In this document: one piece after another, positions 1 through 64,000 of the stretch
Position numbering within the stretch: position 1 is the first letter of the stretch
How the letters are laid out: each line of letters opens with the position of its first letter
From: Escherichia coli
Lineage (GTDB): Bacteria; Pseudomonadota; Gammaproteobacteria; Enterobacterales; Enterobacteriaceae
Strand: one strand, 5' to 3'
Length of the DNA: 64,000 nucleotides
Assembly: GCF_041248615.1 (NCBI RefSeq)
Contig: NZ_CP158426.1
The notes under the pieces: generated by a model
Database searches by the model: none
What the model was told of the DNA's origin: nothing
The model's input: the letters and a program-made list of their open reading frames with translations, nothing else
Position numbers and translations under genes: made by a program

Positions 1-1
1 T

Positions 2-1117
2 CGCCGCGAAACACTGGTAATCGGGCAGTATGGGCGTGACGGTATCAGCCTGGCAGAAGCGCGAGAAGAACTGATTGCTGCAAAGAAGCTGCTTAAAGCA
101 GGCCAGTCGCCGGCCGCGGCTAAACGTGACGGTATCAAAAAGATTCGTGGTGCCGAGACGTTTGCGGTACATACCGACAGTTATATGAAACACGTCATCC
201 TGGCTGAAAGTACCCGCGCAATGAAGCAGGCAGTGATCGACCGTGACATACTTCCGGTTCTTGGCAACAAAATGATGGCTGAAATTACCACATCGATGGT
301 TCGTGATTTGTGTGACCGGATTGTCGAACGCGGTGGTCGGGCAACAGCAGTACAGGCCAGGGAGATCATCAGCAGCGTATACCGTCACGCCAATGACCGT
401 GGTCATGGTTTGTTTAATCCTGCGGCTGACATTAAACCTTCGTCTATCGCCATATTTAAACCACGAGAGCGAACACTGACACCAGAAGAAATTGGTCTGT
501 TCTTCCGCACGCTGGATGCCATTGGTGCTATGGGCACTATGAAAATGGCTTTAAAGCTGGTGCTTATCACTATGGTCCGTAAAGGCGAATTCACCAATGC
601 AACGTGGGATGAAATAGATTTTAAAAAATGGACATGGACAATTCCTTCAGACCGCATGAAGGGAAGTCGGGCGCACGTTATTTACCTGCCTAAACAGGCA
701 CAGGATATATTAGTCGGGTTGCAGATGTGCGCTGGTGGAAGTGAATATCTGGTTCCTGGTCGTTACAATTTCCGGAAGCCATTATCTAATGCCGCGCTGA
801 ACTCTCTGATCGACAGAACGGTGAAAATAATAAATGAAGATGGTGAGCATATTCAGGACTTCACCGTACACGATATGCGCCGTACAGCCAGTACGTTGTT
901 GCATGAGGCTGGTTATCCTTCAGACTGGATTGAAAAGGCTCTGGCACATGAGCAGAAAGGTGTGCGCGCCGTATATAACAAAGCGGAATACGCCAGACAG
1001 CGCGCCTACATGTTGCAGCAGTGGGCCGATATGATTGATTCCTGGATTAACGGGGAGCATACGGATCTGATTCCGTTCTCCCCGTCGAAGTTTGAGAGGT
1101 GGATGGCGGGGGAATAA
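2..1117 (+). CDS. Tyrosine integrase, P4-type (5' end truncated by the window edge)
   Basis: The frame is open from base 2 (RRETLVIGQYGRDGISLAEAREELIAAKKLLKAG, resembling a DUF4102-type arm-binding domain). The C-terminal catalytic region has HDMRRTAST and ALAHE motifs with a downstream Tyr (VRAVYNKAEY). Confidence 0.9.
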   Translation, partial: RRETLVIGQYGRDGISLAEAREELIAAKKLLKAGQSPAAAKRDGIKKIRGAETFAVHTDSYMKHVILAESTRAMKQAVIDRDILPVLGNKMMAEITTSMVRDLCDRIVERGGRATAVQAREIISSVYRHANDRGHGLFNPAADIKPSSIAIFKPRERTLTPEEIGLFFRTLDAIGAMGTMKMALKLVLITMVRKGEFTNATWDEIDFKKWTWTIPSDRMKGSRAHVIYLPKQAQDILVGLQMCAGGSEYLVPGRYNFRKPLSNAALNSLIDRTVKIINEDGEHIQDFTVHDMRRTASTLLHEAGYPSDWIEKALAHEQKGVRAVYNKAEYARQRAYMLQQWADMIDSWINGEHTDLIPFSPSKFERWMAGE

Positions 1118-1120
1118 CGT

Positions 1121-1315
1121 TTAATTATTCTGCTGATTTTCTTCCATCTCGGCTTCTGCTGCCAGTGATTCAATTTTATCTGCGAATATTGCTGACAGTG
1201 TTGCAAATTCAGCATCAGTGACAGCGGGAATTGGAACAAACCTGATCCCGCTGTGTGCAAGCATGTTTGCAGTTTCAAGGCATTTCCTTAAATCTGCTGG
1301 TGATGCCCTGTTCAT
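1121..1315 (-). CDS. Small hypothetical protein (64 aa), exo-xis-region type
   Basis: Start is an internal ATG at 1315 forming an ATGA overlap with the stop of the upstream methylase gene. The longer 104-aa ORF in the track would overlap that gene. Confidence 0.55.
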   Translation of the reverse strand: MNRASPADLRKCLETANMLAHSGIRFVPIPAVTDAEFATLSAIFADKIESLAAEAEMEENQQNN

Positions 1316-1962
1316 GCTGCACGCTCCCGCCCCTGGTTGTCTGTTGGTGACAGCGGAGCATTGCTGAATGCATTTGTTAATCTGGCAATATCCAACGCGT
1401 ATCCAGGGTGTAGTTGCACTGCCGGGTCTTCGCACTGATTACCCCAAACATCGAAACCATGAGACGACTGGCGGGCGAACAGTTCAATGCGAGAAACATC
1501 GCCTAACAATTGCACAAGTTTTTCACGAACGATATCTGGTTTTCTTGAATGCTCAAGCCGCGGTGCGGTAAATGACTGAACGATCCCTGCATTAATGCGC
1601 GTAGGTAGTTTTCCCTTTACCGCAAACAGGCAATCTTCACTATTGGCGCGAGTCATGTGCCCCATACCCATAACCAGTTTATCTGGTTGTCGACTACCAC
1701 ATTTTATCCACGTGAAGCCCTTCATCGTCATCAGACGAAATCCCCAGGCTTCAACAACTTTTAGTGCTTCGAGTGGTTGTGTTGGCACCCACCACATGGC
1801 CAACAGACAGTTTTCATCGGCCAAATCCCACACAGGAAGGCGGCAGATATCCATCACACTCATAACCGGATATTTAAAACCGGCACCGCGATTACCATCT
1901 GCGGCTTTGTCCCGGTATACCCAGGGTGGATCTGCATAGATTAGTGTGTATTTCTTAGTCAT
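1312..1962 (-). CDS. MT-A70 family DNA N6-adenine methyltransferase
   Basis: DPPW motif (LIYADPPWVY) and MT-A70-like sequence through FDVWGNQ. Confidence 0.85.
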   Translation of the reverse strand: MTKKYTLIYADPPWVYRDKAADGNRGAGFKYPVMSVMDICRLPVWDLADENCLLAMWWVPTQPLEALKVVEAWGFRLMTMKGFTWIKCGSRQPDKLVMGMGHMTRANSEDCLFAVKGKLPTRINAGIVQSFTAPRLEHSRKPDIVREKLVQLLGDVSRIELFARQSSHGFDVWGNQCEDPAVQLHPGYALDIARLTNAFSNAPLSPTDNQGRERAA

Positions 1963-2254
1963 AAACCACCCCGCAACATCCTATACCGCTATAGTCGCCA
2001 CGGCGAAGGCCGTTACCTTTTGTGATACATTGGTCCCTGCGAACCGCGATCCTTGCACGCTCAACATCACCAGAAGCAACATCCATACACTGAAGCCAAA
2101 GGTGAGCGGCAATGCGGAACTGTCCTTTTTTCTCTCTTTCAATTGCGCGTTTTTCGATCTCTATCGCCGCAGGAGTAACGGCGACAATCTTTGACGGACT
2201 GCGCATTGAAACCTTGTTCATGTGATATTTTTCAAGTCGGCTTAACTTTCTCAC
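1955..2254 (-). CDS. PerC/ANR-like small transcriptional regulator (putative)
   Basis: Helical pattern EREKKGQFRIAAHLWLQCMD...RRDQC resembles PerC/ANR proteins. GTG start with a GAGGG ribosome-binding site (RBS). The start is uncertain (alternative ATG at 2221). Confidence 0.5.
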   Translation of the reverse strand: MRKLSRLEKYHMNKVSMRSPSKIVAVTPAAIEIEKRAIEREKKGQFRIAAHLWLQCMDVASGDVERARIAVRRDQCITKGNGLRRGDYSGIGCCGVVYD

Positions 2255-2338
2255 TTAATCCAACCCTCTCTGAAAATTAATGCCAGCAGATAAAGCCATG
2301 CTGAAACAGAGGCCAGGAATAAGTACCATCCTGACCAT
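2255..2338 (-). CDS. Possible 27-aa hydrophobic peptide (not in the ORF track)
   Basis: ATG at 2338. Its TAA stop abuts the GTG start of the next gene (TAAGTG). Sequence MVRMVLIPGLCFSMALSAGINFQRGLD. The RBS spacing is short. Confidence 0.25.
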   Translation of the reverse strand: MVRMVLIPGLCFSMALSAGINFQRGLD

Positions 2339-2363
2339 TTGCTCCAGTGCCTTAGCAGCACAC

Positions 2364-2612
2364 TCATGCAGCGTTGCTCACAGGACGATATACACGTTGC
2401 TGAACAGGAGGCTTTTTACCCTGGAACTCTGCCGGGCTTGCTGCCTGACGTTCATCAAGCCAACGCTCAACTTCGTCACGGTTCCATGCGCAGCGTTTGT
2501 CAGTGATATACCAGCGTTTAGGAAATTCACCTGCGCGCTCCATACGGTCGATAGTGCTCCATGACAGTGGCACCACCGCCAGGAGTTCCTTCTTACCTAA
2601 TGCACCTTTCAT
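2364..2612 (-). CDS. AlpA-family DNA-binding protein / putative excisionase
   Basis: Motifs STIDRMERAGEFPKR and WNRDEVERWL are typical of the Phage_AlpA helix-turn-helix (HTH) family. Confidence 0.8.
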   Translation of the reverse strand: MKGALGKKELLAVVPLSWSTIDRMERAGEFPKRWYITDKRCAWNRDEVERWLDERQAASPAEFQGKKPPVQQRVYRPVSNAA

Positions 2613-2661
2613 AAATACCTCTCTTGGTTGCAGTGCGGCGCGCGTGGCGCCGCGGTGGTGG

Positions 2662-3543
2662 TTACATAGATGTTTCGTTTAATTCTTCCCGACGAACGCT
2701 GTAAACGTCGGTGGCTTTTGCCAGCAGTTCGTCATCATCTGAAAGTTTTTGTGCAATGTATTTGTAAGCCTTATCCAGTTCGGAGACAGTGCTGTAATTC
2801 ATCGCTGCGCTGGTAAAGGCCATCAGCATTTCTTCTGGATCACGGCTATCCGCTTTACGCGTTTGCTCATCATGCTTTTTCACTGGTTTAGCGTTGATCA
2901 GACTGTTCATTCCCGCAGCAGTAGTCGTTTGCGGAGTAATGTCTCGCTCAACGCGCGGTGCCGTTTCCTGTAATTCGTCAGGGGTGTAAACACCGAGAAG
3001 CACATCAGGAGCGTGCAGGCGAGCCCATCGTTTCGTGCAAAGATAGGCAAGCTGCTGGCGCGGATCCTGTTCCCACAATGGAGAGTTACGCACTCCGGCT
3101 TGCGCCATACTGATGGTAAGCTCACGGGGTTCTGCTTCTCCTTTAAGAACTGCTGACACAGTTACCGTCAGATTCGGTGATTTATCTGTTTTGCCGTTAA
3201 CATTCGACCAGTCACCGCTCCAGCGATAATTCAGGCGTGTCGCTAGCAGGCTGGAAGAGGATACGACCGCGTTTACCAACTGTGCTTCGTAGCCTAACGT
3301 TCCGTTTACCACATGCGTTTTCTGCGCCACGGCGAAAGGGTTCATTCCCCACTGTGCCGCCTGCATGGTCACCGCCAGACAATCGGCAGGTTTGCCTTCA
3401 AGATGTTTCGGTACAGTCGCTTTGCTTTGTGACATCAACTCCGCGAAACGCACCAGTTGATTCATGCCCTCGGGGCTGAAGATTGCCGCAGCAGTGCCTA
3501 CAGTTGCGCCTGGTTGTGATGTGATTGCGATATCATTGCTCAT
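2662..3543 (-). CDS. recT: RecT-family single-strand annealing recombinase
   Basis: RecT-like core (AVTMQAAQWGMNPFAVAQKTHVVNGTLGYEAQL). Its start overlaps the stop of the upstream exonuclease gene by 4 nt. Confidence 0.85.
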   Translation of the reverse strand: MSNDIAITSQPGATVGTAAAIFSPEGMNQLVRFAELMSQSKATVPKHLEGKPADCLAVTMQAAQWGMNPFAVAQKTHVVNGTLGYEAQLVNAVVSSSSLLATRLNYRWSGDWSNVNGKTDKSPNLTVTVSAVLKGEAEPRELTISMAQAGVRNSPLWEQDPRQQLAYLCTKRWARLHAPDVLLGVYTPDELQETAPRVERDITPQTTTAAGMNSLINAKPVKKHDEQTRKADSRDPEEMLMAFTSAAMNYSTVSELDKAYKYIAQKLSDDDELLAKATDVYSVRREELNETSM

Positions 3544-4361
3544 ACGTACATATCCTGTTTACGTGCCCAGTCAGGGCGTTTAATAATTTCCACGCCGCCC
3601 CATTCATCATTTATGCGGCATTCGTGATAGGTATTCAGATCCCGGCGGAACAGAGCGTGCCCGGCATCGACATCCGGCGCATCCAGCTCGAACACGCGTA
3701 CCGGATACCGACCACAATCAATGCTTTCGCTCACGGCAAGAAAGAAAAAACCATGCGGTTGACCAGTAACCCTCATTGCGCCTTCGCGGTACATTGCGTC
3801 CTGCACGTGGTAGCGGAATTCCTCGATGTGGCGTGCAAAACGGTCCATATCTGCAACCTTTTTCACGTCGACGATCACGTTGTGCTCGTTCAGCCATTTG
3901 TCTGGACGAATGCGGCACAACTCACCCGTCTCTTCATCGTTCCAGTACATTGATGCTTCGCAGTAACCAGGTGCTTCCAGCATCCAGCGTGCCGCCGGAT
4001 GAGCCATTGCGCTATCACGCATGAGCTCAAGTTTTCGCCACTGCTCGACATCAAGTACCGTAATACCCATATCCGCCACATCACGAAGAAATGCTTCTTC
4101 GTCAGCTTTACCTTGTTTTGTCCGACGATCGAATTTCGGTGAAACGATGAAGCGTTTGTCAAACTCTCCAGGTTCCAGAAGCAGACAGTGCAGAGCAGTA
4201 CCCATGTCCAGTGCAGACTTCTTCTCTTCGTCTTCCGGAGCAGCCTTCACCCATTTCAGAAGGGCAGGGTTCTTAGCCACCATATCTAGCTGCGACTTAC
4301 TCACGCCGTCACCGGCGTGGTAGTCCTCGTTGCTGATATCGAAATAAATTCCCGGATTCAT
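3540..4361 (-). CDS. RecE/exonuclease VIII-like PD-(D/E)XK nuclease
   Basis: N-terminal ISNEDYHAGDGVSKSQL plus the D...VDVKK nuclease motif. Paired with recT. Confidence 0.8.
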   Translation of the reverse strand: MNPGIYFDISNEDYHAGDGVSKSQLDMVAKNPALLKWVKAAPEDEEKKSALDMGTALHCLLLEPGEFDKRFIVSPKFDRRTKQGKADEEAFLRDVADMGITVLDVEQWRKLELMRDSAMAHPAARWMLEAPGYCEASMYWNDEETGELCRIRPDKWLNEHNVIVDVKKVADMDRFARHIEEFRYHVQDAMYREGAMRVTGQPHGFFFLAVSESIDCGRYPVRVFELDAPDVDAGHALFRRDLNTYHECRINDEWGGVEIIKRPDWARKQDMYV

Positions 4362-4657
4362 GCCGCGTCCCTCTGCCCATCAATCTGATCAGCCAGATCC
4401 CAGCGGGCGATAATTGCCATTGCCTCGCGCCGGTAGGCATCCATCAGTTCTTCGAACTCAGGGCTGTCTTTAGCAGCCTCCAGCACTTCCTGACGAACGC
4501 CTTTGCCTGTTACAACGTCGAAAGTTGAGGACAGTTGATGAAGTCGGATGCTCTCAATCAGTTCAACTTGTCGGTCATATAGCTGTTCTGACAGGCGGTA
4601 GTCCTTGTCGAATGCCAGCATGATTTTTTGAAGATTTTTCTGCTGATTAACGTTCAT
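4358..4657 (-). CDS. Hypothetical early protein (99 aa)
   Basis: ATG at 4657 preceded by a GGGAGGG RBS. Its stop overlaps the start of the downstream nuclease gene. Confidence 0.6.
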   Translation of the reverse strand: MNVNQQKNLQKIMLAFDKDYRLSEQLYDRQVELIESIRLHQLSSTFDVVTGKGVRQEVLEAAKDSPEFEELMDAYRREAMAIIARWDLADQIDGQRDAA

Positions 4658-4659
4658 TA

Positions 4660-4812
4660 TCAGCCCTCCCATATCTCGTTATCGTTGGCTACATCGCGAG
4701 CTTCTTTGCTGACGAAAGCCCACTTAATGCCTTCCTGTAAGGTGCGGAACTTCCAGCTCATGAATCCGCATGCAGTAACGCAGTACCAACCGTTGATGAT
4801 TTTCCACTGCAT
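4660..4812 (-). CDS. Possible 50-aa early protein (not in the ORF track)
   Basis: ATG at 4812 with a GAGG RBS. It is the first ORF of the leftward operon. Sequence MQWKIINGWYCVTACGFMSWKFRTLQEGIKWAFVSKEARDVANDNEIWEG. Confidence 0.45.
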   Translation of the reverse strand: MQWKIINGWYCVTACGFMSWKFRTLQEGIKWAFVSKEARDVANDNEIWEG

Positions 4813-4830
4813 AACTTGTTACCTCGGTCT

Positions 4831-4909
4831 GTTACTGTTGAGGTAATGATTATGCGTATCTGGTTTGATGTCAATAGATATGAGTTAAAAAAATTACCCA
4901 TAAGGTAAT
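4831..4909 (-). promoter_or_regulatory. Leftward early (PL-like) promoter with two operator sites
   Basis: On the minus strand: -35 TTGACA (4869-4874), 16-nt spacer, -10 TAATCA (4847-4852). Operators are GTTACTGTTGAGGTAAT (4831-4847) and ATTACCCATAAGGTAAT (4893-4909), with centres 62 bp apart. Confidence 0.6.
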
Positions 4910-4921
4910 CTTGTTGGCAAT

Positions 4922-4943
4922 AAAAAAGCCGCCATAAGGCGGC
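4922..4943 (-). terminator. Rho-independent terminator after the repressor gene
   Basis: GCCGCC-TTAT-GGCGGC followed by TTTTTT on the minus strand. Confidence 0.8.
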
Positions 4944-4965
4944 TTACTTACTGAAAAATATGATT

Positions 4966-5550
4966 TTATTGTTTGTTTTTTTCGTTCTGGTTGATGACAA
5001 ATTCAATGTAACTTTCGATCTTTGCCTTCTCTGTTTCAGGTAACAATGCGTAGCGCGAGCGGTCATAGTTGATAGTTGCAGGGTCATGCGGATGAATCAG
5101 TAGTTCATATCCGTGACGCCCGAATGCAGATGCAACATTCTCCAGGGTGGAAATGGAAACGCTGACTTCATTGTTTAACAGGCGGCTTATTGTCACCTGG
5201 GCGACGCCGGATGCGCGGTGAAGTTTTCCCTGAGTTGAAAGGTCGCGGCTTTCACTCATCCAGCGTTCCAGGTTGTGAGCTGCCAGCTGACCAATGTCGC
5301 TTGGGCCGACAGGCTGAAAACCTTCCTGAGAAAGCGAGCGATCGATATCAAGCCAGTTACGGGGTTTATTGGCGGCAGCTTCAATTTTTCGCGCAACCTG
5401 GTCGCCGATAACCTTCTTGCCAAGAGCCCAGCGGTTTACCAGATTTGCCTGAGTTCCAAGTTTTTCTGCCATCCGCGTCTGAACACCATTGAATTCACGG
5501 TCGATCAAGTCGTTGAGATTTTGCCTGCGGACGTCCTGGATACTTTTCAT
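4966..5550 (-). CDS. Prophage repressor (CI analogue) with two HTH units and no peptidase domain
   Basis: It lies between the leftward and rightward operator clusters and is divergent from a Cro-like gene. XRE-type HTH units are at about residues 25-50 and 115-145. No S24-type Ser/Lys autocleavage motif is visible. Confidence 0.75.
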   Translation of the reverse strand: MKSIQDVRRQNLNDLIDREFNGVQTRMAEKLGTQANLVNRWALGKKVIGDQVARKIEAAANKPRNWLDIDRSLSQEGFQPVGPSDIGQLAAHNLERWMSESRDLSTQGKLHRASGVAQVTISRLLNNEVSVSISTLENVASAFGRHGYELLIHPHDPATINYDRSRYALLPETEKAKIESYIEFVINQNEKNKQ

Positions 5551-5604
5551 TTTCTGGAAAATCGCCTCATATATGAATCAGTAGATGATTCAATTTAAAG
5601 CAAT

Positions 5605-5672
5605 ATTACCCAACAGGTAAATGCACCTCATAGGTAACTATCCTTGATTTTTGTTACCTTATGGGTGAATAT
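5605..5672. promoter_or_regulatory. Rightward operator cluster (OR-like) with divergent promoters
   Basis: Three 17-bp sites at 5605, 5622 and 5653. The plus-strand promoter is TTGATT (5644-5649), 17-nt spacer, GAATAT (5667-5672), and spans the third site. Confidence 0.6.
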
Positions 5673-5704
5673 TTATTATCTGAAATAAATATCAGGCAAT
5701 AGCT

Positions 5705-5935
5705 ATGAGCGATAACGGACATTTCGATTTCAAAAAGCACTGGCTTGCACTTACTCCGGATGAGCGTGAAGCCTTCGCACAGGAAGCCGGAACGACGAGT
5801 CACTATATCCAGACTCACTTAACAGGTAAGCGCAAAATGCCAGGTAAAGTATTGATGAATGGGCTTTTTAAAGCCTGTAAAACAAGACAATGGCTGCGCT
5901 CAAAAGCAGAACTGGCATACTTCTTCTACTCATGA
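5705..5935 (+). CDS. Cro/YdaS-like HTH regulator
   Basis: 76-aa protein divergent from the repressor gene. HTH-like segment EAFAQEAGTTSHYIQTHLTGKRKM. Confidence 0.6.
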   Translation: MSDNGHFDFKKHWLALTPDEREAFAQEAGTTSHYIQTHLTGKRKMPGKVLMNGLFKACKTRQWLRSKAELAYFFYS

Positions 5936-5957
5936 TATCCAGCCACAACCCTCTGTA

Positions 5958-5979
5958 GACCGCCACCCGGCGGTCTTTT
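5958..5979 (+). terminator. Rho-independent terminator after the cro-like gene
   Basis: GACCGCC-ACCC-GGCGGTC followed by TTTT. Confidence 0.75.
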
Positions 5980-5989
5980 CATATCTATT

Positions 5990-6006
5990 CGTACCTCAAA
6001 GGTAAT
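5990..6006. promoter_or_regulatory. Operator-type site CGTACCTCAAAGGTAAT
   Basis: Matches the dispersed ACC-N5-GGTAAT palindrome. It sits directly after a terminator and directly follows ATATCTATTCGTA, whose last four bases (CGTA) are its first four. Confidence 0.5.
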
Positions 6007-6085
6007 AAAAAACCAAATCTGGTTGATCTTTTTTTTGTGTCAGCACAAAATGACCGTAATCCCAATACTAATAACAGGGCTTACC

Positions 6086-6286
6086 ATGGAAATCATTACA
6101 CGTATTGATGCCGCAAAGCGCGGACTTAAACGCTACTACACCGGAAAAACATGTAAGCACGGACATGACAGTGAACGCTGGGTTTACAACGGACACTGTG
6201 TTGAGTGCACCATGGAATCAAACCGTCGCATCAGGGCAGAGATTAAGCAGATCATGATTAATTCCTCCCCACAACATTCAAGCTGA
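6086..6286 (+). CDS. Small zinc-ribbon-like phage protein
   Basis: YYTGKTCKHGH...NGHCVECT motif. I prefer the ATG at 6086 over the upstream TTG at 6023. Confidence 0.55.
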   Translation: MEIITRIDAAKRGLKRYYTGKTCKHGHDSERWVYNGHCVECTMESNRRIRAEIKQIMINSSPQHSS

Positions 6287-6301
6287 TAGCGGAGATTAAT
6301 C

Positions 6302-7117
6302 ATGAGCAGACATGCAACAGATTGGGCCTGGGAGACAGATCCAGGTAGCTCGTCATTAAAGCTCATACTGCTCTCGATGGCTGACAGAGCCGATGAATAT
6401 AACCTCTGCTACCCCAGCATAGAACGCCTCGTTAAAGACACTTGCCTGAATAAAAAAACCGTGCAGGCCGGGCTTATATCGCTCATGAAAATGGGGCTTA
6501 TTTCAGATACCGGAGAGAGAAAGGGGGCGACGAAAAGAGTACGGGTTTTCTCTCTTAATATAACCAAAAACGGGAACATTAAAGGCAACCGGGAGGGGGG
6601 TAATGAACCCGAAAACGGTAATGTTACCGAAAACGGGAATATACCCAAAAACGGGATGTTGAATGATCCCAAAAACGGGATGTTGAATGATCCCAAAAAC
6701 GGGATCCAGAACCAGTCATATAACCAGTCATTTAACCAAGAGAGGGAGAGCAGGACAAAAAGCGGGGATTCTGTGCCTCATGACCCCGGCGCAAACAACG
6801 CCGTGATGAATAACTTTGTTCCTCCTGGTGGGCCAGGGCAATTAGGCAAATTTGTCATGCATGAACAATGGCAGCCATCAGATGACTTTCTTCGGAAAAG
6901 CTCATTGCAGGGGATCTACCTGGACAGTCTGCCAACGGCACAGGAACTTGCAGAGTTCAGAATTTACTGGATGGCTGAGGGTAAGGCATACCATCAGGCA
7001 CAGTGGGAGCAGAAGCTGGCAAGGCGGCTGCAGATTAGCAGACAGAAGCAATCAACATTACCTGATAACAACGTTCCGCACTGGAACAGCCCTGAAGCAT
7101 GGGAGGATTTCTTGTGA
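6302..7117 (+). CDS. Replication initiator (lambda O-like) with internal origin repeats
   Basis: N-terminal winged-helix region (LKLILLSMADRADEYNLCYPSIERL), central repeat-encoded segment (PKNGMLND x2), and a C-terminal region followed by a P-like gene. Confidence 0.7.
   Translation: MSRHATDWAWETDPGSSSLKLILLSMADRADEYNLCYPSIERLVKDTCLNKKTVQAGLISLMKMGLISDTGERKGATKRVRVFSLNITKNGNIKGNREGGNEPENGNVTENGNIPKNGMLNDPKNGMLNDPKNGIQNQSYNQSFNQERESRTKSGDSVPHDPGANNAVMNNFVPPGGPGQLGKFVMHEQWQPSDDFLRKSSLQGIYLDSLPTAQELAEFRIYWMAEGKAYHQAQWEQKLARRLQISRQKQSTLPDNNVPHWNSPEAWEDFL
6564..6705. repeat. Putative origin iterons (six copies of CC[C/G]AAAACGG[G/T]A), including 24-bp tandem repeats
   Basis: Copies start at 6564, 6608, 6626, 6644, 6668 and 6692. 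The last three are spaced exactly 24 bp apart. They are followed by AACCAGTCAT(A/T)T direct repeats. Confidence 0.7.
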
Positions 7118-7899
7118 ACAACGTTTTTACCGCGATACAAAACCGTGACGGAGAAGCCCTTTCTCGCATGTCAGGTTATGAGCATCAGTACGTCAACAAT
7201 GACAATGTGGTGAACATGTCAGCAGAGAGGCTTGTTGATGCCCTTTTTAAACAGCTGAAACAACTGTTTCCGGCGGCAGTGGTAACCAACCTGAAGACGC
7301 CAGAGCAGGAAGTTGCTGCAAAACAGCAGTGGATTGCTGCGTTTGCCGAAGGGGGGATCCGAACCCGTGAACAGGTTTCTGCTGGTATGCGCCACGCCCG
7401 CGCCAGTGAATCTCCGTTCTGGCCGTCTCCAGGGCAATTTATCAAGTGGTGCAAAGACAGCAAGATGGTTCTTGGCGTCACCATTGACGATGTGATGGCG
7501 GAGTTTCACCGGTACAGCAAGGAAAAAAGTTTATATCCTGGTGGTCCCGAAAGATTCCCGTGGCGACATCCGGTTATGTACTGGGTCGTATGTGATACCC
7601 GCCGTGCAATGTATCAGCGCCAGCTTAGCGAGATTGAGGTTGAGAAACACGCGCGCAGGCTGCTCGATGATTGGGCGAAAAAGGTGGCTTCCGGACAGCA
7701 GATACCCGATCCGGTGATCAGCATACAGGCAAAGCCAGAACCCATGAGTACACCTCCGGACACAGGGAGAGACGTTTACCATCCACCAGGGCGAAGTTTC
7801 GGGTGCATGCCTAACGCCGCCACCCTTGGGGGAATAACACCGGCGCAGTGGCTGATGGAGGAATACAGGCGGGGAAAGGCGGCAGGATTTATCAAGTAA
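7114..7899 (+). CDS. Replication protein P-like helicase loader
   Basis: AAKQQWIAAFAEGGIRTREQVSAGMRHARASESPFWPSPGQFIKWC is typical of the lambda P family. GTG at 7114 follows a GGAGG RBS; an alternative ATG is at 7099. Confidence 0.75.
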   Translation: MNNVFTAIQNRDGEALSRMSGYEHQYVNNDNVVNMSAERLVDALFKQLKQLFPAAVVTNLKTPEQEVAAKQQWIAAFAEGGIRTREQVSAGMRHARASESPFWPSPGQFIKWCKDSKMVLGVTIDDVMAEFHRYSKEKSLYPGGPERFPWRHPVMYWVVCDTRRAMYQRQLSEIEVEKHARRLLDDWAKKVASGQQIPDPVISIQAKPEPMSTPPDTGRDVYHPPGRSFGCMPNAATLGGITPAQWLMEEYRRGKAAGFIK

Positions 7900-7935
7900 T
7901 ACCAGCGCGATAGCGCATTTTTTTACGCCTCGACA

Positions 7936-8014
7936 ATTACCTGTTAGGTAATAAAATATTCTAAAATCTATTGATTTCGTGTCTTATGTGGTTTTTAATT
8001 ACCTCAGAGGTAAA
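7936..8014 (+). promoter_or_regulatory. Promoter of the next rightward unit, with two operators
   Basis: -35 TTGATT (7971-7976), 17-nt spacer, -10 TTTAAT (7994-7999). Operators at 7936-7952 and 7998-8014 have centres 62 bp apart, the same geometry as the leftward promoter. Confidence 0.55.
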
Positions 8015-8016
8015 TC

Positions 8017-8370
8017 ATGAGAAAACAGATACAGGCTCTTGGTCGACTCAAAACAGGTCAGATGAACAAAACAGAATCTGCGTATTGCCAGCACCTTGAG
8101 CTGCGTAAACGTGCAGGAGAAATCGTCTGGTATCGATTTGAGGGTATCAAGCTGCGGTTAGCTGACAACTGCTTCCTGACTGTAGATTTTGCCGTGATGT
8201 TGGCTGACGGGCAGTTGGTGATGGTGGACGTTAAGGGAAGTAAGTCAGTCTTTACTGACGATGCGAGAGTCAAGATGAAGGTTGCGGCAGACAGCTATCC
8301 GTTTGTCTTTCAGGTTGCTTATCCAAAACCTAAAAAGCTCGGTGGTGGATGGGAGGTTGAGGAACTATGA
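8017..8370 (+). CDS. DUF1064-like phage protein (putative PD-(D/E)XK nuclease/resolvase)
   Basis: 117 aa. The ESAYCQHLELRKRAGEI...VDVKG pattern resembles DUF1064. Confidence 0.55.
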   Translation: MRKQIQALGRLKTGQMNKTESAYCQHLELRKRAGEIVWYRFEGIKLRLADNCFLTVDFAVMLADGQLVMVDVKGSKSVFTDDARVKMKVAADSYPFVFQVAYPKPKKLGGGWEVEEL

Positions 8371-8975
8371 GCGAGAAGCCCAATGCTGCGGGATTGATTG
8401 TATCCGGTGATAAAAACCCGAATTGGAAGGGTGGGAAAATCGAAAAGGTTTGTTCCGTATGTGGCAGGCAATATCAGGTTAAGCGAGCCAACTCATCTTC
8501 AAGGTTCTGCTCACTTCAGTGTGTAGGAATTTCACAGCGAGGCAAGACGGTAAATCGGGAACTAAAGCGAGTATTAAAAATATGCTGCGTATGCGGATCT
8601 TCGTTCTCCGTTTTCTTGAGTCATGAGAAGCGTCATAAATGCTGCTCGAAACAGTGTTCCAACATAATGCGTTCTTCTCTGATGAAGGGGGAAGGAAATC
8701 CAAACTGGTCTGGTGGATTATCGAGATTGCCGTATCCGTGGGATTTCCGAGAAACGAGCAAGAGGGTTATTGAGCGAGATGGTTTTACTTGTCAGAACCC
8801 AGGTTGTGATGGAACAGACAAAAGGCTAACAACTCATCACATCAATTACGACAAGCAAGACTGTCGTCAGGAGAACCTTATTTGCCTTTGTTCGAGCTGT
8901 AACTCGAAGGCTAATTTCGGTCGGCATAAGTGGCAAAAGTTTTATGAATCACTGATGAAAAATAGATCGGCATGA
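8367..8975 (+). CDS. HNH endonuclease with N-terminal zinc-ribbon repeats
   Basis: C-terminal HNH motif (TTHHINYDKQDCRQENLICLCSSCNSKAN). Two NPNW(K/S)GG motifs and several CxxC clusters. Confidence 0.75.
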   Translation: MSEKPNAAGLIVSGDKNPNWKGGKIEKVCSVCGRQYQVKRANSSSRFCSLQCVGISQRGKTVNRELKRVLKICCVCGSSFSVFLSHEKRHKCCSKQCSNIMRSSLMKGEGNPNWSGGLSRLPYPWDFRETSKRVIERDGFTCQNPGCDGTDKRLTTHHINYDKQDCRQENLICLCSSCNSKANFGRHKWQKFYESLMKNRSA

Positions 8976-9036
8976 ATCGACGATCTTTTTAGTTATCAAT
9001 GTAATCAATAAGTTATGCGGATAAGCGAGGGTAAAG

Positions 9037-9618
9037 ATGGAAAGTAATATCAAAGGGTTAGTTGCCGCCGGGCATGAGATGGCTTCGGAACTGAAAGCAG
9101 AATGTGGTGCCGTTGATATGCGTAGTGTGGCAAAGCTGATCAGCGATTTGGCAACGCAACTGGAAGTGCAACTGGTGCGTGCTAATGCGCTGGCCGAAGA
9201 CCAACAGAAAGCGATTGAGTCAATTAAGCAGGCTGATTCGGCTGTTAAGTTGGCACACGAGAAGTTTTCGGCGCTGGCAGCGGAGAATGCAAAGCTGAAG
9301 AAGTTCTGCAAAGACGCTGCATTCGATGCCGATTACGAAGCAGAGCTAGGTATGGAGAGAGGTGGATTCAGTGATGCGCTTAACGAAATCAAAACCCCAG
9401 CCACCGATGCTTTCCTGGCTGAAGTGCGGGCGCAGGGCGTGGATGCTGCTATAGAAGCTGCAAAAAATCTGGTGGCCCAAGAATATGAGTATAAGGATTT
9501 CAAAGCGGCGCAGAGTGATTGCTGTATGCACCCTGGTTCAGACCTGGTAGGGAAGGTTGAAATAACTGAGTGGTTAGTTGACTTTGCTGCCCAGCTTCGC
9601 AAAGGAGGCAACCAGTGA
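9037..9618 (+). CDS. Ead/Ea22-like protein
   Basis: Coiled-coil protein whose ATDAFLAEVRAQGVD...FAAQLR tail is typical of Ea22-like prophage proteins. Confidence 0.6.
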   Translation: MESNIKGLVAAGHEMASELKAECGAVDMRSVAKLISDLATQLEVQLVRANALAEDQQKAIESIKQADSAVKLAHEKFSALAAENAKLKKFCKDAAFDADYEAELGMERGGFSDALNEIKTPATDAFLAEVRAQGVDAAIEAAKNLVAQEYEYKDFKAAQSDCCMHPGSDLVGKVEITEWLVDFAAQLRKGGNQ

Positions 9619-10100
9619 CTGGACATGCAGCAATCCTCGACATGTGCTGTGGCAGTCGCATGTTCTGGTTCGATAAGAATGACGACCGGGCGATATTTAG
9701 CGATATCAGAAAGGAAGAGCACACATTGTGTGATGGACGACGGCTGATAATTAGCCCTGACCTGATAGCAGATTTTCGTGCATTACCATTTGCAGACGCA
9801 TCGTTTCCGGTTGTTGTATTCGACCCTCCGCATCTTGAGCGTGTTGGTGATAACGCTTGGATGGGAAAGAAATATGGACGGCTGAATAAAGATACCTGGC
9901 GTGATGATTTGCAGCAGGGATTTAAAGAAGCCTTTCGTGTGTTGTGGCCATACGGCGTTCTGATTTTTAAATGGAATGAAACGCAAATACCTGTTCGCCA
10001 AATATTGGCACTGACCGACAGAAAGCCTGTTATCGGTCAACGAACAGGAAAGGGTGACAAGACCCACTGGATTATTTTTATGAAGGAGGGCAACCAGTGA
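9615..10100 (+). CDS. SAM-dependent DNA methyltransferase (DPPH motif)
   Basis: LDMCCGS (SAM-binding motif I) and VVFDPPH (catalytic motif IV). GTG start 6 nt after an AGGAGG RBS. Confidence 0.7.
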   Translation: MTGHAAILDMCCGSRMFWFDKNDDRAIFSDIRKEEHTLCDGRRLIISPDLIADFRALPFADASFPVVVFDPPHLERVGDNAWMGKKYGRLNKDTWRDDLQQGFKEAFRVLWPYGVLIFKWNETQIPVRQILALTDRKPVIGQRTGKGDKTHWIIFMKEGNQ

Positions 10101-10864
10101 GCAAAATTGACTATCAGGCACTGCGTGAAAAGGCAGAGAAAGCAACGTGTGGTGTGTGGTCGCTCGAATATGGAGAGAGCCGATTTGATTGTGATGATGC
10201 GCTAATTCATCGTGACGTTGTTGGATATCTTCCCATTTGCAGAATTGAAGGAGCGCATCCTGAAAGCGGTTTCGATGAAGATTTCCAGATGGAACAGCAG
10301 GCCAATGCTGAATTTATTGCTGCCTTTAATCCAAAGGTTGCTTTGGCACTACTGGATGAACGGAAAAAAAACCAGCAATACATCAAATCCCGCGACCAGG
10401 AGAACGAGGATATTGCGCTAACGGTAGGGAAGCTGCGCGTTGAGCTGGAAGCAGCAAAAAAGCGCATAGCAGAACTGGAGAAAAGCGAAGAGCAACTCAT
10501 CAACGAGCGTGACCATGCTGAGTCTGCTTTAGCTGATATGTACTTTGCAGCAACCGGGGATAGGCCTGAGTGGAGTAACTGGTTCGGCTTTTCAGATGCC
10601 GTCGATGCCGTAGTTGACAGAATTGCTGATTTAGAAGCTAAACAATGCATTGAAGAGATGAGTAAACAAAGTTGCGAAGCTCGGGAGCGTGATTTGTTTG
10701 AATCATGGGTAATGCATTCAATTTGTATTTCCAAATCGACGCTTGAAGGATTGCGCACCGAAACTGGATACCGTAACGCGACCTTATCAGGAACAGACTT
10801 CAACCGCATGTGGGAACAATGGAAATCTATCCGCGCCGCTGGCATTCGCATCAAAGGAGAGTGA
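10097..10864 (+). CDS. Ead/Ea22-like protein (second copy)
   Basis: ANAEFIAAFNPKVALALLDE motif followed by a coiled coil. Confidence 0.6.
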   Translation: MSKIDYQALREKAEKATCGVWSLEYGESRFDCDDALIHRDVVGYLPICRIEGAHPESGFDEDFQMEQQANAEFIAAFNPKVALALLDERKKNQQYIKSRDQENEDIALTVGKLRVELEAAKKRIAELEKSEEQLINERDHAESALADMYFAATGDRPEWSNWFGFSDAVDAVVDRIADLEAKQCIEEMSKQSCEARERDLFESWVMHSICISKSTLEGLRTETGYRNATLSGTDFNRMWEQWKSIRAAGIRIKGE

Positions 10865-10865
10865 T

Positions 10866-11414
10866 ATGACCACTATAACCGATAAGAAACAGTATCCCAG
10901 CGAGCAATATCTTAATGAGCTGATCACCAACATAGAGTTTGCTGCAAGGGCACCAGTTGAAGTCGTGAGAGCGATGGCAGCAGAGCTACAGAAGCGGCGC
11001 GAAGCTGATAGTGCAGAACCTGCAAGTAATCATGAAGAGTTGCCGCTTGATTATCTCCAAGGTCAAAAAGATGGTCTTGAATGGGCTGCGCAGCTTGCAG
11101 AAGCAAATCACCCACAAACTGGCGACTGGCTTTACGATGACCCGCTGGAGCTGGCTAAAGCTATCAGAAAAGGTCCTGACATGCCCGAATTCGATGGACC
11201 AACTCCGGTAACTCCGGATGGTTGGATAAGCTGTAGTGAGCGAATGCCCGCTCAAGATGATTGGATTTTAATTTATTCAAAGCACGGCGAGTATATGGCA
11301 GGACAGGTACAAGGGGAATACGTGGAGTTGAGCGACGGCACTTTATCGTGGTTAGGGAACGCCTTGTACTGGATGCCTCTACCGGAACCGCCGCAGGAGG
11401 TTAACCGTGGCTAA
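10866..11414 (+). CDS. DUF551 domain protein
   Basis: ATG at 10866 after a GGAG RBS. The C-terminal WISCSERMP...WMPLPEPP is typical of DUF551. Confidence 0.65.
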   Translation: MTTITDKKQYPSEQYLNELITNIEFAARAPVEVVRAMAAELQKRREADSAEPASNHEELPLDYLQGQKDGLEWAAQLAEANHPQTGDWLYDDPLELAKAIRKGPDMPEFDGPTPVTPDGWISCSERMPAQDDWILIYSKHGEYMAGQVQGEYVELSDGTLSWLGNALYWMPLPEPPQEVNRG

Positions 11415-11688
11415 CCTGCAACTAGCCGTTAAAGGTGAATACTTCGATGCCATCATTCGCGGAGAGAAAACGGAAGAGTATCGCCTGTGTAATGACTACT
11501 GGAATAAGCGAATTATGTTCAGGGATTATGACCGACTGATTATCACAAAGGGATATCCGAAGCGCGACGACTCCAGTCGTAGAATTGACGTCCCGTATGA
11601 CGGATATGAAATCAAGACAATCACACATCCCCACTTCGGCGATAAACCGGTAAAGGTATACGCGATAAAGGTAAATATTGATGGCTAA
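11407..11688 (+). CDS. ASCH/PUA-like domain protein
   Basis: VKGEYFDAIIRGEKTEEYR pattern; 93 aa. Confidence 0.55.
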   Translation: MANLQLAVKGEYFDAIIRGEKTEEYRLCNDYWNKRIMFRDYDRLIITKGYPKRDDSSRRIDVPYDGYEIKTITHPHFGDKPVKVYAIKVNIDG

Positions 11689-12019
11689 ATCAGCAGCAGA
11701 GCGCAAAGCCGCTCAGAGAGCCAGACAAGCTGCATCTGGTGTGCGTAAGCTGGAGATTGTGCTTGATGCTCAGGAAATTGAAATGCTGGAGCGTAACTGC
11801 GCCGCCCGGCGCCCTGGTCGAGATCCCTATGAAATGGCCGAGTACATCGCGCTGCTGATCCGCCAGGATGATGCCCGGGTGCGCGGGCGTATAAAATCGA
11901 TCAGCAGAAAACGTTGCGGTAAGTGCGGCGAGAGAGTTCCAGTTAATTCATGCCCGTGCAATGGTGACTCGCAATGCTGGGTGACTAAAGGCTGGCATGA
12001 AACGAAATTAATAGTGTGA
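11681..12019 (+). CDS. Hypothetical protein with C-terminal Cys cluster (possible late regulator)
   Basis: CGKCGERVPVNSCPCNGDSQC. It is the last gene before the terminase operon. The regulatory role is only inferred. Confidence 0.5.
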   Translation: MAKSAAERKAAQRARQAASGVRKLEIVLDAQEIEMLERNCAARRPGRDPYEMAEYIALLIRQDDARVRGRIKSISRKRCGKCGERVPVNSCPCNGDSQCWVTKGWHETKLIV

Positions 12020-12027
12020 CATGTCAC
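12016..12027. repeat. Perfect palindrome GTGACATGTCAC (copy 1 of 3)
   Basis: Exact 12-mer, also present at 14281 and 31824. Confidence 0.9.
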
Positions 12028-12068
12028 GAGTAGATTATGCATGATGAATTTGATGTGTTTTGAATACT

Positions 12069-12094
12069 GCCGCCAACTATGGCGGCTTTATTTT
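12069..12094 (+). terminator. Rho-independent terminator ending the early-right region
   Basis: GCCGCC-AACTAT-GGCGGC followed by TTTATTTT. Confidence 0.75.
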
Positions 12095-12104
12095 GCATGG
12101 TACT

Positions 12105-12139
12105 ATTACCACAACGGTAACTATTACCACGGTGGTTAT
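12105..12139. promoter_or_regulatory. Two operator-type sites upstream of terS
   Basis: ATTACCACAACGGTAAC (12105) and ATTACCACGGTGGTTAT (12123). They lie within the direct repeat ACTATTACCAC x2. Confidence 0.5.
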
Positions 12140-12734
12140 GATGCCTGCTGAACCTAAAACCTATAAACGCAAATCAACGCAATTTAAGCCACTAACAGCA
12201 ATGCAGGAGGCTTATTGCCAGTCATACATCAAAACGCCTGAAAACCAGACTCAGGCAGCGATTAACGCAGGATTCTCCCCAAATACAGCGGCAGTTAAAG
12301 CCAGTGTCATGATGCGCGATGAACGCATTCAAAAACGGATTGCCGAGTTGATGGAGGAGCGCAACAAACGAATGCGCGTCAGTGCTGATTACGTTCTCAT
12401 GCGCCTGGTGGAGATCGACCAGATGGACGTGATCGATATCCTCAACGACGATGGGAGCCTTAAACCAATCCGTGAGTGGCCGAAAATCTGGCGCACTACG
12501 CTTAGTGGCTTTGATCTGTCATCGACCATCATGAACATGAACGAGGATTCGATAGAGACAATCCTCAAAAAAATTAAATGGCCTGACAAGGTGAAGAACC
12601 TCGAACTGATTGGTAAGCACGTCGACGTCAACGCATTCAAAGAACGCCTGGATGTTAATGTGAATGTGACAATTGCTGATCGCATAGCGGCAGCCAGGAA
12701 GAGACTGAAAGAACGTCAGGATGGCAATCAGTGA
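12138..12734 (+). CDS. Terminase small subunit
   Basis: Terminase_2-like N-terminus (QEAYCQSYIKTPENQTQAAINAGFSPNTAAVKASVMM). It lies directly upstream of terL with a GTGA overlap. Confidence 0.8.
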   Translation: MMPAEPKTYKRKSTQFKPLTAMQEAYCQSYIKTPENQTQAAINAGFSPNTAAVKASVMMRDERIQKRIAELMEERNKRMRVSADYVLMRLVEIDQMDVIDILNDDGSLKPIREWPKIWRTTLSGFDLSSTIMNMNEDSIETILKKIKWPDKVKNLELIGKHVDVNAFKERLDVNVNVTIADRIAAARKRLKERQDGNQ

Positions 12735-14206
12735 CAGATACAGCGTTATCTCCTGAAGAGCAGTTAATCGAGGATATTGCAGGGTTCACTCACGATCCGC
12801 TTGGCTATGCCCTCTATGCGTTCCCGTGGGGGGAAGAGGGTACTGAACTGGCACATGCCACCGGTCCACGTCAGTGGCAGGCCGATGCGTTCCGAGAGAT
12901 ACGTGATCACCTGCAGAATCCAGAGACGCGATATCAGCCGCTTATGCTGGCACGTGCTTCTGGTCACGGTATTGGTAAATCCGCATTCATCTCAATGCTG
13001 ATCAACTGGGGCATGTCCACTTGCGAGGATTGTAAGGTCGTGGTGACCGCCAACACCGACAACCAGCTACGAACGAAGACCTGGCCGGAAATTATCAAGT
13101 GGTCGAACCTTGCTATCACGAAAGACTGGTTTACCTGTACCGCTACCGCGATGTACAGCAATGACCCTGGGCACGACAAGCGGTGGCGAGCTGACGCAAT
13201 CCCCTGGTCTGAGCACAACACTGAGGCATTCGCCGGACTACACAACGAGCGCAAACGCATCATCGTGGTATTCGACGAAGCATCCAACATTGCCGATCTG
13301 GTGTGGGAGGTAGCAGAGGGTGCGCTGACGGACGAAGACACTGAGATTATCTGGGTGGCATTCGGAAACCCTACACGTAACACCGGGCGTTTCCGCGAAT
13401 GTTTCCGCAAATATAAACACCGCTGGAAAACTGCGCAGATTGACAGCCGGACGGTGGAAGGCACTAACAAACAGCAGTTGCAGAAATGGGTTGATGACTA
13501 CGGGGAAGACAGCGACTTCGTTAAAATCCGTGTGCGCGGCATATTCCCGGATGCATCTGAATTGCAGTTTATCCCTACCGGCCTTACTGACGAGGCAATG
13601 AAACGGGTGGTAACCGCTGCGCAGGTTGCACATGCTCCGGTGATAATCGGCGTTGACCCGGCATACTCCGGCGTTGATGACGCTGTGATATACCTGCGGC
13701 AGGGGCTGCACAGTAAGGTGCTATGGACTGGTAACAAGACCACCGACGATCTGATTATGGCGAAGCGTATCGCTGACTTTGAAGACCAGTACCAGGCTGA
13801 CGCAGTGTTCATCGACTTCGGTTACGGAACTGGTCTGAAGTCAATCGGTGATGGCTGGGGACGTACATGGCAACTTGTTCCGTTCAGCGGTGCGTCCACT
13901 GACCCGCAGATGCTTAACAAGCGTGGGGAGATGTTCAACTCATGCAAGACATGGCTGAGGCTGGGCGGCATGCTGGATGACCAGGAAACAGCAGACGACC
14001 TGTCGGCGGCAGAGTACAAAGTTCGAGTGGACGGTAAAATCGTTATCGAACCGAAGGAAGATATCAAGGAGCGGCTTGGGCGTTCTCCTGGTAAAGGCGA
14101 TGCGCTACTGCTGACGTTTGCGTTCCCTGTGTCGAAGCGTCTGCGAATTCCCGGGCAGCAGAACCAGCAAGGCAAGGCCATCACAGATTACGATCCATAT
14201 GCTTAA
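12731..14206 (+). CDS. Terminase large subunit
   Basis: Walker A-like RASGHGIGKS, a Walker B/DE-like motif (IIVVFDEAS) and a C-terminal nuclease region; 491 aa. Confidence 0.9.
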   Translation: MTDTALSPEEQLIEDIAGFTHDPLGYALYAFPWGEEGTELAHATGPRQWQADAFREIRDHLQNPETRYQPLMLARASGHGIGKSAFISMLINWGMSTCEDCKVVVTANTDNQLRTKTWPEIIKWSNLAITKDWFTCTATAMYSNDPGHDKRWRADAIPWSEHNTEAFAGLHNERKRIIVVFDEASNIADLVWEVAEGALTDEDTEIIWVAFGNPTRNTGRFRECFRKYKHRWKTAQIDSRTVEGTNKQQLQKWVDDYGEDSDFVKIRVRGIFPDASELQFIPTGLTDEAMKRVVTAAQVAHAPVIIGVDPAYSGVDDAVIYLRQGLHSKVLWTGNKTTDDLIMAKRIADFEDQYQADAVFIDFGYGTGLKSIGDGWGRTWQLVPFSGASTDPQMLNKRGEMFNSCKTWLRLGGMLDDQETADDLSAAEYKVRVDGKIVIEPKEDIKERLGRSPGKGDALLLTFAFPVSKRLRIPGQQNQQGKAITDYDPYA

Positions 14207-14256
14207 TCCGCTGGTGGGGATAATACTGCTGATATCCTCTGGTGAGGATAAAACAA

Positions 14257-14280
14257 AGCCAGCTCATCGGCTGGCTGTTT
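14257..14280. terminator. Bidirectional terminator between terL and the gp49-like gene
   Basis: AGCCAGC-TCATCG-GCTGGCT flanked by AAAACAA on one side and GTTT on the other. Confidence 0.7.
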
Positions 14281-14292
14281 GTGACATGTCAC
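14281..14292. repeat. Perfect palindrome GTGACATGTCAC (copy 2 of 3)
   Basis: Exact 12-mer abutting the terminator. Confidence 0.9.
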
Positions 14293-14296
14293 GGTG

Positions 14297-14653
14297 TTAT
14301 TGCTCGCTTAACTTCTGCTTCAGCAAGTAACCTTCGAGCATCCAGATTTTGTTTACAGCATTCTGCCGGGCAATCTTCCGACCAATTTCTGCATCAAAAT
14401 TTTCCGGACTTGCACAGGCACTCTCTCCGGTGACGGTGAAGCCATTCTTCAGTACCAATACGCAGAAAGTCAGGAGGTCTGTAGATTTATGCGCTGTCCA
14501 TGAATCGCCAACACCCATATTGGCAGCACGAATGCCGTCATAAGCAGTAAAGAAATGCTCTTCAAGAATGATGCTTTCGATATATTGAGGCGTAACGCGC
14601 GGTGCCGTTTTGCCTTTCTCAACGATTTCTTTTTCGATTTGCTGGTCGTTCAT
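14297..14653 (-). CDS. N4 gp49 / Sf6 gp66-family protein
   Basis: LTFCVLVLKNGFTVTGESACASPENFDAEIGRKIARQNA is the hallmark of this family. Function is unknown. Confidence 0.8.
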   Translation of the reverse strand: MNDQQIEKEIVEKGKTAPRVTPQYIESIILEEHFFTAYDGIRAANMGVGDSWTAHKSTDLLTFCVLVLKNGFTVTGESACASPENFDAEIGRKIARQNAVNKIWMLEGYLLKQKLSEQ

Positions 14654-14766
14654 AATCTCACCTTAAAAAAATGCCCGGCGAACCTGGCGAACTGGAAGCA
14701 ATGAGTTATGCCTTCCGTGGCTGTACGGGTTTACAGCATGAAGTCATCGCAATGGCGTCCTGCTGT

Positions 14767-14809
14767 AAAAAAGGGCGGTGATAGTCCTTCAAGGGAAACT
14801 ATCACCGCC
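14767..14809 (-). terminator. Strong Rho-independent terminator downstream of the tRNA
   Basis: 12-bp stem GGCGGTGATAGT / ACTATCACCGCC, then CTTTTTT on the minus strand. Confidence 0.85.
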
Positions 14810-14852
14810 AAGCCCCTGGAACTTCTGGCATCACGGTCCTTAGGCGTGATTC

Positions 14853-14929
14853 TGGCGTGGCATGCAGGATTCGAACCTGCGACCAACCGCTTAGAAGGCG
14901 GTTGCTCTGTCCGACTGAGCTAATGCCAC
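14853..14929 (-). tRNA. tRNA-Arg (anticodon UCU) with encoded CCA
   Basis: Full cloverleaf folded by hand: acceptor GTGGCAT/ATGCCAC, D arm GCTC/GAGC, anticodon arm ACCGC-CTTCTAA-GCGGT, T arm GCAGG-TTCGAAT-CCTGC, discriminator G, CCA. Confidence 0.93.
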
Positions 14930-15245
14930 AACGCTGAGAGCACTTAGCCTGTTAAGGCGCCACACTTTGTCGCGGCTCCATAAATGCTCTCATCGTTGTA
15001 CCCTCGTCTCTTCCGAGGCGTCACACCGAATCGCCGGGATGGTGAATCCCCGTGCGCGGAATAAAACCGCTCGACTTGCACATTCCGGCTACCTGGTTCG
15101 TTTGCCCGAGCAAGGGAGGGTGCCCCTTAAACGTATCCAGACCGCTATCGGCGCATGTGCCATACACCGTACTGCTCAAAATAAAATCTCACTCCACCTG
15201 TTCAATTTAACGACAGGCCAGTCAGGTTAGTAACCGGAATGAACT
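14930..15245 (-). ncRNA. Candidate structured 5' leader / non-coding RNA upstream of tRNA-Arg
   Basis: About 320 nt with no credible ORF. It lies between the divergent promoter region and the tRNA and contains several stems, including a long-range stem 14936-14942/14985-14991 next to the tRNA 5' end. The class is unknown. Confidence 0.35.
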
Positions 15246-15250
15246 CTTTG

Positions 15251-15329
15251 GTTACCTGAAAGGTAATAATTTGTGCGTTAAATGTCAACTGTCTACGATA
15301 AATAAATCATATGTGGTTAAATTGGTAAT
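15251..15329. promoter_or_regulatory. Divergent control region upstream of the portal operon
   Basis: Operator GTTACCTGAAAGGTAAT (15251-15267) and variant GTGGTTAAATTGGTAAT (15313-15329) have centres 62 bp apart. CATATGTGGTT motif at 15308-15318. Confidence 0.5.
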
Positions 15330-15356
15330 AATTTAATTGCGTACGGAGTCATTGAT

Positions 15357-15563
15357 ATGTGCATGGGTAGCTCACCATCAGTGCCTGCAACACCAGAAGT
15401 TCAGGCAGCACCACAGGAGCAGGATGCCGCCGTTGTTGATGCCCGCGACGAAGAAACTCGTCGCCGTCGCGCTGCTGCTGGTCGTAGTTCTACGCTGCTT
15501 ACCGGTTCTCAGGGCGACACATCAACCGCTAATACCAGCGGTAAAACGCTGCTTGGTCAGTAA
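15357..15563 (+). CDS. Small hypothetical virion-module protein (68 aa)
   Basis: GGAG RBS 8 nt upstream. Low-complexity Ala/Arg-rich protein. Preferred over the overlapping 15337 frame. Confidence 0.6.
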   Translation: MCMGSSPSVPATPEVQAAPQEQDAAVVDARDEETRRRRAAAGRSSTLLTGSQGDTSTANTSGKTLLGQ

Positions 15564-15577
15564 CCGGAGTCATTGAA

Positions 15578-17257
15578 ATGGCGGAAACAACTAAAGAGCG
15601 ATTGAACAAACAGTTCGCACAACTTGAAAGCGAGCGTCAGTCGTTCGAGCCGCACTGGCGCGAGTTGAGTGATTACATCAACCCACGTGGTTCCCGCTTT
15701 CTGACTTCTGAGGTCAACCGTAACGATCGACGCAATACACGCATTATTGATTCGACCGGGACTATGGCGGCGCGCACTCTCGCCAGCGGCATGATGTCAG
15801 GCATCACAAGCCCCGCGCGTCCGTGGTTTCGCCTGGCTACGCCAGATCCTGAAATGATGGATTATGGCCCTGTTAAGTTGTGGCTTGAGGCAGTTCAGAA
15901 CCGCATGAACGATATGTTCAATAAGTCGAATCTCTACCAGTCTCTTCCGCAGTTATACGGAAGCCTCGGCACATACAGCACTGGTGCAATGGCAGTGCTG
16001 GAGGATGACGAGGACATCATTCGCACAATGCCATTCCCGATAGGCAGTTACTACCTGGCTAACTCACCTCGTGGCAGTGTTGACACCTGTTTTCGCAAGT
16101 TCTCTATGACTGTTCGTCAGCTTGTTCAGGAGTTCGGGCTAAATAACGTCAGCGAATCCGTAAAAAGCATGTGGGAAAGCGGCACCTACGAGAAGTGGAT
16201 CGAAGTGATGCATTCGGTTTACCCGAACATTGACCGCGATACATCGAAGCTGGATAGCAAGAACAAGCCATTCAAATCGGTTTATTACGAGGTTGGTGGA
16301 GATAACGACAAGTTGTTGCGTGAGTCCGGATTCGATGAGTTTCCAATTATGGCTCCGCGCTGGGAAGTTAACGGCGAAGATGTTTATGGATCATCATGCC
16401 CGGGTATGCTGGCGCTTGGACCTGTTAAGGCATTGCAGCTTCTCCAGAAGCGCAAGTCGCAGTTGATTGATAAAGCCACCAATCCGCCGATGGTTGCTCC
16501 GACTTCCCTCAAGAATCAGCGCGCCTCCCTTCTTCCTGGCGACATCACGTATATCGATCAGATTACTGGTCAGGATGGCTTCAGGCCTGCTTATCTGGTT
16601 AACCCCAGTACAGCAGATTTGGTGGCAGACATTCAGGACACTCGTCAAATCATTAACAGCGCCTACTTTGTCGATCTGTTCATGATGTTGCAGAACATCA
16701 ATACCCGCTCGATGCCTGTTGAAGCGGTGATCGAAATGAAAGAAGAAAAACTTCTGATGTTGGGGCCGGTTCTGGAGCGTCTGAACGACGAATGTCTTAA
16801 TCCTCTCATTGACCGCGCTTTCTCGATGATGGTGCGCAAAAACATGCTGCCGCCACCGCCTGACGCGATGGAAGGCATGCCCCTGAAGGTCGAATACATT
16901 TCCGTCATGGCTCAGGCGCAGAAGTCTATCGGCCTGTCCAGTCTGGCGTCCACGGTTAACTTCATTGGTCAACTTGCGCAAGCGAAACCAGAAGCTCTCG
17001 ACAAACTCAACGTTGATCAGGCGATCGATGCATTCGCTGATATGTCCGGAGTGTCTCCAACCGTCATTGTTCCGCAGGAACAGGTTGAGCAGGCTCGCCA
17101 GCAACGGGCACAGCAACAACAGCAGCAACAAATGATGGCGATGGGGATGGCGGCGGCACAGGGGGCCAAGACGCTAAGCGAAGCTAAAACTTCGGATCCG
17201 AGTGTGTTGTCAGCTATGGCGAATGCAGTTAGTGGTCAGGGTGGGCAATCACAATGA
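15578..17257 (+). CDS. Portal (head-to-tail connector), podovirus/T7 type
   Basis: 559 aa. The N-terminal LESERQSFEPHWRELSDYINPR is typical of T7-like connector proteins. It has a Gln-rich C-terminus. Confidence 0.85.
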   Translation: MAETTKERLNKQFAQLESERQSFEPHWRELSDYINPRGSRFLTSEVNRNDRRNTRIIDSTGTMAARTLASGMMSGITSPARPWFRLATPDPEMMDYGPVKLWLEAVQNRMNDMFNKSNLYQSLPQLYGSLGTYSTGAMAVLEDDEDIIRTMPFPIGSYYLANSPRGSVDTCFRKFSMTVRQLVQEFGLNNVSESVKSMWESGTYEKWIEVMHSVYPNIDRDTSKLDSKNKPFKSVYYEVGGDNDKLLRESGFDEFPIMAPRWEVNGEDVYGSSCPGMLALGPVKALQLLQKRKSQLIDKATNPPMVAPTSLKNQRASLLPGDITYIDQITGQDGFRPAYLVNPSTADLVADIQDTRQIINSAYFVDLFMMLQNINTRSMPVEAVIEMKEEKLLMLGPVLERLNDECLNPLIDRAFSMMVRKNMLPPPPDAMEGMPLKVEYISVMAQAQKSIGLSSLASTVNFIGQLAQAKPEALDKLNVDQAIDAFADMSGVSPTVIVPQEQVEQARQQRAQQQQQQQMMAMGMAAAQGAKTLSEAKTSDPSVLSAMANAVSGQGGQSQ

Positions 17258-17550
17258 CAGATTACGAAGACGATCAACTGAAAGAAGAAAACGCCCGTAA
17301 GCAACGTGACATGGCGCAGCGTGAAATTGATGACATTCGCTTTGTCATGAGCAGTGAACAGGGGCGTCGCGTTGTCTGGTCGGTGCTGGAGAAAGGCCGT
17401 GTGTTTTCCGCTATCTCACCGATGGACGCTATGGCAATGGCATTTAATGAGGGGCAACGCAATCTGGCGCTGGAACTGTTTCAGCGCGTTATGGCGCATT
17501 GCCCTGAACAGTATTTGAAGATGGCCAAAGAGGCCAGTGAACAGGAGTGA
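17254..17550 (+). CDS. Hypothetical head-module protein (98 aa)
   Basis: ORF whose start overlaps the portal stop by 4 nt, located between portal and scaffold. Confidence 0.6.
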   Translation: MTDYEDDQLKEENARKQRDMAQREIDDIRFVMSSEQGRRVVWSVLEKGRVFSAISPMDAMAMAFNEGQRNLALELFQRVMAHCPEQYLKMAKEASEQE

Positions 17551-17552
17551 TC

Positions 17553-18248
17553 ATGAATTTATTTGAGCGTTTGCTGTATCGCCGTCTTTGCAATGAGCAA
17601 CCAGTCGATGGTGGAGCAGCTCCGGCTGCGTCAGAACCGTCAGCGCCTGCAGGTGATAACCATGCTCCAGTTGGTGATCCATCACAACCGGAAGGTGATA
17701 AGTCACAACCTGTTGCTGATGGCGATAAACCTGCTGATGACAAAAATCCTGAAAACGATAAGCAGGATGAAAAAAAGGACGGCGATAAACCAGAGGGTGC
17801 GCCTGAGAAGTACGAGTTTCAGGCTGCCGAAGGCGTAGAGCTGGATACAGAAGCGTTGAAGGAATTCGAGCCGGTGGCGCGAGAACTAAACCTGACCAAC
17901 GAGCAAGCGCAAAAGCTGGTTGATGCTTATCCGAAGATTCTGGCAGGTGTTCAGCAGCGCCAGGTAGAAGCCTGGCAGAAAACAACCGAGCAGTGGGCTG
18001 CGGATGTAAAAGCTGACAAAGAAATCGGTGGCGACAAGTTGATTTCTAACCTTAGCGCCGCACAGCGTGCGCTTGACCAGTTCGGGACACCTGAACTCAA
18101 AGAATATCTGAACACCACCGGGCTGGGTAATCACCCTGATCTGGTCAAAACGTTCGTGAAAATCGGAAAGGCGATGTCTGAAGATGGCATGGTCACCGGT
18201 GGTAATGAAGGCCAGCGTAGTGCGGCCGAAGTGCTCTATGGCAAATAA
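17553..18248 (+). CDS. Scaffolding protein (putative)
   Basis: Acidic, Pro/Asp-rich N-terminus then helical. It sits immediately before the capsid gene. ATG at 17553 after an AGGAG RBS. Confidence 0.65.
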   Translation: MNLFERLLYRRLCNEQPVDGGAAPAASEPSAPAGDNHAPVGDPSQPEGDKSQPVADGDKPADDKNPENDKQDEKKDGDKPEGAPEKYEFQAAEGVELDTEALKEFEPVARELNLTNEQAQKLVDAYPKILAGVQQRQVEAWQKTTEQWAADVKADKEIGGDKLISNLSAAQRALDQFGTPELKEYLNTTGLGNHPDLVKTFVKIGKAMSEDGMVTGGNEGQRSAAEVLYGK

Positions 18249-18256
18249 GAGAGGAA

Positions 18257-19249
18257 ATGACAATGGCTGTTAAAGGCTTAACTGCGCTAACGCTGGCTGA
18301 CTGGGGTAAGCGCGTCGATCCAAACGGGAAAGTCGATAAGATTATCGAGCTTCTCGGTCAAACTAACCCGATCCTTCAGGATATGCCTTTTGTCGAAGGG
18401 AACCTTCCTACCGGACACCGAACCACCATTCGTTCTGGTTTACCTTCAGCTACCTGGCGTTTGCTGAACTATGGCGTACAGCCAAGCAAATCAACCACAG
18501 TGCAGGTAACCGATTCCGTTGGCATGCTGGAAACCTATGCGGAAGTCGATAAGTCACTGGCTGATCTGAACGGCAATACCGCCGAATTCCGCCTGTCTGA
18601 AGACCGCGCATTTATTGAAGCGATGAATCAGCAGATGGCGCAGACGCTGTTTTATGGTGATTCCAGCGTTAACCCTCAGCAGTTTATGGGACTGTCCTCC
18701 CGCTATTCCAGCCTGTCTGCGGGTAATGCTCAGAATATCATTGATGCTGGTGGCACGGGTACAGATAACACCTCAATCTGGTTAGTGGTGTGGGGCGAAA
18801 ACACCGTGCATGGCATCTTCCCGAAAGGGCAGAAGGCTGGCATCCAGATGGAAGATAAAGGCCAGGTGACACTGGAAGATGCTAATGGCGGCAAGTACGA
18901 AGGCTATCGCACCCATTACAAATGGGATAACGGACTTGCTCTGCGTGACTGGCGTTATGTTGTTCGCATTGCAAACATCGATGTCAGCAATCTTTCAGAA
19001 CCATCCTCTGCCGCAAATATTGCGAAGTTGATGGTTAAAGCACTACATCGCATTCCAAACCGTGGCATGGGCCGCCCGGTGTTCTACATGAACCGCACTG
19101 TAGGCCAGGCTCTTGATCTGCAGTCTCTGGAGAAAACATCTCTGGCTATCAGCGTAAAAGAGACAGAAGGCGAGTGGTGGACTTCATTCCGTGGTGTACC
19201 AATCCGTGAAACTGATGCGCTTCTGGAAACAGAAGCCCGCGTGGTGTAA
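18257..19249 (+). CDS. Major capsid protein
   Basis: 330 aa in the expected position, followed by a stem-loop (GTGGGTC/GACCCAC at 19266-19285). Calling it epsilon15-type is from memory only. Confidence 0.8.
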   Translation: MTMAVKGLTALTLADWGKRVDPNGKVDKIIELLGQTNPILQDMPFVEGNLPTGHRTTIRSGLPSATWRLLNYGVQPSKSTTVQVTDSVGMLETYAEVDKSLADLNGNTAEFRLSEDRAFIEAMNQQMAQTLFYGDSSVNPQQFMGLSSRYSSLSAGNAQNIIDAGGTGTDNTSIWLVVWGENTVHGIFPKGQKAGIQMEDKGQVTLEDANGGKYEGYRTHYKWDNGLALRDWRYVVRIANIDVSNLSEPSSAANIAKLMVKALHRIPNRGMGRPVFYMNRTVGQALDLQSLEKTSLAISVKETEGEWWTSFRGVPIRETDALLETEARVV

Positions 19250-19300
19250 CGCCTGTTATTAACCTGTGGGTCGTAACAGACCCACTAATGGAGAAAGAAG

Positions 19301-19738
19301 ATGATCACCGACAAACTGTTGATGTTCTCCGAAGCTCAGGCGGTTACGAATACCGCGGCTTCTACTGACGTAATCGATCTCGGTCCAATTGACGGAAAAC
19401 GTCGTGATATCGGCGTGGGTTACCCGCTTGAGTTTTGGGTGCTGGTTAACGCAGCCGCCGCAGCAAGCGGTGATGCAACTGTAAACATCCAGTTGCAGAC
19501 GAGTGAGAATAACACCTCATGGACCACTATTTATGATAGTGGCGCACTGGTAAAGACCGCCCTGACAGCAGGTAAACGAGTTGTTTCTGCAAAGGTGCCT
19601 GCCGGTGTTCAGCGATATCTGCGTGTTAACTACTCCGTCGCAACTGGCCCACTAACGGCCGGCAAATTCACTGCGGGTATCAGTCTGGATGCTGATGCCA
19701 ATACGCCGTACCCGATCCGCTCAAAAGTAACTGGTTAA
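19301..19738 (+). CDS. Capsid decoration/cement protein (Bbp16 / epsilon15 gp10-like, putative)
   Basis: 145-aa protein directly after the capsid gene. The family assignment is from recollection. Confidence 0.5.
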   Translation: MITDKLLMFSEAQAVTNTAASTDVIDLGPIDGKRRDIGVGYPLEFWVLVNAAAAASGDATVNIQLQTSENNTSWTTIYDSGALVKTALTAGKRVVSAKVPAGVQRYLRVNYSVATGPLTAGKFTAGISLDADANTPYPIRSKVTG

Positions 19739-19748
19739 GGTGATATCG

Positions 19749-20084
19749 ATGTCAGGTGAGAAACCAAGATACCGCGTTCTGCGCCTCTCTCATATCCATA
19801 ACACACTGTGGCCGGAGGGGGCAGAAATCGAATACGAAGGTGAGCCTGGTAGCGCACTGGAACCTGTTAACGATGCAGCCAGACAGGCAAAAGCAAAAGT
19901 TGCAGGAAAGGTGTCTATGGCAGCAACCAGCATCAAAATCATCAACGATGTGTCAGATGATGGTGAACTGGATAAGCTCCGTGAAGAGTACGAATTGCTC
20001 TTTAACGAGAAGCCACACCATAACGCCAAAGCAGAAACGCTCCGCGAGAAGATCGCAGATAAGCGTAAAGAACTGGGCGTGTAA
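19749..20084 (+). CDS. Hypothetical head-module protein
   Basis: ATG at 19749 after a GGTG RBS. Followed by a terminator. Confidence 0.55.
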   Translation: MSGEKPRYRVLRLSHIHNTLWPEGAEIEYEGEPGSALEPVNDAARQAKAKVAGKVSMAATSIKIINDVSDDGELDKLREEYELLFNEKPHHNAKAETLREKIADKRKELGV

Positions 20085-20100
20085 GCCTCGCGAATCAGAC

Positions 20101-20122
20101 AAGGGGCTTCGGCCCCTTTATT
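20101..20122 (+). terminator. Rho-independent terminator/attenuator inside the late operon
   Basis: AAGGGGC-TTCG-GCCCCTT followed by TATT. Confidence 0.65.
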
Positions 20123-20134
20123 GCAGGAGTGTAT

Positions 20135-20458
20135 ATGGAACTCGTAAACCTCAAAACCGGCACTGACAGCTACCAGGATGAGAGCGGAGAAACCAGAACT
20201 CGCGATGAATACCCGTGGGGGCTGTGCATCACGCTGAATAACGACACATTGAATAAGCTGAAGGCGCAACCTAAGGGCGTCGGAACAGAAGTGATGATAA
20301 CTGCAAAGGCTGTTATTCGAGGCCTGTCTGCCAGAGAAACTGACGATGGTGTTAATCGCAGCGCCGATCTGCAGATCACTGATATGGCGATCGCTACTGT
20401 TTCCGGGGATGTAGAAAAATCAGCGGCTGAAACTCTGTACGGCAATGGGGGTGAGTAA
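20135..20458 (+). CDS. Hypothetical virion protein (107 aa)
   Basis: ATG at 20135 after a GGAG RBS. Its stop overlaps the start of the next gene. Confidence 0.55.
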   Translation: MELVNLKTGTDSYQDESGETRTRDEYPWGLCITLNNDTLNKLKAQPKGVGTEVMITAKAVIRGLSARETDDGVNRSADLQITDMAIATVSGDVEKSAAETLYGNGGE

Positions 20459-21063
20459 TGGCCTCTGTAGTAGAGATCTGCAATCGTGCGCTGTCCAATA
20501 TTGGCAATAGCCGTAGCATTAACAGCCTGACGGAAGCCAGCAAGGAAGCGGGGGAATGTTCGCTGCACTTTGAGGCCTGCCGTGATGCTGTGCTTTCTGA
20601 TTTTGACTGGAACTTTGCTACCAAACGCGTGGCGCTTGCAGATACGAACAATCCGCCGCCAGACTGGGAATACGCATACCAGTACCCGTCCGATTGTCTG
20701 CGCATTACTGAAATTATGCTTCCTGGTGTACGCAATCCAACAGCAGCAATGCGCGTTCAGTACGAAGTTGGTGCAGACACCAACGGAACAGGAAAGTTGA
20801 TCTACACAGACCAGCCGCAGGCATGGCTCAAGTATGTATCTCGCGTTTCAGATGTGAACATGTTTGATGCCATTTTTATGGAGGCGTTGGCCTGGCGTCT
20901 TGCGGCAGCTATTAACATGGCGCTGACTGGGAATGCAGACCTCGGTACGTTTGCCCTCAATATGTACAATCGCGTGATTCTTAGTGCTGGCTCGCATAGC
21001 CAGAATGAATCACAGGAACCACAGCCACCGGTTGATGAGTTTACCATTGCGAGGTTGTCCTGA
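20458..21063 (+). CDS. Head-tail adaptor / tail tubular protein A-like
   Basis: ICNRALSNIG...DFDWNFATKRVALA N-terminus is typical of podovirus adaptor proteins. Located just before the nozzle gene. Confidence 0.6.
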   Translation: MASVVEICNRALSNIGNSRSINSLTEASKEAGECSLHFEACRDAVLSDFDWNFATKRVALADTNNPPPDWEYAYQYPSDCLRITEIMLPGVRNPTAAMRVQYEVGADTNGTGKLIYTDQPQAWLKYVSRVSDVNMFDAIFMEALAWRLAAAINMALTGNADLGTFALNMYNRVILSAGSHSQNESQEPQPPVDEFTIARLS

Positions 21064-23534
21064 TGGCTATCAGTTGGATCCAGCCCAGCTTTGCCGGTGG
21101 TGAGATTGGACCGTCTTTGTACGGTCGTATCGACATGGCGAAGTACCAGGTGGCATTGCGCAAGTGCGATAACTTTATCGTGCGGCAGTATGGCGGCGTT
21201 GAGAATCGACCTGGTACGCGTTTTGTCGGTGCCGCCAAATACCCAAATCGGAAATGCCGCCTGATCCCGTTCCAGTTCTCGACGGTTCAGACCTATGCTC
21301 TGGAGTTCGGACACCAGTACATGCGCGTTATCAAAGATGGTGCGTTGGTGCTGAACAGCAGCAATGTTATTTATGAAATTGCCACGCCATATACTGAAGC
21401 CGATCTGTTCCGAATTAAATTCACGCAAAGCGCCGACGTGCTTACGCTGGTTCACCCGGCATACCCGCCGAAAGAGTTGCGCCGATATGCTCATGACAAC
21501 TGGCAACTGGTTGATGTGGTAACGAAGAACGGGCCATTTGAAGATATCAATATTGACGAGTCAGTGACGGTTTATGCCAGCGCCAGCACCGGGACAATTA
21601 CGTTAACGGCAAGCGCCTCTATTTTTGGCGCGGAGCAGGTAGGCAAATTGTTCTATCTGGAACAGCCTGCAGTGGATTCAGTGCCGGTATGGGAAACCAG
21701 TAAGAGTACGTCGATTGGCGATATTCGCCGTGCAGACAGTAACTACTATCGCGCCGTTACAGCAGGCAAAACAGGTACTTTGCGCCCTTCGCATACAGAA
21801 GGCACATCATGGGATGGCTGGGGCGGATCCGGTGATGATGATACTGGCATTGAGTGGGAGTATCTGCACAGTGGTTTTGGCATTGCCCGTATAACTGCTG
21901 TAAATGGCACTACTGCAACTGCTGAGGTGATTTCCTATATCCCTTCGCAGGTCGTTGGCGAGGATAATGCCAGCTATAAATGGGCTAAATATGCCTGGAA
22001 CAGTGTTAACGGTTATCCTGGCACGGTTGTTTATTATCAACAACGTCTTTACTTCGCCGCATCGACAGCGTTCCCTCAGACTATCTGGGCCAGCCGTACT
22101 GGGGATTATAAGGATTTTGGCAAAAGCAATCCTACGCAGGATGACGACAGAATTATCTACACCTATGCCGGGCGTCAGGTTAATGAGATCCGCCACCTGA
22201 TTGATGTCGGTTCGCTGGTGGCACTGACTTCCGGAGGTGAGTACGTCATCACCGGCGACCAGAACAAAGTGTTAACCCCATCATCATTTGCATTCAGCTC
22301 TCAGGGATCAAATGGCTCAAGCAACGTCCCACCAATTGCCGTGGCGAATATTGCTCTGTTCGTCCAGGAGAAAGGCAGTGTTGTCCGTGATCTAGCCTAC
22401 TCATTCGATGTTGACGGCTATCAGGGGAACGACCTGACCATCCTTGCCAATCATCTTTTTCAGAAGCACAGCATTGTTGACTGGTGCTTCTCTATTGTCC
22501 CTTACTCCAGCGCCTTCTGCATTCGTGATGACGGTAAATTACTGGTGATGACCTATTTGCGTGATCAGCAGGTTTTTGCATGGGCACCACAATCCAGTAC
22601 CGGAAAATATGAAAGTACATGCAGTATCAGCGAAGGCAATGAAGATGCGGTGTATTTCGTCGTTAACCGAACCGTTAACGGGCAAAGAGTGAGATACATC
22701 GAGCGACTGTCCAGCCGTTTATTTACCAGCGATGAAGATGCTTTCTTTGTTGATTCTGGCCTTAGCTATGATGGAAGAAATACGTCTGACAGAACGATGA
22801 TCATCACTGGTGGTTCTGGCGAATGGGATTACCGCGCGGAATATACAATCAGTGTTTCTGGTGGTGCGTACTTCACCAGTAGTGATGTTGGTGCGCAACT
22901 ACAGTTCCCTTATACCGGAGCTGGTCCTGATACTGGCTATGAAGTGTCAAAAGAATTACGTTGCGACATTATTTCTGTAACCAGCAATACCGCAGTAGTG
23001 GTTCGTGCTAACAGGAACGTCCCGCCATCCCTCAGGAATGTGGCCACCACGAACTGGCAGATGGCGCGCCGGACATTTGGCGGCTTGTCTCATCTTGAAG
23101 GCCAGACCGTAAACATCCTCTCTGATGCGAACGTGGAACCACAAAAAGTGGTTTCCGGAGGTGCCGTCACGCTGGAATCACCGGGGGCTGTTGTGCACAT
23201 CGGCCTGCCAATAACTGCTGAATTCGAAACACTGGATATCAACATTAACGGACAGGAAACGCTGCTGGACAAAAAACAGGTGATCCCGTCCGTTACTCTG
23301 GTTGTGAATGCCAGTCGCGGCATCTGGGCGACTACGCCCGGCGGTAAATGGTACGAATATCCACAGCGTGAATTCGAGTTCTACGATGATCCTGTTGATG
23401 ATGCTACCGGAAAAGTAGAAGTGAAACTGGACAGTAACTGGGGCAAAAACGGGCGTGTAAAAATCCGTCAGCTTGACCCGTTGCCGCTGTCTGTTCTTGC
23501 CGTTATTCCTCGCCTTACTGTTGGGGGATTCTGA
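21063..23534 (+). CDS. Tail tubular protein B-like (nozzle/tail hub)
   Basis: 823 aa. The N-terminal SFAGGEIGPSLYGRIDMAKYQVALRKCDNFIVRQYGGVENRPGTRF pattern occurs in podovirus nozzle proteins. Confidence 0.6.
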   Translation: MAISWIQPSFAGGEIGPSLYGRIDMAKYQVALRKCDNFIVRQYGGVENRPGTRFVGAAKYPNRKCRLIPFQFSTVQTYALEFGHQYMRVIKDGALVLNSSNVIYEIATPYTEADLFRIKFTQSADVLTLVHPAYPPKELRRYAHDNWQLVDVVTKNGPFEDINIDESVTVYASASTGTITLTASASIFGAEQVGKLFYLEQPAVDSVPVWETSKSTSIGDIRRADSNYYRAVTAGKTGTLRPSHTEGTSWDGWGGSGDDDTGIEWEYLHSGFGIARITAVNGTTATAEVISYIPSQVVGEDNASYKWAKYAWNSVNGYPGTVVYYQQRLYFAASTAFPQTIWASRTGDYKDFGKSNPTQDDDRIIYTYAGRQVNEIRHLIDVGSLVALTSGGEYVITGDQNKVLTPSSFAFSSQGSNGSSNVPPIAVANIALFVQEKGSVVRDLAYSFDVDGYQGNDLTILANHLFQKHSIVDWCFSIVPYSSAFCIRDDGKLLVMTYLRDQQVFAWAPQSSTGKYESTCSISEGNEDAVYFVVNRTVNGQRVRYIERLSSRLFTSDEDAFFVDSGLSYDGRNTSDRTMIITGGSGEWDYRAEYTISVSGGAYFTSSDVGAQLQFPYTGAGPDTGYEVSKELRCDIISVTSNTAVVVRANRNVPPSLRNVATTNWQMARRTFGGLSHLEGQTVNILSDANVEPQKVVSGGAVTLESPGAVVHIGLPITAEFETLDININGQETLLDKKQVIPSVTLVVNASRGIWATTPGGKWYEYPQREFEFYDDPVDDATGKVEVKLDSNWGKNGRVKIRQLDPLPLSVLAVIPRLTVGGF

Positions 23535-23998
23535 TGATCGATGTTCAAATTATTCCCGCTACCGAAGAGCATCTTCAGATGATTTTGCCGGATGTTCGTC
23601 AGGCTGATATTGACGAACTGTATGCGGTATCGCTGATGACTACCGAAGATGCGCTGCGCGTTGGTCTTCGCACTGCGACTATGGCCTGGTCAGGGTTCGC
23701 GAACGGAGAACTGGTAACCATGTTTGGTGTATCTCCGGCGTCAATGATCGGTGGCAATGGTACGCCCTGGCTGGTAGGAACCAGCCGTATTGAAAAATAT
23801 CAGAAGACATTTCTGCGCCACTGCCGCCCTGTATTGCAGCAGATGCTGGCAGTTTATCCGCGCCTGGAAAACTACGTCGACGAGCGAAACCATGTTGCCA
23901 AAGCATGGCTGCACTGGCTTGGATTCAGGCTTGAAGAAGCCGCGCCTTATGGTGCTCTTGGTCTTAATTTCCACAGATTTCACATGGAGAGAAAATAA
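23534..23998 (+). CDS. T7 gp13-like / GNAT-fold virion assembly protein (putative)
   Basis: 154 aa with a C-terminal NHVAKAWLHWLGFRLEE acetyltransferase-like motif. Located before the internal virion proteins. Confidence 0.45.
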   Translation: MIDVQIIPATEEHLQMILPDVRQADIDELYAVSLMTTEDALRVGLRTATMAWSGFANGELVTMFGVSPASMIGGNGTPWLVGTSRIEKYQKTFLRHCRPVLQQMLAVYPRLENYVDERNHVAKAWLHWLGFRLEEAAPYGALGLNFHRFHMERK

Positions 23999-24543
23999 TG
24001 TGCGATCCGGTTATTGCTGGTGGCGCAATGCTCGCCATGAGTGGCATTCAGGCATACACCCAGTACCAACAGGGAAAGTATGCCTCGAAGGTTGCAGAAG
24101 CGAACGCAGATATAGCCACAGCTCAGGCAAATGATGCAATAAACAGAGGTAACGCTGAAGCTGAGCAACGGCGCAGAGAGACCCGGCAGCGGCTTGGTAC
24201 TCAAGCGGCGACAATGGGGGCGACCGGCGCCGATTTATCTACCGGTAACGCGCTGGATATATTTGGCGACACTGCCCAGTTTGGCGCTCTTGATTCGCTG
24301 ACGACGGTGAATAACGCGCAACGCGAGGCTTACGGTTATCAGGTTCAGGCTGCCAACTATAAAGCAGAAGCCAGTTCAGCCCGTAAACAGGGGAATGTGG
24401 GAGCAGCAACAACATTGCTCACTGCGCCTCTGAAGGCATACGGTGCGTACCAGATGTTTGGTGGGACGTGGAGTCCGTTTACTCAAAGCACTCCTGCGCC
24501 AATCGGGGCAGCAGCAGGAACCAGATTACCCGGAGGATTATAA
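23998..24543 (+). CDS. Internal virion (ejection) protein, small
   Basis: 181 aa, Ala/Gln-rich. It is the first of a run of ejection-type proteins. Confidence 0.5.
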   Translation: MCDPVIAGGAMLAMSGIQAYTQYQQGKYASKVAEANADIATAQANDAINRGNAEAEQRRRETRQRLGTQAATMGATGADLSTGNALDIFGDTAQFGALDSLTTVNNAQREAYGYQVQAANYKAEASSARKQGNVGAATTLLTAPLKAYGAYQMFGGTWSPFTQSTPAPIGAAAGTRLPGGL

Positions 24544-27056
24544 TGCCAGTCGTACCAACAGTATCCGGACGTCAGGTTGAGAGCCGTGGAGTTCAGTCAG
24601 CAGGCTTGCAGACGTTTTCTCAGCCAGGTATTGGTGATGCTTTTGTTCGGGCAGGGGCAGAGGCTATTGATGTTTTTGGTCAGGCAAAACAGCGTGCCAA
24701 TATCGCTCTGGCTCAGGAGGCATCTCTTAACCTCAGTCAGATAAGCAGCGATCTGCTGAATAACCCTGAAACAGGTTTGCTTAACCTGAAAGGGAAAAAT
24801 GCTATTGGAAAAGGTCAGGAGTATACGCAGCAGTTTGATGCTCGGGCCGAACAACTGGCTATGTCGCTGCCGGATGAACAGGCTCGTAATGCTTTCATGC
24901 AGCAGGCGCAGCAGCAGCGCATTCAGTTCACTACGCAGGCAGGGCGGCACGAGATAGGGCAAATAAATGCCTACGAAGAAGGCCAGTTTCAGGCTACGCT
25001 GCTGAACAATGGTAAAAATGCCGCAGCATTGTATGGCGACAACGCCGCATACGTATTGGCTAATAAGCAAACTTTCCAGCAAATTGAGGATTACGGCATT
25101 GCACATGGCTGGAGTGACGAGCAAATCCAGGCCAAGAAAATCGAGTTTAAAGAGAAGGTTGCTGATGCCGCATTGTCCCAGTGGTCGGCAAACAATGCGA
25201 CCGCATTCATCCAAAGTAATGGCGAGTTAAGTGATACTGCTGCTGGAGCTCGCCGTGCTGTAGCAGATAGTGACTCTTCCGAGCGTGCCCGTGGCATACG
25301 CAACAATAACCCAGGAAATCTCGAATACAGCAAAACTAATCCGTGGGTAGGCCAGACCGGTGATGATGGTCGATTTGCTAAATTCGAAACACCTGAACAC
25401 GGGATTCGTGCATTAGGGCGGAACCTGATGTCGTATCAGAGGCAGGGTATTGATACCGTCAGCGAGATAATTAATCGCTGGGCACCGCCTACTGATAAAA
25501 ATGACACTATGTCGTATATCAAAGCAGTGTGCGAACAACTTGGCGTTTCTGCTGATGAGCCTCTCGATGCATCTAATCCTGATACCCTGAAGGCGCTTTG
25601 TGCAGCCATTATCCATCATGAGAACGGTAGCCAGCCATACAGTGATCAGCAGTTAACTGCTGGTGTCAGTGCAGCACTTGGTTTATCAACAATTCCAACC
25701 AACACCAAACGCTATACCGGTAATGCAGCATTCGATGCGGCATCTCCTGAGGCGCAGGCAAGTTTTATGCGACAGGCGGATCAACTGCGTCGGCAGCAGC
25801 AGGCTGAATATAAAACGATGATTGACAGCCAGGTTCGCGATGCGACAGCTGCGTATATGCGTGGCGTTGAATTTCCTAACCCACCTGGTGAGGCTGATTT
25901 TATTGCAGCTTATGGAGTAAGAGAAGGAAACCTGCGATATACCGAGTTCAGAAATACGCAAATCGCCGGACAGTATATAGGCTCTTTCCGCAACATGCCG
26001 ACAAGCAGCATTACAGCATATGTTGAGCAATTACGCCCGGATACTGGTGAGACAGGGGAGGGTTATGCGGCACGAGCCGCTCTTTATGACAACGTTGTGT
26101 CGGCTGCAAGTCAGGTGATAAAGCAGCGACAGGCTGATCCTGTACAGTTCTCTCTTGCCGCCGGACAGGCAAAGCCTATCGACATGAGCAATAAGGATAA
26201 CTTTGGACAGAGCGTTGCCTTGCGTGCTGCTCAGGTCAGTGACCTTGCTAAGTCATATGGCACTCCACTGACGTTCTTTTCCAAAGACGAGGCCAATCAG
26301 ATCGGTGTTTTCTTTCGTGATGCGCCCGTTTCCCAACAGGCAGCATATCTCGATACCATCAGGCAGAGCACTGGTGGTGGGCAGGTGTATATGTCAGCAC
26401 TACAGCAGATCAGTGCCAACGCTCCATCTGCTGCCGTTGCCGGGATACTGATGGATAAGCCAGGTGGTATTTTGGCAGAAAAAAACTGGTTTAATCCGGA
26501 TGTTTCCGTGTCTCCTGAAACCGCTGCGCAGACAATTCTTGCTGGCGCGGCGGCTCGTAAAGGTACTGATGATGCGAAAGGTATTCCGATGCCTAAAGAT
26601 GCTGATCTTCGCCTTGAGTTTTCTGACATGGTGAAGGATGCATTTGCTGGTGACGCTCAGGGGGCATCAATGGCATACGAGATCGCAAAGGATTATTACG
26701 CTGGTGTGATGGCGAAAAAAGGCGTGGTATCAGGCGAAATTGACAATGATGTCTGGAAACAGGCTGTTAACGTAGCTACAGGTGGCGTGCATGACTATAA
26801 CGGAATGGGGAATGTCCTTTTGCCGTGGGGAATGTCTGCAGAGCAATTCGATAAGCAGGTTAATCAGGTTTGGAATGAACAAGTTGTCGGCTCCGGGATA
26901 AAAACACCGCCTGGTCAGTATGGTTTGCAAAGTTACGGCGATAGTCAGTATCTGGTGAAACTTGGTACTGGTTATCTGCTGAAAGATGATGGTTCTCCCG
27001 TTGTTCTTAATCTGACACAGAAGCGTCAGAGATTCTCCGGAGATATTCCGCAATGA
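24543..27056 (+). CDS. Internal virion protein with a peptidoglycan-hydrolase-like domain
   Basis: ATG at 24543 (TAATG overlap, GGAGG RBS). GIRNNNPGNLEYSKTNPWVGQ...FETPEHGIRALGRNL resembles virion-associated muralytic domains. Confidence 0.65.
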   Translation: MPVVPTVSGRQVESRGVQSAGLQTFSQPGIGDAFVRAGAEAIDVFGQAKQRANIALAQEASLNLSQISSDLLNNPETGLLNLKGKNAIGKGQEYTQQFDARAEQLAMSLPDEQARNAFMQQAQQQRIQFTTQAGRHEIGQINAYEEGQFQATLLNNGKNAAALYGDNAAYVLANKQTFQQIEDYGIAHGWSDEQIQAKKIEFKEKVADAALSQWSANNATAFIQSNGELSDTAAGARRAVADSDSSERARGIRNNNPGNLEYSKTNPWVGQTGDDGRFAKFETPEHGIRALGRNLMSYQRQGIDTVSEIINRWAPPTDKNDTMSYIKAVCEQLGVSADEPLDASNPDTLKALCAAIIHHENGSQPYSDQQLTAGVSAALGLSTIPTNTKRYTGNAAFDAASPEAQASFMRQADQLRRQQQAEYKTMIDSQVRDATAAYMRGVEFPNPPGEADFIAAYGVREGNLRYTEFRNTQIAGQYIGSFRNMPTSSITAYVEQLRPDTGETGEGYAARAALYDNVVSAASQVIKQRQADPVQFSLAAGQAKPIDMSNKDNFGQSVALRAAQVSDLAKSYGTPLTFFSKDEANQIGVFFRDAPVSQQAAYLDTIRQSTGGGQVYMSALQQISANAPSAAVAGILMDKPGGILAEKNWFNPDVSVSPETAAQTILAGAAARKGTDDAKGIPMPKDADLRLEFSDMVKDAFAGDAQGASMAYEIAKDYYAGVMAKKGVVSGEIDNDVWKQAVNVATGGVHDYNGMGNVLLPWGMSAEQFDKQVNQVWNEQVVGSGIKTPPGQYGLQSYGDSQYLVKLGTGYLLKDDGSPVVLNLTQKRQRFSGDIPQ

Positions 27057-28855
27057 GTTACTTTGGCCTTAATCCAGTAAACCAGAATCAGCAGCTTGAC
27101 GAAGCAGCATCAAATCCAGCTGGCTTTAACAGCGATGTTGGTTTTTTCGACAATGCTGTAGGAGCGGCATTGTCTGGTTTGTACTCCGGGCTGGTGGCAA
27201 AGCCAGATCAGTTGCTATGGGCAGGGATGGATAAAATCGTATCCCCGATTGCTCAGTTTGTTAACGAAAACACCTCGCTCAATGACACTTCAGTTTCATA
27301 CATTGCTGAGCAGAGAAAACTAGCAGAGCAGCAGGTTAAGCGGCTGACGCCTGATGCCGCGACAACCGGAACCGCCGGGCAGGTTCTTTATGGGTTGTTC
27401 GATATGGGCGGGCAGGCTGTTGTCGGTACAACGCTCGGTGGTCCTGTCGGAGGTGCAGCGGCGGTAACTTCGCTACAGGGTTTTTCTGAGTTTGAACGGC
27501 TGACAGCACAGGGTGTTGATTTCAGGACGGCGAAGGAAGCGGGATTAGTGCAGGGCATTACTGCTGGTGCCGGAACACTGATCCCTATGAGCCTCGGGTT
27601 ACGTGCTGGTGGTGCGCTGGCGGAAGGTGTGGCGGCTCAGCTTGCGCGGACGGGTGAAAGTTCAGTGCGACGCGCCGCAGCAACAGCAGTACGTGCAACG
27701 CCAGATATTGCCTATGCCGCAGGTACAAATATTGCGTTCGGTATGGCACAGCGTGGGCTTACTGCAAAAACGCTTCGTGATGGTGGCTATAGCGAAATGG
27801 CTAACCAGTATGATGTGTTGGATCGACAGGCAATTGCTATTGATGCTGTTCTTGGGGTGGCGTTTGGTGGTGTCGGCAGATTTATTAACTCTCGCGGCGA
27901 GTCTACAAGCGCACCAAATTTTTCACCAGTTGATATTGATGCTGCACTGGCGGCGAATGCCGCTCATCATGCTGAAATTGATATTGCTCCCGGCGTTCCG
28001 ATCAACGTGCTTTCGCGTAATTCGCACATTCAGGCTCTGCGAAAAGCCATGTCTGATGTTAGCCAGGGGAGACCTGTAGACGTTGCCAGCATTGTTGAGT
28101 CTGCATCTTTCAGTGAAATTCCTGGGCCCAAGAGTCTGCTGTCTCAGGCAGTTAATGAGGCTCTGTCATCTGTAGATGATGGAGTAACGGCGCGCGCTAT
28201 AGAAAATCGGTTGCTTGAAGAACAGGCCGCGCAGCTTTTGTCGCGTGGCGATAGACAGGTTTACCAGTCTGAAATCGCTAATAGCCAACGAATTATTGAA
28301 AATCTCACTGAACAGCGCGCACAAATTCTTGCAGAAGAGCCAACCGGGAGCGGTAAGGCTTTATCTCGTGCTCGATCAGATAAACAGGCCAGACTTCGCG
28401 ATATTGATCAACGAATCCGGCAGGCACAAGAACGCCTGGAATTTTCCCGTAACGCGTTGGCACCGCACGAGCCTGGCGGTCAGTTTTTTGAAGCTCGAGC
28501 AGAACTGGCACGACGACAGCAGGCAGAAAGTGAACTTAATGCTCAGGCTGTTTCATTCTATAAAACAGCAGAGGTCAGGACGCCAGACGAAGTAGCTCCT
28601 TTTGAGCCCGGTAAGATATTGCAACAGACAGAACAAAAAATGATGGCAGATCCGGCAGGAGATATTGATCTGCGTATAGCTGAAGACTCGCTGCTTGAAT
28701 CTCCGGACATGATAATCACCGTGCTGGATGATGATGGTAATCCACAATCGCGCAGTGCGCGTGAAGTACTGGATGAAGCGAACAGGGAAAGTGAGCAGGC
28801 AATACAGGATTCCAGCCTGTTTGATGTCGCTGTGGCGTGTTTCTTGAGAGGTTAA
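27053..28855 (+). CDS. Internal virion (ejection) protein
   Basis: 600 aa with Gly/Ala-rich hydrophobic segments and a coiled coil. Its start overlaps the preceding stop by 4 nt. Confidence 0.55.
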   Translation: MSYFGLNPVNQNQQLDEAASNPAGFNSDVGFFDNAVGAALSGLYSGLVAKPDQLLWAGMDKIVSPIAQFVNENTSLNDTSVSYIAEQRKLAEQQVKRLTPDAATTGTAGQVLYGLFDMGGQAVVGTTLGGPVGGAAAVTSLQGFSEFERLTAQGVDFRTAKEAGLVQGITAGAGTLIPMSLGLRAGGALAEGVAAQLARTGESSVRRAAATAVRATPDIAYAAGTNIAFGMAQRGLTAKTLRDGGYSEMANQYDVLDRQAIAIDAVLGVAFGGVGRFINSRGESTSAPNFSPVDIDAALAANAAHHAEIDIAPGVPINVLSRNSHIQALRKAMSDVSQGRPVDVASIVESASFSEIPGPKSLLSQAVNEALSSVDDGVTARAIENRLLEEQAAQLLSRGDRQVYQSEIANSQRIIENLTEQRAQILAEEPTGSGKALSRARSDKQARLRDIDQRIRQAQERLEFSRNALAPHEPGGQFFEARAELARRQQAESELNAQAVSFYKTAEVRTPDEVAPFEPGKILQQTEQKMMADPAGDIDLRIAEDSLLESPDMIITVLDDDGNPQSRSAREVLDEANRESEQAIQDSSLFDVAVACFLRG

Positions 28856-28860
28856 ATTAA

Positions 28861-31335
28861 ATGAGACAGGAATGTATACAAGCGGTCCAGCAGGCGGCGC
28901 AGCGCACGTTAACGGCGCGAGAAATACAGAACATTGAAGACCGCATTTATCGAAATATGCGCTCCATTGCTCGTGATGACCCGATGTCGTGGAGACAACT
29001 TTCCGAATCAGAGCGGCTATATCGTGCAGCACAATTGGCATCTGAGGAATTACAGCGAGAAGCGGCATTAAAGAAACGTCGTGTGGCCCTCACTATAGCC
29101 GCACGTCAGAGATTGGATAAATTTATCAATAGCTATCAAGGGGCTGATGGGAAACTTGGCGCTCTTAACCGTACTATTGCTTTTAATGCAGACGGTAAAT
29201 CGAATTTCCTCTCTGTTGAGTCCAGAACAAAAGCCACTCGTGATTATGCATTGAGTCAATTGCAGGAGGCATTCGAAGCAGTTGATCCTCGCTTTTTTGG
29301 TCTGTTTGAAGATGAAGCGGGCGTACGTGACCTGGTATATGAAATGCGAGGGCAAAATACTGGCAATTCTAAAGCAAGAAAAGGTGCTAAGGCGTGGAGA
29401 GAAGTGACAGATCTACTGCGCCGCCGGTTTAATGATGCTGGTGGGGACATTGGCTATCTCGAAAACTGGGGGATCCCTCAGCATCATTCTATGGAAAAGG
29501 TTGGGGCGGTATCAAAGGATAAGTGGGTTAGCGATGTTATAGGTAAGCTGGATCGCAAATATTATATCCGAGCCGATGGACAACTGATGAACGATGCCGA
29601 GTTGTCTGCATTTCTTGGAGAGGCTTATAACACGATCGCTACTGGTGGGCTGAATAAGCTTACTGATACCGGAATGCGAATTTCCGGCGCACGTGCTAAC
29701 CGTGGTAATGCATCACGACAGATACATTTCAAAGATGCAGATTCCTATCTGCAATATCAGCAACTTTATGGCGATCGCTCTCTATGGGAAATCATGGTCG
29801 GTCACCTGGAAGGTATCAGTAAAGATATTGCACTGGTGGAAACATATGGCCCAAACCCCGATCATGTTTTCCGCTCTCTTCTTGATCAGGTGAAGGCAGA
29901 AACGGCAACAGCTAACCCGAGTAAAACCGGTAAAGTCGAGCGGCTGGCGAACAACACAGAGAATCTGTACAACTTTATTTCCGGAAAGACACAGCCTGTA
30001 GCGAATCCGCACATCGCGCGATGGTCTGACAATATCCGCAACTGGCTGGTTGCCAGCAGACTCGGATCTGCGTTGCTATCATCGTTCTCTGATCTTGGAA
30101 CCATGTATCTGTCTGCGAAGGTGACCAACCTTCCAATGAACCAGTTATTCCGCAACCAGCTTGAAGCTATGGACCCAACGAACCGTACAGAACTTGCGCG
30201 GGCGCGCCGCGCTGGTCTGGCGATGGAATCTCTACTTGGCAGCGTTAACCGCTGGGCGATGGATAATATGGGGCCGTCAGTGTCTCGTTGGGCGGCAACG
30301 GCGGTAATGCGTGCCAGTGGGCTTACAGCATGGTCAGATGCGCACAAGCGCGCCTATGGCGTAACCATGATGGGAAGCCTGGGAGAAGTAGTGTCACGGA
30401 CACCAGACCTTCGTAGCCTCGATGATTCTGATTTTCGTATCCTGAAAAGCAAAGGGATTACTGACACAGACTGGAGCGTATGGAAGCTGGCGCAACAGGA
30501 GGACTGGGGGAACGGTAATAATACGATGCTGACACCGGAAAGCATTATGCGTATCCCTGATTCAGCAGTTAAACATCTTGGTGAGCCTGAGCGCGTGAAA
30601 TTTGAGGCAATGCGTAAATTGCTAGGTGCCGTAACTGAAGAAGTTGATATGGCTGTTATTACACCGGGAGCTCGTGAGCAACTGATAACCGGTTCTGGTA
30701 TTCAGCGTGGAACATGGAAAGGTGAATTAACGAGAAGTGTTTTCCTGTTTAAATCTTTCCCTATCTCGGTTGTTATGCGTCACTGGTCACGCGCTATGGG
30801 TATGCCGTCTGCTGGTGGGCGTGCGGCATATATTGCGACGTTTATTGCCAGTACGACCATTCTTGGCGCTTTGTCGCAGCAACTTAACGACCTTGCGTCT
30901 GGTCGTAATCCTCGAGAGATGACAGGAGAAGATGCCGCAAAATTCTGGCTTGGTGCTCTACTGAAAGGTGGTGGTCTTGGCCTTTACGGTGACTTTTTAT
31001 TGTCAGATCACACCAGGTACGGAAGCGGCGCGCTGGCGTCGATGCTTGGCCCGGTAGCTGGTCTGGTTGATGACGTGGTGAAGATTGCTCAGGGCATACC
31101 GTTAAATGCTGTGGAAGGGAAGAGTGAGCAGACTGGTGGTGATCTGGTGAAGCTGGGGAAAGGTTTGATGCCTGGTGCGAATCTCTGGTATTTGAAGGCG
31201 GCTCTCGATCACATGATCTTTAACCAGATGCAGGAGTATTTTTCACCAGGCTATTTGCGTAAAATGGAGCAACGTTCGAAGAAAGAGTTTAACCAGACAT
31301 ACTGGTGGCGACCTCAGGATGTCACTCCGCAATAA
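28861..31335 (+). CDS. Large internal virion (ejection) protein
   Basis: 824 aa with C-terminal hydrophobic segments. It is the last large gene of the injection module. Confidence 0.55.
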   Translation: MRQECIQAVQQAAQRTLTAREIQNIEDRIYRNMRSIARDDPMSWRQLSESERLYRAAQLASEELQREAALKKRRVALTIAARQRLDKFINSYQGADGKLGALNRTIAFNADGKSNFLSVESRTKATRDYALSQLQEAFEAVDPRFFGLFEDEAGVRDLVYEMRGQNTGNSKARKGAKAWREVTDLLRRRFNDAGGDIGYLENWGIPQHHSMEKVGAVSKDKWVSDVIGKLDRKYYIRADGQLMNDAELSAFLGEAYNTIATGGLNKLTDTGMRISGARANRGNASRQIHFKDADSYLQYQQLYGDRSLWEIMVGHLEGISKDIALVETYGPNPDHVFRSLLDQVKAETATANPSKTGKVERLANNTENLYNFISGKTQPVANPHIARWSDNIRNWLVASRLGSALLSSFSDLGTMYLSAKVTNLPMNQLFRNQLEAMDPTNRTELARARRAGLAMESLLGSVNRWAMDNMGPSVSRWAATAVMRASGLTAWSDAHKRAYGVTMMGSLGEVVSRTPDLRSLDDSDFRILKSKGITDTDWSVWKLAQQEDWGNGNNTMLTPESIMRIPDSAVKHLGEPERVKFEAMRKLLGAVTEEVDMAVITPGAREQLITGSGIQRGTWKGELTRSVFLFKSFPISVVMRHWSRAMGMPSAGGRAAYIATFIASTTILGALSQQLNDLASGRNPREMTGEDAAKFWLGALLKGGGLGLYGDFLLSDHTRYGSGALASMLGPVAGLVDDVVKIAQGIPLNAVEGKSEQTGGDLVKLGKGLMPGANLWYLKAALDHMIFNQMQEYFSPGYLRKMEQRSKKEFNQTYWWRPQDVTPQ

Positions 31336-31344
31336 GGAAGTGTT

Positions 31345-31518
31345 GTGTTTTTAATTATTTTGAGTGTAATAATTTCTGGTGGATTGTTATTTATTGACCA
31401 CTACAAATATTTTCTTAACCCTCAGACTCAAGCTATTTGCTGGTTCATCTTTGTTGTGCAGGGAGTAGTTCTTGTTGCAAGCCTTATTGAGGGGAGGCCT
31501 CTTATTTTTACTGGGTAA
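31345..31518 (+). CDS. Possible 57-aa two-pass membrane protein (not in the ORF track)
   Basis: GTG at 31345 after an AAGGAAG RBS. Sequence FLIILSVIISGGLLFIDHYKYFLNPQTQAICWFIFVVQGVVLVASLIEGRPLIFTG. AT-rich. Confidence 0.45.
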   Translation: MFLIILSVIISGGLLFIDHYKYFLNPQTQAICWFIFVVQGVVLVASLIEGRPLIFTG

Positions 31519-31530
31519 ATAGGTGACTAC

Positions 31531-31827
31531 ATGCAAGCTATAGGATTCATTGTTTATATCGTCGTTGGTCTTTTTCAGTTGGCAGCAATTATGGCTGGGC
31601 TTGAATCATGGTGGGGATTGCACTGGATAATTGCAGCCCCCATCGCTTTCATCGTGAGCTATATTCCATTTGTTGGAGCGATTGTTGGTATGGTTGGCGC
31701 TGTGGATGTATGGCGGTGGGAGTGGTGGCAGGCTGGCCTTCTATTCTTTGGTGGGATAATCTTTGCTATTGTCTGCGGTGGAATGTCATCATTTTTCGAA
31801 TGGCTATCATTCAGAAAAGAGACGTGA
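31531..31827 (+). CDS. Small integral membrane protein (98 aa, about 3 transmembrane helices (TM))
   Basis: Very hydrophobic and Trp-rich. It is the last plus-strand gene before the accessory island. Confidence 0.6.
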   Translation: MQAIGFIVYIVVGLFQLAAIMAGLESWWGLHWIIAAPIAFIVSYIPFVGAIVGMVGAVDVWRWEWWQAGLLFFGGIIFAIVCGGMSSFFEWLSFRKET

Positions 31828-31835
31828 CATGTCAC
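31824..31835. repeat. Perfect palindrome GTGACATGTCAC (copy 3 of 3)
   Basis: Exact 12-mer overlapping the stop codon and abutting the terminator. Confidence 0.9.
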
Positions 31836-31860
31836 AGGCCGCTTTCGCGGCCTTGTTTTT
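31836..31860 (+). terminator. Rho-independent terminator at the end of the late structural operon
   Basis: AGGCCGC-TTTC-GCGGCCT followed by TGTTTTT. Confidence 0.8.
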
Positions 31861-32020
31861 AACGAATGCCACCGCCGCCCGGGCGGGAATCCGCAGAACG
31901 CCCACCGCAGCGGGAGCCGTCAGCGGCAGTATCGCTGTCGTGCTGACAACGGCCGGCAAAGGCCTGAGTTGAAGCTACCAGAGACAACAAAACGAACAGT
32001 GCAGCAAATGCTTTTTTCAT
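31859..32020 (-). CDS. Small secreted Gly/Cys-containing peptide (53-aa precursor)
   Basis: Signal peptide MKKAFAALFVLLSLVASTQAFA, then GRCQHDSDTAADGSRCGGRSADSRPGGGGIR. ATG at 32020. Confidence 0.55.
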   Translation of the reverse strand: MKKAFAALFVLLSLVASTQAFAGRCQHDSDTAADGSRCGGRSADSRPGGGGIR

Positions 32021-32035
32021 TGTGAAAAATTTCCA

Positions 32036-32063
32036 TCTATAAGCCACCTCAATGTGGCGTCAA
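32036..32063 (-). promoter_or_regulatory. Sigma70-type promoter for the small secreted peptide gene
   Basis: On the minus strand: TTGACG (32058-32063), 16-nt spacer, TATAGA (32036-32041). No operator motif is nearby. Confidence 0.5.
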
Positions 32064-32094
32064 TGAGTGTAGCACTGACTTTTGTTTCGTCCAC

Positions 32095-32116
32095 AAAAAA
32101 GCCCGCAGCGCGGGCT
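32095..32116 (-). terminator. Rho-independent terminator after the 179-aa gene
   Basis: AGCCCGC / GCGGGCT stem followed by TTTTTT on the minus strand. Confidence 0.8.
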
Positions 32117-32655
32117 TACCAAAACTTGTACCACGGGGATTTATCCTTCAATGGACAATCCTTCCATCGTGTGGCCAACCATTCATATTCTTTAAAATAT
32201 GTGTTTATGTTTTCTTTTTCTCTAATGGCTTGTATAAGAGGTAGCGCAATCTGATAGTTATTTACAACGGAGCTGTAAAATACTTCCTTAATCATGGTCT
32301 CATCATAAGTTTTCCGCTTCACGCTCACAGCCATGCGTTCGTAGAAACCTAGACAGTAAATTATTTCTCTCTTCTCTGTCTTTTCTTCATCCGTAAGATC
32401 AGCCTGCCCATTGCTTGGATACATATAAGAGCGGAATGATTTGTTCGATTCGTGAATGCGGCGCATAGTAGATAGGCCTTTCTTATAATCTACATCAAAC
32501 CTGCTTTCACCAAGGAATACTGAAGTGTGTACTTTTCTCGCTGTATTTACATTATAAATAATAGTAGCGATAGCTATGAACAAGCCAAGCGAAACCGCGA
32601 CTGCACTTACGATTTGAGCCACAGCCATGGCAAATTGCATTTCTTCACTTAACAC
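32116..32655 (-). CDS. Membrane-anchored accessory protein (179 aa), possibly DUF4760-like
   Basis: N-terminal TM helix (AMAVAQIVSAVAVSLGLFIAIATIIY) and a helical cytoplasmic domain ending EYEWLATRW. AT-rich. GTG start with a GGAG RBS. The family call is from memory. Confidence 0.7.
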   Translation of the reverse strand: MLSEEMQFAMAVAQIVSAVAVSLGLFIAIATIIYNVNTARKVHTSVFLGESRFDVDYKKGLSTMRRIHESNKSFRSYMYPSNGQADLTDEEKTEKREIIYCLGFYERMAVSVKRKTYDETMIKEVFYSSVVNNYQIALPLIQAIREKENINTYFKEYEWLATRWKDCPLKDKSPWYKFW

Positions 32656-32670
32656 AAACTGTCTCCAGAC

Positions 32671-32696
32671 ATGAAAACGGGGCCTAATGGCCCCGT
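32671..32696 (-). terminator. Strong intrinsic terminator immediately upstream of the 179-aa gene
   Basis: ACGGGGCC-ATTA-GGCCCCGT followed by TTTCAT on the minus strand, about 20 nt before the RBS. Confidence 0.75.
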
Positions 32697-32714
32697 CATT
32701 AAACTATCCGAATG

Positions 32715-32747
32715 TTAAACGCCTTCGTACTCGTCAAATTTTCTCAT
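32715..32747 (-). CDS. 10-codon mini-ORF (MRKFDEYEGV) with a strong RBS
   Basis: AGGAGG lies 7 nt before the ATG. The ORF sits between an operator site and the terminator. Whether it is translated is unknown. Confidence 0.25.
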   Translation of the reverse strand: MRKFDEYEGV

Positions 32748-32783
32748 GTGGGCTCCTCCTGTATCGGTGCCTAATCGCTATGG

Positions 32784-32800
32784 ATCACCCGTGAGGTAAT
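32784..32800. promoter_or_regulatory. Operator-type site ATCACCCGTGAGGTAAT
   Basis: Matches the dispersed palindrome. On the minus strand a TACTAT -10-like hexamer abuts it. Confidence 0.5.
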
Positions 32801-32865
32801 AGTAAGCTATTCACCTGCAATCTGTACAGAATTATTTAAAGGCACATCCCTGTGCCGCCGCCCCG

Positions 32866-33576
32866 TCAGAAGAACCCTGCCTTGTCGTTGATGTATTCCG
32901 CGTGAGTCTGGATATCACGCAGGCATTTGCTCACACCGACGATGTAGCAAAACATGGTGGTCAGCTCCGCCGCCGCGCCCGATACGTCGTGCCCGTCGTC
33001 CTGTAACTGGTTCAGCAGATTCATCAGCAGTGAGTTCTCCGTCAGGCCGAGAACACCAGACGGAGAATGAATCAGACTGCGGTAGCCGGGCTTCAGTGGG
33101 GCGCTGTAGGTTTTGTTCTCTATCTTCATTGCCTGCATCACTGCTGATGCTGTGGCGTTGGCTACCTGGTCGGCAACCATCTTTATGCGTTCTTCCTGCG
33201 GGAGCGAGTTTTTAATGTAACTTCCGGTGCGGCGGATCTGAGGAAGAACCTCACCTGTAACCCATTTACGAAAGCGGTAGGGGATAGTGCCTGGTGTCAC
33301 CGCATCGCGGCAGCGGAGGATCAGTGTGTAGAGGCCTGACTCGGAGATGATGTTGATCTCTTTTACTCGGCTGTCAAAAATCGCACGATGTTCATGCCCT
33401 ATGTTGAACATAGACCTTTCATCATCATCCAGTTTTTCAAGTGATTGGGTGACGTTTTGGATACGCAGCGCACTACAAACGTCTTGGGCTACAAACCATG
33501 GTTGGCCATCGATAATGATGGAACGGATAGGGTTAACAGATTCAAATTTGAAGATGGCAGTTTGAGCATTAGCCAT
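32866..33576 (-). CDS. ant: Antirepressor (Bro-N domain plus C-terminal domain)
   Basis: IFKFESVNPIRSIIIDGQPWFVAQDVCSAL is a Bro-N/Ant N-terminus. ATG at 33576 has a GGAG RBS. The C-terminal roughly 70 aa are about 48% identical by eye to the 85-aa protein upstream. Confidence 0.8.
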   Translation of the reverse strand: MANAQTAIFKFESVNPIRSIIIDGQPWFVAQDVCSALRIQNVTQSLEKLDDDERSMFNIGHEHRAIFDSRVKEINIISESGLYTLILRCRDAVTPGTIPYRFRKWVTGEVLPQIRRTGSYIKNSLPQEERIKMVADQVANATASAVMQAMKIENKTYSAPLKPGYRSLIHSPSGVLGLTENSLLMNLLNQLQDDGHDVSGAAAELTTMFCYIVGVSKCLRDIQTHAEYINDKAGFF

Positions 33577-33730
33577 GGTGGTTATCTCCACTTAGTGATT
33601 TTAATCACCACCGCAACGCCAATTACTGGTGGTGAACTGGACAAGGTTGGCGTACCGGCCTAAGTGGTACCGGCGTCCTTTCGGACCCCTGCCCAGCCCA
33701 CCATAATTCGGATATAGCTGTGCTTAACGC

Positions 33731-33852
33731 ATAAAAAAACCACGTCTGGCGTGGTATGCGCCACTTAGTAACTCGGGACGCCAATCCCGGCACTGGATTT
33801 TGCCAGTGCCAGATTACTATGGCACAAGAGGAGTGCGATGTAAATTTACCGC
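33731..33852 (-). ncRNA. Candidate roughly 120-nt terminated leader RNA / small RNA upstream of ant
   Basis: It would start at the predicted promoter (33860-33888) and contains hairpins at 33789-33810 and 33775-33788. It ends at terminator ACCACG-CCAGA-CGTGGT + TTTTTTT (33731-33755). Confidence 0.4.
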
Positions 33853-33888
33853 AAAGGTAAATATAAGCACTCCAGTTGGTAATTGCAA
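33845..33888 (-). promoter_or_regulatory. Operator-controlled promoter upstream of the ant leader
   Basis: On the minus strand: TTGCAA (33883-33888), 17-nt spacer, TATATT (33860-33865). Operator TTTACCGCAAAGGTAAA (33845-33861) overlaps the -10 and +1. Confidence 0.55.
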
Positions 33889-33891
33889 ACC

Positions 33892-34149
33892 TTATCTGGT
33901 TTGTTTTCGTAATTGTTCGGCACAATAGTCGAGATGTGTTTGCAGATCCCGCATAGACATCTGTGAGCTGGTGACGTAGTTAATCAGTGCAGTCAGTTCG
34001 GCAAGTGGGCCATCGACATTAAATCCATCCTTATCGAGATCCCGGAGTAATTTCATCAAGTGCGATCCCTCCACCAGTGACCTGACGCCTCCCGGCGTGT
34101 GAATCCTTTCGGTAAATCCGTCTTCCAGTGGATAGTGATACTGCTGCAT
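33892..34149 (-). CDS. Small protein (85 aa) paralogous to the Ant C-terminal domain; putative second antirepressor
   Basis: ATG at 34149 with a GGAG RBS. A LexA box lies just upstream. The longer 126-aa ORF would run through the promoter/operator region. Confidence 0.65.
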   Translation of the reverse strand: MQQYHYPLEDGFTERIHTPGGVRSLVEGSHLMKLLRDLDKDGFNVDGPLAELTALINYVTSSQMSMRDLQTHLDYCAEQLRKQTR

Positions 34150-34168
34150 CTTATCTTCTCCATGCAAT

Positions 34169-34188
34169 AACTGTATATTTATACAGTA
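34169..34188. promoter_or_regulatory. LexA (SOS) box
   Basis: AACTGTATATTTATACAGTA, a perfect CTGT-N8-ACAG core with an AT-rich centre. It lies 20 nt upstream of the 85-aa gene. Confidence 0.8.
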
Positions 34189-34224
34189 GCAAATAATTTG
34201 TTTGCTATCCAGCACGTTTTGCAA

Positions 34225-34291
34225 ATCACCTGAAAGGTAATATCTATTCGTATTTACAGTCTTTCTATCCATATGTGGTTTTTCAGGTAAT
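34225..34291. promoter_or_regulatory. Divergent control region upstream of the tailspike gene
   Basis: Operator ATCACCTGAAAGGTAAT (34225-34241), ATATCTATTCGTA (34240-34252), and CATATGTGGTT-N5-GGTAAT (34270-34291). Confidence 0.5.
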
Positions 34292-34344
34292 AGAATAACC
34301 AGATATGCGGCGCAACGGGTGCTGCGACTATCTGGAGATTTAAC

Positions 34345-36927
34345 ATGACGGTCTCAACCGAAGTTGACCACAACGAATACACCGGTAACGGAGTTACGAC
34401 ATCGTTTCCGTATACTTTCCGCATTTTCAAAAAATCCGACCTGGTTGTTCAGGTGTCTGACCTGAACGGGAACGTAACAGAATTGGTTCTGGATACCGGT
34501 TATACAGTAACTGGAGCTGGCACTTATAGTGGCGGTTCTGTGGTTCTTCCGTCTCCGCTTGCTACTGGATGGAGAATTACGATAGATCGTGTGCTTGATG
34601 TAGTACAGGAGACAGATCTTCGCAATCAGGGAAAGTTTTTTCCCGAAGTGCATGAAGATGCCTTTGACTACCTGACGATGCTGATCCAGCAATGTTTTGG
34701 GTGGTTCAGACGTGCATTGATGAAACCATCTTTGCTTGCAAAATATTACGATGCAAAGCAAAACAGAATTTCTAACCTTGCAGATCCATCACTTGAGCAG
34801 GACGCTGTAAATAATCGCTCAATGCGTAATTATGTCGATGCTGCAATCGCCGGAGTTGTTGGTGGTTTTGGTTGGTTTATTCAGTATGGTTCTGGGGCAG
34901 TATACAGAACGTTCCAGGATAAGATGCGTGACGTTTATAATGTTAAAGATTATGGGGCGAAAGGTGACAATATTAACGATGATACGCTAGCATTTATTGC
35001 AGCAGCAAATGCTCTCGGAGAGGGCGGAAAGTTATATATTCCAACAGGAACATACAATTTAACTGGTCCAGTTAATATACCACCAGTGAATATGTGCGGC
35101 GATGGGCAGGGTGAAACAGTTATTGTGTTTGACAATACCACATCACCAAAAGACGGCTTTGTTTTCGCTGCGCCAACTAAATATGATATTGAATTTGGTT
35201 TAAGTCACCTTACAGTTAAAAGAAAAGGCGGGAATGGAGCTAATGCTATATATACCCCAAGAGGTGTCGGGCTTAACCATCTAAGACCAAAACCAACATT
35301 TAGATTTTTATCTTTCTGTTCTGAAACTGCAAATATTGATTCTGATGAATTCGCTCAGAAATACGGCTGGGAATGGTCTTTTAACTGTGGTGATAGTTGG
35401 CAGTTCACAATCGAACGCATTGATGCTGTTGGATGTTATCAGATAGCCAAAAGTTATAATGAACAGTTCCTTGATGGATTCATTCGCACCGCTCCAGAAG
35501 AGGGGATTTTATCAATGCGTGTGAGTGATATCACAACGCATAATGTTGCAAATTTTTTTGAAATTAAGCAGAAGACATATTTTACATTGCTTAATATTGA
35601 TGCCGCCAAGGCATTACGAGGCATTTACGACGCTGATGATCGTATATTTGAAACGAATCGTTATGCTTATGGTGAATGTATATGCACAAATGTTGGTATT
35701 AATGCCCAACTTGAACCAGTACGGCTGGATAACAGATTCCTGCTCATCATGAATGGTATGTTTATTCACCGCGCAGCAAAAGGTTACGATCATGGTCTGG
35801 AATGGGTTGGTCTTAAGCTTAGTCGTGCTCGCGTGTGTTCATTCCAGGGAATTGAGATCGGCACTGCCAGAGGGTATTCAGGGACTAAGAAAGGGATTGT
35901 TCTTGACGCCGGTGATGCAAATAACTTTACCAATGTAACTTTTGGTTTGCTTGATGTGTGCGCACAGATTGGCGATTCCAATTCACAGTATGGTGCCAAC
36001 TTTGCAACATGCTTTAATAATGTGAGCATTAATGCTGACACCGTATTGTTATTCGATTTGCAGCTATGCAGAAATTTCCATTGTGATGGATACGGAGCAT
36101 CTTCTGCCTACACTCTTCAGCAATTCCATAGGAACAGTGATGACACAAGCAATACTTATACATTTAGTAATGTAGGTAAACACAATCTCTACACTGACAA
36201 CTCGCTGTACCTACATAATTCTGCTTCGCTGGAGAACGGGAAGAATATACGTATTGATACACGAAACGGATTATCTGTTAGCACTCAAGCAGATACTGGT
36301 TCCGCAGGAAATAACTTCCTTATAATTCGTAGGACTGGTGTTGATATAGACAGTTTTGAGTTAAGGACTCGCAGTACAGCAGGTGCATATACATATATTA
36401 ATACACCTGAAACTCATTTTTCTGGCCTTATAAAACCAACTGTTGATAATGTTAACTCAAACGGAACATCAGCATTTCGATGGTCACAGGTATACGCTGG
36501 TACTGGCAGTATCAACACGTCGAATGAAGAGCTGAAATTGCGTATTGAGGCTGACGAGAAAACAACAGAATCAGAGCGTCTTGCTGCGCTTGAAATAAAG
36601 GAAAATATCTGGAGGTTTAAATTTAAAGATGCAGTAAAGATCAAGAGTGATGGCGCTCGGATTCATTTCGGTGTTGGTGCACAAACTGTAGGTAATATTC
36701 TCAGAAAATACGGTCTTGACCCTAATAACTATGCGTTCTGGTGTTATGATGAATGGGATGATATTTATGCTCCAGAAGTATTGATTAGGAGTGTTAAAAA
36801 CAATGAAACAGGAGAGTGGTACGACGAGGAATATTACACAGGAAGGCAGATTATTATTAAACCTGCTGGCTATCAGTATGGTATCAGATACGAGGAACTT
36901 CTGATGTTTATTCTTATGTTTATTTAA
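34345..36927 (+). CDS. Tailspike: conserved N-terminal particle-binding domain, pectate-lyase-type beta-helix, C-terminal S74 chaperone
   Basis: MTVSTEVDHNEYTGNGVTTSFPYTFR N-terminus; YNVKDYGAKGDNINDDTLAFIAAA (Pectate_lyase_3-like); C-terminal TSNEELK...RIHFGVGAQTV intramolecular-chaperone motif. Confidence 0.9.
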   Translation: MTVSTEVDHNEYTGNGVTTSFPYTFRIFKKSDLVVQVSDLNGNVTELVLDTGYTVTGAGTYSGGSVVLPSPLATGWRITIDRVLDVVQETDLRNQGKFFPEVHEDAFDYLTMLIQQCFGWFRRALMKPSLLAKYYDAKQNRISNLADPSLEQDAVNNRSMRNYVDAAIAGVVGGFGWFIQYGSGAVYRTFQDKMRDVYNVKDYGAKGDNINDDTLAFIAAANALGEGGKLYIPTGTYNLTGPVNIPPVNMCGDGQGETVIVFDNTTSPKDGFVFAAPTKYDIEFGLSHLTVKRKGGNGANAIYTPRGVGLNHLRPKPTFRFLSFCSETANIDSDEFAQKYGWEWSFNCGDSWQFTIERIDAVGCYQIAKSYNEQFLDGFIRTAPEEGILSMRVSDITTHNVANFFEIKQKTYFTLLNIDAAKALRGIYDADDRIFETNRYAYGECICTNVGINAQLEPVRLDNRFLLIMNGMFIHRAAKGYDHGLEWVGLKLSRARVCSFQGIEIGTARGYSGTKKGIVLDAGDANNFTNVTFGLLDVCAQIGDSNSQYGANFATCFNNVSINADTVLLFDLQLCRNFHCDGYGASSAYTLQQFHRNSDDTSNTYTFSNVGKHNLYTDNSLYLHNSASLENGKNIRIDTRNGLSVSTQADTGSAGNNFLIIRRTGVDIDSFELRTRSTAGAYTYINTPETHFSGLIKPTVDNVNSNGTSAFRWSQVYAGTGSINTSNEELKLRIEADEKTTESERLAALEIKENIWRFKFKDAVKIKSDGARIHFGVGAQTVGNILRKYGLDPNNYAFWCYDEWDDIYAPEVLIRSVKNNETGEWYDEEYYTGRQIIIKPAGYQYGIRYEELLMFILMFI

Positions 36928-36930
36928 AAT

Positions 36931-36962
36931 ATAGCGCAGGGATGCGCTATTCAACTATTTTA
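36931..36962 (+). terminator. Terminator after the tailspike gene
   Basis: ATAGCGCA-GGGA-TGCGCTAT followed by a T-rich tail. Confidence 0.6.
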
Positions 36963-37343
36963 TAAAATTAATAACTATTCATGCGATATAATGTGGCCTC
37001 TTTTATCTTTGCAGAATTAAAAACTATAGAAAATATTTTGTATTATTATAAATGCTTCTGGATCATATTAATCAGTTTGCCATCTATTAGAACTTTGATT
37101 ATTGATGCATCAATTATTTAACATAGTGGTTGTGCGCAACTCCACTAACGATTGAATATAGATTGTTATTTTTGTTTACACTGTCACACAAGAACATCCT
37201 TACCTGTCAATCAACATTATTATTTTTTGATTCCATGATGTTGATTTGTGATGTAAAAAAATACATATTAAACCATATATGGATTGTAATTCGTGGTTAC
37301 AATTCTTGTTGTTTTTTTATGGTGAGATAAAAAAGGTGTTTTA

Positions 37344-37745
37344 ATGTCATTTCAATTAACAGGAGAGTCAATAAATCAATGGCTTAGCCTTGGTTCTCTA
37401 GCAGCGGTGATAGCAGGAGTGCCTCCAGAAGTAGCTCTTGGGTCTTTGTCAGGAGCGGTAATTTTTGTTACCTCTGCTGTAGAGTATCCTGTTCGTCGTC
37501 GTGTACTCTTGTCGATACTCAGCTTTCTTTGTGGTCTTCTCTTTTACAAACCAACTGCATCAATTCTTATAGGCATAGCCAGTCTAATTCCTACCATTAC
37601 TCAGGACTCTTTCGAGAAAGGGATTGTTTTCTCTGCTGGCGCATTTGTGTCAGCAATAGTCGCAGTGCGAATTGGCATCTGGCTCTATCACCATTCCGAT
37701 AATCCACGCGAGTTAATTCCTGGGAGAAAAGACGATGGTAACTAA
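37344..37745 (+). CDS. Holin (class with 3-4 TM helices), putative
   Basis: 133-aa multi-TM protein with a charged C-terminus. It is the first gene of the lysis cassette. Confidence 0.65.
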   Translation: MSFQLTGESINQWLSLGSLAAVIAGVPPEVALGSLSGAVIFVTSAVEYPVRRRVLLSILSFLCGLLFYKPTASILIGIASLIPTITQDSFEKGIVFSAGAFVSAIVAVRIGIWLYHHSDNPRELIPGRKDDGN

Positions 37746-38043
37746 TGAGCTTGTTTTGCTTATCACCAATGCAGTTATTTGTACTGGCATAGCAATTCGC
37801 GTTGTCACATTCCGGCGTAACGGCTCTCAACACCGAAGGTTGGGAGGCTGGCTTGCTTATTTCCTGATTGTTGCTGCAGCTAGTATTCCTGTTCGTGTCG
37901 TCTATGCAATCTGGTTACGTACGCCAATGGCTGTGGATTTATCTGAGGTCATTATCAACGCTGTCATGCTTGCAGCGGTTATTAAAACGCGCGGTAACGT
38001 CGTGCAGATTTTTAAAATAACGAGGTCTAAACATGGAGATTAA
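37735..38043 (+). CDS. Second holin/antiholin-like membrane protein
   Basis: 102 aa with about 3 TM helices and a basic tail. It overlaps both neighbouring genes. Confidence 0.6.
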
Positions 38044-38662
38044 ACAATTCCAGCGAGCTGCTGGTATTAGCGAGGCGCTGGCCGCACGCTGGTTCTCGCA
38101 TATAACTTCTGCGATGAAAGAGTTTGGTATCAGCAAAACCGAAGATCAGGCAATGTTTATTGCTCAGGTCGGGCATGAGTCTGGTGGTTTCACCAGGTTG
38201 CAGGAGAATTTCAACTACAGTGTCAGCGGTCTAGCTAACTTCGTTCGGGCTGGGCGTCTCACTCAGGGGCAGGCTAATGCACTTGGTCGCCGTGCTGGTG
38301 AACCACCATTGCCACTTGAGCGCCAGCGCGCGATCGCAAATCTGGTATACAGCAAACGCATGGGTAACAATGCTCCCGGCGATGGCTGGAATTACCGTGG
38401 GCGCGGGCTTATCCAGATTACCGGTTTGAATAACTATCGTGACTGCGGAAACGGCCTAAAAGTGGACCTGCTGGAGAATCCTGAGCTGTTGACGCAGGGC
38501 GAATACGCGGCTCGTAGCGCGGCGTGGTTCTTCTCCAGCAAAGGCTGCATGAAGTATACCGGCGATATTGCACGTGTAACTTTGATTATCAATGGTGGCA
38601 GGAACGGCATCGACGACCGGAGAGCGCGGTACATCACTGCCAGTAAGGTGCTGGCGGTATGA
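38033..38662 (+). CDS. Endolysin, glycoside hydrolase family 19 (chitinase-like)
   Basis: [25 protein letters not shown] and INGG motifs. Confidence 0.9.
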
Positions 38663-39141
38663 TCTGGGCATTCGTAAAAGCATACTGGAAACAGTTGCTT
38701 ATCGTGGCGGTGCTTGCTGTTCTGGTCATATCAGGAGTTGTTGCCTGGAATGTACACGGTAGCCGTCAGTACGACGCCGGGTATGCACAGGCGAAGGAAG
38801 ACCGCAAAGCTGAAGATGAGAGAGTTCGTCAGCACTACGAACAGGAGAAAGCGACCAATGAACGTGAAGCTCAGCAGAGGATCGACCAGGCGCGCAATGA
38901 TGCTCTTGATGCTGCCGCTCGCGCTGGCCGGTTGCAGCAACAACTCTTTGCCATCCGTGAGCAGCTCAGGCAGTATAACGCCATTGTCGGCGCTGGGACA
39001 TCAGCCGCAGACACCGGAGTTTTGCTTGCCGACGTGCTCAGCAAATCTCTCGAGAGAAACAGACAACTGGCAGAGTATGCTGACCGGGCAGCCGAAGCCG
39101 GAAGAGTCTGCGAAAAACAGTACGACACTCTGACCAGATAG
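38659..39141 (+). CDS. i-spanin (Rz-like)
   Basis: N-terminal TM helix then a coiled coil. Directly follows the endolysin gene. Confidence 0.8.
38858..39133 (+). CDS. o-spanin (Rz1-like lipoprotein) embedded in the +1 frame of Rz
   Basis: [26 protein letters not shown] carries a lipobox. AGGAG RBS. The mature part is Pro-rich. Confidence 0.75.
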   Translation: MNVKLSRGSTRRAMMLLMLPLALAGCSNNSLPSVSSSGSITPLSALGHQPQTPEFCLPTCSANLSRETDNWQSMLTGQPKPEESAKNSTTL

Positions 39142-39251
39142 CATGGCATTTTTCATGGTACTGATTTCCGGTGACGGTATATAAAACGGTACTAGAAAAA
39201 TGAAGTTTTGGAAAAATGTTATCACTCAATTTGTTATGATTGTCGTAAATA

Positions 39252-39266
39252 ATTGAGTGGGAATGA
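39252..39266 (+). other. guaA: guaA 3'-terminal codons at the right prophage junction (attR core region)
   Basis: ATT GAG TGG GAA TGA = IEWE-stop, the GMP synthase C-terminus, with no guaA body upstream. The native terminator follows. Confidence 0.7.
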
Positions 39267-39294
39267 TTTTGATCCCTGCACTATGAATGAACAA

Positions 39295-39322
39295 AACCCT
39301 CTGTTACTACAGAGGGTTTTTT
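39295..39322. terminator. Bidirectional terminator between guaA and yfgI
   Basis: AACCCTCTG-TTACTA-CAGAGGGTT followed by TTTTT. Confidence 0.8.
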
Positions 39323-39360
39323 ATCTTCAAGAATTATAGGCTTGAAGTTACTTACATCGA

Positions 39361-39900
39361 TTAATTAAACCAGCTGTCCGATTTGTTCTCTTCTGCTTTG
39401 CCCACGCTTTTCATCATATCTCGACCGCCCTCAGTCATATTCCTGTTTGCGTCAGCTTCAGATTGCACCACATCGGTTTGCGCAGCTTTGTGCTTCAGTT
39501 CCTGATCGATAAATTCGTTTTCTCGCTTAACGCGGGCTTCTTCTTTCGCCAGCGCCAGTTTTTGTTTCTGAATCTCTAAACTGCGCAGCTCATCTTCATA
39601 ACTTTGATCGCGTTTTTTGTCCGCAGTGGCTTCGGCGTCCAGTTTATCCTGACGAGCTTTCTTATTCGCCGCTGCCGTTGCCGCTCTTTTATTAGCCGCG
39701 GCCTGGGCGTTTGCGCGACGTTGCTTCTCTTGCTGGATTTCCCTGTTGCGCTCCGCGACCCATTCGTCATGCTGCCTTTGCTCTTCATTTTTACCTTGCT
39801 GTTCCGCTTCTGCGACAGCAGAGAGTTGATCCTGCAATGATGAGGCGATAGCCGGATAGCTTAAGGAGGCTAAGATGGCGCAAAGAAAAACTTTCTTCAT
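39361..39900 (-). CDS. yfgI: YfgI, periplasmic protein
   Basis: 179 aa with a signal peptide and a Lys/Glu/Ala-rich sequence matching K-12 YfgI. Synteny agrees. Confidence 0.85.
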   Translation of the reverse strand: MKKVFLCAILASLSYPAIASSLQDQLSAVAEAEQQGKNEEQRQHDEWVAERNREIQQEKQRRANAQAAANKRAATAAANKKARQDKLDAEATADKKRDQSYEDELRSLEIQKQKLALAKEEARVKRENEFIDQELKHKAAQTDVVQSEADANRNMTEGGRDMMKSVGKAEENKSDSWFN

Positions 39901-39915
39901 GACTCCTCCTGATTA

Positions 39916-40434
39916 TTAGCTCTTTTCAGGACATTTGGTATTTGGCTGAATACGCGTTTCGTTATACGTCGTGGTAATAACAACGGCTAAACCTGTCGTA
40001 AACTGGCACTCTTTACCCACCTGGGTGGAGGTATACACTTTGGTGCCTTCCTTATACGTTAGAGAAACACCTTCCACTAAGGTTTTATCATTCACCATAG
40101 AACCCGCTGCCGCGCCAACAGCTCCGCCGCCAACTGCACCTGCCGTCGTTCCGGAATTGCTGCCAGACCCCACGTTGTGGCCGATTACACCGCCAGCGAC
40201 TGCACCAATAAGCGCGCCGAAGGCTTGTGCGTTTCGTTTATTTTGGGAGTTGTCTACGGCAACTTTTGCGGGAAGAATGGAAATAATATTAACGGTTTTA
40301 GTTTCTTGTTTGGTATTCAGTTGATCGGTTTGATAAACATCGGCGGCATGATCATCAGCATTTGACTGGCATCCTGCCAGAGTGAATGACGCCAACATTG
40401 CCACAGGCAGAAGACATTTTTTAAATTTCATCAC
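39916..40434 (-). CDS. yfgH: YfgH, glycine-zipper outer-membrane lipoprotein
   Basis: Lipobox LAGC and a Gly-rich GAVGGGAVGAAAG segment; 172 aa. Confidence 0.85.
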   Translation of the reverse strand: MMKFKKCLLPVAMLASFTLAGCQSNADDHAADVYQTDQLNTKQETKTVNIISILPAKVAVDNSQNKRNAQAFGALIGAVAGGVIGHNVGSGSNSGTTAGAVGGGAVGAAAGSMVNDKTLVEGVSLTYKEGTKVYTSTQVGKECQFTTGLAVVITTTYNETRIQPNTKCPEKS

Positions 40435-40744
40435 TATTCCTTGTTATACACATTACGAAAAATAAGACATTTAAGATCATCAAAAGAGGAAAGTAAATGT
40501 ATTGCGTATAAAGGAATAGATTAAATTTATTAAAATTCATGTGGAAAATAATTTATAAAAATACATCATTAAAACATATGTATTAATTTTATATTTATTT
40601 CGCAGCCAAACAGGATAAACATCAGTCAGGACAAAGACGTAAAATTTAAGATGAAAGAATATCTGCCGCTTTGATAATCCCAAAGAGCAAAAGCATCCGA
40701 CAGCGAGGTGCCGTTATGTTCTGTGAAAGTGGAGAAGGTAACCG

Positions 40745-40936
40745 CTAACGTTGTACCGGTGATTCGACGGAGAGTGTGGATTGCTGAGCTTCTTTTTTGC
40801 TCTGATGGTGCTGCCATGCACCGACGGACGAGTAGATAAAACGGCCAAAGAAGAAGATAAAGCTGATGAGCAGTACGATACGGGTCATGCGACTGTTAAA
40901 TCGGTGTCGTTTTCGCATACTGGTTGCCTGACTCAC
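40745..40936 (-). CDS. yfgG: YfgG, small membrane protein
   Basis: 63 aa with a single TM helix. Synteny agrees. Confidence 0.8.
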   Translation of the reverse strand: MSQATSMRKRHRFNSRMTRIVLLISFIFFFGRFIYSSVGAWQHHQSKKEAQQSTLSVESPVQR

Positions 40937-41287
40937 AAAAGGTTCCTTGAAGTATGTCCCACGCTGTGGACGGTACTTACATTAAGGCACAACAGGACAA
41001 AATGGTCAATTCTTCGTTATGTAAAAAAGCGTCAGTGGATACATATTTTAATGTTATGGAAGTTAATTTAATTATTTACAATGATGATGTAATAATGATG
41101 AATTAACATGATAAACGTAATAATTCATTAATCAGGGTTATTTTGTTTGATATATATCAATTGGAACTTTCATATGACACTTAGAATCAATGCTCTCTAT
41201 AGTGATGAATAATCATCATTCGAAGTCAGGTGGGATGCCTGTCTGAATACACCTCCTTCAGGATGTGGGGGATTCTGCTGAGCATCT

Positions 41288-43531
41288 ATGAAACTGAATG
41301 CAACTTATATAAAAATACGTGATAAATGGTGGGGGCTTCCGCTGTTCCTGCCTTCTTTAATCTTGCCCATTTTCGCCCACATTAATACTTTCGCGCATAT
41401 TTCTTCCGGTGAGGTTTTTCTCTTTTATCTGCCTCTGGCTCTGATGATCAGCATGATGATGTTTTTCAGCTGGGCGGCATTGCCAGGGATCGCCTTAGGG
41501 ATTTTTGTCCGCAAATATGCAGAGCTGGGTTTTTACGAAACGCTCTCATTAACGGCTAATTTTATTATCATTATCATTCTCTGTTGGGGCGGTTACAGGG
41601 TCTTTACTCCCCGGCGTAACAACGTTTCACATGGTGATACCCGTTTAATTTCCCAGCGTATATTCTGGCAGATTGTGTTTCCTGCAACGCTGTTTCTGAT
41701 ACTTTTCCAGTTTGCTGCGTTTGTAGGATTACTGGCGAGCAGAGAAAATCTGGTCGGCGTCATGCCTTTTAACCTCGGGACCTTAATCAATTATCAGGCC
41801 TTACTGGTGGGCAATCTGATTGGTGTCCCGCTGTGCTACTTCATCATTCGTGCAGTGCGAAATCCGTTTTATTTACGTAGTTATTATTCGCAATTAAAAC
41901 AGCAGGTTGATGTAAAAGTCACCAAAAAAGAGTTCGCACTCTGGCTACTGGCATTAGGTGCTTTACTGCTGCTGTTATGCATGCCGTTAAATGAAAAAAG
42001 CACAATTTTTAGCACCAACTATACCTTGTCATTATTGCTGCCCCTGATGATGTGGGGAGCGATGCGCTATGGTTATAAGCTAATTTCGCTGCTCTGGGCG
42101 GTCGTGTTGATGATCAGCATCCACAGCTATCAAAATTACATTCCCATTTATCCTGGCTATACCACGCAGCTGACCATAACCTCCTCCAGTTATCTGGTAT
42201 TCTCTTTTATTGTCAATTATATGGCTGTACTGGCAACCCGTCAGAGAGCGGTAGCCAGACGCATTCAGCGGCTTGCGTATGTGGACCCGGTGGTTCATCT
42301 GCCAAATGTTCGCGCCCTGAATCGCGCGTTGCGTGATGCCCCCTGGTCTGCGCTTTGTTATTTACGCATCCCCGGCATGGAAATGCTGGTTAAGAACTAT
42401 GGCATCATGCTACGGATTCAATACAAGCAAAAACTTTCTCACTGGCTGTCACCATTGCTGGAACCGGGTGAAGATGTTTATCAGCTATCGGGTAACGATC
42501 TCGCGCTGCGACTGAATACAGAATCGCACCAGGAGCGCATTACCGCACTGGATAGCCATCTCAAGCAATTTCGTTTCTTTTGGGATGGAATGCCGATGCA
42601 ACCGCAGATTGGCGTCAGTTACTGCTATGTGCGCTCGCCAGTGAATCATATCTACTTACTGCTGGGAGAGCTAAATACGGTCGCCGAACTTTCCATCGTG
42701 ACCAACGCCCCAGAAAATATGCAGCGTCGCGGGGCAATGTATTTGCAACGCGAATTGAAAGATAAAGTCGCGATGATGAATCGACTACAGCAGGCGCTGG
42801 AACACAACCATTTTTTCCTGATGGCCCAGCCGATTACCGGTATGCGTGGCGATGTCTACCATGAAATTCTTCTGCGCATGAAAGGTGAGAATGATGAACT
42901 GATCAGCCCCGACAGCTTCTTGCCGGTCGCGCACGAATTTGGTTTATCGTCGAGTATCGACATGTGGGTCATTGAGCATGCGCTGCAATTTATGGCTGAA
43001 AACAGAGCGAAGATGCCCGCTCACCGTTTTGCCATTAATCTGTCGCCAACCTCGGTATGTCAGGCTCGTTTTCCCGTTGAAGTCAGTCAGCTGCTGGCTA
43101 AATATCAAATTGAAGCGTGGCAACTTATTTTTGAAGTCACCGAAAGTAATGCTCTGACAAATGTTAAGCAGGCGCAAATCACCTTGCAGCATCTTCAGGA
43201 ATTAGGCTGCCAGATTGCGATTGATGATTTCGGCACCGGCTACGCCAGCTATGCGCGGCTTAAAAATGTGAATGCCGATCTGCTTAAAATTGACGGCAGT
43301 TTTATCCGCAATATTGTGTCAAATAGTCTGGATTATCAGATAGTGGCGTCGATTTGCCACCTGGCGCGAATGAAGAAAATGCGGGTAGTGGCAGAGTACG
43401 TTGAAAACGAAGAGATCCGCGAGGCGGTGCTCTCTTTGGGGATCGATTATATGCAGGGTTATCTTATTGGTAAGCCGCAACCGTTAATTGATACGCTGAA
43501 TGAAATCGAACCCATTCGCGAAAGTGCCTGA
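41288..43531 (+). CDS. pdeF: c-di-GMP phosphodiesterase PdeF (MASE1 + degenerate GGDEF + EAL)
   Basis: 747 aa with an N-terminal multi-TM region and a C-terminal EAL domain (EVTE, DDFGTGYA motifs). Confidence 0.9.
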   Translation: MKLNATYIKIRDKWWGLPLFLPSLILPIFAHINTFAHISSGEVFLFYLPLALMISMMMFFSWAALPGIALGIFVRKYAELGFYETLSLTANFIIIIILCWGGYRVFTPRRNNVSHGDTRLISQRIFWQIVFPATLFLILFQFAAFVGLLASRENLVGVMPFNLGTLINYQALLVGNLIGVPLCYFIIRAVRNPFYLRSYYSQLKQQVDVKVTKKEFALWLLALGALLLLLCMPLNEKSTIFSTNYTLSLLLPLMMWGAMRYGYKLISLLWAVVLMISIHSYQNYIPIYPGYTTQLTITSSSYLVFSFIVNYMAVLATRQRAVARRIQRLAYVDPVVHLPNVRALNRALRDAPWSALCYLRIPGMEMLVKNYGIMLRIQYKQKLSHWLSPLLEPGEDVYQLSGNDLALRLNTESHQERITALDSHLKQFRFFWDGMPMQPQIGVSYCYVRSPVNHIYLLLGELNTVAELSIVTNAPENMQRRGAMYLQRELKDKVAMMNRLQQALEHNHFFLMAQPITGMRGDVYHEILLRMKGENDELISPDSFLPVAHEFGLSSSIDMWVIEHALQFMAENRAKMPAHRFAINLSPTSVCQARFPVEVSQLLAKYQIEAWQLIFEVTESNALTNVKQAQITLQHLQELGCQIAIDDFGTGYASYARLKNVNADLLKIDGSFIRNIVSNSLDYQIVASICHLARMKKMRVVAEYVENEEIREAVLSLGIDYMQGYLIGKPQPLIDTLNEIEPIRESA

Positions 43532-43536
43532 ATAAT

Positions 43537-43563
43537 GCGGGCCGACATTTCTTGTCGGCCCGC
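43537..43563. terminator. Bidirectional terminator between pdeF and ppx
   Basis: 11-bp stem GCGGGCCGACA / TGTCGGCCCGC. Confidence 0.75.
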
Positions 43564-43569
43564 AAAGCA

Positions 43570-47182
<3,613 letters not shown>

Positions 47183-47311
47183 TACCACTTTTACTCCGTT
47201 TTATTCACGGGACACTGCCTGGATATTATGGCGAGCAATATTGGCAGATGTCCAACTATGCCAGAAAAGGGGGAAAAAAACTGCTGGAGCTTGCGATTTA
47301 CAGGTGAATTG

Positions 47312-47338
47312 AAAAACGCCAGCGGCAGAGCTGGCGCT
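47312..47338 (-). terminator. Terminator after purN
   Basis: CGCCAGC / GCTGGCG stem followed by TTTTT on the minus strand. Confidence 0.7.
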
Positions 47339-47353
47339 TTAACTACGGGGGCA

Positions 47354-47991
47354 TTACTCGTCGGCAGCGTAGCCCTGCGGCGGCAGACGTTGACCATCCA
47401 GCCACGCGGCGTTTTCGTGCATTTTCAGACGACCATCGGCAAACCAGCTAATCACCAGTGGATAAATAGCGTGTTCCTGGGTTTGCACGCGGGCGGTGAT
47501 GTCATCCTCCGTATCACCAGCAAATACCGGGACTTTCGCCTGTAAAATAACCGGGCCACCGTCCAGTTCATCGGTGACGAAATGCACCGATGTACCGTGC
47601 TCTTCATCGCCATTTTCCAGCGCCTGACGATGGGTGTGTAATCCGGGATATTTCGGCAGCAGAGAAGGGTGAATGTTCAGCAAACGCCCGGCATAGTGGG
47701 AGACAAACGCCGGGCTGAGAATGCGCATAAAACCAGCCAGCACGACCACATCGGGTGCGTACATGTCGATTTCATGAATCAACTCCCGGTCATAGGCTTC
47801 ACGACTGTCAAACGCGCTGGCGATGAGCGTATGCGTTGCAATACCCGCCTGGCGGGCGCGTTCAAGGCCGAACGCGTCGGCCTTATTGCTGAAAACTGCC
47901 CGTACGGTGCCTTTAATTTTATTGGTTTTGCAGGCGTCAATAATTGCCTGCAAATTACTTCCGTTGCCGGAAATAAGCACCACAATATTCA

Positions 47992-47992
<1 letters not shown>
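47354..47992 (-). CDS. purN: Phosphoribosylglycinamide formyltransferase
   Basis: 212 aa, starting MNIVVLISGNGSNLQAIIDA. Confidence 0.95.
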
Positions 47993-49047
<1,055 letters not shown>

Positions 49048-49092
49048 TTACTTGCGGTAGAAAAATAAAATTCGGCGCAATTCTAACAGGGA

Positions 49093-49108
49093 AAGCAAAC
49101 GTTTGCGA
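49093..49108. promoter_or_regulatory. PurR operator (pur box) of purMN
   Basis: AAGCAAACGTTTGCGA, a palindrome matching the PurR box consensus. Confidence 0.8.
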
Positions 49109-49283
49109 GACTGCTTTACACAACCTTTTTGCACGTCTTTTCCCCAGGCGCGCGGCAAAACAATACTTGTACCAGGGCAAAGGATCGTTTTCGGATGGAA
49201 TAATCTTCTTCCATAACCATTTGAATACAAAATAACTTTATCTCAAACCGTTATCATTTTGACTAAAGTCAACGAAAATAATA

Positions 49284-49327
49284 TTGCCGGCTTGAAGAAA
49301 GGAGGTATAATCCGTCGATTTTTTTTG
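49284..49327 (+). promoter_or_regulatory. upp-uraA promoter with a T8 initially transcribed tract
   Basis: TTGCCG, 16-nt spacer, TATAAT (49306-49311), then GATTTTTTTTG. This is the known UTP-sensitive reiterative-transcription control region. Confidence 0.75.
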
Positions 49328-49353
49328 TGGCTGCCCCTCAAAGGAGAAAGAGT

Positions 49354-49980
49354 ATGAAGATCGTGGAAGTCAAACACCCACTCGTCAAACACAAGCTGGG
49401 ACTGATGCGTGAGCAAGATATCAGCACCAAGCGCTTTCGCGAACTCGCTTCCGAAGTGGGTAGCCTGCTGACTTACGAAGCGACCGCCGACCTCGAAACG
49501 GAAAAAGTAACTATCGAAGGCTGGAACGGCCCGGTAGAAATCGACCAGATCAAAGGTAAGAAAATTACCGTTGTGCCAATTCTGCGTGCGGGTCTTGGGA
49601 TGATGGACGGTGTGCTGGAAAACGTTCCGAGCGCGCGCATCAGCGTTGTCGGTATGTACCGTAATGAAGAAACGCTGGAGCCGGTACCGTACTTCCAGAA
49701 ACTGGTTTCTAACATCGATGAGCGTATGGCGCTGATCGTTGACCCAATGCTGGCAACCGGTGGTTCCGTTATCGCGACCATCGACCTGCTGAAAAAAGCG
49801 GGCTGCAGCAGCATCAAAGTTCTGGTGCTGGTCGCTGCGCCAGAAGGTATCGCAGCGCTGGAAAAAGCGCACCCGGACGTCGAACTGTATACTGCATCGA
49901 TTGACCAGGGACTGAACGAGCACGGATACATTATTCCGGGCCTCGGCGATGCCGGTGACAAAATCTTTGGTACGAAATAA
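49354..49980 (+). CDS. upp: Uracil phosphoribosyltransferase
   Basis: 208 aa counted from [16 protein letters not shown]. Confidence 0.95.
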
Positions 49981-49996
49981 AGAATAAAAATAATTA

Positions 49997-50025
49997 AAGC
50001 CGACTTTAAGAGTCGGCTTTTTTTT
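49997..50025 (+). terminator. Intercistronic terminator/attenuator between upp and uraA
   Basis: AAGCCGACT / AGTCGGCTT stem followed by TTTTTT. Confidence 0.7.
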
Positions 50026-50065
50026 GAGTAAAGCGCCTATAACACATAATACAGAGGATAATACT

Positions 50066-51355
50066 ATGACGCGCCGTGCTATCGGGGTGAGTGAAAGACC
50101 GCCACTTTTACAGACAATCCCGCTTAGTTTGCAACATTTGTTCGCCATGTTTGGTGCAACCGTCCTGGTGCCCGTCTTATTTCATATTAACCCGGCGACT
50201 GTACTGTTATTTAACGGTATAGGAACACTGCTGTATCTCTTCATCTGTAAAGGGAAAATTCCGGCTTATCTTGGTTCCAGCTTTGCCTTTATTTCACCGG
50301 TATTGTTACTGTTGCCGTTGGGGTATGAAGTCGCGCTGGGCGGCTTTATTATGTGCGGCGTGCTGTTCTGCCTGGTTTCTTTTATCGTGAAGAAAGCGGG
50401 GACCGGCTGGCTGGACGTGCTGTTTCCACCTGCGGCAATGGGCGCAATCGTTGCCGTCATCGGTCTGGAGCTGGCGGGCGTAGCTGCCGGTATGGCAGGT
50501 TTACTCCCGGCTGAAGGGCAAACTCCAGACTCCAAAACCATCATCATCTCCATTACCACGCTGGCGGTTACGGTTTTAGGTTCCGTGCTGTTTCGTGGTT
50601 TCCTGGCAATTATCCCGATTTTAATTGGCGTGCTGGTGGGCTACGCGCTCTCTTTCGCAATGGGAATTGTCGATACCACGCCGATTATTAATGCTCACTG
50701 GTTTGCGCTGCCAACTCTCTATACGCCGCGCTTCGAGTGGTTTGCCATTCTGACTATTCTGCCAGCGGCGTTAGTGGTTATTGCCGAACACGTAGGGCAC
50801 CTGGTGGTAACGGCTAATATCGTCAAAAAAGATCTGCTGCGCGATCCAGGTCTGCACCGTTCGATGTTTGCTAACGGCTTGTCGACCGTGATCTCCGGCT
50901 TCTTTGGCTCCACGCCAAATACCACCTACGGGGAAAACATTGGCGTGATGGCGATCACCCGTGTTTACAGTACCTGGGTTATCGGCGGGGCAGCGATTTT
51001 CGCTATCCTGCTTTCCTGCGTCGGTAAACTGGCTGCTGCTATCCAGATGATCCCATTGCCGGTGATGGGCGGCGTTTCGCTGCTGCTTTATGGTGTCATC
51101 GGTGCTTCCGGTATTCGTGTTTTGATCGAATCGAAAGTGGATTACAACAAAGCACAGAACCTGATCCTGACTTCCGTGATTTTGATCATCGGTGTCAGTG
51201 GCGCGAAGGTAAACATCGGCGCGGCGGAGCTGAAAGGTATGGCGCTGGCGACCATCGTCGGTATCGGCTTAAGTTTGATCTTCAAACTGATTAGTGTGCT
51301 GCGCCCTGAAGAAGTGGTGCTGGACGCAGAAGACGCGGATATAACAGACAAATAA
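50066..51355 (+). CDS. uraA: Uracil:proton symporter
   Basis: 429 aa counted from [16 protein letters not shown]. Confidence 0.95.
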
Positions 51356-51449
51356 TGTACCGACCGGGCAGTGTTGCTGCCCGGTTCAAACATCATGGGA
51401 TTCTGTGGTAAACTTCTCGCGATTTTGTGAAATCCTGGTTGAGGTATCT

Positions 51450-52151
51450 CTGAACACACCGGCACAGCTCTCTTTGCCACTTTATCTTCCTGACGACGAA
51501 ACCTTTGCAAGTTTCTGGCCGGGGGATAACTCCTCTTTACTGGCCGCGCTGCAAAACGTGCTGCGTCAGGAACATAGCGGTTACATCTATCTCTGGGCAC
51601 GCGAAGGCGCGGGGCGCAGCCATCTGCTGCACGCGGCTTGCGCGGAATTGTCGCAGCGTGGCGATGCGGTGGGCTATGTCCCGCTGGATAAACGCACCTG
51701 GTTTGTTCCGGAAGTGCTCGACGGTATGGAGCATTTGTCGCTGGTCTGTATCGACAACATTGAGTGTATTGCAGGCGATGAGTTGTGGGAGATGGCGATT
51801 TTCGATCTCTACAATCGAATTCTGGAATCGGGCAAAACACGGTTGTTAATCACCGGCGATCGTCCACCGCGGCAGTTGAATCTGGGATTACCGGATCTCG
51901 CGTCGCGTCTCGACTGGGGGCAGATCTACAAATTGCAGCCACTTTCTGATGAAGATAAGTTGCAGGCGCTACAGTTACGCGCGCGTTTGCGTGGTTTTGA
52001 ACTGCCGGAAGATGTGGGGCGTTTCTTGTTGAAGCGGCTCGACAGAGAGATGCGCACGTTATTTATGACGTTGGATCAGTTGGATCGTGCGTCGATTACC
52101 GCGCAACGTAAGCTGACCATTCCGTTTGTGAAAGAAATTCTGAAACTGTAG
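51450..52151 (+). CDS. hda: DnaA regulatory inactivator Hda
   Basis: 233 aa if the known CTG start ([19 protein letters not shown]) is used. The ORF-track start at 51405 is probably too long. Confidence 0.85.
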
Positions 52152-52164
52152 ACAAGACGTTTAT

Positions 52165-52228
52165 TGTCGGATGCGCACCCATAGTATTCGTCGGCCGGAT
52201 AAGACGCGGCAAGCGTCGCATCCGGCAA
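52165..52228. repeat. REP (repetitive extragenic palindrome) element(s)
   Basis: GCCGGATAAGACGCGGCAAGCGTCGCATCCGGCA plus a partial TGTCGGATGCG copy. Confidence 0.75.
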
Positions 52229-52256
52229 TGTGCTTCAACTAGCGATGGAGCACTTC

Positions 52257-52616
52257 TTAACCCACGATTTCCAGCACCTGCTCCGGTGGACGACCAATTC
52301 GCGCTTTGCCATTCGCGACCACAATCGGGCGCTCCATTAGCTTCGGATTATCCACCATTGCCTGAATCAGCGCCTCTTCGCTAAGCGAACTGTCAGCCAG
52401 GTTCAGTTCTTTATAAAGATCCTCTTTCTGGCGCATCAATTCACGAGCGCTATTCATCCCCAGCATTTTCAGCAAATCACGCAGCGTTGCCGCATCGGCG
52501 GGTGTCTCAAGGTAGAGCACCACTTCTGGCTCCACGCCGTTTTCTTTCAGCAGGTTTAGCGTTTCCCGGCTCTTTGAACAGCGTGGGTTATGGTAGATTT
52601 TTACCTGTTTGGTCAT
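52257..52616 (-). CDS. yfgD: ArsC/Spx-family reductase-like protein YfgD
   Basis: 119 aa with IYHNPRCSKSR near the N-terminus. Confidence 0.9.
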   Translation of the reverse strand: MTKQVKIYHNPRCSKSRETLNLLKENGVEPEVVLYLETPADAATLRDLLKMLGMNSARELMRQKEDLYKELNLADSSLSEEALIQAMVDNPKLMERPIVVANGKARIGRPPEQVLEIVG

Positions 52617-52636
52617 TGTTCTTCCTTTAATGCGAA

Positions 52637-54100
52637 TTACATCTTGGTATAAGGCTTAAAGCGTTCCTGCAGCTGGCGCAACTGGTCGATGCGCGCATCG
52701 TAACGCGCTTGTTGCAGGCTGCCTAATTTCACCTGAGAACTGGCGCTACTCAACAAGGAAATGGCCTGATCGAGTCGCCCGGCGAGCGCATAACCTTCTG
52801 CTCGCGCAGCCAGTTCCTGATCGCGGTTATTTAGCGCGGCTTCCGCCTGTGCCAGTAAATCCCAGCCGTTGCTGTCATCTTTATTGTTAAAAGTGTAGCG
52901 ATTCAGAATATTGGCCGCTTCTTGTGGTTGACCGCCTTGCAGATAAGCGTTCGCCAGGTTGAGCTGCAACACTGGATTGGTGCGCAAATCGCGGGCATTT
53001 TTCAGGCGATTGATAGCGTCATTGGCTTTGTTTTGCCCAAGATCGATATCGGTAGCCAGATCGAGATACCATGCGTTGCCAGGTTCTGCCGCCAGTAACG
53101 GTTGCAGCGTTTTACGCGCTTCGTCGTATTTATTGGCTTCCATCGCCTGTAAAGCACGACCATATTGCGCCGCTCGTTGCTGACGAACGTTTCCTTTCGC
53201 CCATTCATCCAGCAAATCACTGGTGAGCTGGTTACGTCCGGAATTATACATCCCCAGTGTGCGCGCTTTCGCCAGATAGAAATCTTCCGACGACTGCACC
53301 ACCATCGGACGCATCTGATTAGCACGGTTGCGGGCATCTGCCAGACGACTTTCCGGCAACGGGTGAGTCAATAAAATTTCCGGCGGACGCGAGGAGTAAC
53401 GCGCCTGATCGAGCAATTTTTCGAGGAAGGTCGGCATCGCCTGCGGATCGAATCCCGAGCGTTGCAGCACCTGAATACCAATGCGGTCCGCTTCCTGTTC
53501 ATTTTGCTGGGTGAAACTGATCATCCCCTGGCGCGTTCCCGCCAGTGTACCGGTCAGCGCAGCCATCCCCGCCTGCGGACTGGCCATCGCCAGTAAAATA
53601 GAACCTAATGCGCCGACCCAGGTCAGCGGCGCGCTGCGCTGCTGATCTTCCATCGCTCGCGCCAGGTGACGTTGGGTGACGTGGGAGATTTCGTGCGCCA
53701 TAACTGAAGCCAGTTGACTTTCGTTATCGGAATAACGGAACAGGGCAGAGTGCAGCACCACGTTGCCGCCAAAGAAAGCAAAGGCGTTAATTTCGTCGTT
53801 GTTGATCAGAAAGAAATGAAACGGTGTCTTAACCGAATTGGCATGCGAAACCAGACGCATACCCAGCGAATTAATATATTGCGTTAACAGCGGGTCATTA
53901 ATTAACGGCGCGCTGCCGCGTAGCTGGCGGACATAATAGTCGCCCATCTGCATTTCCTGGCCAATGGAAAGCGTGCTTCCTGCGGAGGTTCCCATATCCG
54001 GCAAGGTGTCTGCGCTGTCGGCAAACGCCGGGGCTACCTGACCAATGGTCATAGCAGCAATGAGGGTTGCAACCAGGTTTTTTTTCAACTGCCTGAACAT
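52637..54100 (-). CDS. bepA: Periplasmic M48 metalloprotease/chaperone BepA
   Basis: Signal peptide, HEISH zinc motif and C-terminal TPR repeats; 487 aa. Confidence 0.95.
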
Positions 54101-54312
54101 AACCTCTATCCTGTATTTCTGAAGATAGTCATTTGACCGATACTGTGAAATATCGTTCCCACCGCGCCGCCTTTGAGTGTAACGGCGAAGATTAGCCCAC
54201 TCAAATGACTTTTCAGTTTCCTGAATCCGTCATAAAAAGCGAAGTCTTTTTTGTGACATTTCGATACAATTGCGGATCGCAATCCCGCTCTTGAGGTTCA
54301 GGGAAGGTCTTT

Positions 54313-55374
54313 ATGCTCGAAATGTTGATGCAATGGTATCGCCGCCGTTTTAGCGACCCGGAAGCGATTGCCTTGCTGGTTATTTTAGTTGCCGGATTTG
54401 GCATTATCTTTTTCTTTAGTGGCCTGCTTGCTCCGTTGCTGGTGGCTATTGTGCTGGCCTATTTGCTGGAATGGCCAACCGTGCGCCTGCAATCTATTGG
54501 CTGCTCCCGCCGCTGGGCGACGTCGATTGTATTGGTGGTTTTCGTCGGTATATTGCTACTGATGGCGTTCGTGGTACTGCCTATCGCCTGGCAACAGGGC
54601 ATCTACTTAATCCGCGATATGCCGGGGATGCTCAATAAGCTTTCTGACTTTGCCGCCACGTTGCCGCGCCGCTATCCGGCGTTGATGGATGCGGGCATTA
54701 TTGATGCAATGGCCGAAAATATGCGCAGTCGGATGCTTACCATGGGCGATTCGGTGGTGAAAATTTCCCTCGCCTCGCTGGTCGGTTTGCTCACCATAGC
54801 TGTCTATCTGGTGCTGGTGCCATTGATGGTCTTCTTCCTGTTGAAAGACAAAGAGCAGATGCTGAACGCCGTTCGTCGGGTGCTACCGCGTAACCGCGGA
54901 CTGGCAGGACAGGTGTGGAAGGAGATGAATCAACAAATCACCAACTATATCCGCGGCAAAGTGCTGGAGATGATCGTGGTGGGGATTGCCACCTGGCTGG
55001 GATTCTTACTCTTCGGGCTGAACTATTCGCTGCTGCTGGCGGTGCTGGTCGGCTTCTCGGTACTTATTCCGTACATTGGTGCATTTGTGGTGACCATTCC
55101 GGTGGTTGGCGTGGCGCTATTCCAGTTTGGTGCTGGCACGGAATTCTGGAGCTGCTTCGCGGTGTATCTGATTATTCAGGCGCTGGACGGTAACCTGTTA
55201 GTACCTGTGTTGTTCTCCGAAGCGGTTAACCTGCATCCGCTGGTCATTATTTTATCAGTAGTGATCTTCGGTGGTTTGTGGGGATTCTGGGGCGTATTCT
55301 TCGCCATTCCATTGGCGACGCTGATCAAAGCCGTGATTCACGCCTGGCCCGATGGGCAAATCGCGCAAGAATAA
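54313..55374 (+). CDS. perM: AI-2E family transporter PerM (YfgO)
   Basis: 353-aa multi-TM protein. Synteny agrees. Confidence 0.9.
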   Translation: MLEMLMQWYRRRFSDPEAIALLVILVAGFGIIFFFSGLLAPLLVAIVLAYLLEWPTVRLQSIGCSRRWATSIVLVVFVGILLLMAFVVLPIAWQQGIYLIRDMPGMLNKLSDFAATLPRRYPALMDAGIIDAMAENMRSRMLTMGDSVVKISLASLVGLLTIAVYLVLVPLMVFFLLKDKEQMLNAVRRVLPRNRGLAGQVWKEMNQQITNYIRGKVLEMIVVGIATWLGFLLFGLNYSLLLAVLVGFSVLIPYIGAFVVTIPVVGVALFQFGAGTEFWSCFAVYLIIQALDGNLLVPVLFSEAVNLHPLVIILSVVIFGGLWGFWGVFFAIPLATLIKAVIHAWPDGQIAQE

Positions 55375-55410
55375 TCTTCAGCCCGACGAACTGTTTCGCC
55401 GGGCTGATTT

Positions 55411-56259
55411 TTAGGGTTCCTGACGTAAATAAATAGCCCGATAACAAATACTCACCAGCACTGCACCGCCGATAATATTACCCAGCATCACCGGGAGCAG
55501 ATTGGCGGTAATAAAATGGCTGACCGTCAGTGCCGGAAAATTGTCTGCGCTACTGTGCGCCAGTTGCCAGAAGGGGGGAGGGGCGAAATGGCGAATGGCA
55601 ATGGCGAACGGAATCACAAACAAATTGGCGATACAGTGCTCAAAGCCACTGGCGACAAACAGGGTGATGGGCAAAATCATGGCGACGATTTTGTCGCATA
55701 ATGAACGCCCGCAATAACTCATCCACAGCGCCAGGCAAACCATCAGATTGCACATAATGCCGAGGCTGACAGATTCAGTAAATGTATGATGCATTTTGCC
55801 CTCGGCGCATTGTAAAACCGCGACTCCCCACATCGCGTTTTCACTCATCACCAGCCCGGAAAACCAGATTAACAAACTGAAACAGGCAATACCTGCCAGA
55901 TTACCGCAGGCCACCAGAAGTGCATTAATCAGCCATGTTCGCCAGCTAATAACGCCCCGACTTTTTGCCATCACCGTCATTACCGACGAGGTGAACAGGC
56001 TGGTGCCGCAAACCGCCAGCAAAATAAAGCCGAGTGTAAAGCAAAGGCCACCCACCAGATGGGTTAATGCCTGTGAAGACGGGGCATCGGCGATAACGGA
56101 AAGGTAAAAAGTAAATCCGATCGCCATAAACACGCCAGCGGACATCGCCATTAAAAAGACCGACACTTTGCTGCGGGCAATTTTATGGGCGGCAATCCGT
56201 TCAGCGATTGCCGCTTTTCTGGCGCTCAACTGCAAGTCGAAAGAGAGTTTGTTTCTCAT
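55411..56259 (-). CDS. focB: Formate channel FocB (FNT family)
   Basis: 282-aa FNT-type membrane protein downstream of hyfR. Confidence 0.9.
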   Translation of the reverse strand: MRNKLSFDLQLSARKAAIAERIAAHKIARSKVSVFLMAMSAGVFMAIGFTFYLSVIADAPSSQALTHLVGGLCFTLGFILLAVCGTSLFTSSVMTVMAKSRGVISWRTWLINALLVACGNLAGIACFSLLIWFSGLVMSENAMWGVAVLQCAEGKMHHTFTESVSLGIMCNLMVCLALWMSYCGRSLCDKIVAMILPITLFVASGFEHCIANLFVIPFAIAIRHFAPPPFWQLAHSSADNFPALTVSHFITANLLPVMLGNIIGGAVLVSICYRAIYLRQEP

Positions 56260-56280
56260 GAATACTCCTGCAAAAGCAGA

Positions 56281-58293
56281 TTACAACACCTCGCGAACCG
56301 AGATCCCCAGACGCTGCATTCGTGACAGCAGCGTGGTGCGCTTCATCCCTAATCGTGTCGCCGCGCCACGGGGCCCGGCAACAATGCCATTGGTTTCTCG
56401 CAATACCTGAACAATGCGCTGACGTTCTTCTTCGTCATTCTCTGGCGTCGTCGGGTGCAGCAACTGTGCCATTGAACTGCGAAGCGCTGAATCTTCATTT
56501 AGCGTCGGCAGTAAACGGCTTTGTCGGACATTAAGATGTAAATTCAGACTGTTACCGCGAGTCAGTAGTACCGCCCGCTCAATCACGTTTTCCAGCTCGC
56601 GCACGTTGCCCGGCCAGTCCCACGACATCAACTGGCGTAGCGCCTCGGTCGGGATGGCGTCAATTGCGCGATTCATATGGCGCGCCATTTTTTGCGTGAA
56701 ATGTTTTGCTAAAAGAGGGATATCTTCCGGACGGTCGCGTAGCGGGGGCAATTCCAGTGGGAAGACATTCAGGCGATAAAAGAGATCGCTGCGAAACTGG
56801 CGATCTTCAACCATTTGCCACAAATCACGGTTGGTGGCGGCAATGACTCTGACATTTACCGGGATCGTTCTACTCCCGCCGAGACGCTCAATCTCCCGTT
56901 CCTGCAATACGCGCAGCAGTTTAGGCTGAAGTTCTAACGGCAGATCGCCAATTTCATCGAGAAACAACGTGCCGCCATCGGCAATTTCAAAACGACCACG
57001 ATGGGTATTAATCGCACCAGTAAATGCCCCTTTGTCATGACCGAATAACTCACTTTCCAGAAGACTGGCGGGGATGGCAGCGCAGTTGATTTTGACCAGT
57101 GGCTTGTCGCGTCGTGGGCTAAGTTGATGGATCGCTCTGGCGATCACCTCTTTGCCGGTTCCGGTTTCACCACAAATCAACACCGTACTGTCGCTCTTCG
57201 CCACAATATCTACCTGCTGGAGCAAATCTTCCATTGCCTGGCTTTGATAGATAATGTCACCGACGCCCAGATTCGAAAGGAGCTGCTCGCTAAGCTGGTG
57301 GTTTTCTTGCTGCAAGCTTTCCTGCAAATCGGTCATGCTGCGCCAGGCATCGGCATTGCCAACGGCAATAGCGATGCGATCGGCAATATGTTGTAGTAGC
57401 TGGCAGTTTTCCTCACTAAAGAGAGTGGAAGAGGTATGCGCCAGCAACAATGCGCCCGGTGTATGGTTGCCAAAGGTGAGCGGTATAAGGAGCGCAGATT
57501 CGCAGCCGTTAGATGCAAGTAAGTGTAATAACGGGTCGCGTTGCCAGAGAAACAGATCGTCTGCACGGTGCGTCAAGGTCGGTTGTCGGGTTTGTAGCGT
57601 TTGTGTCAGCAATACACTTTCGCCAGGCATACAGCGTGGCAGACACGCACAATGTGAGGCAGAAAGATCGCTGCACCACAGGCTGAACTTCTCGTTCTTT
57701 CGATGATCGCCCAGTACCATACTGACTGAAGCCAGACCGAAAAAATGATGGATCTCACGAGCGACGTCAGCGATCAGATCGTCGAGATCAAGATGTGACA
57801 ACACTGCATTAGTGATATCCACCAGTACCCGATGATGATCGCGATCTTTCTCCAGCAAACGCAGCGCCACCTGCTGTTCTTCATCATTGAGCCATGATTG
57901 CAGAACCGGAGTGATTATGTGTGCCAGCCAGTTAAACAGTGTGCAATCCTGGGGAGTAAAACGACTGCCGTGGGTGCGAATAAAGCGTAGCTCCGCCATT
58001 CCACTACTGCCGAGAAGGACGGCGTGGCGCGAATAATCGACCATCTCACCCTGATACTCTGTTGTTGCCGTCACATCGCTGCCATCATCATGGTAGCGGT
58101 AATAGAAGTTGCTTTTGAGAACATGCAGTTCAATAAGTTGTACCGGGCTGAACGGCGGCGGCAGCGGGATGAAGGCGCGTAATAAAGACGCCTTGCCGTG
58201 TTTCTGCGCTAACCGCTCCGCGAGCATTCCGTTTACCGCTTCAATTGTTATTCCTTGCGGCGGGGCAAACATCGCCTCGTCTGACATAGCCAT
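56281..58293 (-). CDS. hyfR: Sigma54-dependent activator HyfR
   Basis: GAF region, AAA+ domain ([14 protein letters not shown]) and a C-terminal Fis-type HTH; 670 aa counted from the second Met. Confidence 0.9.
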
Positions 58294-58322
58294 CAACAGT
58301 CCTTATTAATGAGAAATCCTTC

Positions 58323-58736
58323 TCACGCAATTTTTCTGGCCATCAGATAGATGGCCGGTTCCTGCACAATTTCATCCAACAGATGAATGAATTGAATGCT
58401 ACGCGCCTGCCACACAGACGTCGCGTCATCCGCCAGTGGCGCGAATGCCCGGGTCAACAGGGCGGTGTGGCTGGTGTCAATAACAATCTCACCAAAAGTC
58501 ATCACCCCCAGCATCTTACGTCGGGCTTGCTCCTCTTCGACCAGTGCAAGCCAATCTTCGTATTCCGTCAGTGGGCAGCGGAAGGCGACATTCAGACAAT
58601 CAATCACGCCAACGTGATGGCCGATAGCCAACGAGTAATACATTACCTGGGAGCTGTGTTCCGGCATCTCGTCGCTACTGGCGATAAATTTTTTTCGCAG
58701 CGTCCAGAAAACAATTTCCCTGCACTCCTCAGCCAT
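58323..58736 (-). CDS. hyfJ: Hydrogenase-4 maturation/accessory protein HyfJ
   Basis: 137 aa. Assigned by synteny within the hyf operon. Confidence 0.85.
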
Positions 58737-59487
58737 GTAACCCCCGGAGAACGCGAAAGAGTTGCTGAACGATACTATTGAGACGCGGATCGTCGGCTTC
58801 GCGCAACCAGGTGTTAACCCGATTTCCTGTGGGATCGTCGCTTAAATGGCGCAGGAGTCGATCGCAAATTTCTCGCCCTTGACGATAGCCCGCCAGCCGC
58901 CTCGCTTCTCGCTCAATGGCGATACGCTGTGATGGCGGGATCTGCGGCCACAGCGGTTGCATGGTCACCCCGGTGGGATCGCGATAATCCACCGCGTGAA
59001 TCTTCTGTTGCAGCAAACCGAGCGCCACGGCGAAACCGTGAATGGTGGCGGCCGGTGTTGGCGGGCAGCCGGGGATCCAAACATCAATGGGGACAATGGT
59101 GTCGCTGCCGCCCCAGACGCTGTAGAGATCGTGGAAAATACCGCCGCCGACACCGCACGCGCCGTAGGAAACACAGATTTTATGATCGGGGGCAGACTCA
59201 TACGCCCGAAGTGCAGGCATACGCATCGCCCGGGTGACTGCGCCAGTAAATAACAAAATATCGGCGTGACGCGGTGATGAAACAACCTTAATGCCAAAAC
59301 GTTCTGCGTCGAATACTGGTGTGATGGCGGCAAAAATTTCGATTTCACAGGCGTTGCAGCCGCCGCAATCGACGCGATAAACGTAGGCTGAGCGACGGAT
59401 ATCCTGTAGCAAATGCCGCTTCATCTTTTGCGTTTGCTCGTCCAGCGTGATGGGCTGGCTGACATGTTGTGTAAGCACTGGACTCAT
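58729..59487 (-). CDS. hyfI: Hydrogenase-4 small subunit HyfI (NuoB-like)
   Basis: CGGCN and GCPP iron-sulfur cluster motifs; 252 aa. Confidence 0.9.
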
Positions 59488-60029
59488 AGCTGCTCCTTAG
59501 CCACCAGCGGTACATCTGTGTTGTCGTTAATCAGCGTCGCGTGTTGTTTGCATTCCGGGCAGACGCTCGCTTGCGCCCGCAACATTTCGCGGTTTTGTGG
59601 CGCATTTTGTTGCTGTGCCAACAGTTCTGCAGCCAGTGCGACGGTTTTTTGCGGGGCAAACGGGCGTTCGCAACGGCTGCAGCGTTGTAGATGGAACGTC
59701 GCGCGGGTATAGAGATCGGCTTTATTGGTGACGGTCAGTTCAAAGTTATTGGTAAGCTGGATGGCTCTGGTCGGGCACACTTCTTCACAACGTCCGCAGT
59801 AAATACAACGCCCCAGATAGAGCTGCCAGGTGCGCGAATTTTGCTGGTCGTTGGTCTGGATAGTCAGCGCATTTGCCGGACAAGCACAGGCGCAGGCACC
59901 GCAGGCAATACATTGGCTGGGCATCAGGTCCGGTTTCCCGCGAAAGCCTGGGCTGACCTCCAGTGGCGCGAAGGGATATTTCACCGTCGCGGTTCCGGCG
60001 CGCATAATAGTTTTAAGTAACTTCAGCAT
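59484..60029 (-). CDS. hyfH: Hydrogenase-4 ferredoxin-type subunit HyfH
   Basis: Two CxxCxxCxxxCP 4Fe-4S motifs; 181 aa. Confidence 0.9.
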
Positions 60030-60038
60030 TTTCTGTCC

Positions 60039-61754
60039 TTACTTCAGCGGCGAACGGTTACGATCAATGCCGTAGCGTTCGATCTCTTTATACGGCACGG
60101 TTTTTGACTGGCGCTTGCGCACATCAACCAGCGTCACACGGTCGGTACAGGAGTAGCAGGGATCAAGGCTACCGATAATTAGCGGTGCGTCAGAAACGGT
60201 ATTGCCGCGCAGCATGTAACGCAGCACTGGCCAGTTGGCGTAGGTGGCGGCACGACAGCGCCAGCGGAACAATTTTTGGTTATCACCGAGCATGCTCCAG
60301 TGCACGTCTTCACCACGTGGCGCTTCAACAAAGCCCAGCGCGAATGCGTGAGGTTTATAGCTAAAGCCTTCGGTCAGCAGTGGGGTATCTGGCATGTTGT
60401 CGAGGGCAAATTCCAGCATTGCCAGCGAATCAAACGTCTCTTTGACACGGACCATCACGCGGGAGAAGACATCGCCGCCGGTAAAGGTAAACAGCGTTTT
60501 GGGAATATTGCCGTAGTCGGCGTAGGGGTGATCAAAGCGCAAATCACGGGCAAAACCACTGCCGCGGATCAGCGGCCCGACAGGGCTATAATCACGGGCG
60601 ATTTGTCGGTCGAGAATGCCAATGCCCTGAGTGCGTTGTTCCATATTCGGCGTGGCAAGTAGCATCTCTACCAGCTCCGACACGTCGGCGCGCATCTCGC
60701 GCACCAGTTTCAGCGTTTGCAGACGTTGCTCTTTGAGAATATCGCGGCGCACACCACCAATCAGATTCAGACCGTAGGTTTTACGCGACCCGGTCAGCAA
60801 TTCCGCCATCGTCATCGACTTTTCCCGCACGCGGAAAAATTGCATAAAGCCGGTATCAAAACCAACAAAATGGCAGGAGAGGCCAAGGTTGAGCAAATGA
60901 CTATGCAGCCGTTCGACTTCCAGCAGAATCGAGCGAATAGTATGCGCTCGTTGCGGCACCTCAATCCCCAGTGCATTTTCAACCGAGTTGGTATAGGCCA
61001 CACTGTGGGCAAAACCGCAAATCCCACACACGCGGTCGGATAAGAAGGTCACTTCGTTGTAGCCCATCCGCGTTTCTGCCAGTTTCTCCATGCCGCGATG
61101 GACATAAAACAGGCGGTAATCAGCATCGACAATTTGCTCGCCATCCACAAACAAGCGGAAGTGACCTGGTTCATCGGAGGTGATATGCAGCGGGCCGACA
61201 GGGATCACCCGCGCATCGCTGTTGCCCTCGTTGATAAACGGATACGTTTCGGTATCAGTCGTCGGTTCTGGGCGCAGTCGATAATCCATCGCGTCTTTGC
61301 GCAGCGGATGCATATCTTCCGGCCAGTCATCGGGCAACACCAGCCGACGCTGATCCGGCAGGCCAACCGGAATCAGCCCGTACATATCGCGAATTTCTCG
61401 CTCGCCCCAGACCGCGGCAGGGACGCGCGGTGTGACTGACGGAAACTCCCGACTGTCGGCATCGACCAGTGCCTTCACCACGATCCAGCATTTTTCGGCC
61501 CCTTCCATAGAAAGGGCATAATAAACCGCGTAATGACCGTTAAGTGTCCGCTCGTCGTTGCCAAACAGGACTGGAAGCCAGCCATCATGTTGATAATAAA
61601 GATAATGCACAACGTCAGGCAGCAGATTGATTTTCACCGTAATGGTGACCTGTTCAGGCGTTTGTCGCTCTTCATCCAGCACCGCGCCGGGGAACTGCAT
61701 TTTCAGGGCGGCGAGAATCGCTTCGCCACGATTTGACGATGAATTAACGTTCAC
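60039..61754 (-). CDS. hyfG: Hydrogenase-4 large subunit HyfG (NuoCD-like)
   Basis: RVCGICG and DPCYSCTDR NiFe-binding motifs. The start is uncertain; I chose the GTG at 61754 ([10 protein letters not shown]). Confidence 0.85.
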
Positions 61755-63324
61755 TGTGTTTCTCCGAAACAGATGCGGTGCCTGAAGGCAAAAAATCATG
61801 CCAGGTGCTACGTTGTGCAGGCAGGTCGTGCGTCCCTGAGAGGACTATAGTGGAAGCGCCCGCCAGGATCCTGATGACAGGTTGTGGAATATGCGTTCCC
61901 ATCGCCAGCATCATGACCAGCAGAATCACCATTGGCGAGGTGGTCAACCAGCCAAGTTCACCCCGGTTAACGGCCTGCGGCGGTTTCGCCATTAACACCC
62001 GCGCAGCCATCCGTACCAGGCCCGCCAGCACCAGCGTTAACAGCAATAACAGCAGGACGATAAGCAGCAGATGATTACGCGCCAGTCCGGCGGTAACGGT
62101 CATAAATTCGCTAAGAAAAATGTTGAAGGGCGGCATCCCTGCCAACGCCAGCGCACCGCCGCCAAACAGCACGGCGGTAAATGGCATGATTTTAAGCATT
62201 CCGCAGACGACGTTGAGATCGCGCGTGCCGTACTTGAGCAGTACATTGCCGGAACCGCAGAACAGCAGCGTTTTTGCCAGACTGTGGTTTAAGGTGTGCA
62301 GCAGCGCAGCAAAAATTCCCAGCGGCCCGCCAATGCCTAGCGCCACCGCGACCAGTCCCATGTTCTCCACGCTGGAGTACGCCAGCAGACGCTTAATGTC
62401 CCGCTGTACCAGAATGAAAAATGCCGCCACGGCAACCGACAACATGCCGAAGATGAGCAACAACCGGTTGGGGAAATCGCTGCCGATGGCCTGGCAGATA
62501 ATGATGTAATAGCGAATCAGCACCAACAGCGCGCAGTTCAGCAATACGGCGGAGAGCAGGGCGCTGACCGGACTCGGCGCTTCACTGTGAGCATCTGGCA
62601 GCCAGGCGTGCATGGGGAATAGCCCGGTTTTGGTGCCAAAGCCAATTAGCACAAACACAAAGGCCAACAGCATTAATGTTGGGTCAAGCAAGGACGATTG
62701 CTTAAGAACCTCGCTCCAGAATATCGCCATTTCTGCCTGCGGCATAACGCTGGCGGCGTTGGCGTATACCAGCACGGTACCGAACAGACCAAAAGCGACA
62801 CCAACAGTACAAATAATGATGTACTTCCATGCAGCTTCCAGCGATGAACGCTGACCGTAAATGCCTACCAGAAACGCCGAGCTTAAGGTGGTGGCTTCGA
62901 TTGCCGCCCACATCACAATCAGGTTATTGCTGGTAACAACCAGCAGCATGGTGAACAAAAACAGATGGAAGAAACCGTAGTAATCGCACAGCGTAACGGG
63001 TGAAAGCTCGCCGTGTGCCACTTCATGACGCATGTAGCCAATCGAGTAAACACCGGTGAGAAAGCCAATCACACCAAGAATGGCGAGGAACAAACCGCCC
63101 AGACCATCAATGTGAAGCCACAGTCCCGCAGCGAATATTTCTCCCGCATCAGCGGCAGTTTGGACCACCCACAGTGCCAGAATCAGCAGCAGTGTGATCC
63201 CTAAGCCATGTAGTACTGTCACCGTGCGAGTCGCAGAGTGCCCCCGTTTCCGGCAGGCAAAACAGAGCAGCGAAAAAAGCAGCGGCGTGAGCAGGAGTAA
63301 AGCGAACATCACAGAATAACTCAT
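61744..63324 (-). CDS. hyfF: Hydrogenase-4 membrane subunit HyfF (NuoL/M/N-like antiporter)
   Basis: 526-aa polytopic protein. Synteny agrees. Confidence 0.9.
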
Positions 63325-63328
63325 CTCA

Positions 63329-63979
63329 TTATCCCTTCAGCGCGGTCAAGTTATTCACGTCCAGCGTGCCGTGGGTACGCCATATTTTTCTTGCCAGTAA
63401 CACCATCACAATGACGGCGAAGATGGCGTCGGTAGCGATACCAATTTCCACCAGTTCCGGTGCACGCCAGGCAAGAAGCGCCAGTACCAGATGGGAGCCG
63501 TTTTCCATCAGGCAGTAACCAAAAATTTGCCGCAGGATATTGCGCTGGCTGACAATGCACAGCAGGCCAAGCAGAAAATGACCTAACGCCACCGCCAGCG
63601 CTGGTTTCAGCCCGGTAGCCATCGGTAGCTTCACGGGCTGAACGACAAATGCGCAAAGCAGGACAATTAACGCCGCGAGCAGTGTCATCATTGCCGGACC
63701 GAGTAACGCTTTTTCCGGGATGTTCTGGGGAATATTTCGTGCAGCGTAAGTCATGACTAACGGTACCAGCAGCACTTTGGTGATAAAGGCGCTGGCGGAC
63801 CAGATCAGCAGTTGCTCTGCGACGAACAGGCACGAGAGGGTGGCGAAAATAGACACCAGCACCAGCGACTGGCAGGCGTAAAATCCGCATGACAGGCGAT
63901 AGCTTTTGACGCTAATCACAAACAGCGATGTCAGCATCATCAGTCCCGCCAGATTATTTACGATCATAGAACCGGTCAT
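63329..63979 (-). CDS. hyfE: Hydrogenase-4 membrane subunit HyfE
   Basis: 216-aa polytopic protein. Synteny agrees. Confidence 0.9.
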
Positions 63980-63982
63980 TCA

Positions 63983-64000
63983 TCATCTCCTTACTGCAAC
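63983..64000 (-). CDS. hyfD: 3' tip of hyfD (truncated by the window edge)
   Basis: Only the last few codons and a stop lie upstream of hyfE. Assigned by operon order; the frame is not certain. Confidence 0.35.
   Translation of the reverse strand, partial: VAVRR

Follow-up and report, generated by a model that had tools for sequence, protein, structure and literature searches.

Positions 1 to about 39250 of the window, the whole 64,000 nt stretch of DNA that we have analyzed, correspond to a phiV10/epsilon15-like (Uetakevirus) prophage of Escherichia coli NRZ14408. This prophage contains many copies of a 17-bp palindrome, ATTACC-N5-GGTAAT, which are listed in Table 1 together with the neighbouring genes and promoters. 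The 14 copies of the first-pass annotation are all found at the coordinates given there.

Table 1. Palindromic sites, promoters and regulatory genes of the prophage. Scores in bits correspond to the epsilon15 matrix.
Feature	Position	Strand	Sequence or elements	Score, conservation or source
OL downstream operator, centre about +1 of PL	4831..4847		GTTACTGTTGAGGTAAT	12.4 bits
PL	4846..4874	-	-35 TTGACA 4874-4869, 17-bp spacer, -10 AATCAT 4851-4846	promoter scan
OL upstream operator, centre about -62 of PL	4893..4909		ATTACCCATAAGGTAAT	24.4 bits; conserved, five-genome alignment
rep intrinsic terminator, 17 bp before OL upstream operator	4926..4945	-	8-bp stem, 6 GC pairs, then T-run	terminator scan
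Rep repressor gene, 194 aa, WP_000836290.1	4966..5550	-		full-length SPC32H Rep homolog
OR site a	5605..5621		ATTACCCAACAGGTAAA	19.6 bits; conserved in OR alignment
OR site b, weak, abuts site a	5622..5638		TGCACCTCATAGGTAAC	5.6 bits
OR site c, inside PR spacer	5653..5669		GTTACCTTATGGGTGAA	12.8 bits
Replication-unit operator (unit 6086-7899)	5990..6006		CGTACCTCAAAGGTAAT	12.6 bits; after terminator 5957-5976
P2 (DUF1064 unit) upstream operator, centre about -62	7936..7952		ATTACCTGTTAGGTAAT	23.3 bits; conserved in six genomes
P2	7971..7999	+	-35 TTGATT 7971-7976, 17-bp spacer, -10 TTTAAT 7994-7999	alignment
P2 downstream operator, centre about +1	7998..8014		ATTACCTCAGAGGTAAA	17.9 bits
terS operator pair, 18 bp apart	12105..12139		12105-12121, 12123-12139	18.1, 10.6 bits
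Lone operator ahead of portal/structural operon	15251..15267		GTTACCTGAAAGGTAAT	20.4 bits; in six genomes
Invariant block, not operator	15308..15335	+	CATATGTGGTTAAATTGGTAATAATTTA	identical in six genomes
Operator	32784..32800		ATCACCCGTGAGGTAAT	14.2 bits
Operator at about +1 of isrK-C4-BRO-N antirepressor-unit promoter	33845..33861		TTTACCGCAAAGGTAAA	16.8 bits
Small antirepressor Ant, 85 aa	33892..34149	-		SPC32H Ant homolog (PDB 5D50_E), E 1.4e-46
LexA box in ant promoter region	34171..34186		CTGTATATTTATACAG	pattern match; conserved in six genomes
Operator between divergent ant and tailspike genes	34225..34241		ATCACCTGAAAGGTAAT	18.6 bits; conserved in six genomes
Second-motif block ahead of tailspike gene	34270..34296	+	CATATGTGGTTTTTCAGGTAATAGAAT	

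With two mismatches or fewer, the motif is found 18 times in the 64,000-nt window, versus 1.94 expected. We have scored it with a position weight matrix trained on epsilon15 sites only. At 10 bits or more, the intergenic part of the prophage (3,411 bases) contains 13 matches, and its coding part (about 35.8 kb) a single one (37687). Shuffling the intergenic sequence alone gives 0.22 expected matches, which confirms the intergenic enrichment. The scores of 13 of the 14 listed sites range from 10.6 to 24.4 bits, the remaining one (5622) has 5.6 bits. An additional conserved site, which had been missed, lies beyond the window edge, 42-58 bp upstream of int. A palindrome arising by chance or base composition, with no protein bound to it, might be suspected in A/T-rich intergenic DNA, since its half-site (GGTAAT followed by A/T) resembles a -10 element. 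Nevertheless, the enrichment over the shuffles and the conservation of palindrome, positions and spacing in lineages with diverged flanking sequence make this origin extremely improbable, and we have rejected it.

Two general statements about these sites need some qualification. They had been described as all intergenic, which is correct if terS begins at ATG 12141, but not if it begins at the TTG annotated by PGAP (12060). The ATG is favoured, because the resulting protein aligns with epsilon15 TerS from residue 1. They had also been said to follow almost every terminator, which is an overstatement. There are four clear terminator-operator modules (4926-4945, 5957-5976, about 7904-7924 and 12069-12086), but at 33845 and 32784 the order is reversed, with the operator before the terminator in the direction of transcription, and several prophage terminators have no operator at all.

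The candidate protein for these sites is Rep, a full-length homolog of SPC32H Rep (PDB 5D50_A, E 4e-42); the phiV10 and ZX5 repressors match it at 100% identity. When an identical Rep was overexpressed, the mRNA levels of the phage holin and endolysin fell by more than 99.9% (PMC9782041). The N-terminal domain of Rep is selectively conserved and the NLVNRW stretch is invariant; 36 of the 70 columns of the DNA-binding domain are invariant, versus 33 of 124 elsewhere. The aromatic position of the tetramer interface (SPC32H Phe190) is also invariant. The DNA-bound form of SPC32H Rep is a tetramer in which the DNA-binding pairs come from different dimers (PMC9638917; PMC9986798); the dimeric form binds weakly (PMC9638917). 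A distance of about 100 A is reported between the two DNA-binding ends of the tetramer (PMC9986798). By analogy with these relatives, from which its repressor function and oligomeric state are also taken, Rep would be an epsilon15/SPC32H-type protein with two HTH domains, tetrameric on DNA, in agreement with the oligomeric repressor proposed in the first-pass annotation. We infer from the sequence that the palindromes are Rep operators and that Rep binds these exact sites, which flank its gene as OL and OR and are found at the head of most transcription units, as had been suggested.

There is another candidate. The first rightward gene (5705-5935), in the cro position adjoining OR, codes for a 76-aa product which matches the transcriptional-repressor PHROG family phrog_35 (E 5.6e-13). 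In lambdoid phages, Cro and the repressor share operators. The palindromes might then be used mainly, or equally, by this Cro-like protein, for shutdown of the early units in lytic growth and not for keeping the prophage lysogenic. We consider this unlikely: The operator consensus tracks the conserved DNA-binding domain of Rep, and the epsilon15 annotators gave the sites to the repressor. In any case, such use would complement Rep binding rather than exclude it.

The relationship between operators and promoters is clearest at PL and P2. The alignments confirm the -35 and -10 positions that had been assigned there. The -35 of PL is invariant in all lineages, and its -10 shares 2 bp with the downstream operator. 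P2 has the same geometry, with a CTATTGA invariant in six genomes; it was missed by the consensus promoter scan because its -10 has no A at position 2. The upstream P2 operator comes after the terminator at about 7904-7924, and the downstream one includes the Shine-Dalgarno sequence for the gene that begins at 8017. A third case is the minus-strand promoter TTGCAA-17-TATATT (33888-33860), which shares 2 bp with operator 33845; isrK and C4 RNA lie downstream. Direct repression, previously proposed for each unit, is supported for most of them, and occlusion is credible because at these three promoters the -10 overlaps the first two operator bases. With transcription starts predicted from the promoters, each operator would be centred on the start, its first two bases being the last two of the -10, and bound Rep would block RNA polymerase.

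Other operators have a different arrangement. The OR sites have centres 17 and 31 bp apart and would cover the rightward promoter, and probably that of rep itself. The promoter scan places PR at 5651-5679 (TTGTTA-17-TATTAT), and the OR alignment shows an invariant TTGATT -35 at 5644-5649. The low-scoring site 5622 appears to be a weakened real site, since near-perfect sites occupy the same position in epsilon15, SPC32H and BUCT711. In the replication unit, operator 5990 is followed by an invariant GGTTGATC -35 (6023-6028), a 17-bp spacer and a -10 CAAAAT (6046-6051). A degenerate ATGACC half-site is found at 6050, at a lineage-variable distance of 59-60 bp from the operator.

The terS operators lie between the terminator 12069-12086 and the ATG, an arrangement of two operators which is common to phiV10, Tyrion, epsilon15 and SPC32H. 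The only promoter candidate is a poor one, TTGCAT-19-AACTAT. Sites such as these, between a terminator and a start codon, might be roadblocks which silence read-through instead of controlling a promoter nearby. The stoperators of mycobacteriophages are roadblocks to elongating polymerase, asymmetric and orientation-dependent. Repressors which halt elongation at many dispersed sites are on record (PMC9283540), and two of the sites, 7998 and 12123, share bases with the ribosome-binding site of the gene that follows. On the other hand, the sites described here are palindromic, unlike stoperators, and most of them overlap conserved -10 or -35 elements. Even at terS, a hexamer resembling a -10, AAYTAT, is always formed where the two operators meet, and its register is that of PL. 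A roadblock function, chiefly for the terS pair, is therefore quite doubtful.

Three pairs of sites had been reported to be 62 bp apart. The arithmetic is correct in all cases, but only 4831/4893 and 7936/7998 are pairs of operators. The sequence proposed as the third partner (GTGGTTAAATTGGTAAT, at 15313) has a score of -0.4 bits. We find just a GGTAAT half-site there, within the invariant block which begins 58 bp after the start of operator 15251 in all six genomes, and we have rejected it as an operator. This block contains a second dispersed and conserved motif, CATAT-NN-GGTT, found at the portal and tailspike units. In the tailspike block GTGGTT begins 50 bp past the start of operator 34225, not 62. 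By sequence inspection, operator 32784 precedes, on the minus strand, a 10-codon ORF, a terminator and the DUF4760 gene. A promoter search detected no convincing sigma-70 promoter overlapping the operator at terS, portal, tailspike or 32784. The portal, tailspike and terS units have operators and would probably need an extra positive factor as well. An uncharacterised regulator (phrog_536) is encoded in the Q position, and there are also PerC- and AlpA-family proteins. The previous dismissal of an antitermination cascade is not supported, because the portal and tailspike units have no good promoters, the second motif is present and there is a regulator in the Q position, besides the PerC- and AlpA-family proteins.

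The spacing of the two true pairs, which the first-pass annotation had named as a point to check, is conserved in relatives, covering six genomes and four repressor lineages. Measured from start to start, 11 of the 12 pairs from the six genomes are separated by 62 bp: The P2 pair in all six, and the OL pair in this prophage, phiV10, Tyrion, epsilon15 and SPC32H, with 63 bp in BUCT711. In IMG/VR, 174 pairs have spacings within 47-77 bp; in 118 of them the spacing is exactly 62 bp, and in 22 it is 63 bp. Among the 62-bp pairs there are 97 different sequences, which form 17 clusters at 85% identity. Spacings longer or shorter by one helical turn hardly occur (no pair at 72-73 bp or at 52 bp, a single one at 51 bp). 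The operators of both true pairs, with centres at about -62 and +1, flank a conserved sigma-70 promoter.

At PL and P2, the second operator, 62 bp upstream past the -35 and an 18-bp A/T-rich linker, would most probably serve for cooperative binding. The two ends of one tetramer, or interacting tetramers, may grip the paired sites, both facing the same side of the helix, and the promoter would be held inside a small loop. Such looping is plausible. It is rather unlikely that the paired operators are independent Rep sites with no loop, the one at +1 blocking the open complex and the one at -62 blocking alpha/UP contacts or raising the local Rep concentration. The fixed distance could then stem from promoter and UP-element geometry instead of protein bridging. 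In fact, all lineages have an A/T-rich linker upstream of the -35, and 27 of the 45 bases between the sites are set by RNA polymerase geometry (-35, spacer and -10), which leaves the length of the linker as the sole independent evidence of a constraint on spacing. The conservation at P2 is general, because no indels are found in five of six genomes over the entire module, terminator through start codon. The span of 62 bp is about 210 A of DNA, so that the reported distance between the ends of the tetramer (PMC9986798) is half the length of the DNA path from one site to the other, and bridging would require sharp bending; we see no evident site for a bending protein between the two operators. 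Nevertheless, the linker keeps a length of 18 bp (19 in a single lineage) over 17 clusters although its sequence varies, and 62 bp is a near-integral number of helical turns (about 5.9). Engagement of two sites is also to be expected from a tetramer with two DNA-binding ends whose dimer binds weakly (PMC9638917).

In summary, we consider it likely that the palindromes are Rep operators at Rep-controlled promoters, with cooperative pairs, induction through LexA and Ant, and a positive factor for late units. The prophage would be divided into short transcription units, several of them insulated by terminators, each with its own Rep-controlled promoter. Induction would proceed as in SPC32H, which has homologs of both Rep and Ant: The LexA-controlled Ant would inactivate Rep.

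The same motif and layout are found in phiV10, epsilon15, SPC32H, Tyrion and BUCT711. The first-pass annotation was correct in suggesting that this motif had been described before. Its dispersed layout, which was considered worth checking, is not new either: In the GenBank record of epsilon15, seven sites dispersed in this way are annotated as "protein_bind, repressor, lysogeny". This prophage is a further example of the known epsilon15-type operator system, with modest new detail. The apparently undescribed detail is the bracketing of two promoters by operators 62 bp apart (63 in one lineage).

The prophage lies between position 1 and ~39250 of the window, inserted at the 3' end of guaA, where the attL core attgagtgggaatgatt is found. 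The remainder of the window is host DNA, with yfgI, yfgH, pdeF, hda, arsC, bepA and other genes. The immunity region is 97–98% identical to those of phiV10, PAS61 and phiv142-3 (genus Uetakevirus, epsilon15-like podoviruses). Nucleotide identity, a gene order as in phiV10 and integration at the guaA 3' end all place it among the phiV10-like prophages.

The distribution of the 17-bp palindrome ATTACC-N5-GGTAAT is not random. With up to two mismatches, it is found 18 times in the window, compared with 1.94 expected from dinucleotide-preserving shuffles. To avoid circularity, we have scanned the window with a symmetrised weight matrix derived from 11 epsilon15 sites only, using a cut-off of at least 10 bits. 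The prophage contains 14 matches: 13 in its 3,411 intergenic bases (8.7% of the prophage) and a single one in the 35.8 kb of coding sequence scanned, at 37687, inside a holin gene. Shuffled intergenic sequence alone gives 0.22 expected matches, against the 13 seen. The 14 sites listed in the first-pass annotation are all present where it placed them, and the matrix scan and shuffled controls uphold their intergenic restriction. The 13 intergenic matches correspond to these sites without 5622, which only reaches 5.6 bits. Since a near-perfect site occupies the same position in epsilon15, SPC32H and the Klebsiella phage BUCT711, we count 5622, by sequence comparison, as a degenerate but genuine operator.

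Two of the initial statements must be qualified. That all sites are intergenic holds if terS begins at ATG 12141, not under the TTG 12060 annotated by PGAP and in the phiV10 record. The ATG gives a protein which aligns with epsilon15 TerS from residue 1 (77% identity), and a TTG start would cross a terminator hairpin and both terS operators; TTG 12060 is probably wrong. The sites were also said to follow almost every terminator. This is clear in four modules (before PL, the leftward promoter at pair 4831/4893; the replication unit; the DUF1064 unit; and terS), but overstated as a rule: several terminators have no operator, and operators 33845 and 32784 are upstream of the terminator on the transcribed strand. 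Operator 33845 precedes the terminator because this terminator is isrK's own. We have looked for a promoter for site 32784 and found none. Below this site, on the minus strand (32684-32800), there is a 10-codon ORF (MRKFDEYEGV, 32753-32721), whose ribosome-binding site is a strong AGGAGG; an intrinsic terminator (32707-32684) and the DUF4760 gene come next. This arrangement may be a leader or attenuator. Another side observation is a 202-aa ATG-started ORF at 8367-8975 (+), absent from the PGAP annotation, with weak HNH-like matches (HNH regions of IscB and ZorE); judging from these matches, a homing or HNH endonuclease gene may have been overlooked here.

A further operator, upstream of int, is also kept in phiV10, epsilon15, SPC32H, Tyrion and BUCT711. 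The lysis unit (36928-37343), on the other hand, has no Rep operator here, although one is present in phiV10 (24691), epsilon15 (24703), SPC32H (24781) and Tyrion (26407). In this prophage the lysis genes come directly after the tailspike gene, with no O-antigen modification gene between them. The host part of the window has one match, which covers the first codon of arsC; nothing around it supports a function, and we consider it a probable chance match.

The motif itself is not new. The epsilon15 GenBank record (AY150271.2 / NC_004775.2) contains seven features described as 'protein_bind, repressor, lysogeny', and these are exactly the perfect palindromes which our own scan of epsilon15 finds. 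The dispersed layout is therefore already public. As the annotation covers perfect palindromes only, the OR sites and the +1 partner at P2 (the promoter of the DUF1064 unit, at pair 7936/7998) are missing from it. Terminators are annotated in the phiV10 record, operators are not. A search of the literature for the operator consensus string gave no match. In phage ZX5, whose repressor is identical to that of our prophage, repressor overexpression lowers holin and endolysin mRNA by >99.9%; no operators were mapped in that study (PMC9782041).

Operators, paired sites and associated features in the prophage and its relatives. Pair spacing is start-to-start; positions are those of the window unless another genome is named.
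Feature	Genome	Coordinates	Remarks
Annotated repressor site	epsilon15	12-27	before terS
Annotated repressor site	epsilon15	2931-2947	before portal unit
Annotated repressor site	epsilon15	19895-19911	between gp19 and tailspike gene
Annotated repressor sites	epsilon15	32479, 32554, 32616	left of repressor gene
Annotated repressor site	epsilon15	35906-35922	after replication genes
Pair left of rep	window	4831/4893	62 bp
Pair left of rep	phiV10	31952/32014	62 bp
Pair left of rep	Tyrion	34194/34256	62 bp
Pair left of rep	epsilon15	32554/32616	62 bp
Pair left of rep	SPC32H	33603/33665	62 bp
Pair left of rep	BUCT711	7123/7186	63 bp
Pair after replication genes	window	7936/7998	62 bp
Pair after replication genes	phiV10	35069/35131	62 bp
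Pair after replication genes	Tyrion	37264/37326	62 bp
Pair after replication genes	epsilon15	35906/35968	62 bp
Pair after replication genes	SPC32H	35971/36033	62 bp
Pair after replication genes	BUCT711	4209/4271	62 bp
Third OL operator	epsilon15	32478-32494	74-76 bp downstream of +1 site
Third OL operator	SPC32H	33527-33543	74-76 bp downstream of +1 site
Third OL operator	BUCT711	7260-7276	74-76 bp downstream of +1 site
Further operator ATTACCTTAAAGGTATA	NZ_LT599825.1	window -191 to -175 (1439809-1439825)	42-58 bp upstream of int start codon, just outside window
Host-side match TTTACCTGTTTGGTCAT	window	52600-52616	15.6 bits; over arsC start codon, in 20-bp gap after bepA
CATAT-NN-GGTT, exact	window	15308-15318
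CATAT-NN-GGTT, exact	window	34270-34280
CATAT-NN-GGTT, exact	window	34297-34307 (-)
CATAT-NN-GGTT, exact	window	37271-37284	lysis unit
CATAT-NN-GGTT, one mismatch	window	6014-6024	replication unit
CATAT-NN-GGTT, one mismatch	window	7983-7993	second early promoter
112-aa phrog_536 protein	window	11681-12019 (+)	last gene before terS terminator
BRO-N protein	window	32866-33576 (-)	Ant-type C-terminal domain
C4 antisense RNA	window	33625-33708 (-)	66 bits (Rfam)
isrK Hfq-binding sRNA	window	33733-33809 (-)	67 bits (Rfam)
Ant	window	33892-34149 (-)	small antirepressor
Predicted LexA box CTGTATATTTATACAG	window	34171-34186	perfect; 22 bp upstream of ant start codon

Three pairs of sites had been described as exactly 62 bp apart. 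Two of them, 4831/4893 and 7936/7998, are strongly conserved; the third, 15251/15313, is not a pair of operators, as discussed below. As an unbiased test, we have searched IMG/VR for pairs of operator cores, allowing all spacings between 47 and 77 bp. We have detected 174 pairs in 120 loci: the spacing is 62 bp in 118 of them, 63 bp in 22 and 76 bp in 9, and no other value is found more than 4 times. The 62-bp pairs represent 97 distinct sequences, which form 17 clusters at 85% identity. The 76-bp class corresponds to the second and third OL sites of epsilon15-type phages (OL and OR are the operator clusters flanking rep). This third OL operator is found after a small hairpin, directly before the first early-left gene, in a segment of ~70 bp which is absent from the window and from Tyrion. 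Variants shifted by one helical turn are essentially absent. The 62-bp spacing is thus clearly kept in relatives, both in the six genomes compared and in IMG/VR.

Transcription-oriented alignments of PL and P2 give the same order in every lineage: upstream operator, A/T-rich linker of 18 bp (or 19 bp, in the single case of 63-bp spacing), an invariant CTA, -35, 17-bp spacer, -10 and downstream operator. The -35 is TTGACA at PL and TTGATT, TTGAAA or TTGATA at P2; the -10 is AATCAT, AATTAT or GATTAT at PL and TTTAAT or TTAAAT at P2. The promoter scan places PL at 4874-4846 (TTGACA-17-AATCAT). At both promoters, the -10 and the downstream operator share two bases, AT, which end the former and begin the latter. 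This puts the centre of the downstream operator at about +1 and that of the upstream operator at about -62. These alignments agree with the -35 and -10 positions initially described for the first two pairs. The top-scoring P2 candidate of the scan was a different promoter, TCGACA-16-TAAAAT (7930-7957; 10/12, with operator 7936 in its spacer), which we have rejected since its -35 is not conserved in other lineages.

Related arrangements are found at other sites. An overlap of this kind, in which the -10 shares its last two bases with the start of an operator, recurs at 33845 (minus strand, TTGCAA-17-TATATT), and the junction of the two terS operators is always AAYTAT, a -10-like hexamer in the same register. 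The replication unit has a terminator, operator 5990, a 16-bp linker, the invariant GGTTGATC, 17 bp and then CAAAAT over a degenerate ATTACC-like half-site; here the spacing is 59–60 bp and varies. OR consists of two abutting sites (17 bp apart) and, after them, an invariant TTGATT -35; a third site fills the PR spacer. At 15251, a leftward promoter (TAGACA-18-AATTAT, 15295-15266) would drive the tRNA-Arg/Gp49 unit, but its -35 is not conserved. An invariant TTGAC on the leftward strand near this site is only 12–13 bp from the -10-like hexamer.

The protein expected to act on these sites is Rep, the 194-aa main repressor. A phmmer search against PDB matches it to SPC32H Rep (5D50_A, E 4e-42) along residues 1-190 of 194, so that the N-terminal DNA-binding, middle dimerisation and C-terminal tetramerisation/Ant-binding domains are all covered. 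Rep homologs in phage records form four groups: phiV10-type, Enterobacter (75–78% identity), Klebsiella (45%) and Salmonella epsilon15/SPC32H (42%). All four share the operator consensus. In an alignment with four relatives, 36 of 70 columns of the N-terminal domain are invariant, including an unbroken NLVNRW, compared with 33 of 124 elsewhere; this selective conservation fits the shared consensus. The equivalent of SPC32H Phe190, an aromatic residue of the tetramer interface, is invariant, and Phe187 is Tyr in the prophage protein. SPC32H Rep binds DNA as a tetramer, its dimeric form being a weak binder (PMC9638917). Its DNA-binding pairs combine domains of different dimers (PMC9638917, PMC9986798), and the two ends of the tetramer are ~100 Å apart (PMC9986798). 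From this tetramer and the interface residues, we predict that prophage Rep also binds its operators as a tetramer. According to a paper citing the SPC32H structure, its repression mechanism 'has not been extensively characterized'.

The placement of the sites is not random: they are confined to intergenic regions, positionally conserved and interlocked with conserved promoter elements. In the most likely reading, Rep would bind each of them and repress each unit directly, with transcription starting at about 4839 (-), 8006 (+) and 33853 (-). The -62/+1 pairs would be bound cooperatively and the promoter looped out. Several features favour such a loop: a tetramer would have two DNA-binding ends, dimers would bind poorly, 62 bp corresponds to about 5.9 helical turns, and the linker keeps its length while its sequence drifts. 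On the other hand, 62 bp amounts to ~210 Å, twice the reported distance between the tetramer ends, so sharp bending would be needed; besides, RNA polymerase in any case dictates 27 of the 45 intervening bases. These two points have to be weighed in favour of the main rival explanation, that the sites of a pair act independently and the upstream one covers an UP-like element, and the constant linker length against it. Within OR, sites b and c are 30–31 bp apart (~100 Å), a distance which a tetramer could span on nearly straight DNA. At the terS pair, a roadblock of the stoperator type (PMC9283540) is also possible; palindromic sites which overlap promoters do not fit it.

The supposed partner at 15313, GTGGTTAAATTGGTAAT, belongs to a different motif. 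It only scores -0.4 bits with the epsilon15 matrix and has a single half-site. In all six genomes it is part of an identical 28-bp block, whose start is in every case 58 bp after the operator. Ahead of the tailspike gene there is a related block, CATATGTGGTTTTTCAGGTAATAGAAT; its GTGGTT starts 50 bp from the operator, not 62. We have therefore rejected 15313 as a weak Rep site. The common core of both blocks is CATAT-NN-GGTT. Exact copies number 4 in the prophage, 6 in phiV10, 4 in SPC32H and 4 in epsilon15, and all 18 are intergenic, compared with the 7–9% of each of these four genomes which is intergenic. They precede the units for portal, tailspike and lysis, and some genomes also have a copy before the replication unit. 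In the window, the lysis unit has lost the operator of its relatives and kept this second motif. CATAT-NN-GGTT is a second dispersed regulatory motif, partly caught in the first-pass annotation and read there as an operator variant. Since it holds no constant position relative to -35 and -10 from unit to unit, we read it not as a core promoter element but as a protein-binding site, probably that of a further regulator. The CRP, IHF, DnaA-box, sigma-54 and extended -10 consensus sequences, compared by eye, do not fit.

Direct repression of each unit had been proposed as the alternative to an antitermination cascade. The absence of a cascade is not supported: at no conserved register do the portal and tailspike units have a convincing sigma-70 promoter, the second motif is found at both, and candidate regulators are encoded in the prophage. 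One of them is the 112-aa protein of PHROG family 536 ('transcriptional regulator'), which has no match in Pfam, NCBIfam or PDB. Its place, before the terS terminator, is the Q position in lambdoid phages, and we consider it a candidate late regulator. PerC- and AlpA-family proteins are also encoded. Each early unit seems to be driven by its own promoter under Rep control, and the late ones probably require some additional positive action besides Rep release. We also propose two further readings, though only tentatively, as they may well be wrong: a tight 62-bp micro-loop made by one Rep tetramer, and CATAT-NN-GGTT as a regulator site giving two keys per unit. If the micro-loop is true, the -62/+1 pair would be the natural two-site target of one Rep tetramer, and early Uetakevirus promoters would be shut by an unusually tight loop, in which length and not only helical phase is fixed. 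If the two keys are true, nearly every middle or late unit would need both Rep release and a further phage factor, possibly the phrog_536 protein.

The induction genes are also present. Ant, an 85-aa small antirepressor, matches SPC32H Ant (5D50_E, E 1.4e-46); both are nearly identical, though the Reps share only 42%. The LexA box predicted upstream of ant is kept in the six genomes. In the SPC32H-type switch, the SOS link runs through Ant, not through Rep cleavage. As a Rep homolog, an Ant homolog and a LexA box are all found, the prophage has, by sequence, the full switch described for SPC32H. Besides the small Ant, predicted to be under LexA control, the prophage encodes a second protein of the Ant type: the BRO-N protein has a C-terminal domain (residues 155-231) homologous to small Ant (5D50_E, E 2e-13). 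Between the BRO-N antirepressor gene and the predicted Rep-controlled promoter at 33845 are isrK and C4. This cassette resembles P1 immI or Gifsy-1 isrK-anrP (PMC4825925), here inside a Uetakevirus prophage.

In summary, the observation which started this analysis is real and mostly accurate, and its interpretation was partly right: the third pair did not stand, the lack of a cascade is not supported, and the system was known in outline. It is a member of the epsilon15/SPC32H Rep-operator-Ant system, all whose defining features that can be checked are found here. They share the ATTACC-N5-GGTAAT consensus, sites at terS, portal, ant/tailspike, left of rep and after the replication genes, homologous Rep and Ant, a LexA box at ant and the 62-bp pairs. 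By alignment, the operators are at positions homologous to those annotated in epsilon15. There are also differences: prophage Rep is only 42% identical, with a conserved DNA-binding domain; OR site b is degenerate and the lysis-unit operator is absent; and extra operators are found at the isrK-C4-BRO-N and DUF4760 cassettes. The third OL site, which epsilon15, SPC32H and BUCT711 have beside the first early-left gene, is missing from the prophage and from phiV10.

Other systems show a partial likeness. In phage P1, C1 binds 22 dispersed 17-bp operators, which are asymmetric (ATTGCTCTAATAAATTT), so one repressor governs many scattered units, including the antirepressor (immI) operon with its C4 antisense RNA (PMC8546580). 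A C4 RNA is also found in our prophage. The prophage operator differs from the P1 C1 type in being palindromic, and nothing in the Pfam matches of Rep, all of them to Cro/C1-type helix-turn-helix families (HTH_3, HTH_26 and related), links it to P1 C1. P1 is not known to have a fixed 62-bp pairing. Mycobacteriophage L5-type genomes have many repressor sites in short intergenic gaps (PMC9283540, PMC1934351). These stoperators are asymmetric, bound by monomers and orientation-dependent, and stop elongation. The prophage sites, in contrast, are symmetric and most of them lie over conserved promoter elements, which sets them apart from stoperators. The Streptomyces phage phiC31 reportedly has a repressor-bound 17-bp inverted repeat in intergenic regions, near early promoters and terminators (a finding attributed to Ingham et al. 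1994, Nucleic Acids Res). Its repressor and motif are unrelated, its host is Gram-positive, and we know of no fixed pair spacing in it. Short-range cooperative or looping repression is found in lambda CI, gal OE/OI, lac O1/O3 and pLS20 Rco, and Hochschild and Ptashne are said to have worked in 1986 with lambda CI on operators 5–6 helical turns apart. As in the prophage, two operators on the same face bracket or flank the promoter; the repressor is tetrameric, as predicted for prophage Rep. The tetramerisation domain of SPC32H Rep has a p53/Rco-like fold, shared with the looping repressor Rco (PMC9986798). The prophage stands out by its fixed spacing of 62 bp, and by having operators at about -62 and +1 not once but at two promoters of the same genome.

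With respect to these systems, the possible novelty is small: the operator map of the E. coli lineage, the invariant -62/+1 geometry at two promoters across the genus, and the second motif. The map is a complete comparative one for the E. coli (phiV10-type) branch of a phage group used for O157 detection and serotype conversion. The -62/+1 pair offers the SPC32H-type tetrameric repressor, whose structure has been solved, a concrete natural DNA target, and the second motif is a lead to late-gene control in Uetakevirus phages. All this is an incremental refinement of the known epsilon15/SPC32H system, whose current understanding is not overturned.

Follow-up and report, generated by a model that had tools for sequence, protein, structure and literature searches.

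The palindrome GTGACATGTCAC, present three times in the window (the whole 64-kb stretch of Escherichia coli DNA analysed here, which carries a phiV10/epsilon15-like prophage), is one form of an inverted repeat, GTGAC-N2-GTCAC, which is conserved in many temperate phages and is called the box in the following. The box is very probably a site for a sequence-specific protein, and the gene at 11681-12019 encodes, judging from sequence and structural modelling, its probable binder. Chances seem evenly balanced for the joint reading, according to which the box is the target of this protein and marks the ends of transcription units, probably by way of the elongating RNA polymerase; that it works there as a roadblock or boundary is a tentative and, in our own estimate, doubtful part of the proposal. 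No literature on the box was found.

The box and its conservation

The first-pass annotation had claimed that the three copies are not due to chance and that they lie at module junctions, and both statements hold. Shuffled sequence gave an expectation of 0.01 copies, with three copies reached in none of 100 shuffles; the 64 kb contain no further exact copy, allowing up to two mismatches adds just two sites (chance level), and no box occurs in the window's chromosomal part (23 kb). The placement of the copies (Table 1) is non-random. Copy 1 overlaps the TGA stop (12017-12019) of the last early gene, and the distance to the terminator preceding terS, given before as about 40 nt, is 41 nt when measured to the T1 hairpin downstream (12069-12086, plus strand). 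Between copy 2 and the hairpin (14257-14276) downstream of terL (12731-14206) there are 4 nt, and on its other side the minus-strand cargo gene has its stop 4 nt away; beyond that gene a tRNA-Arg is located (14853-14929). While the adjacency to the post-terL terminator was described correctly, its bidirectional nature was not borne out: it is called on the minus strand only, the scan gave no plus-strand call at this site, and the plus-strand tail GTTTGTGA is T-poor. Seen on the plus strand, copy 2 falls after the hairpin. Copy 3, directly before T3 just as annotated, takes in the TGA stop (31825-31827) with which the last late plus-strand gene ends. Copies 2 and 3 are each flanked by convergent genes, and the spacing between box and terminator is uneven, with 0-4 nt in these two as against the 41 nt of copy 1.

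Table 1 Features around the three box copies in the window
Feature	Position	Strand	Basis and context
Box copy 1, GTGACATGTCAC	12016..12027		exact-match scan; covers TGA stop of the regulator gene
Box copy 2	14281..14292		between stop of minus-strand cargo gene and minus-strand terminator after terL
Box copy 3	31824..31835		covers TGA stop of last late plus-strand gene; 0 nt gap to T3
Candidate box-binding protein, 112 aa	11681..12019	+	epsilon15 gp49 / N15 gp46 family, PHROG 536; last gene of early rightward operon
Intrinsic terminator T1, GCCGCCaactatGGCGGC + T-run	12069..12094	+	terminator scan; separates early operon from terS
Repressor-type operator (prophage repressor), ATTACCacaacGGTAAC	12105..12121		just upstream of terS; match to epsilon15 repressor sites
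Intrinsic terminator T2, AGCCAGCcgatgaGCTGGCT + TTGTTTT	14249..14276	-	terminator scan; box 2 is 4 nt upstream on minus strand
Variable cargo gene, Phage_gp49_66 family	14297..14653	-	Pfam E 1.7e-34; 3' end adjoins box 2
Repressor-type operator, GTTACCtgaaaGGTAAT	15251..15267		upstream of portal/structural unit; syntenic epsilon15 site annotated 2931-2947
Variable last late gene, PHROG 3075 (function unknown)	31531..31827	+	stop inside box 3
Intrinsic terminator T3, AGGCCGCtttcGCGGCCT + TGTTTTT	31836..31861 (hairpin to 31853)	+	closes late structural unit

Epsilon15 (about 77% nucleotide identity) and Tyrion contain the identical 12-mer at all three syntenic positions, phiV10 has exact copies 2 and 3 and a one-base variant of copy 1, and TL-2011b keeps the 12-mer at two of the three positions; the sequence flanking the boxes has diverged in all of them. 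The arrangement of copy 1 at the stop of the regulator gene is shared by epsilon15, Tyrion and TL-2011b, the post-terL box is kept in epsilon15-like prophages from several genera, and copy 3 is retained in all four named phages although the preceding gene varies. The search of related prophages that the first-pass annotation had proposed found the 12-mer together with variable adjoining cargo: among 80 E. coli relatives (1.39 Mb), whose loci cover just two of the syntenic positions, 127 of 128 copies lie either just past the regulator gene or about 2.2-2.5 kb downstream, after terL. The sole exception is found 4.4 kb downstream (L180), and the 10 kb upstream of the regulator gene contain no copy. 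Single-base mutant boxes occur in roughly 10-15% of close relatives.

Across lineages the half-sites GTGAC and GTCAC are invariant and the central dinucleotide is free, being AT, TG (N15 and phiKO2), GC (a Yersinia P2-like phage), AC, CT or GT. A spacing of 2 was seen in 35 copies among 27 species-diverse loci (0.48 expected) and in 23 copies among 10 phage genomes (0.39 expected), with spacings of 0, 1 and 3-8 as well as the everted arrangement at background level in both sets. Invariant half-sites around a free centre are the signature of a dimeric binding site rather than of a homology patch. The same variation bears on the suggestion that a methyltransferase or restriction system of the phage recognises the box (core ACATGT), or that the box serves the terminase as a pac site, which is barely credible: methyltransferases are encoded by the phage and copies 1 and 2 bracket terS-terL, but the core reads ACTGGT in N15 and ACGCGT in the Yersinia phage, so that the methylase idea of the first-pass annotation is disfavoured, and boxes are present in N15, a cos phage, and stand far from the terminase genes in ZF40. 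A terminase or partition site is unsupported, given the distribution of boxes across phages: cos phages (N15) and phages that integrate have them too, some fall within the coding sequences of repA and cII, and others are remote from the terminase genes; of the binding partners named earlier (regulator, terminase or partition factor), a regulator is best supported by the comparative data.

Linkage to a candidate regulator gene and its protein

In 22 of the 27 species-diverse loci (protein identity 50-82%) the distance between a box and the regulator gene's stop codon is 0-14 nt, and the same adjacency is found in ZF40, Chlobot, N15, phiKO2 and the Yersinia P2-like phage, so that the linkage spans podoviruses as well as N15-like, P2-like, lambda-like and ZF40-like phages. 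N15 and phiKO2 have three boxes in common at three syntenic sites, and a Vibrio phage with a 32%-identical homologue also has three. No box was found in phages without the gene (PY54 right arm, lambda, 186, P22); RepA of N15 and phiKO2 encodes a box, which RepA of PY54 lacks at the same position. The tie between copy 1 and the gene whose stop it overlaps had not been remarked upon in the first-pass annotation. At 24 of 72 box-bearing cII-type prophage loci no homologue lies within 10 kb downstream; either the gene is farther off, or the box persists alone, or another factor binds.

Such another factor might be a host protein, for example one resembling MatP, a possibility we rate as very slight. 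MatP contains an RHH and its 13-bp site matS, GTGACRNYGTCAC, which organises the chromosomal Ter region, has the same inverted GTGAC half-sites as the box; all hosts of box-bearing phages are Enterobacterales or Vibrio, and the third of cII-type loci without a nearby phage candidate would fit as well. However, matS has a 3-bp spacer, whereas that of the box is strictly 2 and never 3, and the box goes with a phage gene, is missing from related phages that share these hosts and does not occur in the chromosomal part of the window.

The linkage bears likewise on recombination, in which identical boxes of 12-14 bp would be mainly short homologies for swaps of cargo and modules by RecE/RecT, with no binder involved. 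Breaks in homology between related prophages do fall only a few bases away from each box, at least seven different minus-strand cargo genes adjoin copy 2 and at least eight different last-late-gene ends adjoin copy 3 in relatives, a 70-aa ORF or an SOS-promoter cassette follows directly after copy 1 in some of them, and RecE/RecT-like functions are encoded by the phage. We nevertheless regard this reading as improbable: a single gene family accompanies the box across unrelated types of phage, relatives without that gene lack the box, the box is conserved and codon-constrained in coding sequences where no exchange is seen, it combines fixed half-sites with a free centre, and boxes are missing from the other variable regions of these phages. 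The recombination hotspot suggested earlier has support as far as breakpoints and cargo exchange at the boxes are concerned, and is unlikely as a primary role because the same box is embedded in conserved genes of other phages; module exchange as a consequence of the box is partly supported.

The linkage to the gene, together with the modelled fold of its product, leads us to read the box as the probable operator of this regulator. The AF2 model (pLDDT 91.5) comprises an N-terminal basic helix and a ribbon-helix-helix (RHH), followed by a C-terminal Cys-rich zinc ribbon; a Pfam search gave no match. The conserved basic helix has two invariant residues, R8 and R13, and the RHH ribbon residues differ between lineages whose half-sites are identical, so that base reading would have to fall to the N-terminal helix, which is non-canonical for RHH proteins and counts against the proposed pairing. 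A dimer would read the two half-sites and leave the two central bases unread. In its C-terminal half (helix, CxxCG..[IV]P zinc knuckle, helix) the protein weakly resembles TraR and YbiI in profile comparisons (E 0.04-0.06). The gene and the box at or just past its stop codon would move together as a module, and extra boxes elsewhere in the genome would form a small regulon.

Position of the boxes in transcription units

The boxes are situated in transcribed DNA, some at the ends of operons, some 1-5 nt ahead of a terminator and some within coding sequences (cII-type, 'DIPF'-ending and repA); in some phages they precede a start codon by 9-19 nt, in ZF40-like and lambdoid prophages each of the two early arms has them at a distance of a few kb, and none was seen in divergent promoter regions. 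Of 53 non-redundant contexts, 15 have a terminator that begins no more than 15 nt past the box, compared with 18 of 795 random positions; boxes outside the epsilon15-like phages mostly have no terminator nearby. Because boxes are in transcribed DNA and not in promoters, an action on the elongating RNA polymerase appears most likely. In the window, the terS-terL unit starts at the operator at 12105, matching the repressor sites annotated in epsilon15 (ATTACC-N5-GGTAAT), and carries box 2 at its end, and the portal/structural unit begins at the operator at 15251 and ends with box 3. Late units would start at repressor operators and boxes would mark unit ends, one of them behind the last early gene, one separating the cargo gene from its terminator, and one right before the terminator of the structural unit. 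The bound protein may then act as a site-specific roadblock or boundary for the elongating polymerase, reinforcing these junctions after expression of the early operon. A point against this reading are the strong intrinsic terminators, which have no obvious need of a helper.

Two other modes of transcriptional control seem improbable to us. In the first, the protein would be a conventional repressor or activator of promoters overlapping or adjoining the boxes, such as the SOS-controlled antirepressor promoter that some relatives have directly behind copy 1, or a weak promoter with GTGACA as -35. GTGACA matches the -35 consensus in 5 of 6 positions, and a scan gives GTGACA-18-CATGAT at copy 1 and GTGACA-18-AATGAT at copy 3 (minus strand); the -35 of a LexA-box promoter begins 6-7 nt past the box end in several relatives, one box of N15 and phiKO2 falls within the antirepressor operon's leader/promoter region, and RHH proteins usually are repressors. 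Yet promoter-like matches are not commoner than in shuffled sequence, the putative -10 elements are not kept where flanks vary, no promoter is needed between the convergent genes at copies 2 and 3, and many boxes lie in coding sequences or shortly ahead of a start codon.

In the second, a processive antiterminator (Q-, N- or RfaH-like) would load at the box and let the polymerase read through the downstream terminator, extending early transcription into terS-terL at copy 1 and late transcription towards the tail-fibre gene at copy 3. The order of regulator gene at the early operon end, site, short spacer, terminator and terS resembles lambda Q/qut/tR', the boxes on both early arms of ZF40-like and lambdoid prophages recall nutL and nutR, and the C-terminal half of the protein weakly matches TraR, a binder of the RNA polymerase secondary channel (E 0.04; hhalign probability 69%). 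Structure searches did not recover TraR, however; N15, phiKO2, Chlobot and L029-type prophages also have a Q gene of their own, read-through of minus-strand cargo transcription at copy 2 would run antisense into terL, the regulator of ZF40-type phages lies downstream of the boxes it would need, and the late units already have repressor-controlled starts.

Less likely still is a role of the box as RNA, in which termination, processing or translation would be influenced by a small hairpin (GUGA-CNNG-UCAC) in the 3' UTR by the terminator or before ribosome-binding sites. At copies 2 and 3 the box does stack straight onto the terminator hairpin on the transcribed strand, and the frequent placement before start codons in other phages would suit such an element, but the box hairpin is marginal (-1.2 kcal/mol, not better than shuffles), its arms never covary, variants being one-sided with no compensatory changes, and the adjacent protein has a modelled dsDNA-binding fold.

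Comparison with known systems

Lambda Q/qut/tR' has the same order, with the regulator last in the early rightward operon, then the site, the terminator and the packaging genes; in contrast, the protein family here is unrelated, the box has no accompanying conserved promoter, more boxes occur at unit ends and in coding sequences, and several box phages own a bona fide Q. DksA/TraR zinc-finger proteins share the weak profile likeness of the C-terminal half, but the candidate lacks a second CxxC as well as any Pfam or structural match, and its would-be polymerase-channel helix is also RHH helix 2. The lambdoid 'boundary sequences' and T4-type promoter-stem-loop cassettes, module-junction linkers of mosaic phages, are also short and conserved and flank variable cargo with homology breaking at their edges, whereas the box goes with a single regulator gene, is built like a dimer site and occurs also inside conserved coding sequences. 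RHH repressor/operator pairs (Arc, Mnt, CopG, AmrZ, TacA antitoxins) likewise combine a short, dimer-suited inverted repeat with a linked gene; here the boxes lie at the 3' end of the regulator operon, by terminators and in other genes instead of at the protein's own promoter, the candidate adds the conserved basic helix and the zinc ribbon, and its ribbon residues vary while the half-sites are constant. We know of no dedicated boundary factor paired with intrinsic terminators in these phages. The mode proposed here for the box protein would be that of protein roadblocks such as LacI at O2 or CodY and CcpA in Bacillus, bound to transcribed DNA and acting independently of orientation, with Tus-Ter and mTERF/Reb1 as more distant analogies to such a putative action.

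Copies of the box in the window and in close relatives

The 64-kb window holds exactly three copies of the 12-bp palindrome GTGACATGTCAC (hereafter the box; table below), where 0.01 copies are expected, and none of 100 dinucleotide-preserving shuffles reached three, which bears out the view of the first-pass annotation that this number is beyond chance. Allowing up to two mismatches adds only two window sites, both at chance level. The same annotation had placed copies 1 and 3 over stop codons ahead of terminators, as we also find, and copy 2 beside a bidirectional terminator after terL; the position of copy 2 is correct, the bidirectionality is not established, because only on the minus strand is a terminator called. 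A tRNA-Arg gene comes after the minus-strand Phage_gp49_66 gene at copy 2.

Positions of the boxes and of associated features in the window
Feature	Position	Strand	Setting
Box copy 1	12016 (start)		Early operon; overlapping TGA stop of the regulator gene; terminator 41 nt on
Box copy 2	14281 (start)		Minus-strand cargo unit; 4 nt from hairpin and 4 nt from stop of Phage_gp49_66 gene
Box copy 3	31824 (start)		Structural unit; overlapping TGA stop of last late ORF; abutting terminator
Regulator gene	11681-12019	+	112-aa product
Last late ORF	31531-31827	+	
Terminator at copy 1	12069-12086	+	Ahead of terS
Terminator hairpin at copy 2	14257-14276	-	3' of terL
Terminator at copy 3	31836-31853	+	Directly after box
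ATTACC-N5-GGTAAT	4893-4909		
ATTACC-N5-GGTAAT	7936-7952		
ATTACC-N5-GGTAAT	12105-12121		Ahead of terS
ATTACC-N5-GGTAAT	15251-15267		Ahead of portal operon
ATTACC-N5-GGTAAT	34225-34241		Ahead of tail-fibre gene
Near-consensus LexA box (AACTGTATATTTATACAGTA)	34171-34190		Head of minus-strand accessory island ending at copy 3
Second perfect 12-bp palindrome (GATGCGCGCATC)	45743-45754; 52688-52699		Chromosomal part; both apparently in coding-like sequence

The prophage in the window is phiV10/epsilon15-like (Uetakevirus), and related genomes carry the 12-mer in syntenic, non-random placement: it is identical at the three corresponding positions in epsilon15 (Salmonella, ~77% nucleotide identity) and Tyrion (Enterobacter), it is present at the same three positions in phiV10 with one substitution in copy 1, and TL-2011b has kept two of the three copies, while the flanks around the boxes differ in all four phages. 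Among 80 close E. coli relatives (1.39 Mb) we counted 128 copies, 127 of them at the two syntenic positions which those loci cover; the sole exception is a second copy in locus L180, 4.4 kb downstream, and the 10 kb upstream held none. The module around copy 1 is found in ~9% of complete E. coli genomes (501/5426). In the phiV10 RefSeq record (L001) copy 1 spans the ends of the sequence (39101-39104 and 1-8) and reads GTGACATGTTAC, a one-base change shared by two IMG/VR relatives. A cos site or genome end at copy 1 was considered and rejected, as this record starts inside the box merely because it was opened after the stop codon of the last gene.

The general motif and its linkage to a regulator gene

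The box belongs to a more general motif, GTGAC-N2-GTCAC, with 35 occurrences in 27 species-diverse chromosomal loci (0.48 expected) and 23 in 10 phage genomes (0.39 expected); in both sets, half-site spacings of 0, 1 and 3-8 as well as the everted arrangement are at background level. The half-sites are invariant and the central dinucleotide is free across lineages, being AT in most, TG in N15 and phiKO2, GC in a Yersinia P2-like phage, and AC, CT or GT in Pantoea, Enterobacter and Serratia prophages. Judged from the sequences, a variable centre between constant half-sites is characteristic of a DNA site bound by a dimer. A methylase target with the core ACATGT, suggested in the first-pass annotation, is excluded, since no such core is invariant between lineages.

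The regulator gene, with whose stop codon copy 1 overlaps, encodes a member of PHROG 536 ('transcriptional regulator'), a small family (160 clusters at E <= 0.001, with 1.84 billion representatives searched) which includes epsilon15 gp49 and N15 gp46. A search for related loci with a 10-sequence alignment yielded loci of different species (50-82% protein identity), and in 22 of these 27 the distance between box and regulator stop codon is 0-14 nt. The same distance was found in the myovirus ZF40, the lambda-like Chlobot, N15, phiKO2 and the P2-like Yersinia phage, and in three lineages the stop TGA has the identical register within the box. All 10 phage genomes carrying the regulator gene have one to three boxes, and a Vibrio phage with a homologue of only 32% identity has three; in four relatives that lack the gene (the right arm of PY54, lambda, 186 and P22) no box was seen. 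Three syntenic boxes are common to N15 and phiKO2, namely in the antirepressor operon leader, inside repA and at the regulator stop codon; the repA box is read as the codons V-T-S-H, where PY54 RepA has V-S-V-W.

Loci of prophages with a CP76-type cII contain boxes in 72 of 80 cases, often within cII as x-D-M-S-x codons and within a PL-arm gene. The regulator gene lies within 10 kb downstream in 48 of the 72, and no homologue was detected within that distance in the other 24; co-occurrence of gene and box within these loci is weakly positive (41/18/11/10), the loci being limited to 10-kb flanks. In ZF40 (L205, 5125 and 7622), L029, L036, L235 and ~59 IMG/VR loci, the exact 12-mer stands in frame near the 3' end of cII and within the PL-arm gene, whose product ends in DIPF, so that both early arms carry the box, on either side of the immunity region. 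Dense GTGAC/GTCAC half-site arrays surround a full box in the IMG/VR contigs L023, L042, L052, L057, L071 and L109, in the fetched stretches of which no regulator homologue was detected; these arrays may be iterons of an unrelated protein, and those of L023, L042, L052, L071 and L109 were set aside as probably unrelated, given the lack of a regulator homologue in the locus.

The regulator protein

An AlphaFold2 model built from a 56-sequence alignment (pLDDT 91.5) predicts that the regulator is a ribbon-helix-helix (RHH) protein. Conservation is highest in the N-terminal basic helix, where R8 and R13 are invariant, and the ribbon residues are variable. The C-terminal half (residues ~47-107) consists of a helix, a CxxCG..VP knuckle and another helix, and gives a weak profile match to TraR/YbiI (E 0.04-0.06; hhalign 69%). 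TraR binds the secondary channel of RNA polymerase. The E value against TraR itself is 0.04; the second CxxC of the C4 zinc finger of DksA/TraR is absent, and neither a Pfam nor a structural match supports it. A Foldseek comparison of the model with the PDB returned nothing significant. Domain fusions were discarded as a clue to function, since the longer homologues seem to stem from gene calling that fused them to their neighbours (Ead/Ea22, TerL fragments).

Placement of the boxes relative to transcription units

In three units of the prophage, the order on the transcribed strand is stop codon, box, terminator. In 15 of 53 non-redundant contexts a terminator begins no more than 15 nt beyond the box, compared with 18 of 795 random positions; other boxes lie within coding sequences or 9-19 nt ahead of start codons. 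The box is beside the terminator stem and not in it, hence we rejected it as part of an intrinsic terminator, be it the G+C-rich stem or the T-run. As RNA it would form a marginal 4-bp hairpin (-1.2 kcal/mol), whose arms never covary.

One of the two main rival readings is a conventional operator, and the co-occurrence of an inverted-repeat site with the gene is indeed as expected of an RHH regulator and its operator. The boxes, however, lie at 3' ends, between convergent genes or within coding sequences rather than over promoters, and no divergent promoter region was seen to contain one. Matches to promoters with GTGACA as -35 are at chance level compared with shuffled sequence and are not conserved; those at copy 1 are weak (GTGACA-18-CATGAT in the window; GTGACA-17-TAAATT, read by eye, in epsilon15) and are lost in relatives with a 70-aa ORF inserted. 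A site for a late activator upstream of terS was likewise rejected, since the box stands 19 nt before the terS ATG in Vibrio phage K233 and an ORF starts 9 nt after it in type-B relatives, leaving no room for a promoter. Sites of repressor type are found elsewhere: the second palindrome family, ATTACC-N5-GGTAAT, annotated in epsilon15 as repressor sites, has five copies in the window, three of them at the starts of units, while the boxes mark unit ends. As copies precede terS, the portal operon and the tail-fibre gene, the prophage repressor seems, from these sequence matches, to sit directly at the starts of late units.

Because the boxes lie in transcribed DNA, the promoter matches are at chance level and the RNA hairpin is marginal, we favour the reading that a DNA-bound dimer would serve as a roadblock or boundary for polymerase during elongation.

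Cargo junctions

At each box, the homology shared by relatives ends within a few bases. Copy 2 is adjoined by at least seven alternative minus-strand genes and copy 3 by at least eight alternative gene ends; directly after copy 1, relatives have a 70-aa ORF or a LexA-box promoter cassette inserted. This fits the proposal of the first-pass annotation that the box is a hotspot for the exchange of accessory genes. Exchange is unlikely to be its primary function, because the box is also conserved inside genes, and we take the junction pattern to result from selection that keeps the box at permissive unit ends.

The 70-aa ORF (MPKIRYDLEDMRDNSANFPKE...) lies exactly between box 1 and its terminator in ~28 of 80 related loci (L126:10357-10569, for example), starting 9 nt past the box. 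The LexA-box promoter cassette (TTGACT-17-TACTGT) stands 6-7 nt past box 1 in L210, L211, L215, L007, L035 and other epsilon15-like prophages. SOS-controlled genes are also located 3' of the regulator gene in N15 and the Yersinia P2-like phage, and an association with antirepressor genes is recurrent. The accessory island headed by a LexA box in the window probably corresponds to the antirepressor operon under SOS control that SPC32H-type phages are known to carry. LexA itself was dismissed as box binder, as LexA boxes are separate from the box.

Significance and comparison with known systems

Full-text literature searches for the box sequence and its variants returned nothing relevant, and the combination of an RHH/zinc-ribbon regulator with boxes located both inside genes and at the ends of units appears to be undescribed. 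There is a small chance that this combination represents a novel type of site-specific control of termination. Box and partner gene seem to be a hitherto undescribed control module of phages that are widely used as models or in applications (epsilon15, phiV10, N15, phiKO2); phiV10 serves for reporter phages for E. coli O157. Should the protein bind the box and act on elongating polymerase, this would explain how convergent and tandem units of these mosaic genomes stay insulated despite cargo swaps at their junctions, and would give phage engineers a boundary part that is compact and portable. In the prophage group of the window, the box is a simple annotation marker for cargo slots and unit ends.

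Among host sites, matS, the 13-bp site of MatP (GTGAC-N3-GTCAC), has a spacing of 3, whereas boxes have a spacing of 2 in 61 sites and of 3 in none or one. The sites of CRP (6-bp spacer) and FNR do not fit the box, and that of SlmA (GTGAGTACTCAC) differs from it at positions 5-8. The other main rival is an antiterminator-loading site. A lambda-type Q/qut module would have its site in or beside a constitutive late promoter, with a terminator following ahead of the late genes; at copy 1 a terminator lies 41 nt downstream, and the promoter matches there are weak and not conserved. Such a module needs a Q-family protein; the regulator has no Q-family match in Pfam or NCBIfam, and several box-bearing phages encode a separate Q.

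A further reading, which we regard as improbable, is that proteins of the gp49/gp46 family are site-tethered factors acting directly on RNA polymerase, giving programmable points of termination (or antitermination): the RHH part would hold the GTGAC-N2-GTCAC boxes and the TraR/DksA-like zinc-finger half would engage the passing polymerase. To our knowledge, a sequence-specific, protein-dependent transcription boundary system of such a kind would be the first described in bacteria or their phages.

Follow-up and report, generated by a model that had tools for sequence, protein, structure and literature searches.

The window (the whole 64,000-nucleotide stretch of Escherichia coli DNA analysed here) carries a Uetakevirus prophage in which a tRNA-Arg(UCU) gene lies behind a long leader, and the question raised by this locus is what the leader is and what it does. 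The leader, the tRNA and a gp49-like gene form a minus-strand block between two plus-strand ORFs, 12731–14206 (491 aa) and 15578–17257 (559 aa), which match the large terminase subunit and the head-to-tail connecting (portal) protein annotations, respectively, in phiV10-like and epsilon15 relatives. The first-pass annotation had already placed a gp49-like gene between terL and the portal gene, with a canonical tRNA-Arg(UCU) and a strong terminator upstream of it, and the Pfam match, the relatives' annotations, the tRNA searches and the terminator stem given below all agree with this arrangement. The unit runs from a promoter, apparently repressor-controlled, through a core (helices P1–P5 plus a pseudoknot), the long helix P6, a tRNA or tRNA-like domain and a small hairpin to the terminator or terminators and the protein genes. 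In the window it comprises the following features:

15252–15288, minus strand: promoter-like region with a -35 TTGACA at 15288–15283, read from the sequence
15252–15266, minus strand: operator-like palindrome TTACCT-TTC-AGGTAA overlapping the -10 region, read from the sequence
15171–15251, minus strand: 5' part of the leader, a degenerate copy of the long hairpin "module X", from alignment with relatives' sequences
14929–14998, minus strand: P6, CAACG-AU-GAGAGCA (14998–14985) with UGCUCUC-AG-CGUUG (14942–14929), closing a variable insert; its last G is tRNA position 1
14853–14929, minus strand: tRNA-Arg(UCU) with encoded CCA and discriminator G (ARAGORN tRNA-Arg(tct); Rfam RF00005, 73.3 bits against a threshold of 29)
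14830–14850, minus strand: small conserved hairpin AUCACG-loop-CGUGAU between tRNA and terminator; many relatives have it too, 3' of their tRNA or tRNA-like domain
14765–14809, minus strand: terminator T1, GGCGGUGAUAG...CUAUCACCGCC followed by CUUUUUUACA, a 14-bp stem (14809–14774) and then CUUUUUU
14664–14688, minus strand: T2, a weaker terminator-like hairpin (GCCAGGUUCGCCGGGC followed by AUUUUUUU) directly before the ribosome-binding site of the next gene, read from the sequence
14297–14653, minus strand: downstream gene of the Phage_gp49_66 family, 118 aa (Pfam E = 1.7e-34)

A promoter scan of 14600–15450 found a sole minus-strand promoter-like site, at 15295–15266, and no such site between T1 and the gp49-like gene. 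The window contains 21 copies of the operator palindrome TTACCTNNNAGGTAA, where 1.3 would be expected, and the epsilon15 counterpart of the operator site is annotated as a repressor-binding site, which together suggest that the promoter may be under repressor control. The first-pass annotation had drawn no link to repressor-controlled early promoters, downstream terminators or boxA. Module X, degenerate here, reads AAAGCGC..GUCGUUAAAU..GGAGUGCGCUUYCAGKUGUG in its intact version in Salmonella and Klebsiella relatives. The leader as a whole folds better than its shuffles (z = -3.17; none of 100 as good; plus strand z = -2.54).

The leader had been proposed to be a structured non-coding RNA, co-transcribed with the tRNA and outside recognised families. 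The Rfam library includes GOLLD, ROOL, Drum, C4, riboswitches and ribozymes; a search with Rfam 15 (4227 models) gave no match in the leader even at E ≤ 10, and across 14600–15500 only the tRNA exceeded threshold, the other matches (E ≥ 0.014, far below threshold) lying on the tRNA or the terminator. Copies about 80% identical were found in unrelated phages. The family core is about 165 nt long (window 15170–15000, minus strand), and a 48-sequence alignment of it served as the covariation dataset. The core contains the following elements:

15149–15169, minus strand: P1 hairpin CGGUGUAU-GGCAC-AUGCGCCG, 15169–15162 paired with 15156–15149 (97.4% of alignment cells paired; also predicted by RNAalifold)
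15086–15144, minus strand: P2, with P2a (CGG 15144–15142 with CCG 15088–15086) and P2b (CUGG 15140–15137 with CCAG 15096–15093)
15075–15093, minus strand: conserved junction GGUAGCCGGAAUGUGCAAG, with a single match in the window
15033–15075, minus strand: closing helix P3a, G15075, U15074 and C15073 with G15035, G15034 and C15033 (RNAalifold pairs 121–123 with 168–170)
15036–15050, minus strand: P4 hairpin GGGA-UUCACCA-UCCC (98.4% of cells paired; three of four pairs changed on both sides)
15024–15044, minus strand: pseudoknot of the P4 loop CACC (15044–15041) with GGUG (15027–15024), the latter in the conserved GGCGAUNCGGUGUGAC
15002–15018, minus strand: P5 hairpin CCUCG-GAAGAGA-CGAGG (covarying stem, four of five pairs changed on both sides; conserved loop)

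Across the alignment, 95.1% of the cells are paired, as compared with 25–41% in slid controls, and none of 500 shuffles was as good. Both-sided changes affect 14 of the 28 pairs, and an independent RNAalifold prediction has compensatory changes in 16 of 29 pairs. The abundance of G-U pairs identifies the minus strand of the window as the folding strand. In P1, three of the eight pairs changed on both sides, for example from G-C to A-U in 21 of the 48 sequences. P2b and the inner P2 pairs covary; P2a has a single exchange of G-C for A-U and is broken four times. The distal part of P2 (15136–15097) is variable and forms, in the window, a three-way extension whose loop is rich in YCCYU(U). P3a changes only from C to U, with G-U pairing kept, and encloses the variable P3 hairpin (15070–15067 with 15059–15056) and P4, whose 7-nt loop is T-loop-like with the consensus YYMACCA. 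The pseudoknot is paired in 98.9% of cells against 23–71% in slid controls; one of its pairs swaps C-G for A-U in four sequences, with zero one-sided changes. The junction GGAAUGUGCAAG is nearly invariant, differing by one base in only two of the 48 sequences. Its GUGC could pair with the P1 loop GCAC, which is kept as a possibility only because covariation is absent (two one-sided changes among the 48 sequences break one pair).

Among the stems proposed earlier, GAGAGCA/UGCUCUC (in P6) and the P5 hairpin are preserved by compensatory changes in relatives, as is GGGAU-UCACC-AUCCC, which is better read as the 4-bp stem and 7-nt loop of P4. The CGGAAU...AUUCCG stem is specific to the window and is unsupported, as it conflicts with the conserved CGG/CCG pairing of P2a. 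The UUGC-UCGG-GCAA hairpin lies in the lineage-specific extension of P2 and is weakly supported.

The leader region is non-coding. The earlier statement that every frame is closed does not hold literally, since an 87-codon TTG ORF (14967–15230, plus strand) and shorter ORFs are present, but its non-coding sense does: core lengths are spread evenly over the three residues modulo 3 (18, 15 and 15 of the 48 sequences), and variable columns show no 3-base periodicity (33/43, 35/44 and 29/43 by phase). These results, the compensatory changes and the failure to find an intact homologous gene in any relative exclude the degraded gene that had been offered as an option.

P6 covaries as well, with five versions of different sequence among relatives. 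The window tRNA sits in the slot where relatives have a tRNA-like domain closed by GUUGUGG...CCACAAC, and tRNA-like domains and T-arm-like hairpins occur in and after P6 of relatives. The helix-length statistic for GUUGUGG...CCACAAC was no better than in shuffles once G-U pairs were permitted, so the tRNA-like domain is argued from the recurring CCACAAC, D-arm and T-arm motifs. Further downstream, the T1 loop (UUUCCCUUGAAGG) looks like the P2 loop motif, and a T1-type hairpin, GGCGGU...ACCGCC-CUUUUUACA, is also found 3' of the element in Uetakevirus and lambdoid contexts. The T2 position holds GCCCGGUUCGCCGGGC-AUUUUUUUA in relatives; in the window, the T2 hairpin was not called by the terminator prediction tool.

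The core was found in 1063 of 5426 complete E. coli genomes (~20%), with no annotation under any of the matches listed, and each pattern scan matched more than 120 viral contigs, the exact 19-mer of the junction being present in at least 120. Carriers include Uetakeviruses, several lambdoid immunity types, P1/P7, and Klebsiella and Enterobacter phages, among them medically relevant or textbook phages such as P1/P7, Stx2c and some Stx2a phages, phiV10 and cdtI. A wider scan of genome contigs used a loose pattern (18 specified bases, 31-length gap) that gave mostly chance matches; only seven loci, including those in Kosakonia, Phytobacter and E. whittamii, were confirmed by nhmmer, and taxonomic breadth beyond phage collections is therefore poorly sampled. 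A full-text literature search with the conserved sequence strings gave no match, and no earlier description of this RNA was found by keyword in the partial literature covered. The covariation, the empty Rfam search and the lack of coding signal support the original proposal of a structured non-coding leader. It belongs to a family of modular leader RNAs, non-coding and so far unannotated, that is widespread among the temperate phages of enterobacteria.

The earlier picture of a leader belonging to the tRNA needs correction, as the RNA is not tRNA-specific. Lambdoid PL leaders have this core with no tRNA at all, and about two-thirds of the 183 loci lack a canonical tRNA. In 60 loci a tRNA abuts the element exactly, always co-oriented with it, and tRNA-Arg(UCU) stands at the junction in 38. 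Where lambdoid phages have no recognisable N gene, PL is closely followed by the element, which occupies the nutL-N or putL slot. The order in five lambdoid immunity types is constant: the cI stop, a terminator, a PL-like promoter with operator palindromes, about 45–50 nt, the element, T1 and the first early-left ORF. Neighbour orientations were taken from annotated records, as longest-ORF calls are unreliable in the non-coding stretch. Related early-left genes are also present in CPS-53 of K-12, which lacks the immunity region and has no named RNA there.

The best guess, put forward solely from the position of the leader RNA and at less than even odds, is a cis-acting, nut- or put-like antitermination leader. 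The core would fold on the nascent transcript and, together with the boxA-like segment, turn RNA polymerase terminator-resistant, as lambda nut, HK022 put or the rrn leader does. Polymerase starting at the early promoter would then read past T1 and T2 into the downstream genes, and RNase P would cut at the 5' end of the tRNA (G14929), parting the leader RNA from the tRNA. The constant order of early promoter, element and T1 favours this reading, as do the operator palindrome over the window promoter and the lack of a promoter-like site ahead of the gp49-like gene, downstream of T1. The annotations of mEp460 and Ayreon contain no N gene (N proteins are diverse and could be missed), none of the nine early-left ORFs of mEp460 matches a PHROG annotated as antiterminator, and the early-left operon of Ayreon contains a further annotated terminator. 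Four relatives without P6 (L033, L089, L266 and L046) carry the boxA-type sequence GCUCUUUAA 29–35 nt after P5, with none in antisense or upstream controls; the full UGCUCUUUAACAAU, identical to the rrnB boxA, is found only in L089. Dependence on Nus factors was the basis on which the mEp coliphages were collected (PMC11893012). In some loci P5 is directly followed by a hairpin that could be mistaken for a terminator of the leader; boxA comes after it, and it seems rather to terminate a convergent gene on the opposite strand.

Several observations are at odds with antitermination. The rrn boxA reference is UGCUCUUUAACAA, of which the window has only UGCUCUC; this match to the rrnB leader is partial and base-paired as the 3' strand of P6, whereas boxA is normally single-stranded. 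The P1 core lies ~2.5 kb from Pban, immediately upstream of ban, and is not followed by a terminator, and the core of Klebsiella phage SopranoGao is positioned after the lysis genes. Only one copy per phage was found, and a search of mEp460 and the window for a PR-side copy or a second P6/boxA-like motif gave none. ST64B keeps the same leader slot with P6-like, tRNA-like and T1 modules and no core, and epsilon15, which lost the core by deletion, is viable. Because the U-tract of T1 is short, leaky read-through might suffice. The core is also far larger and more elaborate than put. It is with somewhat greater reserve that we raise the broader idea of a new RNA class that reprograms RNA polymerase, in which terminator resistance would arise from the pseudoknotted nascent RNA, the boxA-like segment and host Nus factors with no phage N. 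Such a class would be a mobile module common to lambdoids without recognisable N, Uetakeviruses and P1, with a tRNA or tRNA-like processing handle physically attached.

Less likely, though still a serious competitor, is a discrete, stable, trans-acting RNA that is made early in lytic growth and binds some factor of the host or the phage; it would, for instance, decoy a tRNA-directed enzyme or a defence nuclease. The processed small RNA and the tRNA-like decoy of the first-pass annotation fall under this reading. Terminator T1 or tRNA processing would define its ends, the latter through RNase P acting at the 3' tRNA or tRNA-like domain, or through tRNA 3' maturation in P1. The complex fold with near-invariant junctions and loops resembles that of protein- or ligand-binding RNAs, and the very different genomic slots in P1 and SopranoGao are those expected of a mobile accessory unit. 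The exactly abutting, co-oriented tRNAs, the tRNA-like domains and T-arm-like hairpins, and the convergent gene 3' of the core in some phages point in the same direction, as does the fact that T1 accompanies the element and that epsilon15 lost both at once. However, this reading has no known target, most of the loci lack a canonical tRNA, and the fixed slot between early promoters and terminators in lambdoids without recognisable N would be left unexplained, as would the exact boxA after the core in some relatives.

It is improbable that the element is a riboswitch or attenuator, with the core as an aptamer for a metabolite, an ion or uncharged tRNA that controls the downstream terminator. The 5'-leader position before intrinsic terminators and the pseudoknotted fold with highly conserved unpaired nucleotides would suit it, but there is no overlapping expression platform because 100–300 nt, including P6 and the tRNA or tRNA-like domain, separate the core from the terminator; the downstream genes (ban, the gp49-like gene, early-left ORFs) are unrelated and no known riboswitch model matches. 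A mere tRNA precursor leader, which would help the tRNA to be transcribed, folded or processed and do nothing else, is a still poorer candidate. The core does abut tRNA-Arg(UCU) in Uetakeviruses and tRNA-Ile(CAU) in P1-like phages, but most members adjoin no functional tRNA, the tRNA side differs among lineages (the core is 3' of tRNA-Ile in P1), and the conservation and covariation far exceed the needs of a tRNA leader. That the element acts as DNA, be it as an origin, a recombination site or a single-strand hairpin signal, is very unlikely: the element does behave as a mobile module with sharp boundaries, and similar short sequences (GUUGU...) border the lambdoid and P1 copies, but its many G-U pairs would be A-C mismatches on the opposite strand, and its orientation always follows the local direction of transcription. 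Scarcely any credence is left for a protein-coding gene or pseudogene remnant on either strand (the 87-codon plus-strand ORF, or the "hypothetical protein" mEp460_037, one of the small ORFs that several records annotate over the element), since, although one antisense frame is stop-free across the core in 32 of the 48 members, the 80-aa ORF annotated over the core of mEp390 (F859_gp36) has no Pfam match and the length, periodicity and helix data above oppose coding.

The element is a strongly covarying RNA of ~165–300 nt that has gone unannotated in roughly 20% of complete E. coli genomes. Under either the antitermination or the trans-acting reading, several of the "hypothetical proteins" annotated over it are probably spurious. 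An antiterminator would explain early-left operon expression in lambdoids of the SfV, cdtI and mEp460 type, in which no N gene is recognised, while a stable tRNA-linked RNA would make the link between structured phage RNAs and tRNAs accessible in a small and genetically tractable E. coli system.

Among known systems, the C4 RNA of P1/P7 and the CI RNA of P4 are cut by RNase P from operon leaders, lie near tRNA-like processing signals and govern the termination of their own operons. The leader described here is likewise a leader-encoded phage RNA beside such signals, but it has no sequence or model similarity to them, is much larger and has no identified antisense target. A true C4 RNA was detected by Rfam elsewhere in the window. 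GOLLD, ROOL and Drum are complex, conserved phage or prophage RNAs of unknown function, often beside tRNA genes. The core shares their phage or prophage origin, complex conserved fold and tRNA adjacency, but it is a much smaller RNA that matches no Rfam model, and its association is with repressor-controlled early promoters of enterobacterial temperate phages.

The lambda nut and rrn leaders share the leader position, and the exact boxA of some relatives follows directly after the core and is preceded by a hairpin. The 3' strands of P6 (UGCUCUU or UGCUCUC), followed by GUUGUGG or GUUGUGUGG, recall the boxA and boxC of the rrn leader. However, neither an N protein nor an N-type boxB is recognised with the core, the boxA-like sequence of the window is imperfect and base-paired, and nothing in nut or rrn leaders corresponds to the large structured core. 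HK022 put RNA alone makes RNA polymerase terminator-resistant; it is ~70 nt long, folds into two stem-loops and is found at PL and PR alike (PMC9378689). Like put, the core in the lambdoid relatives is a cis-encoded RNA just downstream of PL, before terminators, in phages without a recognisable N. Unlike put, it is ~165 nt long, has five or six helices plus a pseudoknot, occurs once per phage and is also found outside PL leaders (P1, Uetakevirus), and nhmmer with the core profile finds nothing in HK022 23–36 kb. If the antitermination reading is right, the leader would be a second, structurally unrelated example, beside HK022 put, of an RNA that acts directly on the elongation complex.

The leader 5' of tRNA-Arg(UCU) belongs to a large, unannotated RNA family. 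The first-pass annotation had described it as a structured non-coding RNA of no recognised family, and a search against Rfam 15 likewise gave no match, even with relaxed filters and a cut-off of E<=10. By BLAST, window positions ~14983-15170 are ~80% identical to non-coding DNA of unrelated phages. The carriers of this element include lambdoid phages (cdtI, mEp460, mEp390, Ayreon, Stx2c phages, and atypical Stx2a phages), P1/P7/D6/SJ46, Klebsiella and Enterobacter phages, and two phages labelled Stenotrophomonas. It is present in 1063 of 5426 complete E. coli genomes, with 276 places on plasmids, and the annotated features over it read 'none' in every record among the matches listed. Two IMG/VR pattern scans returned at least 120 matches each, and a profile search of all gathered loci yielded 190 matches, 183 of them nearly full length. 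The relatives were collected partly by exact conserved words, so the apparent invariance of these words is inflated. No prior description of this RNA was found in the searchable literature, which is only part of the published work.

In the Stenotrophomonas-labelled phages (L009, L097, L099, L120; OM816834/OM816835), the ~165-nt conserved core (15170-15000 in the window, minus strand) is nearly identical to Klebsiella-type copies and follows a CI-like repressor; either the element reaches hosts outside Enterobacterales or the labels merit checking. An IMG/VR contig (L027) carries two diverged core copies in the same orientation, ~0.7 kb apart, and between them a convergent 166-aa ORF that resembles a membrane protein in sequence.

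The window is a phiV10/epsilon15-like (Uetakevirus) prophage, in which the following features surround the leader:

12731-14206, plus strand: ORF matching the gene annotated as large terminase subunit in phiV10/epsilon15-like relatives
14809-14774, minus strand: terminator T1, a 14-bp hairpin followed by CUUUUUU, the sole terminator-like site in 14600-15450
14853-14929, minus strand: tRNA-Arg(UCU), the sole tRNA in the window by ARAGORN (Rfam tRNA model, 73.3 bits)
15295-15266, minus strand: promoter-like site, the only minus-strand one in 14600-15450
15578-17257, plus strand: ORF matching the gene annotated as head-to-tail connecting (portal) protein in phiV10/epsilon15-like relatives

The minus-strand block between terL and the portal gene, the canonical tRNA, and the strong terminator behind it were all as first annotated; the tRNA 3' end reads ...AUGCCAC-G-CCA, so CCA is encoded in the gene. 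On the minus strand, the fold of the 321-nt leader is better than that of every one of 100 shuffles (z = -3.17); folded as the plus strand, it gives z = -2.54. The earlier statement that every frame is closed is not literally right, since the leader contains ORFs (e.g., 87 codons from TTG, 14967-15230, plus strand); its non-coding nature stood, with no frame conservation.

Clustering at 94% identity left 55 representatives, 48 of which were aligned with no structure as a guide (alignment A3). Standard pairs fill 95.1% of cells in the named helices, against 25-41% when the 3' partners were slid 1-3 columns, and both-sided changes occur in 14 of 28 pairs (111 cells). The observed percentage paired and covariation score were reached by none of 500 shuffles, counts that are not probabilities because related sequences are not independent. 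RNAalifold independently recovered P1, P2a/b, the inner P2 helix, P4, and P5 and added P3a, a closing helix; of the 29 pairs that it predicted, 16 are compensatory. Covariation thus bears out a structured leader. The CGGAAU...AUUCCG stem proposed earlier was discarded, being unconserved and in conflict with P2a. The P4 loop (YYMACCA) pairs with GGUG 9-10 nt downstream. Variation there is limited to four sequences in which C-G is cleanly replaced by A-U, which lends modest support to a pseudoknot. Because G-U pairs are common in the core helices (e.g., U-G at one P1 position in 47 of 48 sequences), the folding strand is the window's minus strand. P6, the long helix 3' of the core, exists among relatives in at least five versions that differ in sequence yet remain complementary. 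A protein-coding core is ruled out by core lengths modulo 3 (18/15/15) and variable columns without periodicity. Taken together, these comparisons establish a conserved, pseudoknotted, strand-specific RNA domain with modular partners. Several GenBank records draw 'hypothetical protein' ORFs on the RNA or on the sequence flanking it, in some cases on the other strand (L001 2934-3302, mEp460_037; L308 4561-4680; L306 2511-2753; L008 2101-2262; L002 orf40); in view of the covariation and the absence of a conserved frame, these ORFs are probably spurious.

GUUGUGG at the conserved 3' end forms the 5' side of an acceptor-like stem. Members without a tRNA have a matching CCACAAC 60-280 nt downstream, and a D-arm and a T-arm (e.g., GGGUUCGAAUCCC) are often present in the domain between the two strands, without CCA (L098, L267/L272, L265/L273, L287, L205). 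In the window and 37 other loci, this slot is occupied by canonical tRNA-Arg(UCU), whose G1 is the final G of P6. In P1-like phages the core begins 13 nt after tRNA-Ile(CAU), and adjoining tRNAs are co-oriented with the element in 60 of 60 cases. The tRNA or tRNA-like domain is followed by a small conserved hairpin (AUCACG..CGUGAU) and by conserved T1, whose form GGCGGU...ACCGCC-CUUUUUACA is common to Uetakevirus and lambdoid contexts. Uetakeviruses have a second terminator ahead of the gp49-like gene; the window scan found no promoter-like site between T1 and that gene. The T1 loop repeats the P2 loop motif, and a deletion between these repeats appears to have removed the core, P6, the tRNA, and half of T1 from epsilon15: at 2455-2720 of its locus (L006), P1 and part of P2 remain, joined to the 3' half of T1 via the shared UUCCCUUGAUGCU, and an annotated 'RNaseIII' site overlaps the P1 hairpin. 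ST64B (L309, 5239-6053, minus strand) has an equivalent 815-nt non-coding PL leader slot with P6-like, tRNA-like-domain, and T1 modules. Its 5' body differs, is not matched by the core profile, and may be an alternative module; within it, GUAGCCAGUGCAAGC bears a faint likeness to the core's conserved junction.

The element sits at a constant position, between early promoters and terminators. Five lambdoid immunity types share one identical order: repressor gene, its terminator, a strong promoter, ~45-50 nt, the element, T1, and the first early-left ORF. The promoter is overlapped by operator-like palindromes resembling those between cI and cro, and the slot is that of nutL-N in lambda and putL in HK022 (PMC9378689). 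The window's promoter region carries the palindrome TTACCT-N3-AGGTAA, found 21 times in the window at <=2 mismatches against 1.3 expected (4832-6005, 7937-8013, 15252-15266, 33846, 34226, and others); copies cluster at 4.8-6.0 kb, and two at 7.9-8.0 kb are perfect. It looks like a dispersed operator set for the phage repressor, as in P1. From this recurrence and the annotation of the matching epsilon15 site as a repressor site, we infer that the unit is under repression in the lysogen and switched on early in the lytic cycle. Elsewhere in the prophage, C4 antisense RNA (33625-33708, minus strand, Rfam 66 bits) lies beside the isrK Hfq-binding RNA (33733-33809, minus strand, 67 bits), which suggests a P1/P7/P22-type immI (antirepressor control) region. 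The P1 ban operon (L004, 769-870 and 3001-3169), with a dicF-like region, three tRNAs, and the core between tRNA-Ile and ban, holds an unusual concentration of RNA genes.

The favoured function, proposed tentatively, is that of a cis-acting, nut/put-like antitermination leader, given its position in lambdoids without a recognisable N gene, the terminators after it, a link to boxA, and the dependence of its host phages on Nus. No N gene is annotated in mEp460 or Ayreon, and nine early-left ORFs of mEp460 matched no PHROG with an antiterminator annotation; Ayreon has an annotated further terminator within its early-left operon, and the mEp phages were gathered as Nus-dependent coliphages (PMC11893012). 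Four relatives without P6 have a hairpin and then GCUCUUUAA 29-35 nt after P5, and one of them (L089) has a 14-mer, UGCUCUUUAACAAU, that matches the boxA of the K-12 rrnB leader exactly; the boxA and N-absence arguments are based on a few phages. P6 3' strands read UGCUCUU, UGCUCUC, or CGCUCCC, then GUUGUGG or GUUGUGUGG, resembling boxA followed by boxC, except that this segment is paired here. Against antitermination, the P1 core lies directly before ban with no terminator, the SopranoGao core follows lysis genes, each phage has a single core copy, ST64B keeps the leader modules without the core, and epsilon15 is viable without it. The main rival, a processed, trans-acting stable RNA, is somewhat less likely; it fits the coupling to tRNAs and tRNA-like domains, the mobile-unit behaviour, and the P6 inserts, some of which (L013, L277, L292, L304) carry two T-arm-like hairpins, CUGGUUCGAUUCCAG and GUCCGUUCGAUUCGGAC. 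The P6 insert of L104 has a near-complete tRNA-like fold, which ARAGORN calls only when its threshold is relaxed. Less likely still are a riboswitch, a plain tRNA leader, a coding sequence, and a DNA-level site.

Among known systems, GOLLD, ROOL, and Drum are alike only in phage origin and tRNA neighbourhood, and the element matches no Rfam model. With lambda nut, no N/boxB is recognised alongside the element. The closest in inferred mode of action are HK022 put and the nut/rrn leader, but the element is a member of neither, differing in size and architecture, and put has no sequence similarity to the core (nhmmer, core profile against HK022 23-36 kb). The element is rated as a structured RNA from the leaders of phage early operons, with a substantial chance of representing a new class of polymerase-modifying RNA.

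Follow-up and report, generated by a model that had tools for sequence, protein, structure and literature searches.

How can a prophage leave its host when its repressor appears unable to cleave itself, and why would it carry two genes encoding the same antirepressor domain? Both questions are raised by a Uetakevirus prophage, phiV10/epsilon15-like, located at guaA of E. coli NRZ14408 and contained in the 64,000-nucleotide stretch of DNA analyzed here (the window). Two genes of the minus strand encode the Ant domain, ant1 (33892-34149, 85 residues) and ant2 (32866-33576, 236 residues), and tblastn detected no further copy in the 64-kb window. Two promoter-like sites, an operator motif, an IsrK-like RNA ending at its own terminator, and a C4 antisense RNA occupy the interval between the two genes. 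The analysis reported below points to a prophage that is silenced by the repressor Rep and that can probably be released by two antirepressors sharing one Rep-binding domain and responding to different inputs.

The Rep repressor and its predicted operators

The features relevant to repression are the following.

4966 to 5550, minus strand: rep, master repressor of the prophage (PDB 5D50_A match, Pfam HTH)
5606 to 5668, unstranded: predicted operator cluster in the interval between rep and the cro-like gene, consisting of TTACCCAACAGGTAA (5606-5620), the variant GCACCTCATAGGTAA (5629-5643), and TTACCTTATGGGTGA (5654-5668)
34226 to 34240, minus-strand sequence: operator-like site TTACCTTTCAGGTGA, 1 nt upstream of the TTGCAA -35-like hexamer of ant1
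33846 to 33860, unstranded: perfect copy of the operator motif between ant1 and ant2, TTACCTTTGCGGTAA (motif scan)
32785 to 32799, minus-strand sequence: operator-like site TTACCTCACGGGTGA, downstream of ant2 and upstream of a DUF4760 gene

Along its entire length, Rep shows homology to the Rep protein of Salmonella phage SPC32H (about 42% identity), its residues 1 to 190 matching PDB entry 5D50_A (SPC32H 'Repressor') with an E-value of 4e-42. The repressors encoded by phiV10 and ZX5 share 100% identity with the Rep studied here. Pfam detected an HTH_3 domain at residues 106 to 147, a weak second HTH-type match (YdaS_toxin) at residues 21 to 61, and no S24 peptidase domain in the protein, in agreement with the original prediction of a repressor composed of two HTH units and devoid of an S24 domain. 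The C-terminal domain matched 5D4Z, which corresponds to the tetramerization domain (Rep 92-198). Self-cleavage stimulated by RecA, which had been considered unlikely, is indeed not expected since the absence of the S24 domain (Pfam) predicts a non-cleavable Rep. The repressor family to which Rep belongs is reportedly uncleaved.

The motif TTACC-N5-GGTRA occurs 11 times in the window (0.09 expected), and the rep-cro intergenic region is among its locations. We infer that TTACC-N5-GGTAA is the Rep operator, and three copies of this motif are present in SPC32H at the place equivalent to the rep-cro cluster. An operator had previously been flagged near positions 33845-33861 and credited with a second layer of control over the antirepressor genes. 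The site itself was recovered as the perfect copy at 33846-33860. However, the motif precedes most operons of the prophage and is not peculiar to the ant1-ant2 interval, and the additional layer of control appears to be mainly RNA-based (C4/IsrK, see below). The site occupies the same position, abutting the -35 hexamer, in Tyrion, Klebsiella phi3.2, phiV10, and ZX5. The operator-like site at 34226-34240 lies within the divergent region common to ant1 and the tail-fiber gene, and is found with the same spacing in SPC32H (20013-20027), Tyrion, and ZX5. Most related loci retain the site located past ant2, at approximately 320 nt beyond the Ant2 domain. The neighboring DUF4760 gene was considered as a candidate defense system and rejected, as PADLOC returned no match.

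At both ant promoters, the predicted operators are centered near -44 and abut the -35 hexamer without covering it. Mutation of the LexA box alone is said to result in constitutive production of Ant in SPC32H. Thus, the operator at the SPC32H ant gene would not act as a strong block.

ant1 and the LexA box

33892 to 34149, minus strand: ant1, stand-alone antirepressor of the SPC32H Ant family, 85 residues (PDB 5D50_E, PHROG 450)
34169 to 34188, unstranded: LexA (SOS) box AACTGTATATTTATACAGTA, coding strand TACTGTATAAATATACAGTT (consensus scan)

Ant1 is 86.7% identical to the product of SPC32H ant (tblastn), and its residues 2 to 84 matched PDB entry 5D50_E ('Anti-repressor protein') with an E-value of 1.4e-46. 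Ant1 also matched PHROG 450 (E = 7e-48), a family listed as 'unknown function', and the small Ant is labelled 'hypothetical' in phage records. The SPC32H Ant tetramer is described, as cited in PMC9638917, as splitting the Rep tetramer.

The LexA box predicted upstream of the 85-residue gene was present at 34169-34188. It matches 18 of the 20 positions of the 20-nt consensus, is the only AT-rich CTGT-N8-ACAG site in the window, and ends 19 nt before the ATG of ant1 (34149), a spacing identical to that of SPC32H. Fortuitous occurrence of the box was rejected because no other site with three or fewer mismatches was present in the 64 kb (0.00 expected) and because its position is conserved among phages of Salmonella, E. 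coli, and Enterobacter. Almost every related locus that comprises ant1 has retained the box. The proposal of a small antirepressor controlled by LexA is therefore upheld, Ant1 matching SPC32H Ant and the predicted LexA box being found in the SPC32H register. Binding of LexA to this box and contact between Ant1 and Rep are both predicted from sequence, and cognate Ant1-Rep binding is assumed since Rep is only about 42% identical to its SPC32H counterpart versus about 87% for Ant1. In line with SOS-type induction, a microcin that damages DNA induces phiV10-species prophages 21- to 47-fold.

If the LexA box were incidental, Rep would have to be inactivated in another manner, such as RecA-stimulated cleavage or a protease. 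The analysis yielded no observation in favor of this reading, which we consider very improbable in view of the lack of an S24 domain in Rep (Pfam), of the reportedly uncleaved nature of the Rep family, and of the preservation of the position of the box across Salmonella, E. coli, and Enterobacter phages.

The likeness to the LexA-controlled antirepressors of the Gifsy phages, 186 (Tum), and N15 put forward in the original prediction can be made more precise: the core belongs to the Rep-Ant family of SPC32H (Ant about 87% and Rep about 42% identical), a pair characterized by biochemistry and by structure. The two phages share the virus genus, the location of the ant gene, flanked by the virion genes and by the tailspike gene, the register of the LexA box, and the presence of TTACC-N5-GGTAA at both rep-cro and the ant promoter. 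In view of this homology and of the position of the box, the SOS core (LexA, small Ant, and non-cleavable Rep) is already known and structurally solved. In contrast to the locus described here, SPC32H ant runs straight into a terminator, the IsrK/C4 module is absent beside it, and SPC32H has no second Ant-domain gene, the Ant2 domain matching only ant itself by tblastn (40.5%).

ant2 and its candidate RNA switch

32866 to 33576, minus strand: ant2, encoding a 236-residue fusion, ATG at 33574-33576 (Pfam, 5D50_E, PHROG 450)
33241 to 33528, minus strand: Bro-N domain of Ant2, residues 17-112 (PF02498)
32884 to 33114, minus strand: SPC32H-Ant-type domain of Ant2, residues 155-231 (5D50_E match)

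The Bro-N domain of Ant2 was detected with an E-value of 3.4e-19 (69.7 bits for a cut-off of 25.6). Residues 155 to 231 aligned without gaps with residues 3 to 79 of 5D50_E (E = 2.2e-13), and the C-terminus also matched PHROG 450 (E = 6.5e-36). The paralogy of the two antirepressors was confirmed by BLASTP (E = 4e-20), the identity estimated by eye at about 48% being reduced to 43% in an ungapped alignment of 74 residues. Modeling of the fusion with AlphaFold2 gave a poor result (mean pLDDT of 54), and a Foldseek search of the PDB returned no match with an E-value of 0.001 or less. The homology of the Ant2 domain thus relies on sequence comparisons. Bro-N/Ant fusions surfaced only if the Ant2 domain was used as the query, the small Ant retrieving stand-alone homologues exclusively among the 120 matches listed.

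The closest functional evidence is provided by phage ZX5 (vB_EcoP_ZX5, PMC9782041), which has the same locus, a Rep 100% identical to that studied here, and a counterpart of Ant2, ORF4. The two proteins are 80% identical overall and differ by one residue from approximately residue 70 to the end. Overexpression of ORF4 decreased the number of lysogens from 10^9 to 10^6 (about 1000-fold) and rep mRNA by 75% (Li et al., 2022, PMC9782041). The ZX5 paper (PMC9782041) makes no mention of the small Ant, the LexA box, SPC32H, or the RNAs. ant2 is dispensable: the gene carries a frameshift in phiV10 and is missing from PAS61, BUCT554, BUCT711, and all Salmonella members.

These data bear on the target of Ant2. 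The protein might act on the repressors of other resident prophages, as do Gifsy antirepressors, or on the host via Bro-N. The very wide distribution and modularity of Bro-N antirepressors would fit this proposal, as would the identity of only 43% between Ant2 and Ant1. We nevertheless regard it as improbable because ORF4 overexpression altered the lysogeny of ZX5 itself, whose Rep is identical to that of this prophage, because the Ant2 domain matches the Rep-binding protein of 5D50, and because the identities of Ant2 and Rep track each other across phages (98-100% and 98-100%, 79% and 78%, 54% and 45%, respectively). Alternatively, Ant2 might modulate Ant1 rather than Rep, mixed oligomers serving as a brake or a timer. 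Such oligomers are conceivable since Ant is a tetramer, as reported in the source cited above, and the gapless alignment of Ant1 and Ant2, together with the occurrence of natural Ant1/Ant2 recombinants such as that of P0145, would be compatible with them. This role is quite improbable, as overexpression of ZX5 ORF4 favored the lytic pathway instead of inhibiting it. Action of Ant2 on Rep is accordingly the reading retained. With regard to the control of ant2, the following features were detected.

33860 to 33888, minus strand: promoter-like site P1, TTGCAA, 17-nt spacer, TATATT (consensus scan, 9/12, pattern match only)
33816 to 33844, minus strand: promoter-like site P2, TTTACA, 17-nt spacer, TG-n-CATAGT with an extended -10 (9/12 plus TG)
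33733 to 33809, minus strand: IsrK-like RNA, c4 a1/b1 leader (Rfam RF01394)
33778 to 33784, minus strand: b1 segment UUGGCGU in the loop of hairpin 2 of the IsrK-like RNA (complementarity)
33761 to 33768, minus strand: a1 segment CUAAGUGG of the IsrK-like RNA (complementarity)
33739 to 33755, minus strand: intrinsic terminator of the IsrK-like RNA, followed by U7 (terminator scan)
33625 to 33708, minus strand: C4-type antisense RNA (Rfam RF01695)
33660 to 33667, minus strand: a' loop CCACUUAG of C4 (fold)
33647 to 33653, minus strand: b' segment ACGCCAA of C4, single-stranded (fold)
33586 to 33622, minus strand: target region in the ant2 leader (complementarity to a' and b')
33616 to 33622, minus strand: b2 segment UUGGCGU of the ant2 leader, complementary to b'
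33588 to 33595, minus strand: a2 segment CUAAGUGG of the ant2 leader, overlapping the Shine-Dalgarno sequence GGAG (33586-33589)

The IsrK-like RNA scored 67.2 bits with RF01394 (gathering score of 50), and the related c4-a1b1 model RF03163 scored 43.5 bits, slightly under its gathering score of 46.7. The start predicted for P2, near 33809, coincides with the 5' end of the IsrK-like match. The -10 hexamer and start region of P1 extend into the operator. C4 matched the full RF01695 model (66.0 bits for a gathering score of 45) and is predicted to fold into a long stem exposing the a' segment in a loop. Segments a' (8 of 8 nucleotides) and b' (7 of 7) are complementary to sites present both in the IsrK-like RNA and in the region of the ant2 ribosome binding site. 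No icd-like leader ORF was found between C4 and ant2, which has its own Shine-Dalgarno sequence. An AUG in the 5' strand of C4 opens 14 codons only, with a stop codon in the a' loop (about 36 codons in ZX5). IsrJ had no match in the window (Rfam). A match to RsmV at 32841-32883 was treated as spurious (15 bits for a gathering score of 100). The c4/IsrK riboregulator of ant2 is not annotated in RefSeq or in phage records.

These features do not support the proposal that the Bro-N fusion is simply part of the LexA-driven circuit: ant2 has its own promoter-like sites, the terminator of the IsrK-like RNA intervenes, and the ribosome binding site is a C4-type target. The two RNAs, the terminator, and the two promoter-like sites did not figure in the original prediction.

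Complementarity was tabulated over 67 related loci falling into seven classes by means of an anchored script, since MAFFT misaligned the short segments a', b', and b2. Four variants of a' and two of b' were present in the 67 loci, in six combinations. All a1, a2, and b2 segments were fully complementary to the corresponding C4 segments, as were all b1 segments except one. The a' code of ZX5 differs (CCUUUUAG). In phiV10, TL-2011b, Tyrion, and a Klebsiella phage, the IsrK/C4 pair likewise lies ahead of the gene. An insert of 0.8-1.1 kb separates ant1 from isrK in about half of the related loci, and some relatives have two convergent modules with differing codes. In TL-2011b, the same Ant2 C-terminal domain is carried by a P22_AR_N-type Ant, which is accompanied by a sar RNA and an Arc-like gene. 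The module, whole or partial, was found in 533 of 5426 complete E. coli genomes (approximately 10%). A scan of IMG/VR returned only relatives 98-100% identical, which inform on prevalence and C4 variants but not on deep diversity.

The diversity of the codes raises the possibility that the C4-controlled Bro-N::Ant2 is mainly a device for infection and superinfection, forming a second immunity region like that of P1 or the immI region of P22. Ant2 produced by an incoming genome would defeat the resident repressor, unless the resident C4 blocks ant2 bearing the same a'/b' code. The architecture is that of P1 immI (operator at the promoter, c4-type RNA, antirepressor), and the six a'/b' combinations among phages with the same Rep resemble the outcome of diversifying selection, as for P1 versus P7. 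Relatives harboring two convergent modules of different code, or a P22-type ant-arc-sar module with the Ant2 domain, are consistent with the same role, and the ZX5 experiment scored infection rather than induction. However, the homologous IsrK locus of Gifsy-1 does drive prophage induction, and a function in superinfection would be compatible with release by two inputs. We therefore hold a mainly superinfection-related role to be possible but doubtful, and retain the two-input explanation.

Two proposed inputs to one repressor

The two-input explanation would operate as follows. The non-cleavable Rep, of the SPC32H type, would keep the prophage silent. For the first input, a known mechanism assigned here by homology, LexA would bind to the box over the ant1 promoter, and DNA damage would remove LexA, leading to synthesis of Ant1 and displacement of Rep from its operators. 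For the second input, deduced from sequence and covariation, one or more promoters of its own would drive ant2, the transcript giving first a short IsrK-like RNA ending at its own terminator and, upon read-through, the C4-type RNA followed by the ant2 leader. The C4 segments CCACUUAG and ACGCCAA would pair with two leader sites. Since one of these overlaps the Shine-Dalgarno sequence, ant2 would be transcribed yet untranslated, according to the logic of P1/P7 c4. The IsrK-like RNA, which contains identical copies of both targets, may compete for C4 and free the ribosome binding site upon accumulation. Because a Rep-type operator abuts the promoter, its output should also vary with occupancy of this operator by Rep.

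Transcripts of ant1 made in response to SOS induction should end as IsrK-bearing RNAs in the compact locus, as it contains no terminator between ant1 and isrK. In the most speculative step, these RNAs and the loss of Rep from the operator would lead to production of Ant2 as a reinforcing second wave. This coupling by read-through would not be general, because of the 0.8-1.1 kb insert present in about half of the related loci.

The second input has precedents in three systems. In phage P1, immI comprises the c4 antisense RNA, icd, a leader ORF whose translation is prevented and with which that of ant is coupled, and ant itself. The locus shares with P1/P7 immI (RF01695, RF03163; Weinberg et al., 2010, PMC2864571) a C4-family RNA originating from the transcript of the antirepressor itself, two short segments complementary to one upstream and one downstream pair of sites, coverage of the ribosome binding site by the downstream pair, an operator of the primary repressor at the promoter (predicted here), and a'/b' sequence variants with matching targets. 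It differs by the absence of an icd-like leader gene, C4 targeting the Shine-Dalgarno sequence of ant2 itself, by Ant2, which is unrelated to P1 Ant1/2 and carries the SPC32H Ant domain, and by its podovirus context with a second, LexA-controlled antirepressor.

Gifsy-1 also has a separate LexA-controlled antirepressor. In Gifsy-1, the short IsrK activates a translationally silent downstream antirepressor, and experiments have tied it to induction of the prophage (Hershko-Shalev et al., 2016, PMC4825925). The Gifsy-1 isrK-orf45-anrP locus shares with ant2 an IsrK RNA with its own terminator and read-through into a C4-like region (STnc1160 in Gifsy-1). Here, in contrast, there is no orf45-type coupling ORF (14 codons instead) and no IsrJ, and both antirepressors have one repressor-binding domain in common. 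The details of regulation thus differ from both P1 and Gifsy-1, since neither an icd- nor an orf45-type coupling ORF is present. Finally, P22 immI (ant, arc, mnt, and sar RNA) is likewise an accessory antirepressor region located late in a podovirus genome and controlled by antisense RNA, although its regulators are Arc/Mnt and sar rather than C4/IsrK. A P22-type ant-arc-sar module is absent from this window.

Extended to the related phages, these comparisons tentatively suggest that the Ant domain of the SPC32H type is a transferable unit directed at Rep and placed under up to three independent sensors in each 'antirepressor island' of the E. coli, Enterobacter, and Klebsiella Uetakeviruses. 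The sensors would be LexA for the stand-alone Ant1, a C4/IsrK switch with a combinatorial a'/b' code for Bro-N or AntA fusions, and Arc with the sar RNA for P22_AR_N fusions, and the presence of a Rep operator at every promoter would complete a positive-feedback loop. The island may thereby act both as a multi-input switch for commitment to induction and as a diversifying second immunity system among phages with the same Rep.

The locus is a new arrangement of known modules that is common in E. coli. The SOS route itself (LexA, small Ant, and non-cleavable Rep) adds nothing new. What is new is that one repressor-binding domain is used twice in a single prophage (three times in certain relatives) under unrelated controls, together with the apparent government of the second copy, ant2, by an unannotated c4/IsrK riboregulator. 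Since the module, whole or partial, is present in about 10% of the complete E. coli genomes, this would affect how a common family of gut and STEC-associated prophages is expected to react to DNA damage and perhaps to further signals. The six natural a'/b' codes with matching targets are a ready set of orthogonal antisense switches, and offer a direct handle on whether c4-type immunity diversifies among phages that have a common repressor.

The prophage and its SPC32H-type core

The 1.4-kb ant region was 100% identical to positions 1472860-1474260 of the E. coli NRZ14408 chromosome (NZ_LT599825.1), and gene annotation was read from the part of that record matching the window (1440001-1504000). 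In this annotation, a prophage of approximately 39 kb sits after guaA. It extends from an integrase gene starting just before the window to an Rz-like gene at approximately 39.1 kb of the window, beyond which lie yfgI, yfgH, pdeF, and other host genes. By nucleotide identity, the prophage is a phiV10/epsilon15-like podovirus of the genus Uetakevirus, the queried region being 97.8% identical to HEMP4 and 92-95% identical to TL-2011b, ZX5 (vB_EcoP_ZX5), and phiV10. Across the whole window, Rfam matches above the gathering scores numbered three: IsrK, C4, and a phage-borne tRNA-Arg (14856-14929, minus strand, 73 bits). The tRNA is flanked by the terminase genes and the portal operon, an arrangement shared with the Salmonella phage SPC32H.

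Genes and LexA box of the induction circuit.
4966-5550, minus strand: rep, the prophage repressor
32866-33576, minus strand: ant2, 236-aa fusion of a Bro-N domain to an Ant domain
33892-34149, minus strand: ant1, 85-aa small antirepressor
34169-34188: LexA box

The LexA box predicted upstream of the 85-aa gene was present: 18 of its 20 nt agree with the consensus, it is the sole site with three or fewer mismatches in 64 kb (0.00 expected from shuffles), and it is followed 19 nt later by the ant1 ORF. CTGT-N8-ACAG occurs at three sites in the window, of which only this one is AT-rich. The repressor had been described as having two HTH units and lacking an S24 peptidase. In agreement with this description, the domain scan of Rep detected HTH_3 at residues 106-147, a weaker HTH-type match at residues 21-61, and no peptidase domain. 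Ant1 matched chain E ('Anti-repressor protein') of PDB 5D50, the complex of Rep and Ant from SPC32H (E 1.4e-46). Rep matched chain A over its whole length (E 4e-42), and its C-terminal half also matched the separate construct 5D4Z.

In tblastn searches, SPC32H ant and rep displayed 86.7% and 41.8% identity to ant1 and rep, respectively. The SPC32H ant gene has the same location as ant1, with the virion genes on one side and the tailspike gene on the other, and is preceded by a LexA box (TACTGTATGTTTATACAGTG) 19 nt before the ATG, in the same register and flanked by the same motifs. SPC32H Rep is reportedly not cleaved during the SOS response; Ant is said to inactivate it, the ant promoter being repressed by LexA, and one altered base in the LexA box reportedly gives rise to a constitutively lytic phage, SPC32N. 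Since ant1, Rep, and the LexA box correspond to their SPC32H counterparts, the SOS part of the circuit is, by homology, another case of an already solved system. PMC9638917 describes Rep bound to DNA as a tetramer, which is broken upon association of tetrameric Ant with two Rep dimers. A DNA-damaging microcin induces phiV10-species prophages 21- to 47-fold, which provides indirect support for the SOS route.

Ant1 is closer to its SPC32H counterpart (87%) than Rep is (42%), the corresponding values in Klebsiella phages being approximately 63% and 45%. This gap may reflect either conservation of the Rep surfaces touched by Ant1 or separate histories of the ant1/tailspike and rep modules. Public annotation lags behind: ant1 is a 'hypothetical protein' in RefSeq (NZ_LT599825.1) and in most phage records, PHROG 450 is labeled 'unknown function' despite the 5D50 structure, and both the IsrK-like RNA and C4 are without annotation.

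A candidate Rep operator throughout the prophage

The operator proposed between the two ant genes is a perfect TTACC-N5-GGTAA palindrome (33846-33860). Sites matching TTACC-N5-GGTRA numbered 11 in the window versus 0.09 expected; the prophage contains all seven of the perfect palindromes and six of the nine sites with one mismatch.

TTACC-N5-GGTAA motif sites in the window.
4832-4908
5606-5668
5991-6005
7937-8013
12106-12138
15252-15266
32785-32799
33846-33860
34226-34240

Copies of the motif occur within the rep-cro region and ahead of most prophage operons (early-left, downstream of the replication genes, terminase, portal/head operon, DUF4760 gene, and both ant genes), and SPC32H has 12 sites in equivalent places. 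From these positions, we infer that it is the Rep operator. At both ant promoters, a site ends 1 nt short of a -35-like hexamer (GGTGA-T-TTGCAA and GGTAA-A-TTTACA), placing the putative operator at about -44. This distribution suggests that one repressor acts directly on early and late promoters, as opposed to a lambda-like cascade.

Two operator-like sites (12106-12138) are located downstream of the start that RefSeq assigns to the small terminase gene (12060). This start may be too early, because the operator precedes the terS start in SPC32H. Downstream of ant2 lies a DUF4760 gene (32116-32655, minus strand; PF15956, E 8e-31; PHROG 2284, unknown function), with an operator-like site and a mini-ORF of 10 codons (32724-32756) ahead of it. 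Megablast alignment to HEMP4, the closest phage, starts only at position 32831, leaving the DUF4760 gene region outside the aligned stretch, and PADLOC gave no match for this gene, which may be a moron.

Ant2 and the C4/IsrK module

Ant2 contains a Bro-N domain at residues 17-112, and its residues 155-228 aligned without gaps to residues 2-75 of Ant1 (E 4e-20). The paralogy of the two proteins proposed in the original prediction was thus confirmed, at 43% identity in place of the approximately 48% estimated by eye. The C-terminal domain of Ant2 also matched chain E of 5D50 (E 2e-13) and PHROG 450 (E 6.5e-36), which is the family of Ant1 as well. Across phages, Ant2 identity parallels Rep identity (Ant2/Rep values of 98-100/98-100% in E. 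coli, 79/78% in Enterobacter phage Tyrion, and 54/45% in Klebsiella); Rep identity is followed more closely by Ant2 than by Ant1. The strongest evidence that Ant2 may act on this Rep comes by analogy from ZX5, in which Rep is 100% identical to that of the window and ORF4 is 80% identical to Ant2 overall, with a single difference from about residue 70 to the end. When ORF4 was overexpressed during ZX5 infection, the prophage titre fell from 10^9 to 10^6 and the level of rep mRNA dropped by 75% (PMC9782041). The latter study makes no mention of LexA, SPC32H, the small ant gene, or the IsrK-like and C4 RNAs.

Elements detected between ant1 and ant2 by Rfam (RNAs) or consensus scan (promoter-like sites and terminator).
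33888-33860, minus strand: promoter-like site, TTGCAA, 17 nt, TATATT, the -10 extending into the operator
33844-33816, minus strand: promoter-like site, TTTACA, 17 nt, TG-n-CATAGT
33809-33733, minus strand: IsrK (RF01394), 67.2 bits, gathering score 50
33755-33739, minus strand: IsrK terminator, followed by seven T
33708-33625, minus strand: C4 antisense RNA (RF01695), 66.0 bits, gathering score 45

From the promoter-like site at 33844-33816, transcription is predicted to start where the IsrK match has its 5' end. The IsrK match is overlapped by a match to RF03163 ('a1, b1 targets of C4') that fell just under threshold (43.5 versus 46.7 bits). The C4 and a1/b1 RNA families were defined in PMC2864571. 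The same RNA pair lies upstream of the ant2 counterpart in phiV10, TL-2011b, Tyrion, and a Klebsiella phage.

C4 folds into a long stem with an internal hairpin loop, CCACUUAG (a'), followed by single-stranded ACGCCAA (b'). Exact complements of both segments occur at two places. In the IsrK-like RNA, the hairpin 2 loop contains UUGGCGU, and the linker preceding the terminator contains CUAAGUGG. In the ant2 leader, UUGGCGU is at 33622-33616 and CUAAGUGG at 33595-33588, where it overlaps the GGAG Shine-Dalgarno sequence of ant2, 9 nt before the ATG. In the c4 system of P1 and P7, a' and b' are opposite a1/b1 and a2/b2, a layout matched by this locus. Covariation was assessed in the window, four phage records, and 78 IMG/VR loci, yielding 67 loci that fall into seven sequence classes. 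The a' segment had four variants (CCACUUAG, CCUUUUAG, CCUUUGUAG, and CCGUUUAG) and the b' segment had two (ACGCCAA and AGACCAA), found in six combinations. Allowing G-U pairs, a1, a2, and b2 were fully complementary in all 67 loci, as was b1 in all but a single recombinant, and mismatched pairings between classes lost one to five pairs. The C4 pairing scheme is therefore supported by covariation.

Pairings besides those of a' and b' are also suggested by the sequence. The leader segment GGUGGUGA (33605-33612), invariant across module classes, has its complement in UCACCACC (33625-33635), the 3' strand of the basal stem of C4. In this window, AUGGUGG in the C4 5' strand also has a complement, CCACCAU, at the start codon of ant2.

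Modularity of antirepressors and the proposed RNA switch

The Ant2-type domain occurs alone, in proteins of approximately 95 aa, or fused to Bro-N, AntA (PF08346), or P22_AR_N (PF10547). In a related prophage locus (L010), a gene for a 218-aa AntA::Ant2 fusion (3637-4293, minus strand) is convergent to a Bro-N::Ant2 gene and has its own IsrK/C4 module upstream, with a hybrid code combining a' CCACUUAG and b' AGACCAA. Two C4 modules with different codes thus coexist in one prophage. TL-2011b encodes a third antirepressor, the C-terminal domain of which is 95% identical to the Ant2 domain of the window, beside an Arc-like gene and a sar antisense RNA.

Third antirepressor region of TL-2011b (L084 positions).
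4431-5375, minus strand: P22_AR_N (PF10547) fused to an Ant2-type C-terminal domain
5377-5444, plus strand: sar antisense RNA (RF00262), 44.8 bits
5448-5615, minus strand: Arc-like gene

A third Ant-domain gene was found in 22 of the 78 IMG/VR loci. An 84-aa related protein (P0145, protein alignment A1) is a natural chimera, with an N-terminal half of the Ant1 type and a C-terminal half of the Ant2 type, which shows recombination between the two lineages.

The ant2 gene is frameshifted in phiV10 (L001 1512-2191) and O157 typing phages 9 and 10, leaving a 194-aa Bro-N protein and a 29-aa ORF downstream of a still intact isrK/C4 module; it is missing in Salmonella members and in some E. coli, Enterobacter, and Klebsiella members. 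Thus, ant2 is accessory. Of 5426 complete E. coli genomes, 533 contained the region or part of it, with coverage of at least 80% in 200 of them. In IMG/VR, a minimum of 182 stretches encode the Ant2 domain.

The assignments of the protein components (Ant1, Rep, and the Ant2 domain), of the LexA box, and of the IsrK-like and C4 RNAs are supported by homology or covariation, as is the pairing scheme. C4 would most likely keep ant2 translationally silent, acting in cis on a read-through transcript or in trans once processed. The IsrK-like RNA carries what may be decoy copies of both targets, and its accumulation would lift the block on ant2. In Gifsy-1, the homologous IsrK RNA works in trans on a read-through transcript, rendering the downstream antirepressor AnrP translatable and inducing the prophage (PMC4825925). 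The consensus scan detected no terminator on the minus strand from the ant1 stop codon to isrK, and ant1 transcription may feed forward into IsrK; such a step cannot apply generally, as an insert of 0.8-1.1 kb separates ant1 from isrK in about half of the related loci. LexA and Rep would bind at the predicted sites, and Rep may either repress or activate the ant promoters.

In contrast to P1 and Gifsy-1, the locus lacks a coupling ORF of the icd or orf45 type: the AUG in the C4 5' strand opens only 14 codons (33660-33704, minus strand), ending at a UAG within the a' loop, and ant2 has a Shine-Dalgarno sequence of its own. The ORF starting in this strand has approximately 36 codons in ZX5 (L086 1041-1154, annotated 'ash family protein') and phiV10, and 45 in Gifsy-1 (orf45). 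Since its length is set by which a' loop is present, this ORF is unlikely to be conserved as coding sequence among these phages.

For this phage, the proposed mechanism is drawn from homology, covariation, and inference. All elements described in the original prediction were present and its interpretation was right in outline; it missed the correspondence of the core to the SPC32H system and the control of ant2, which is most likely exerted chiefly by the c4/IsrK riboregulator.
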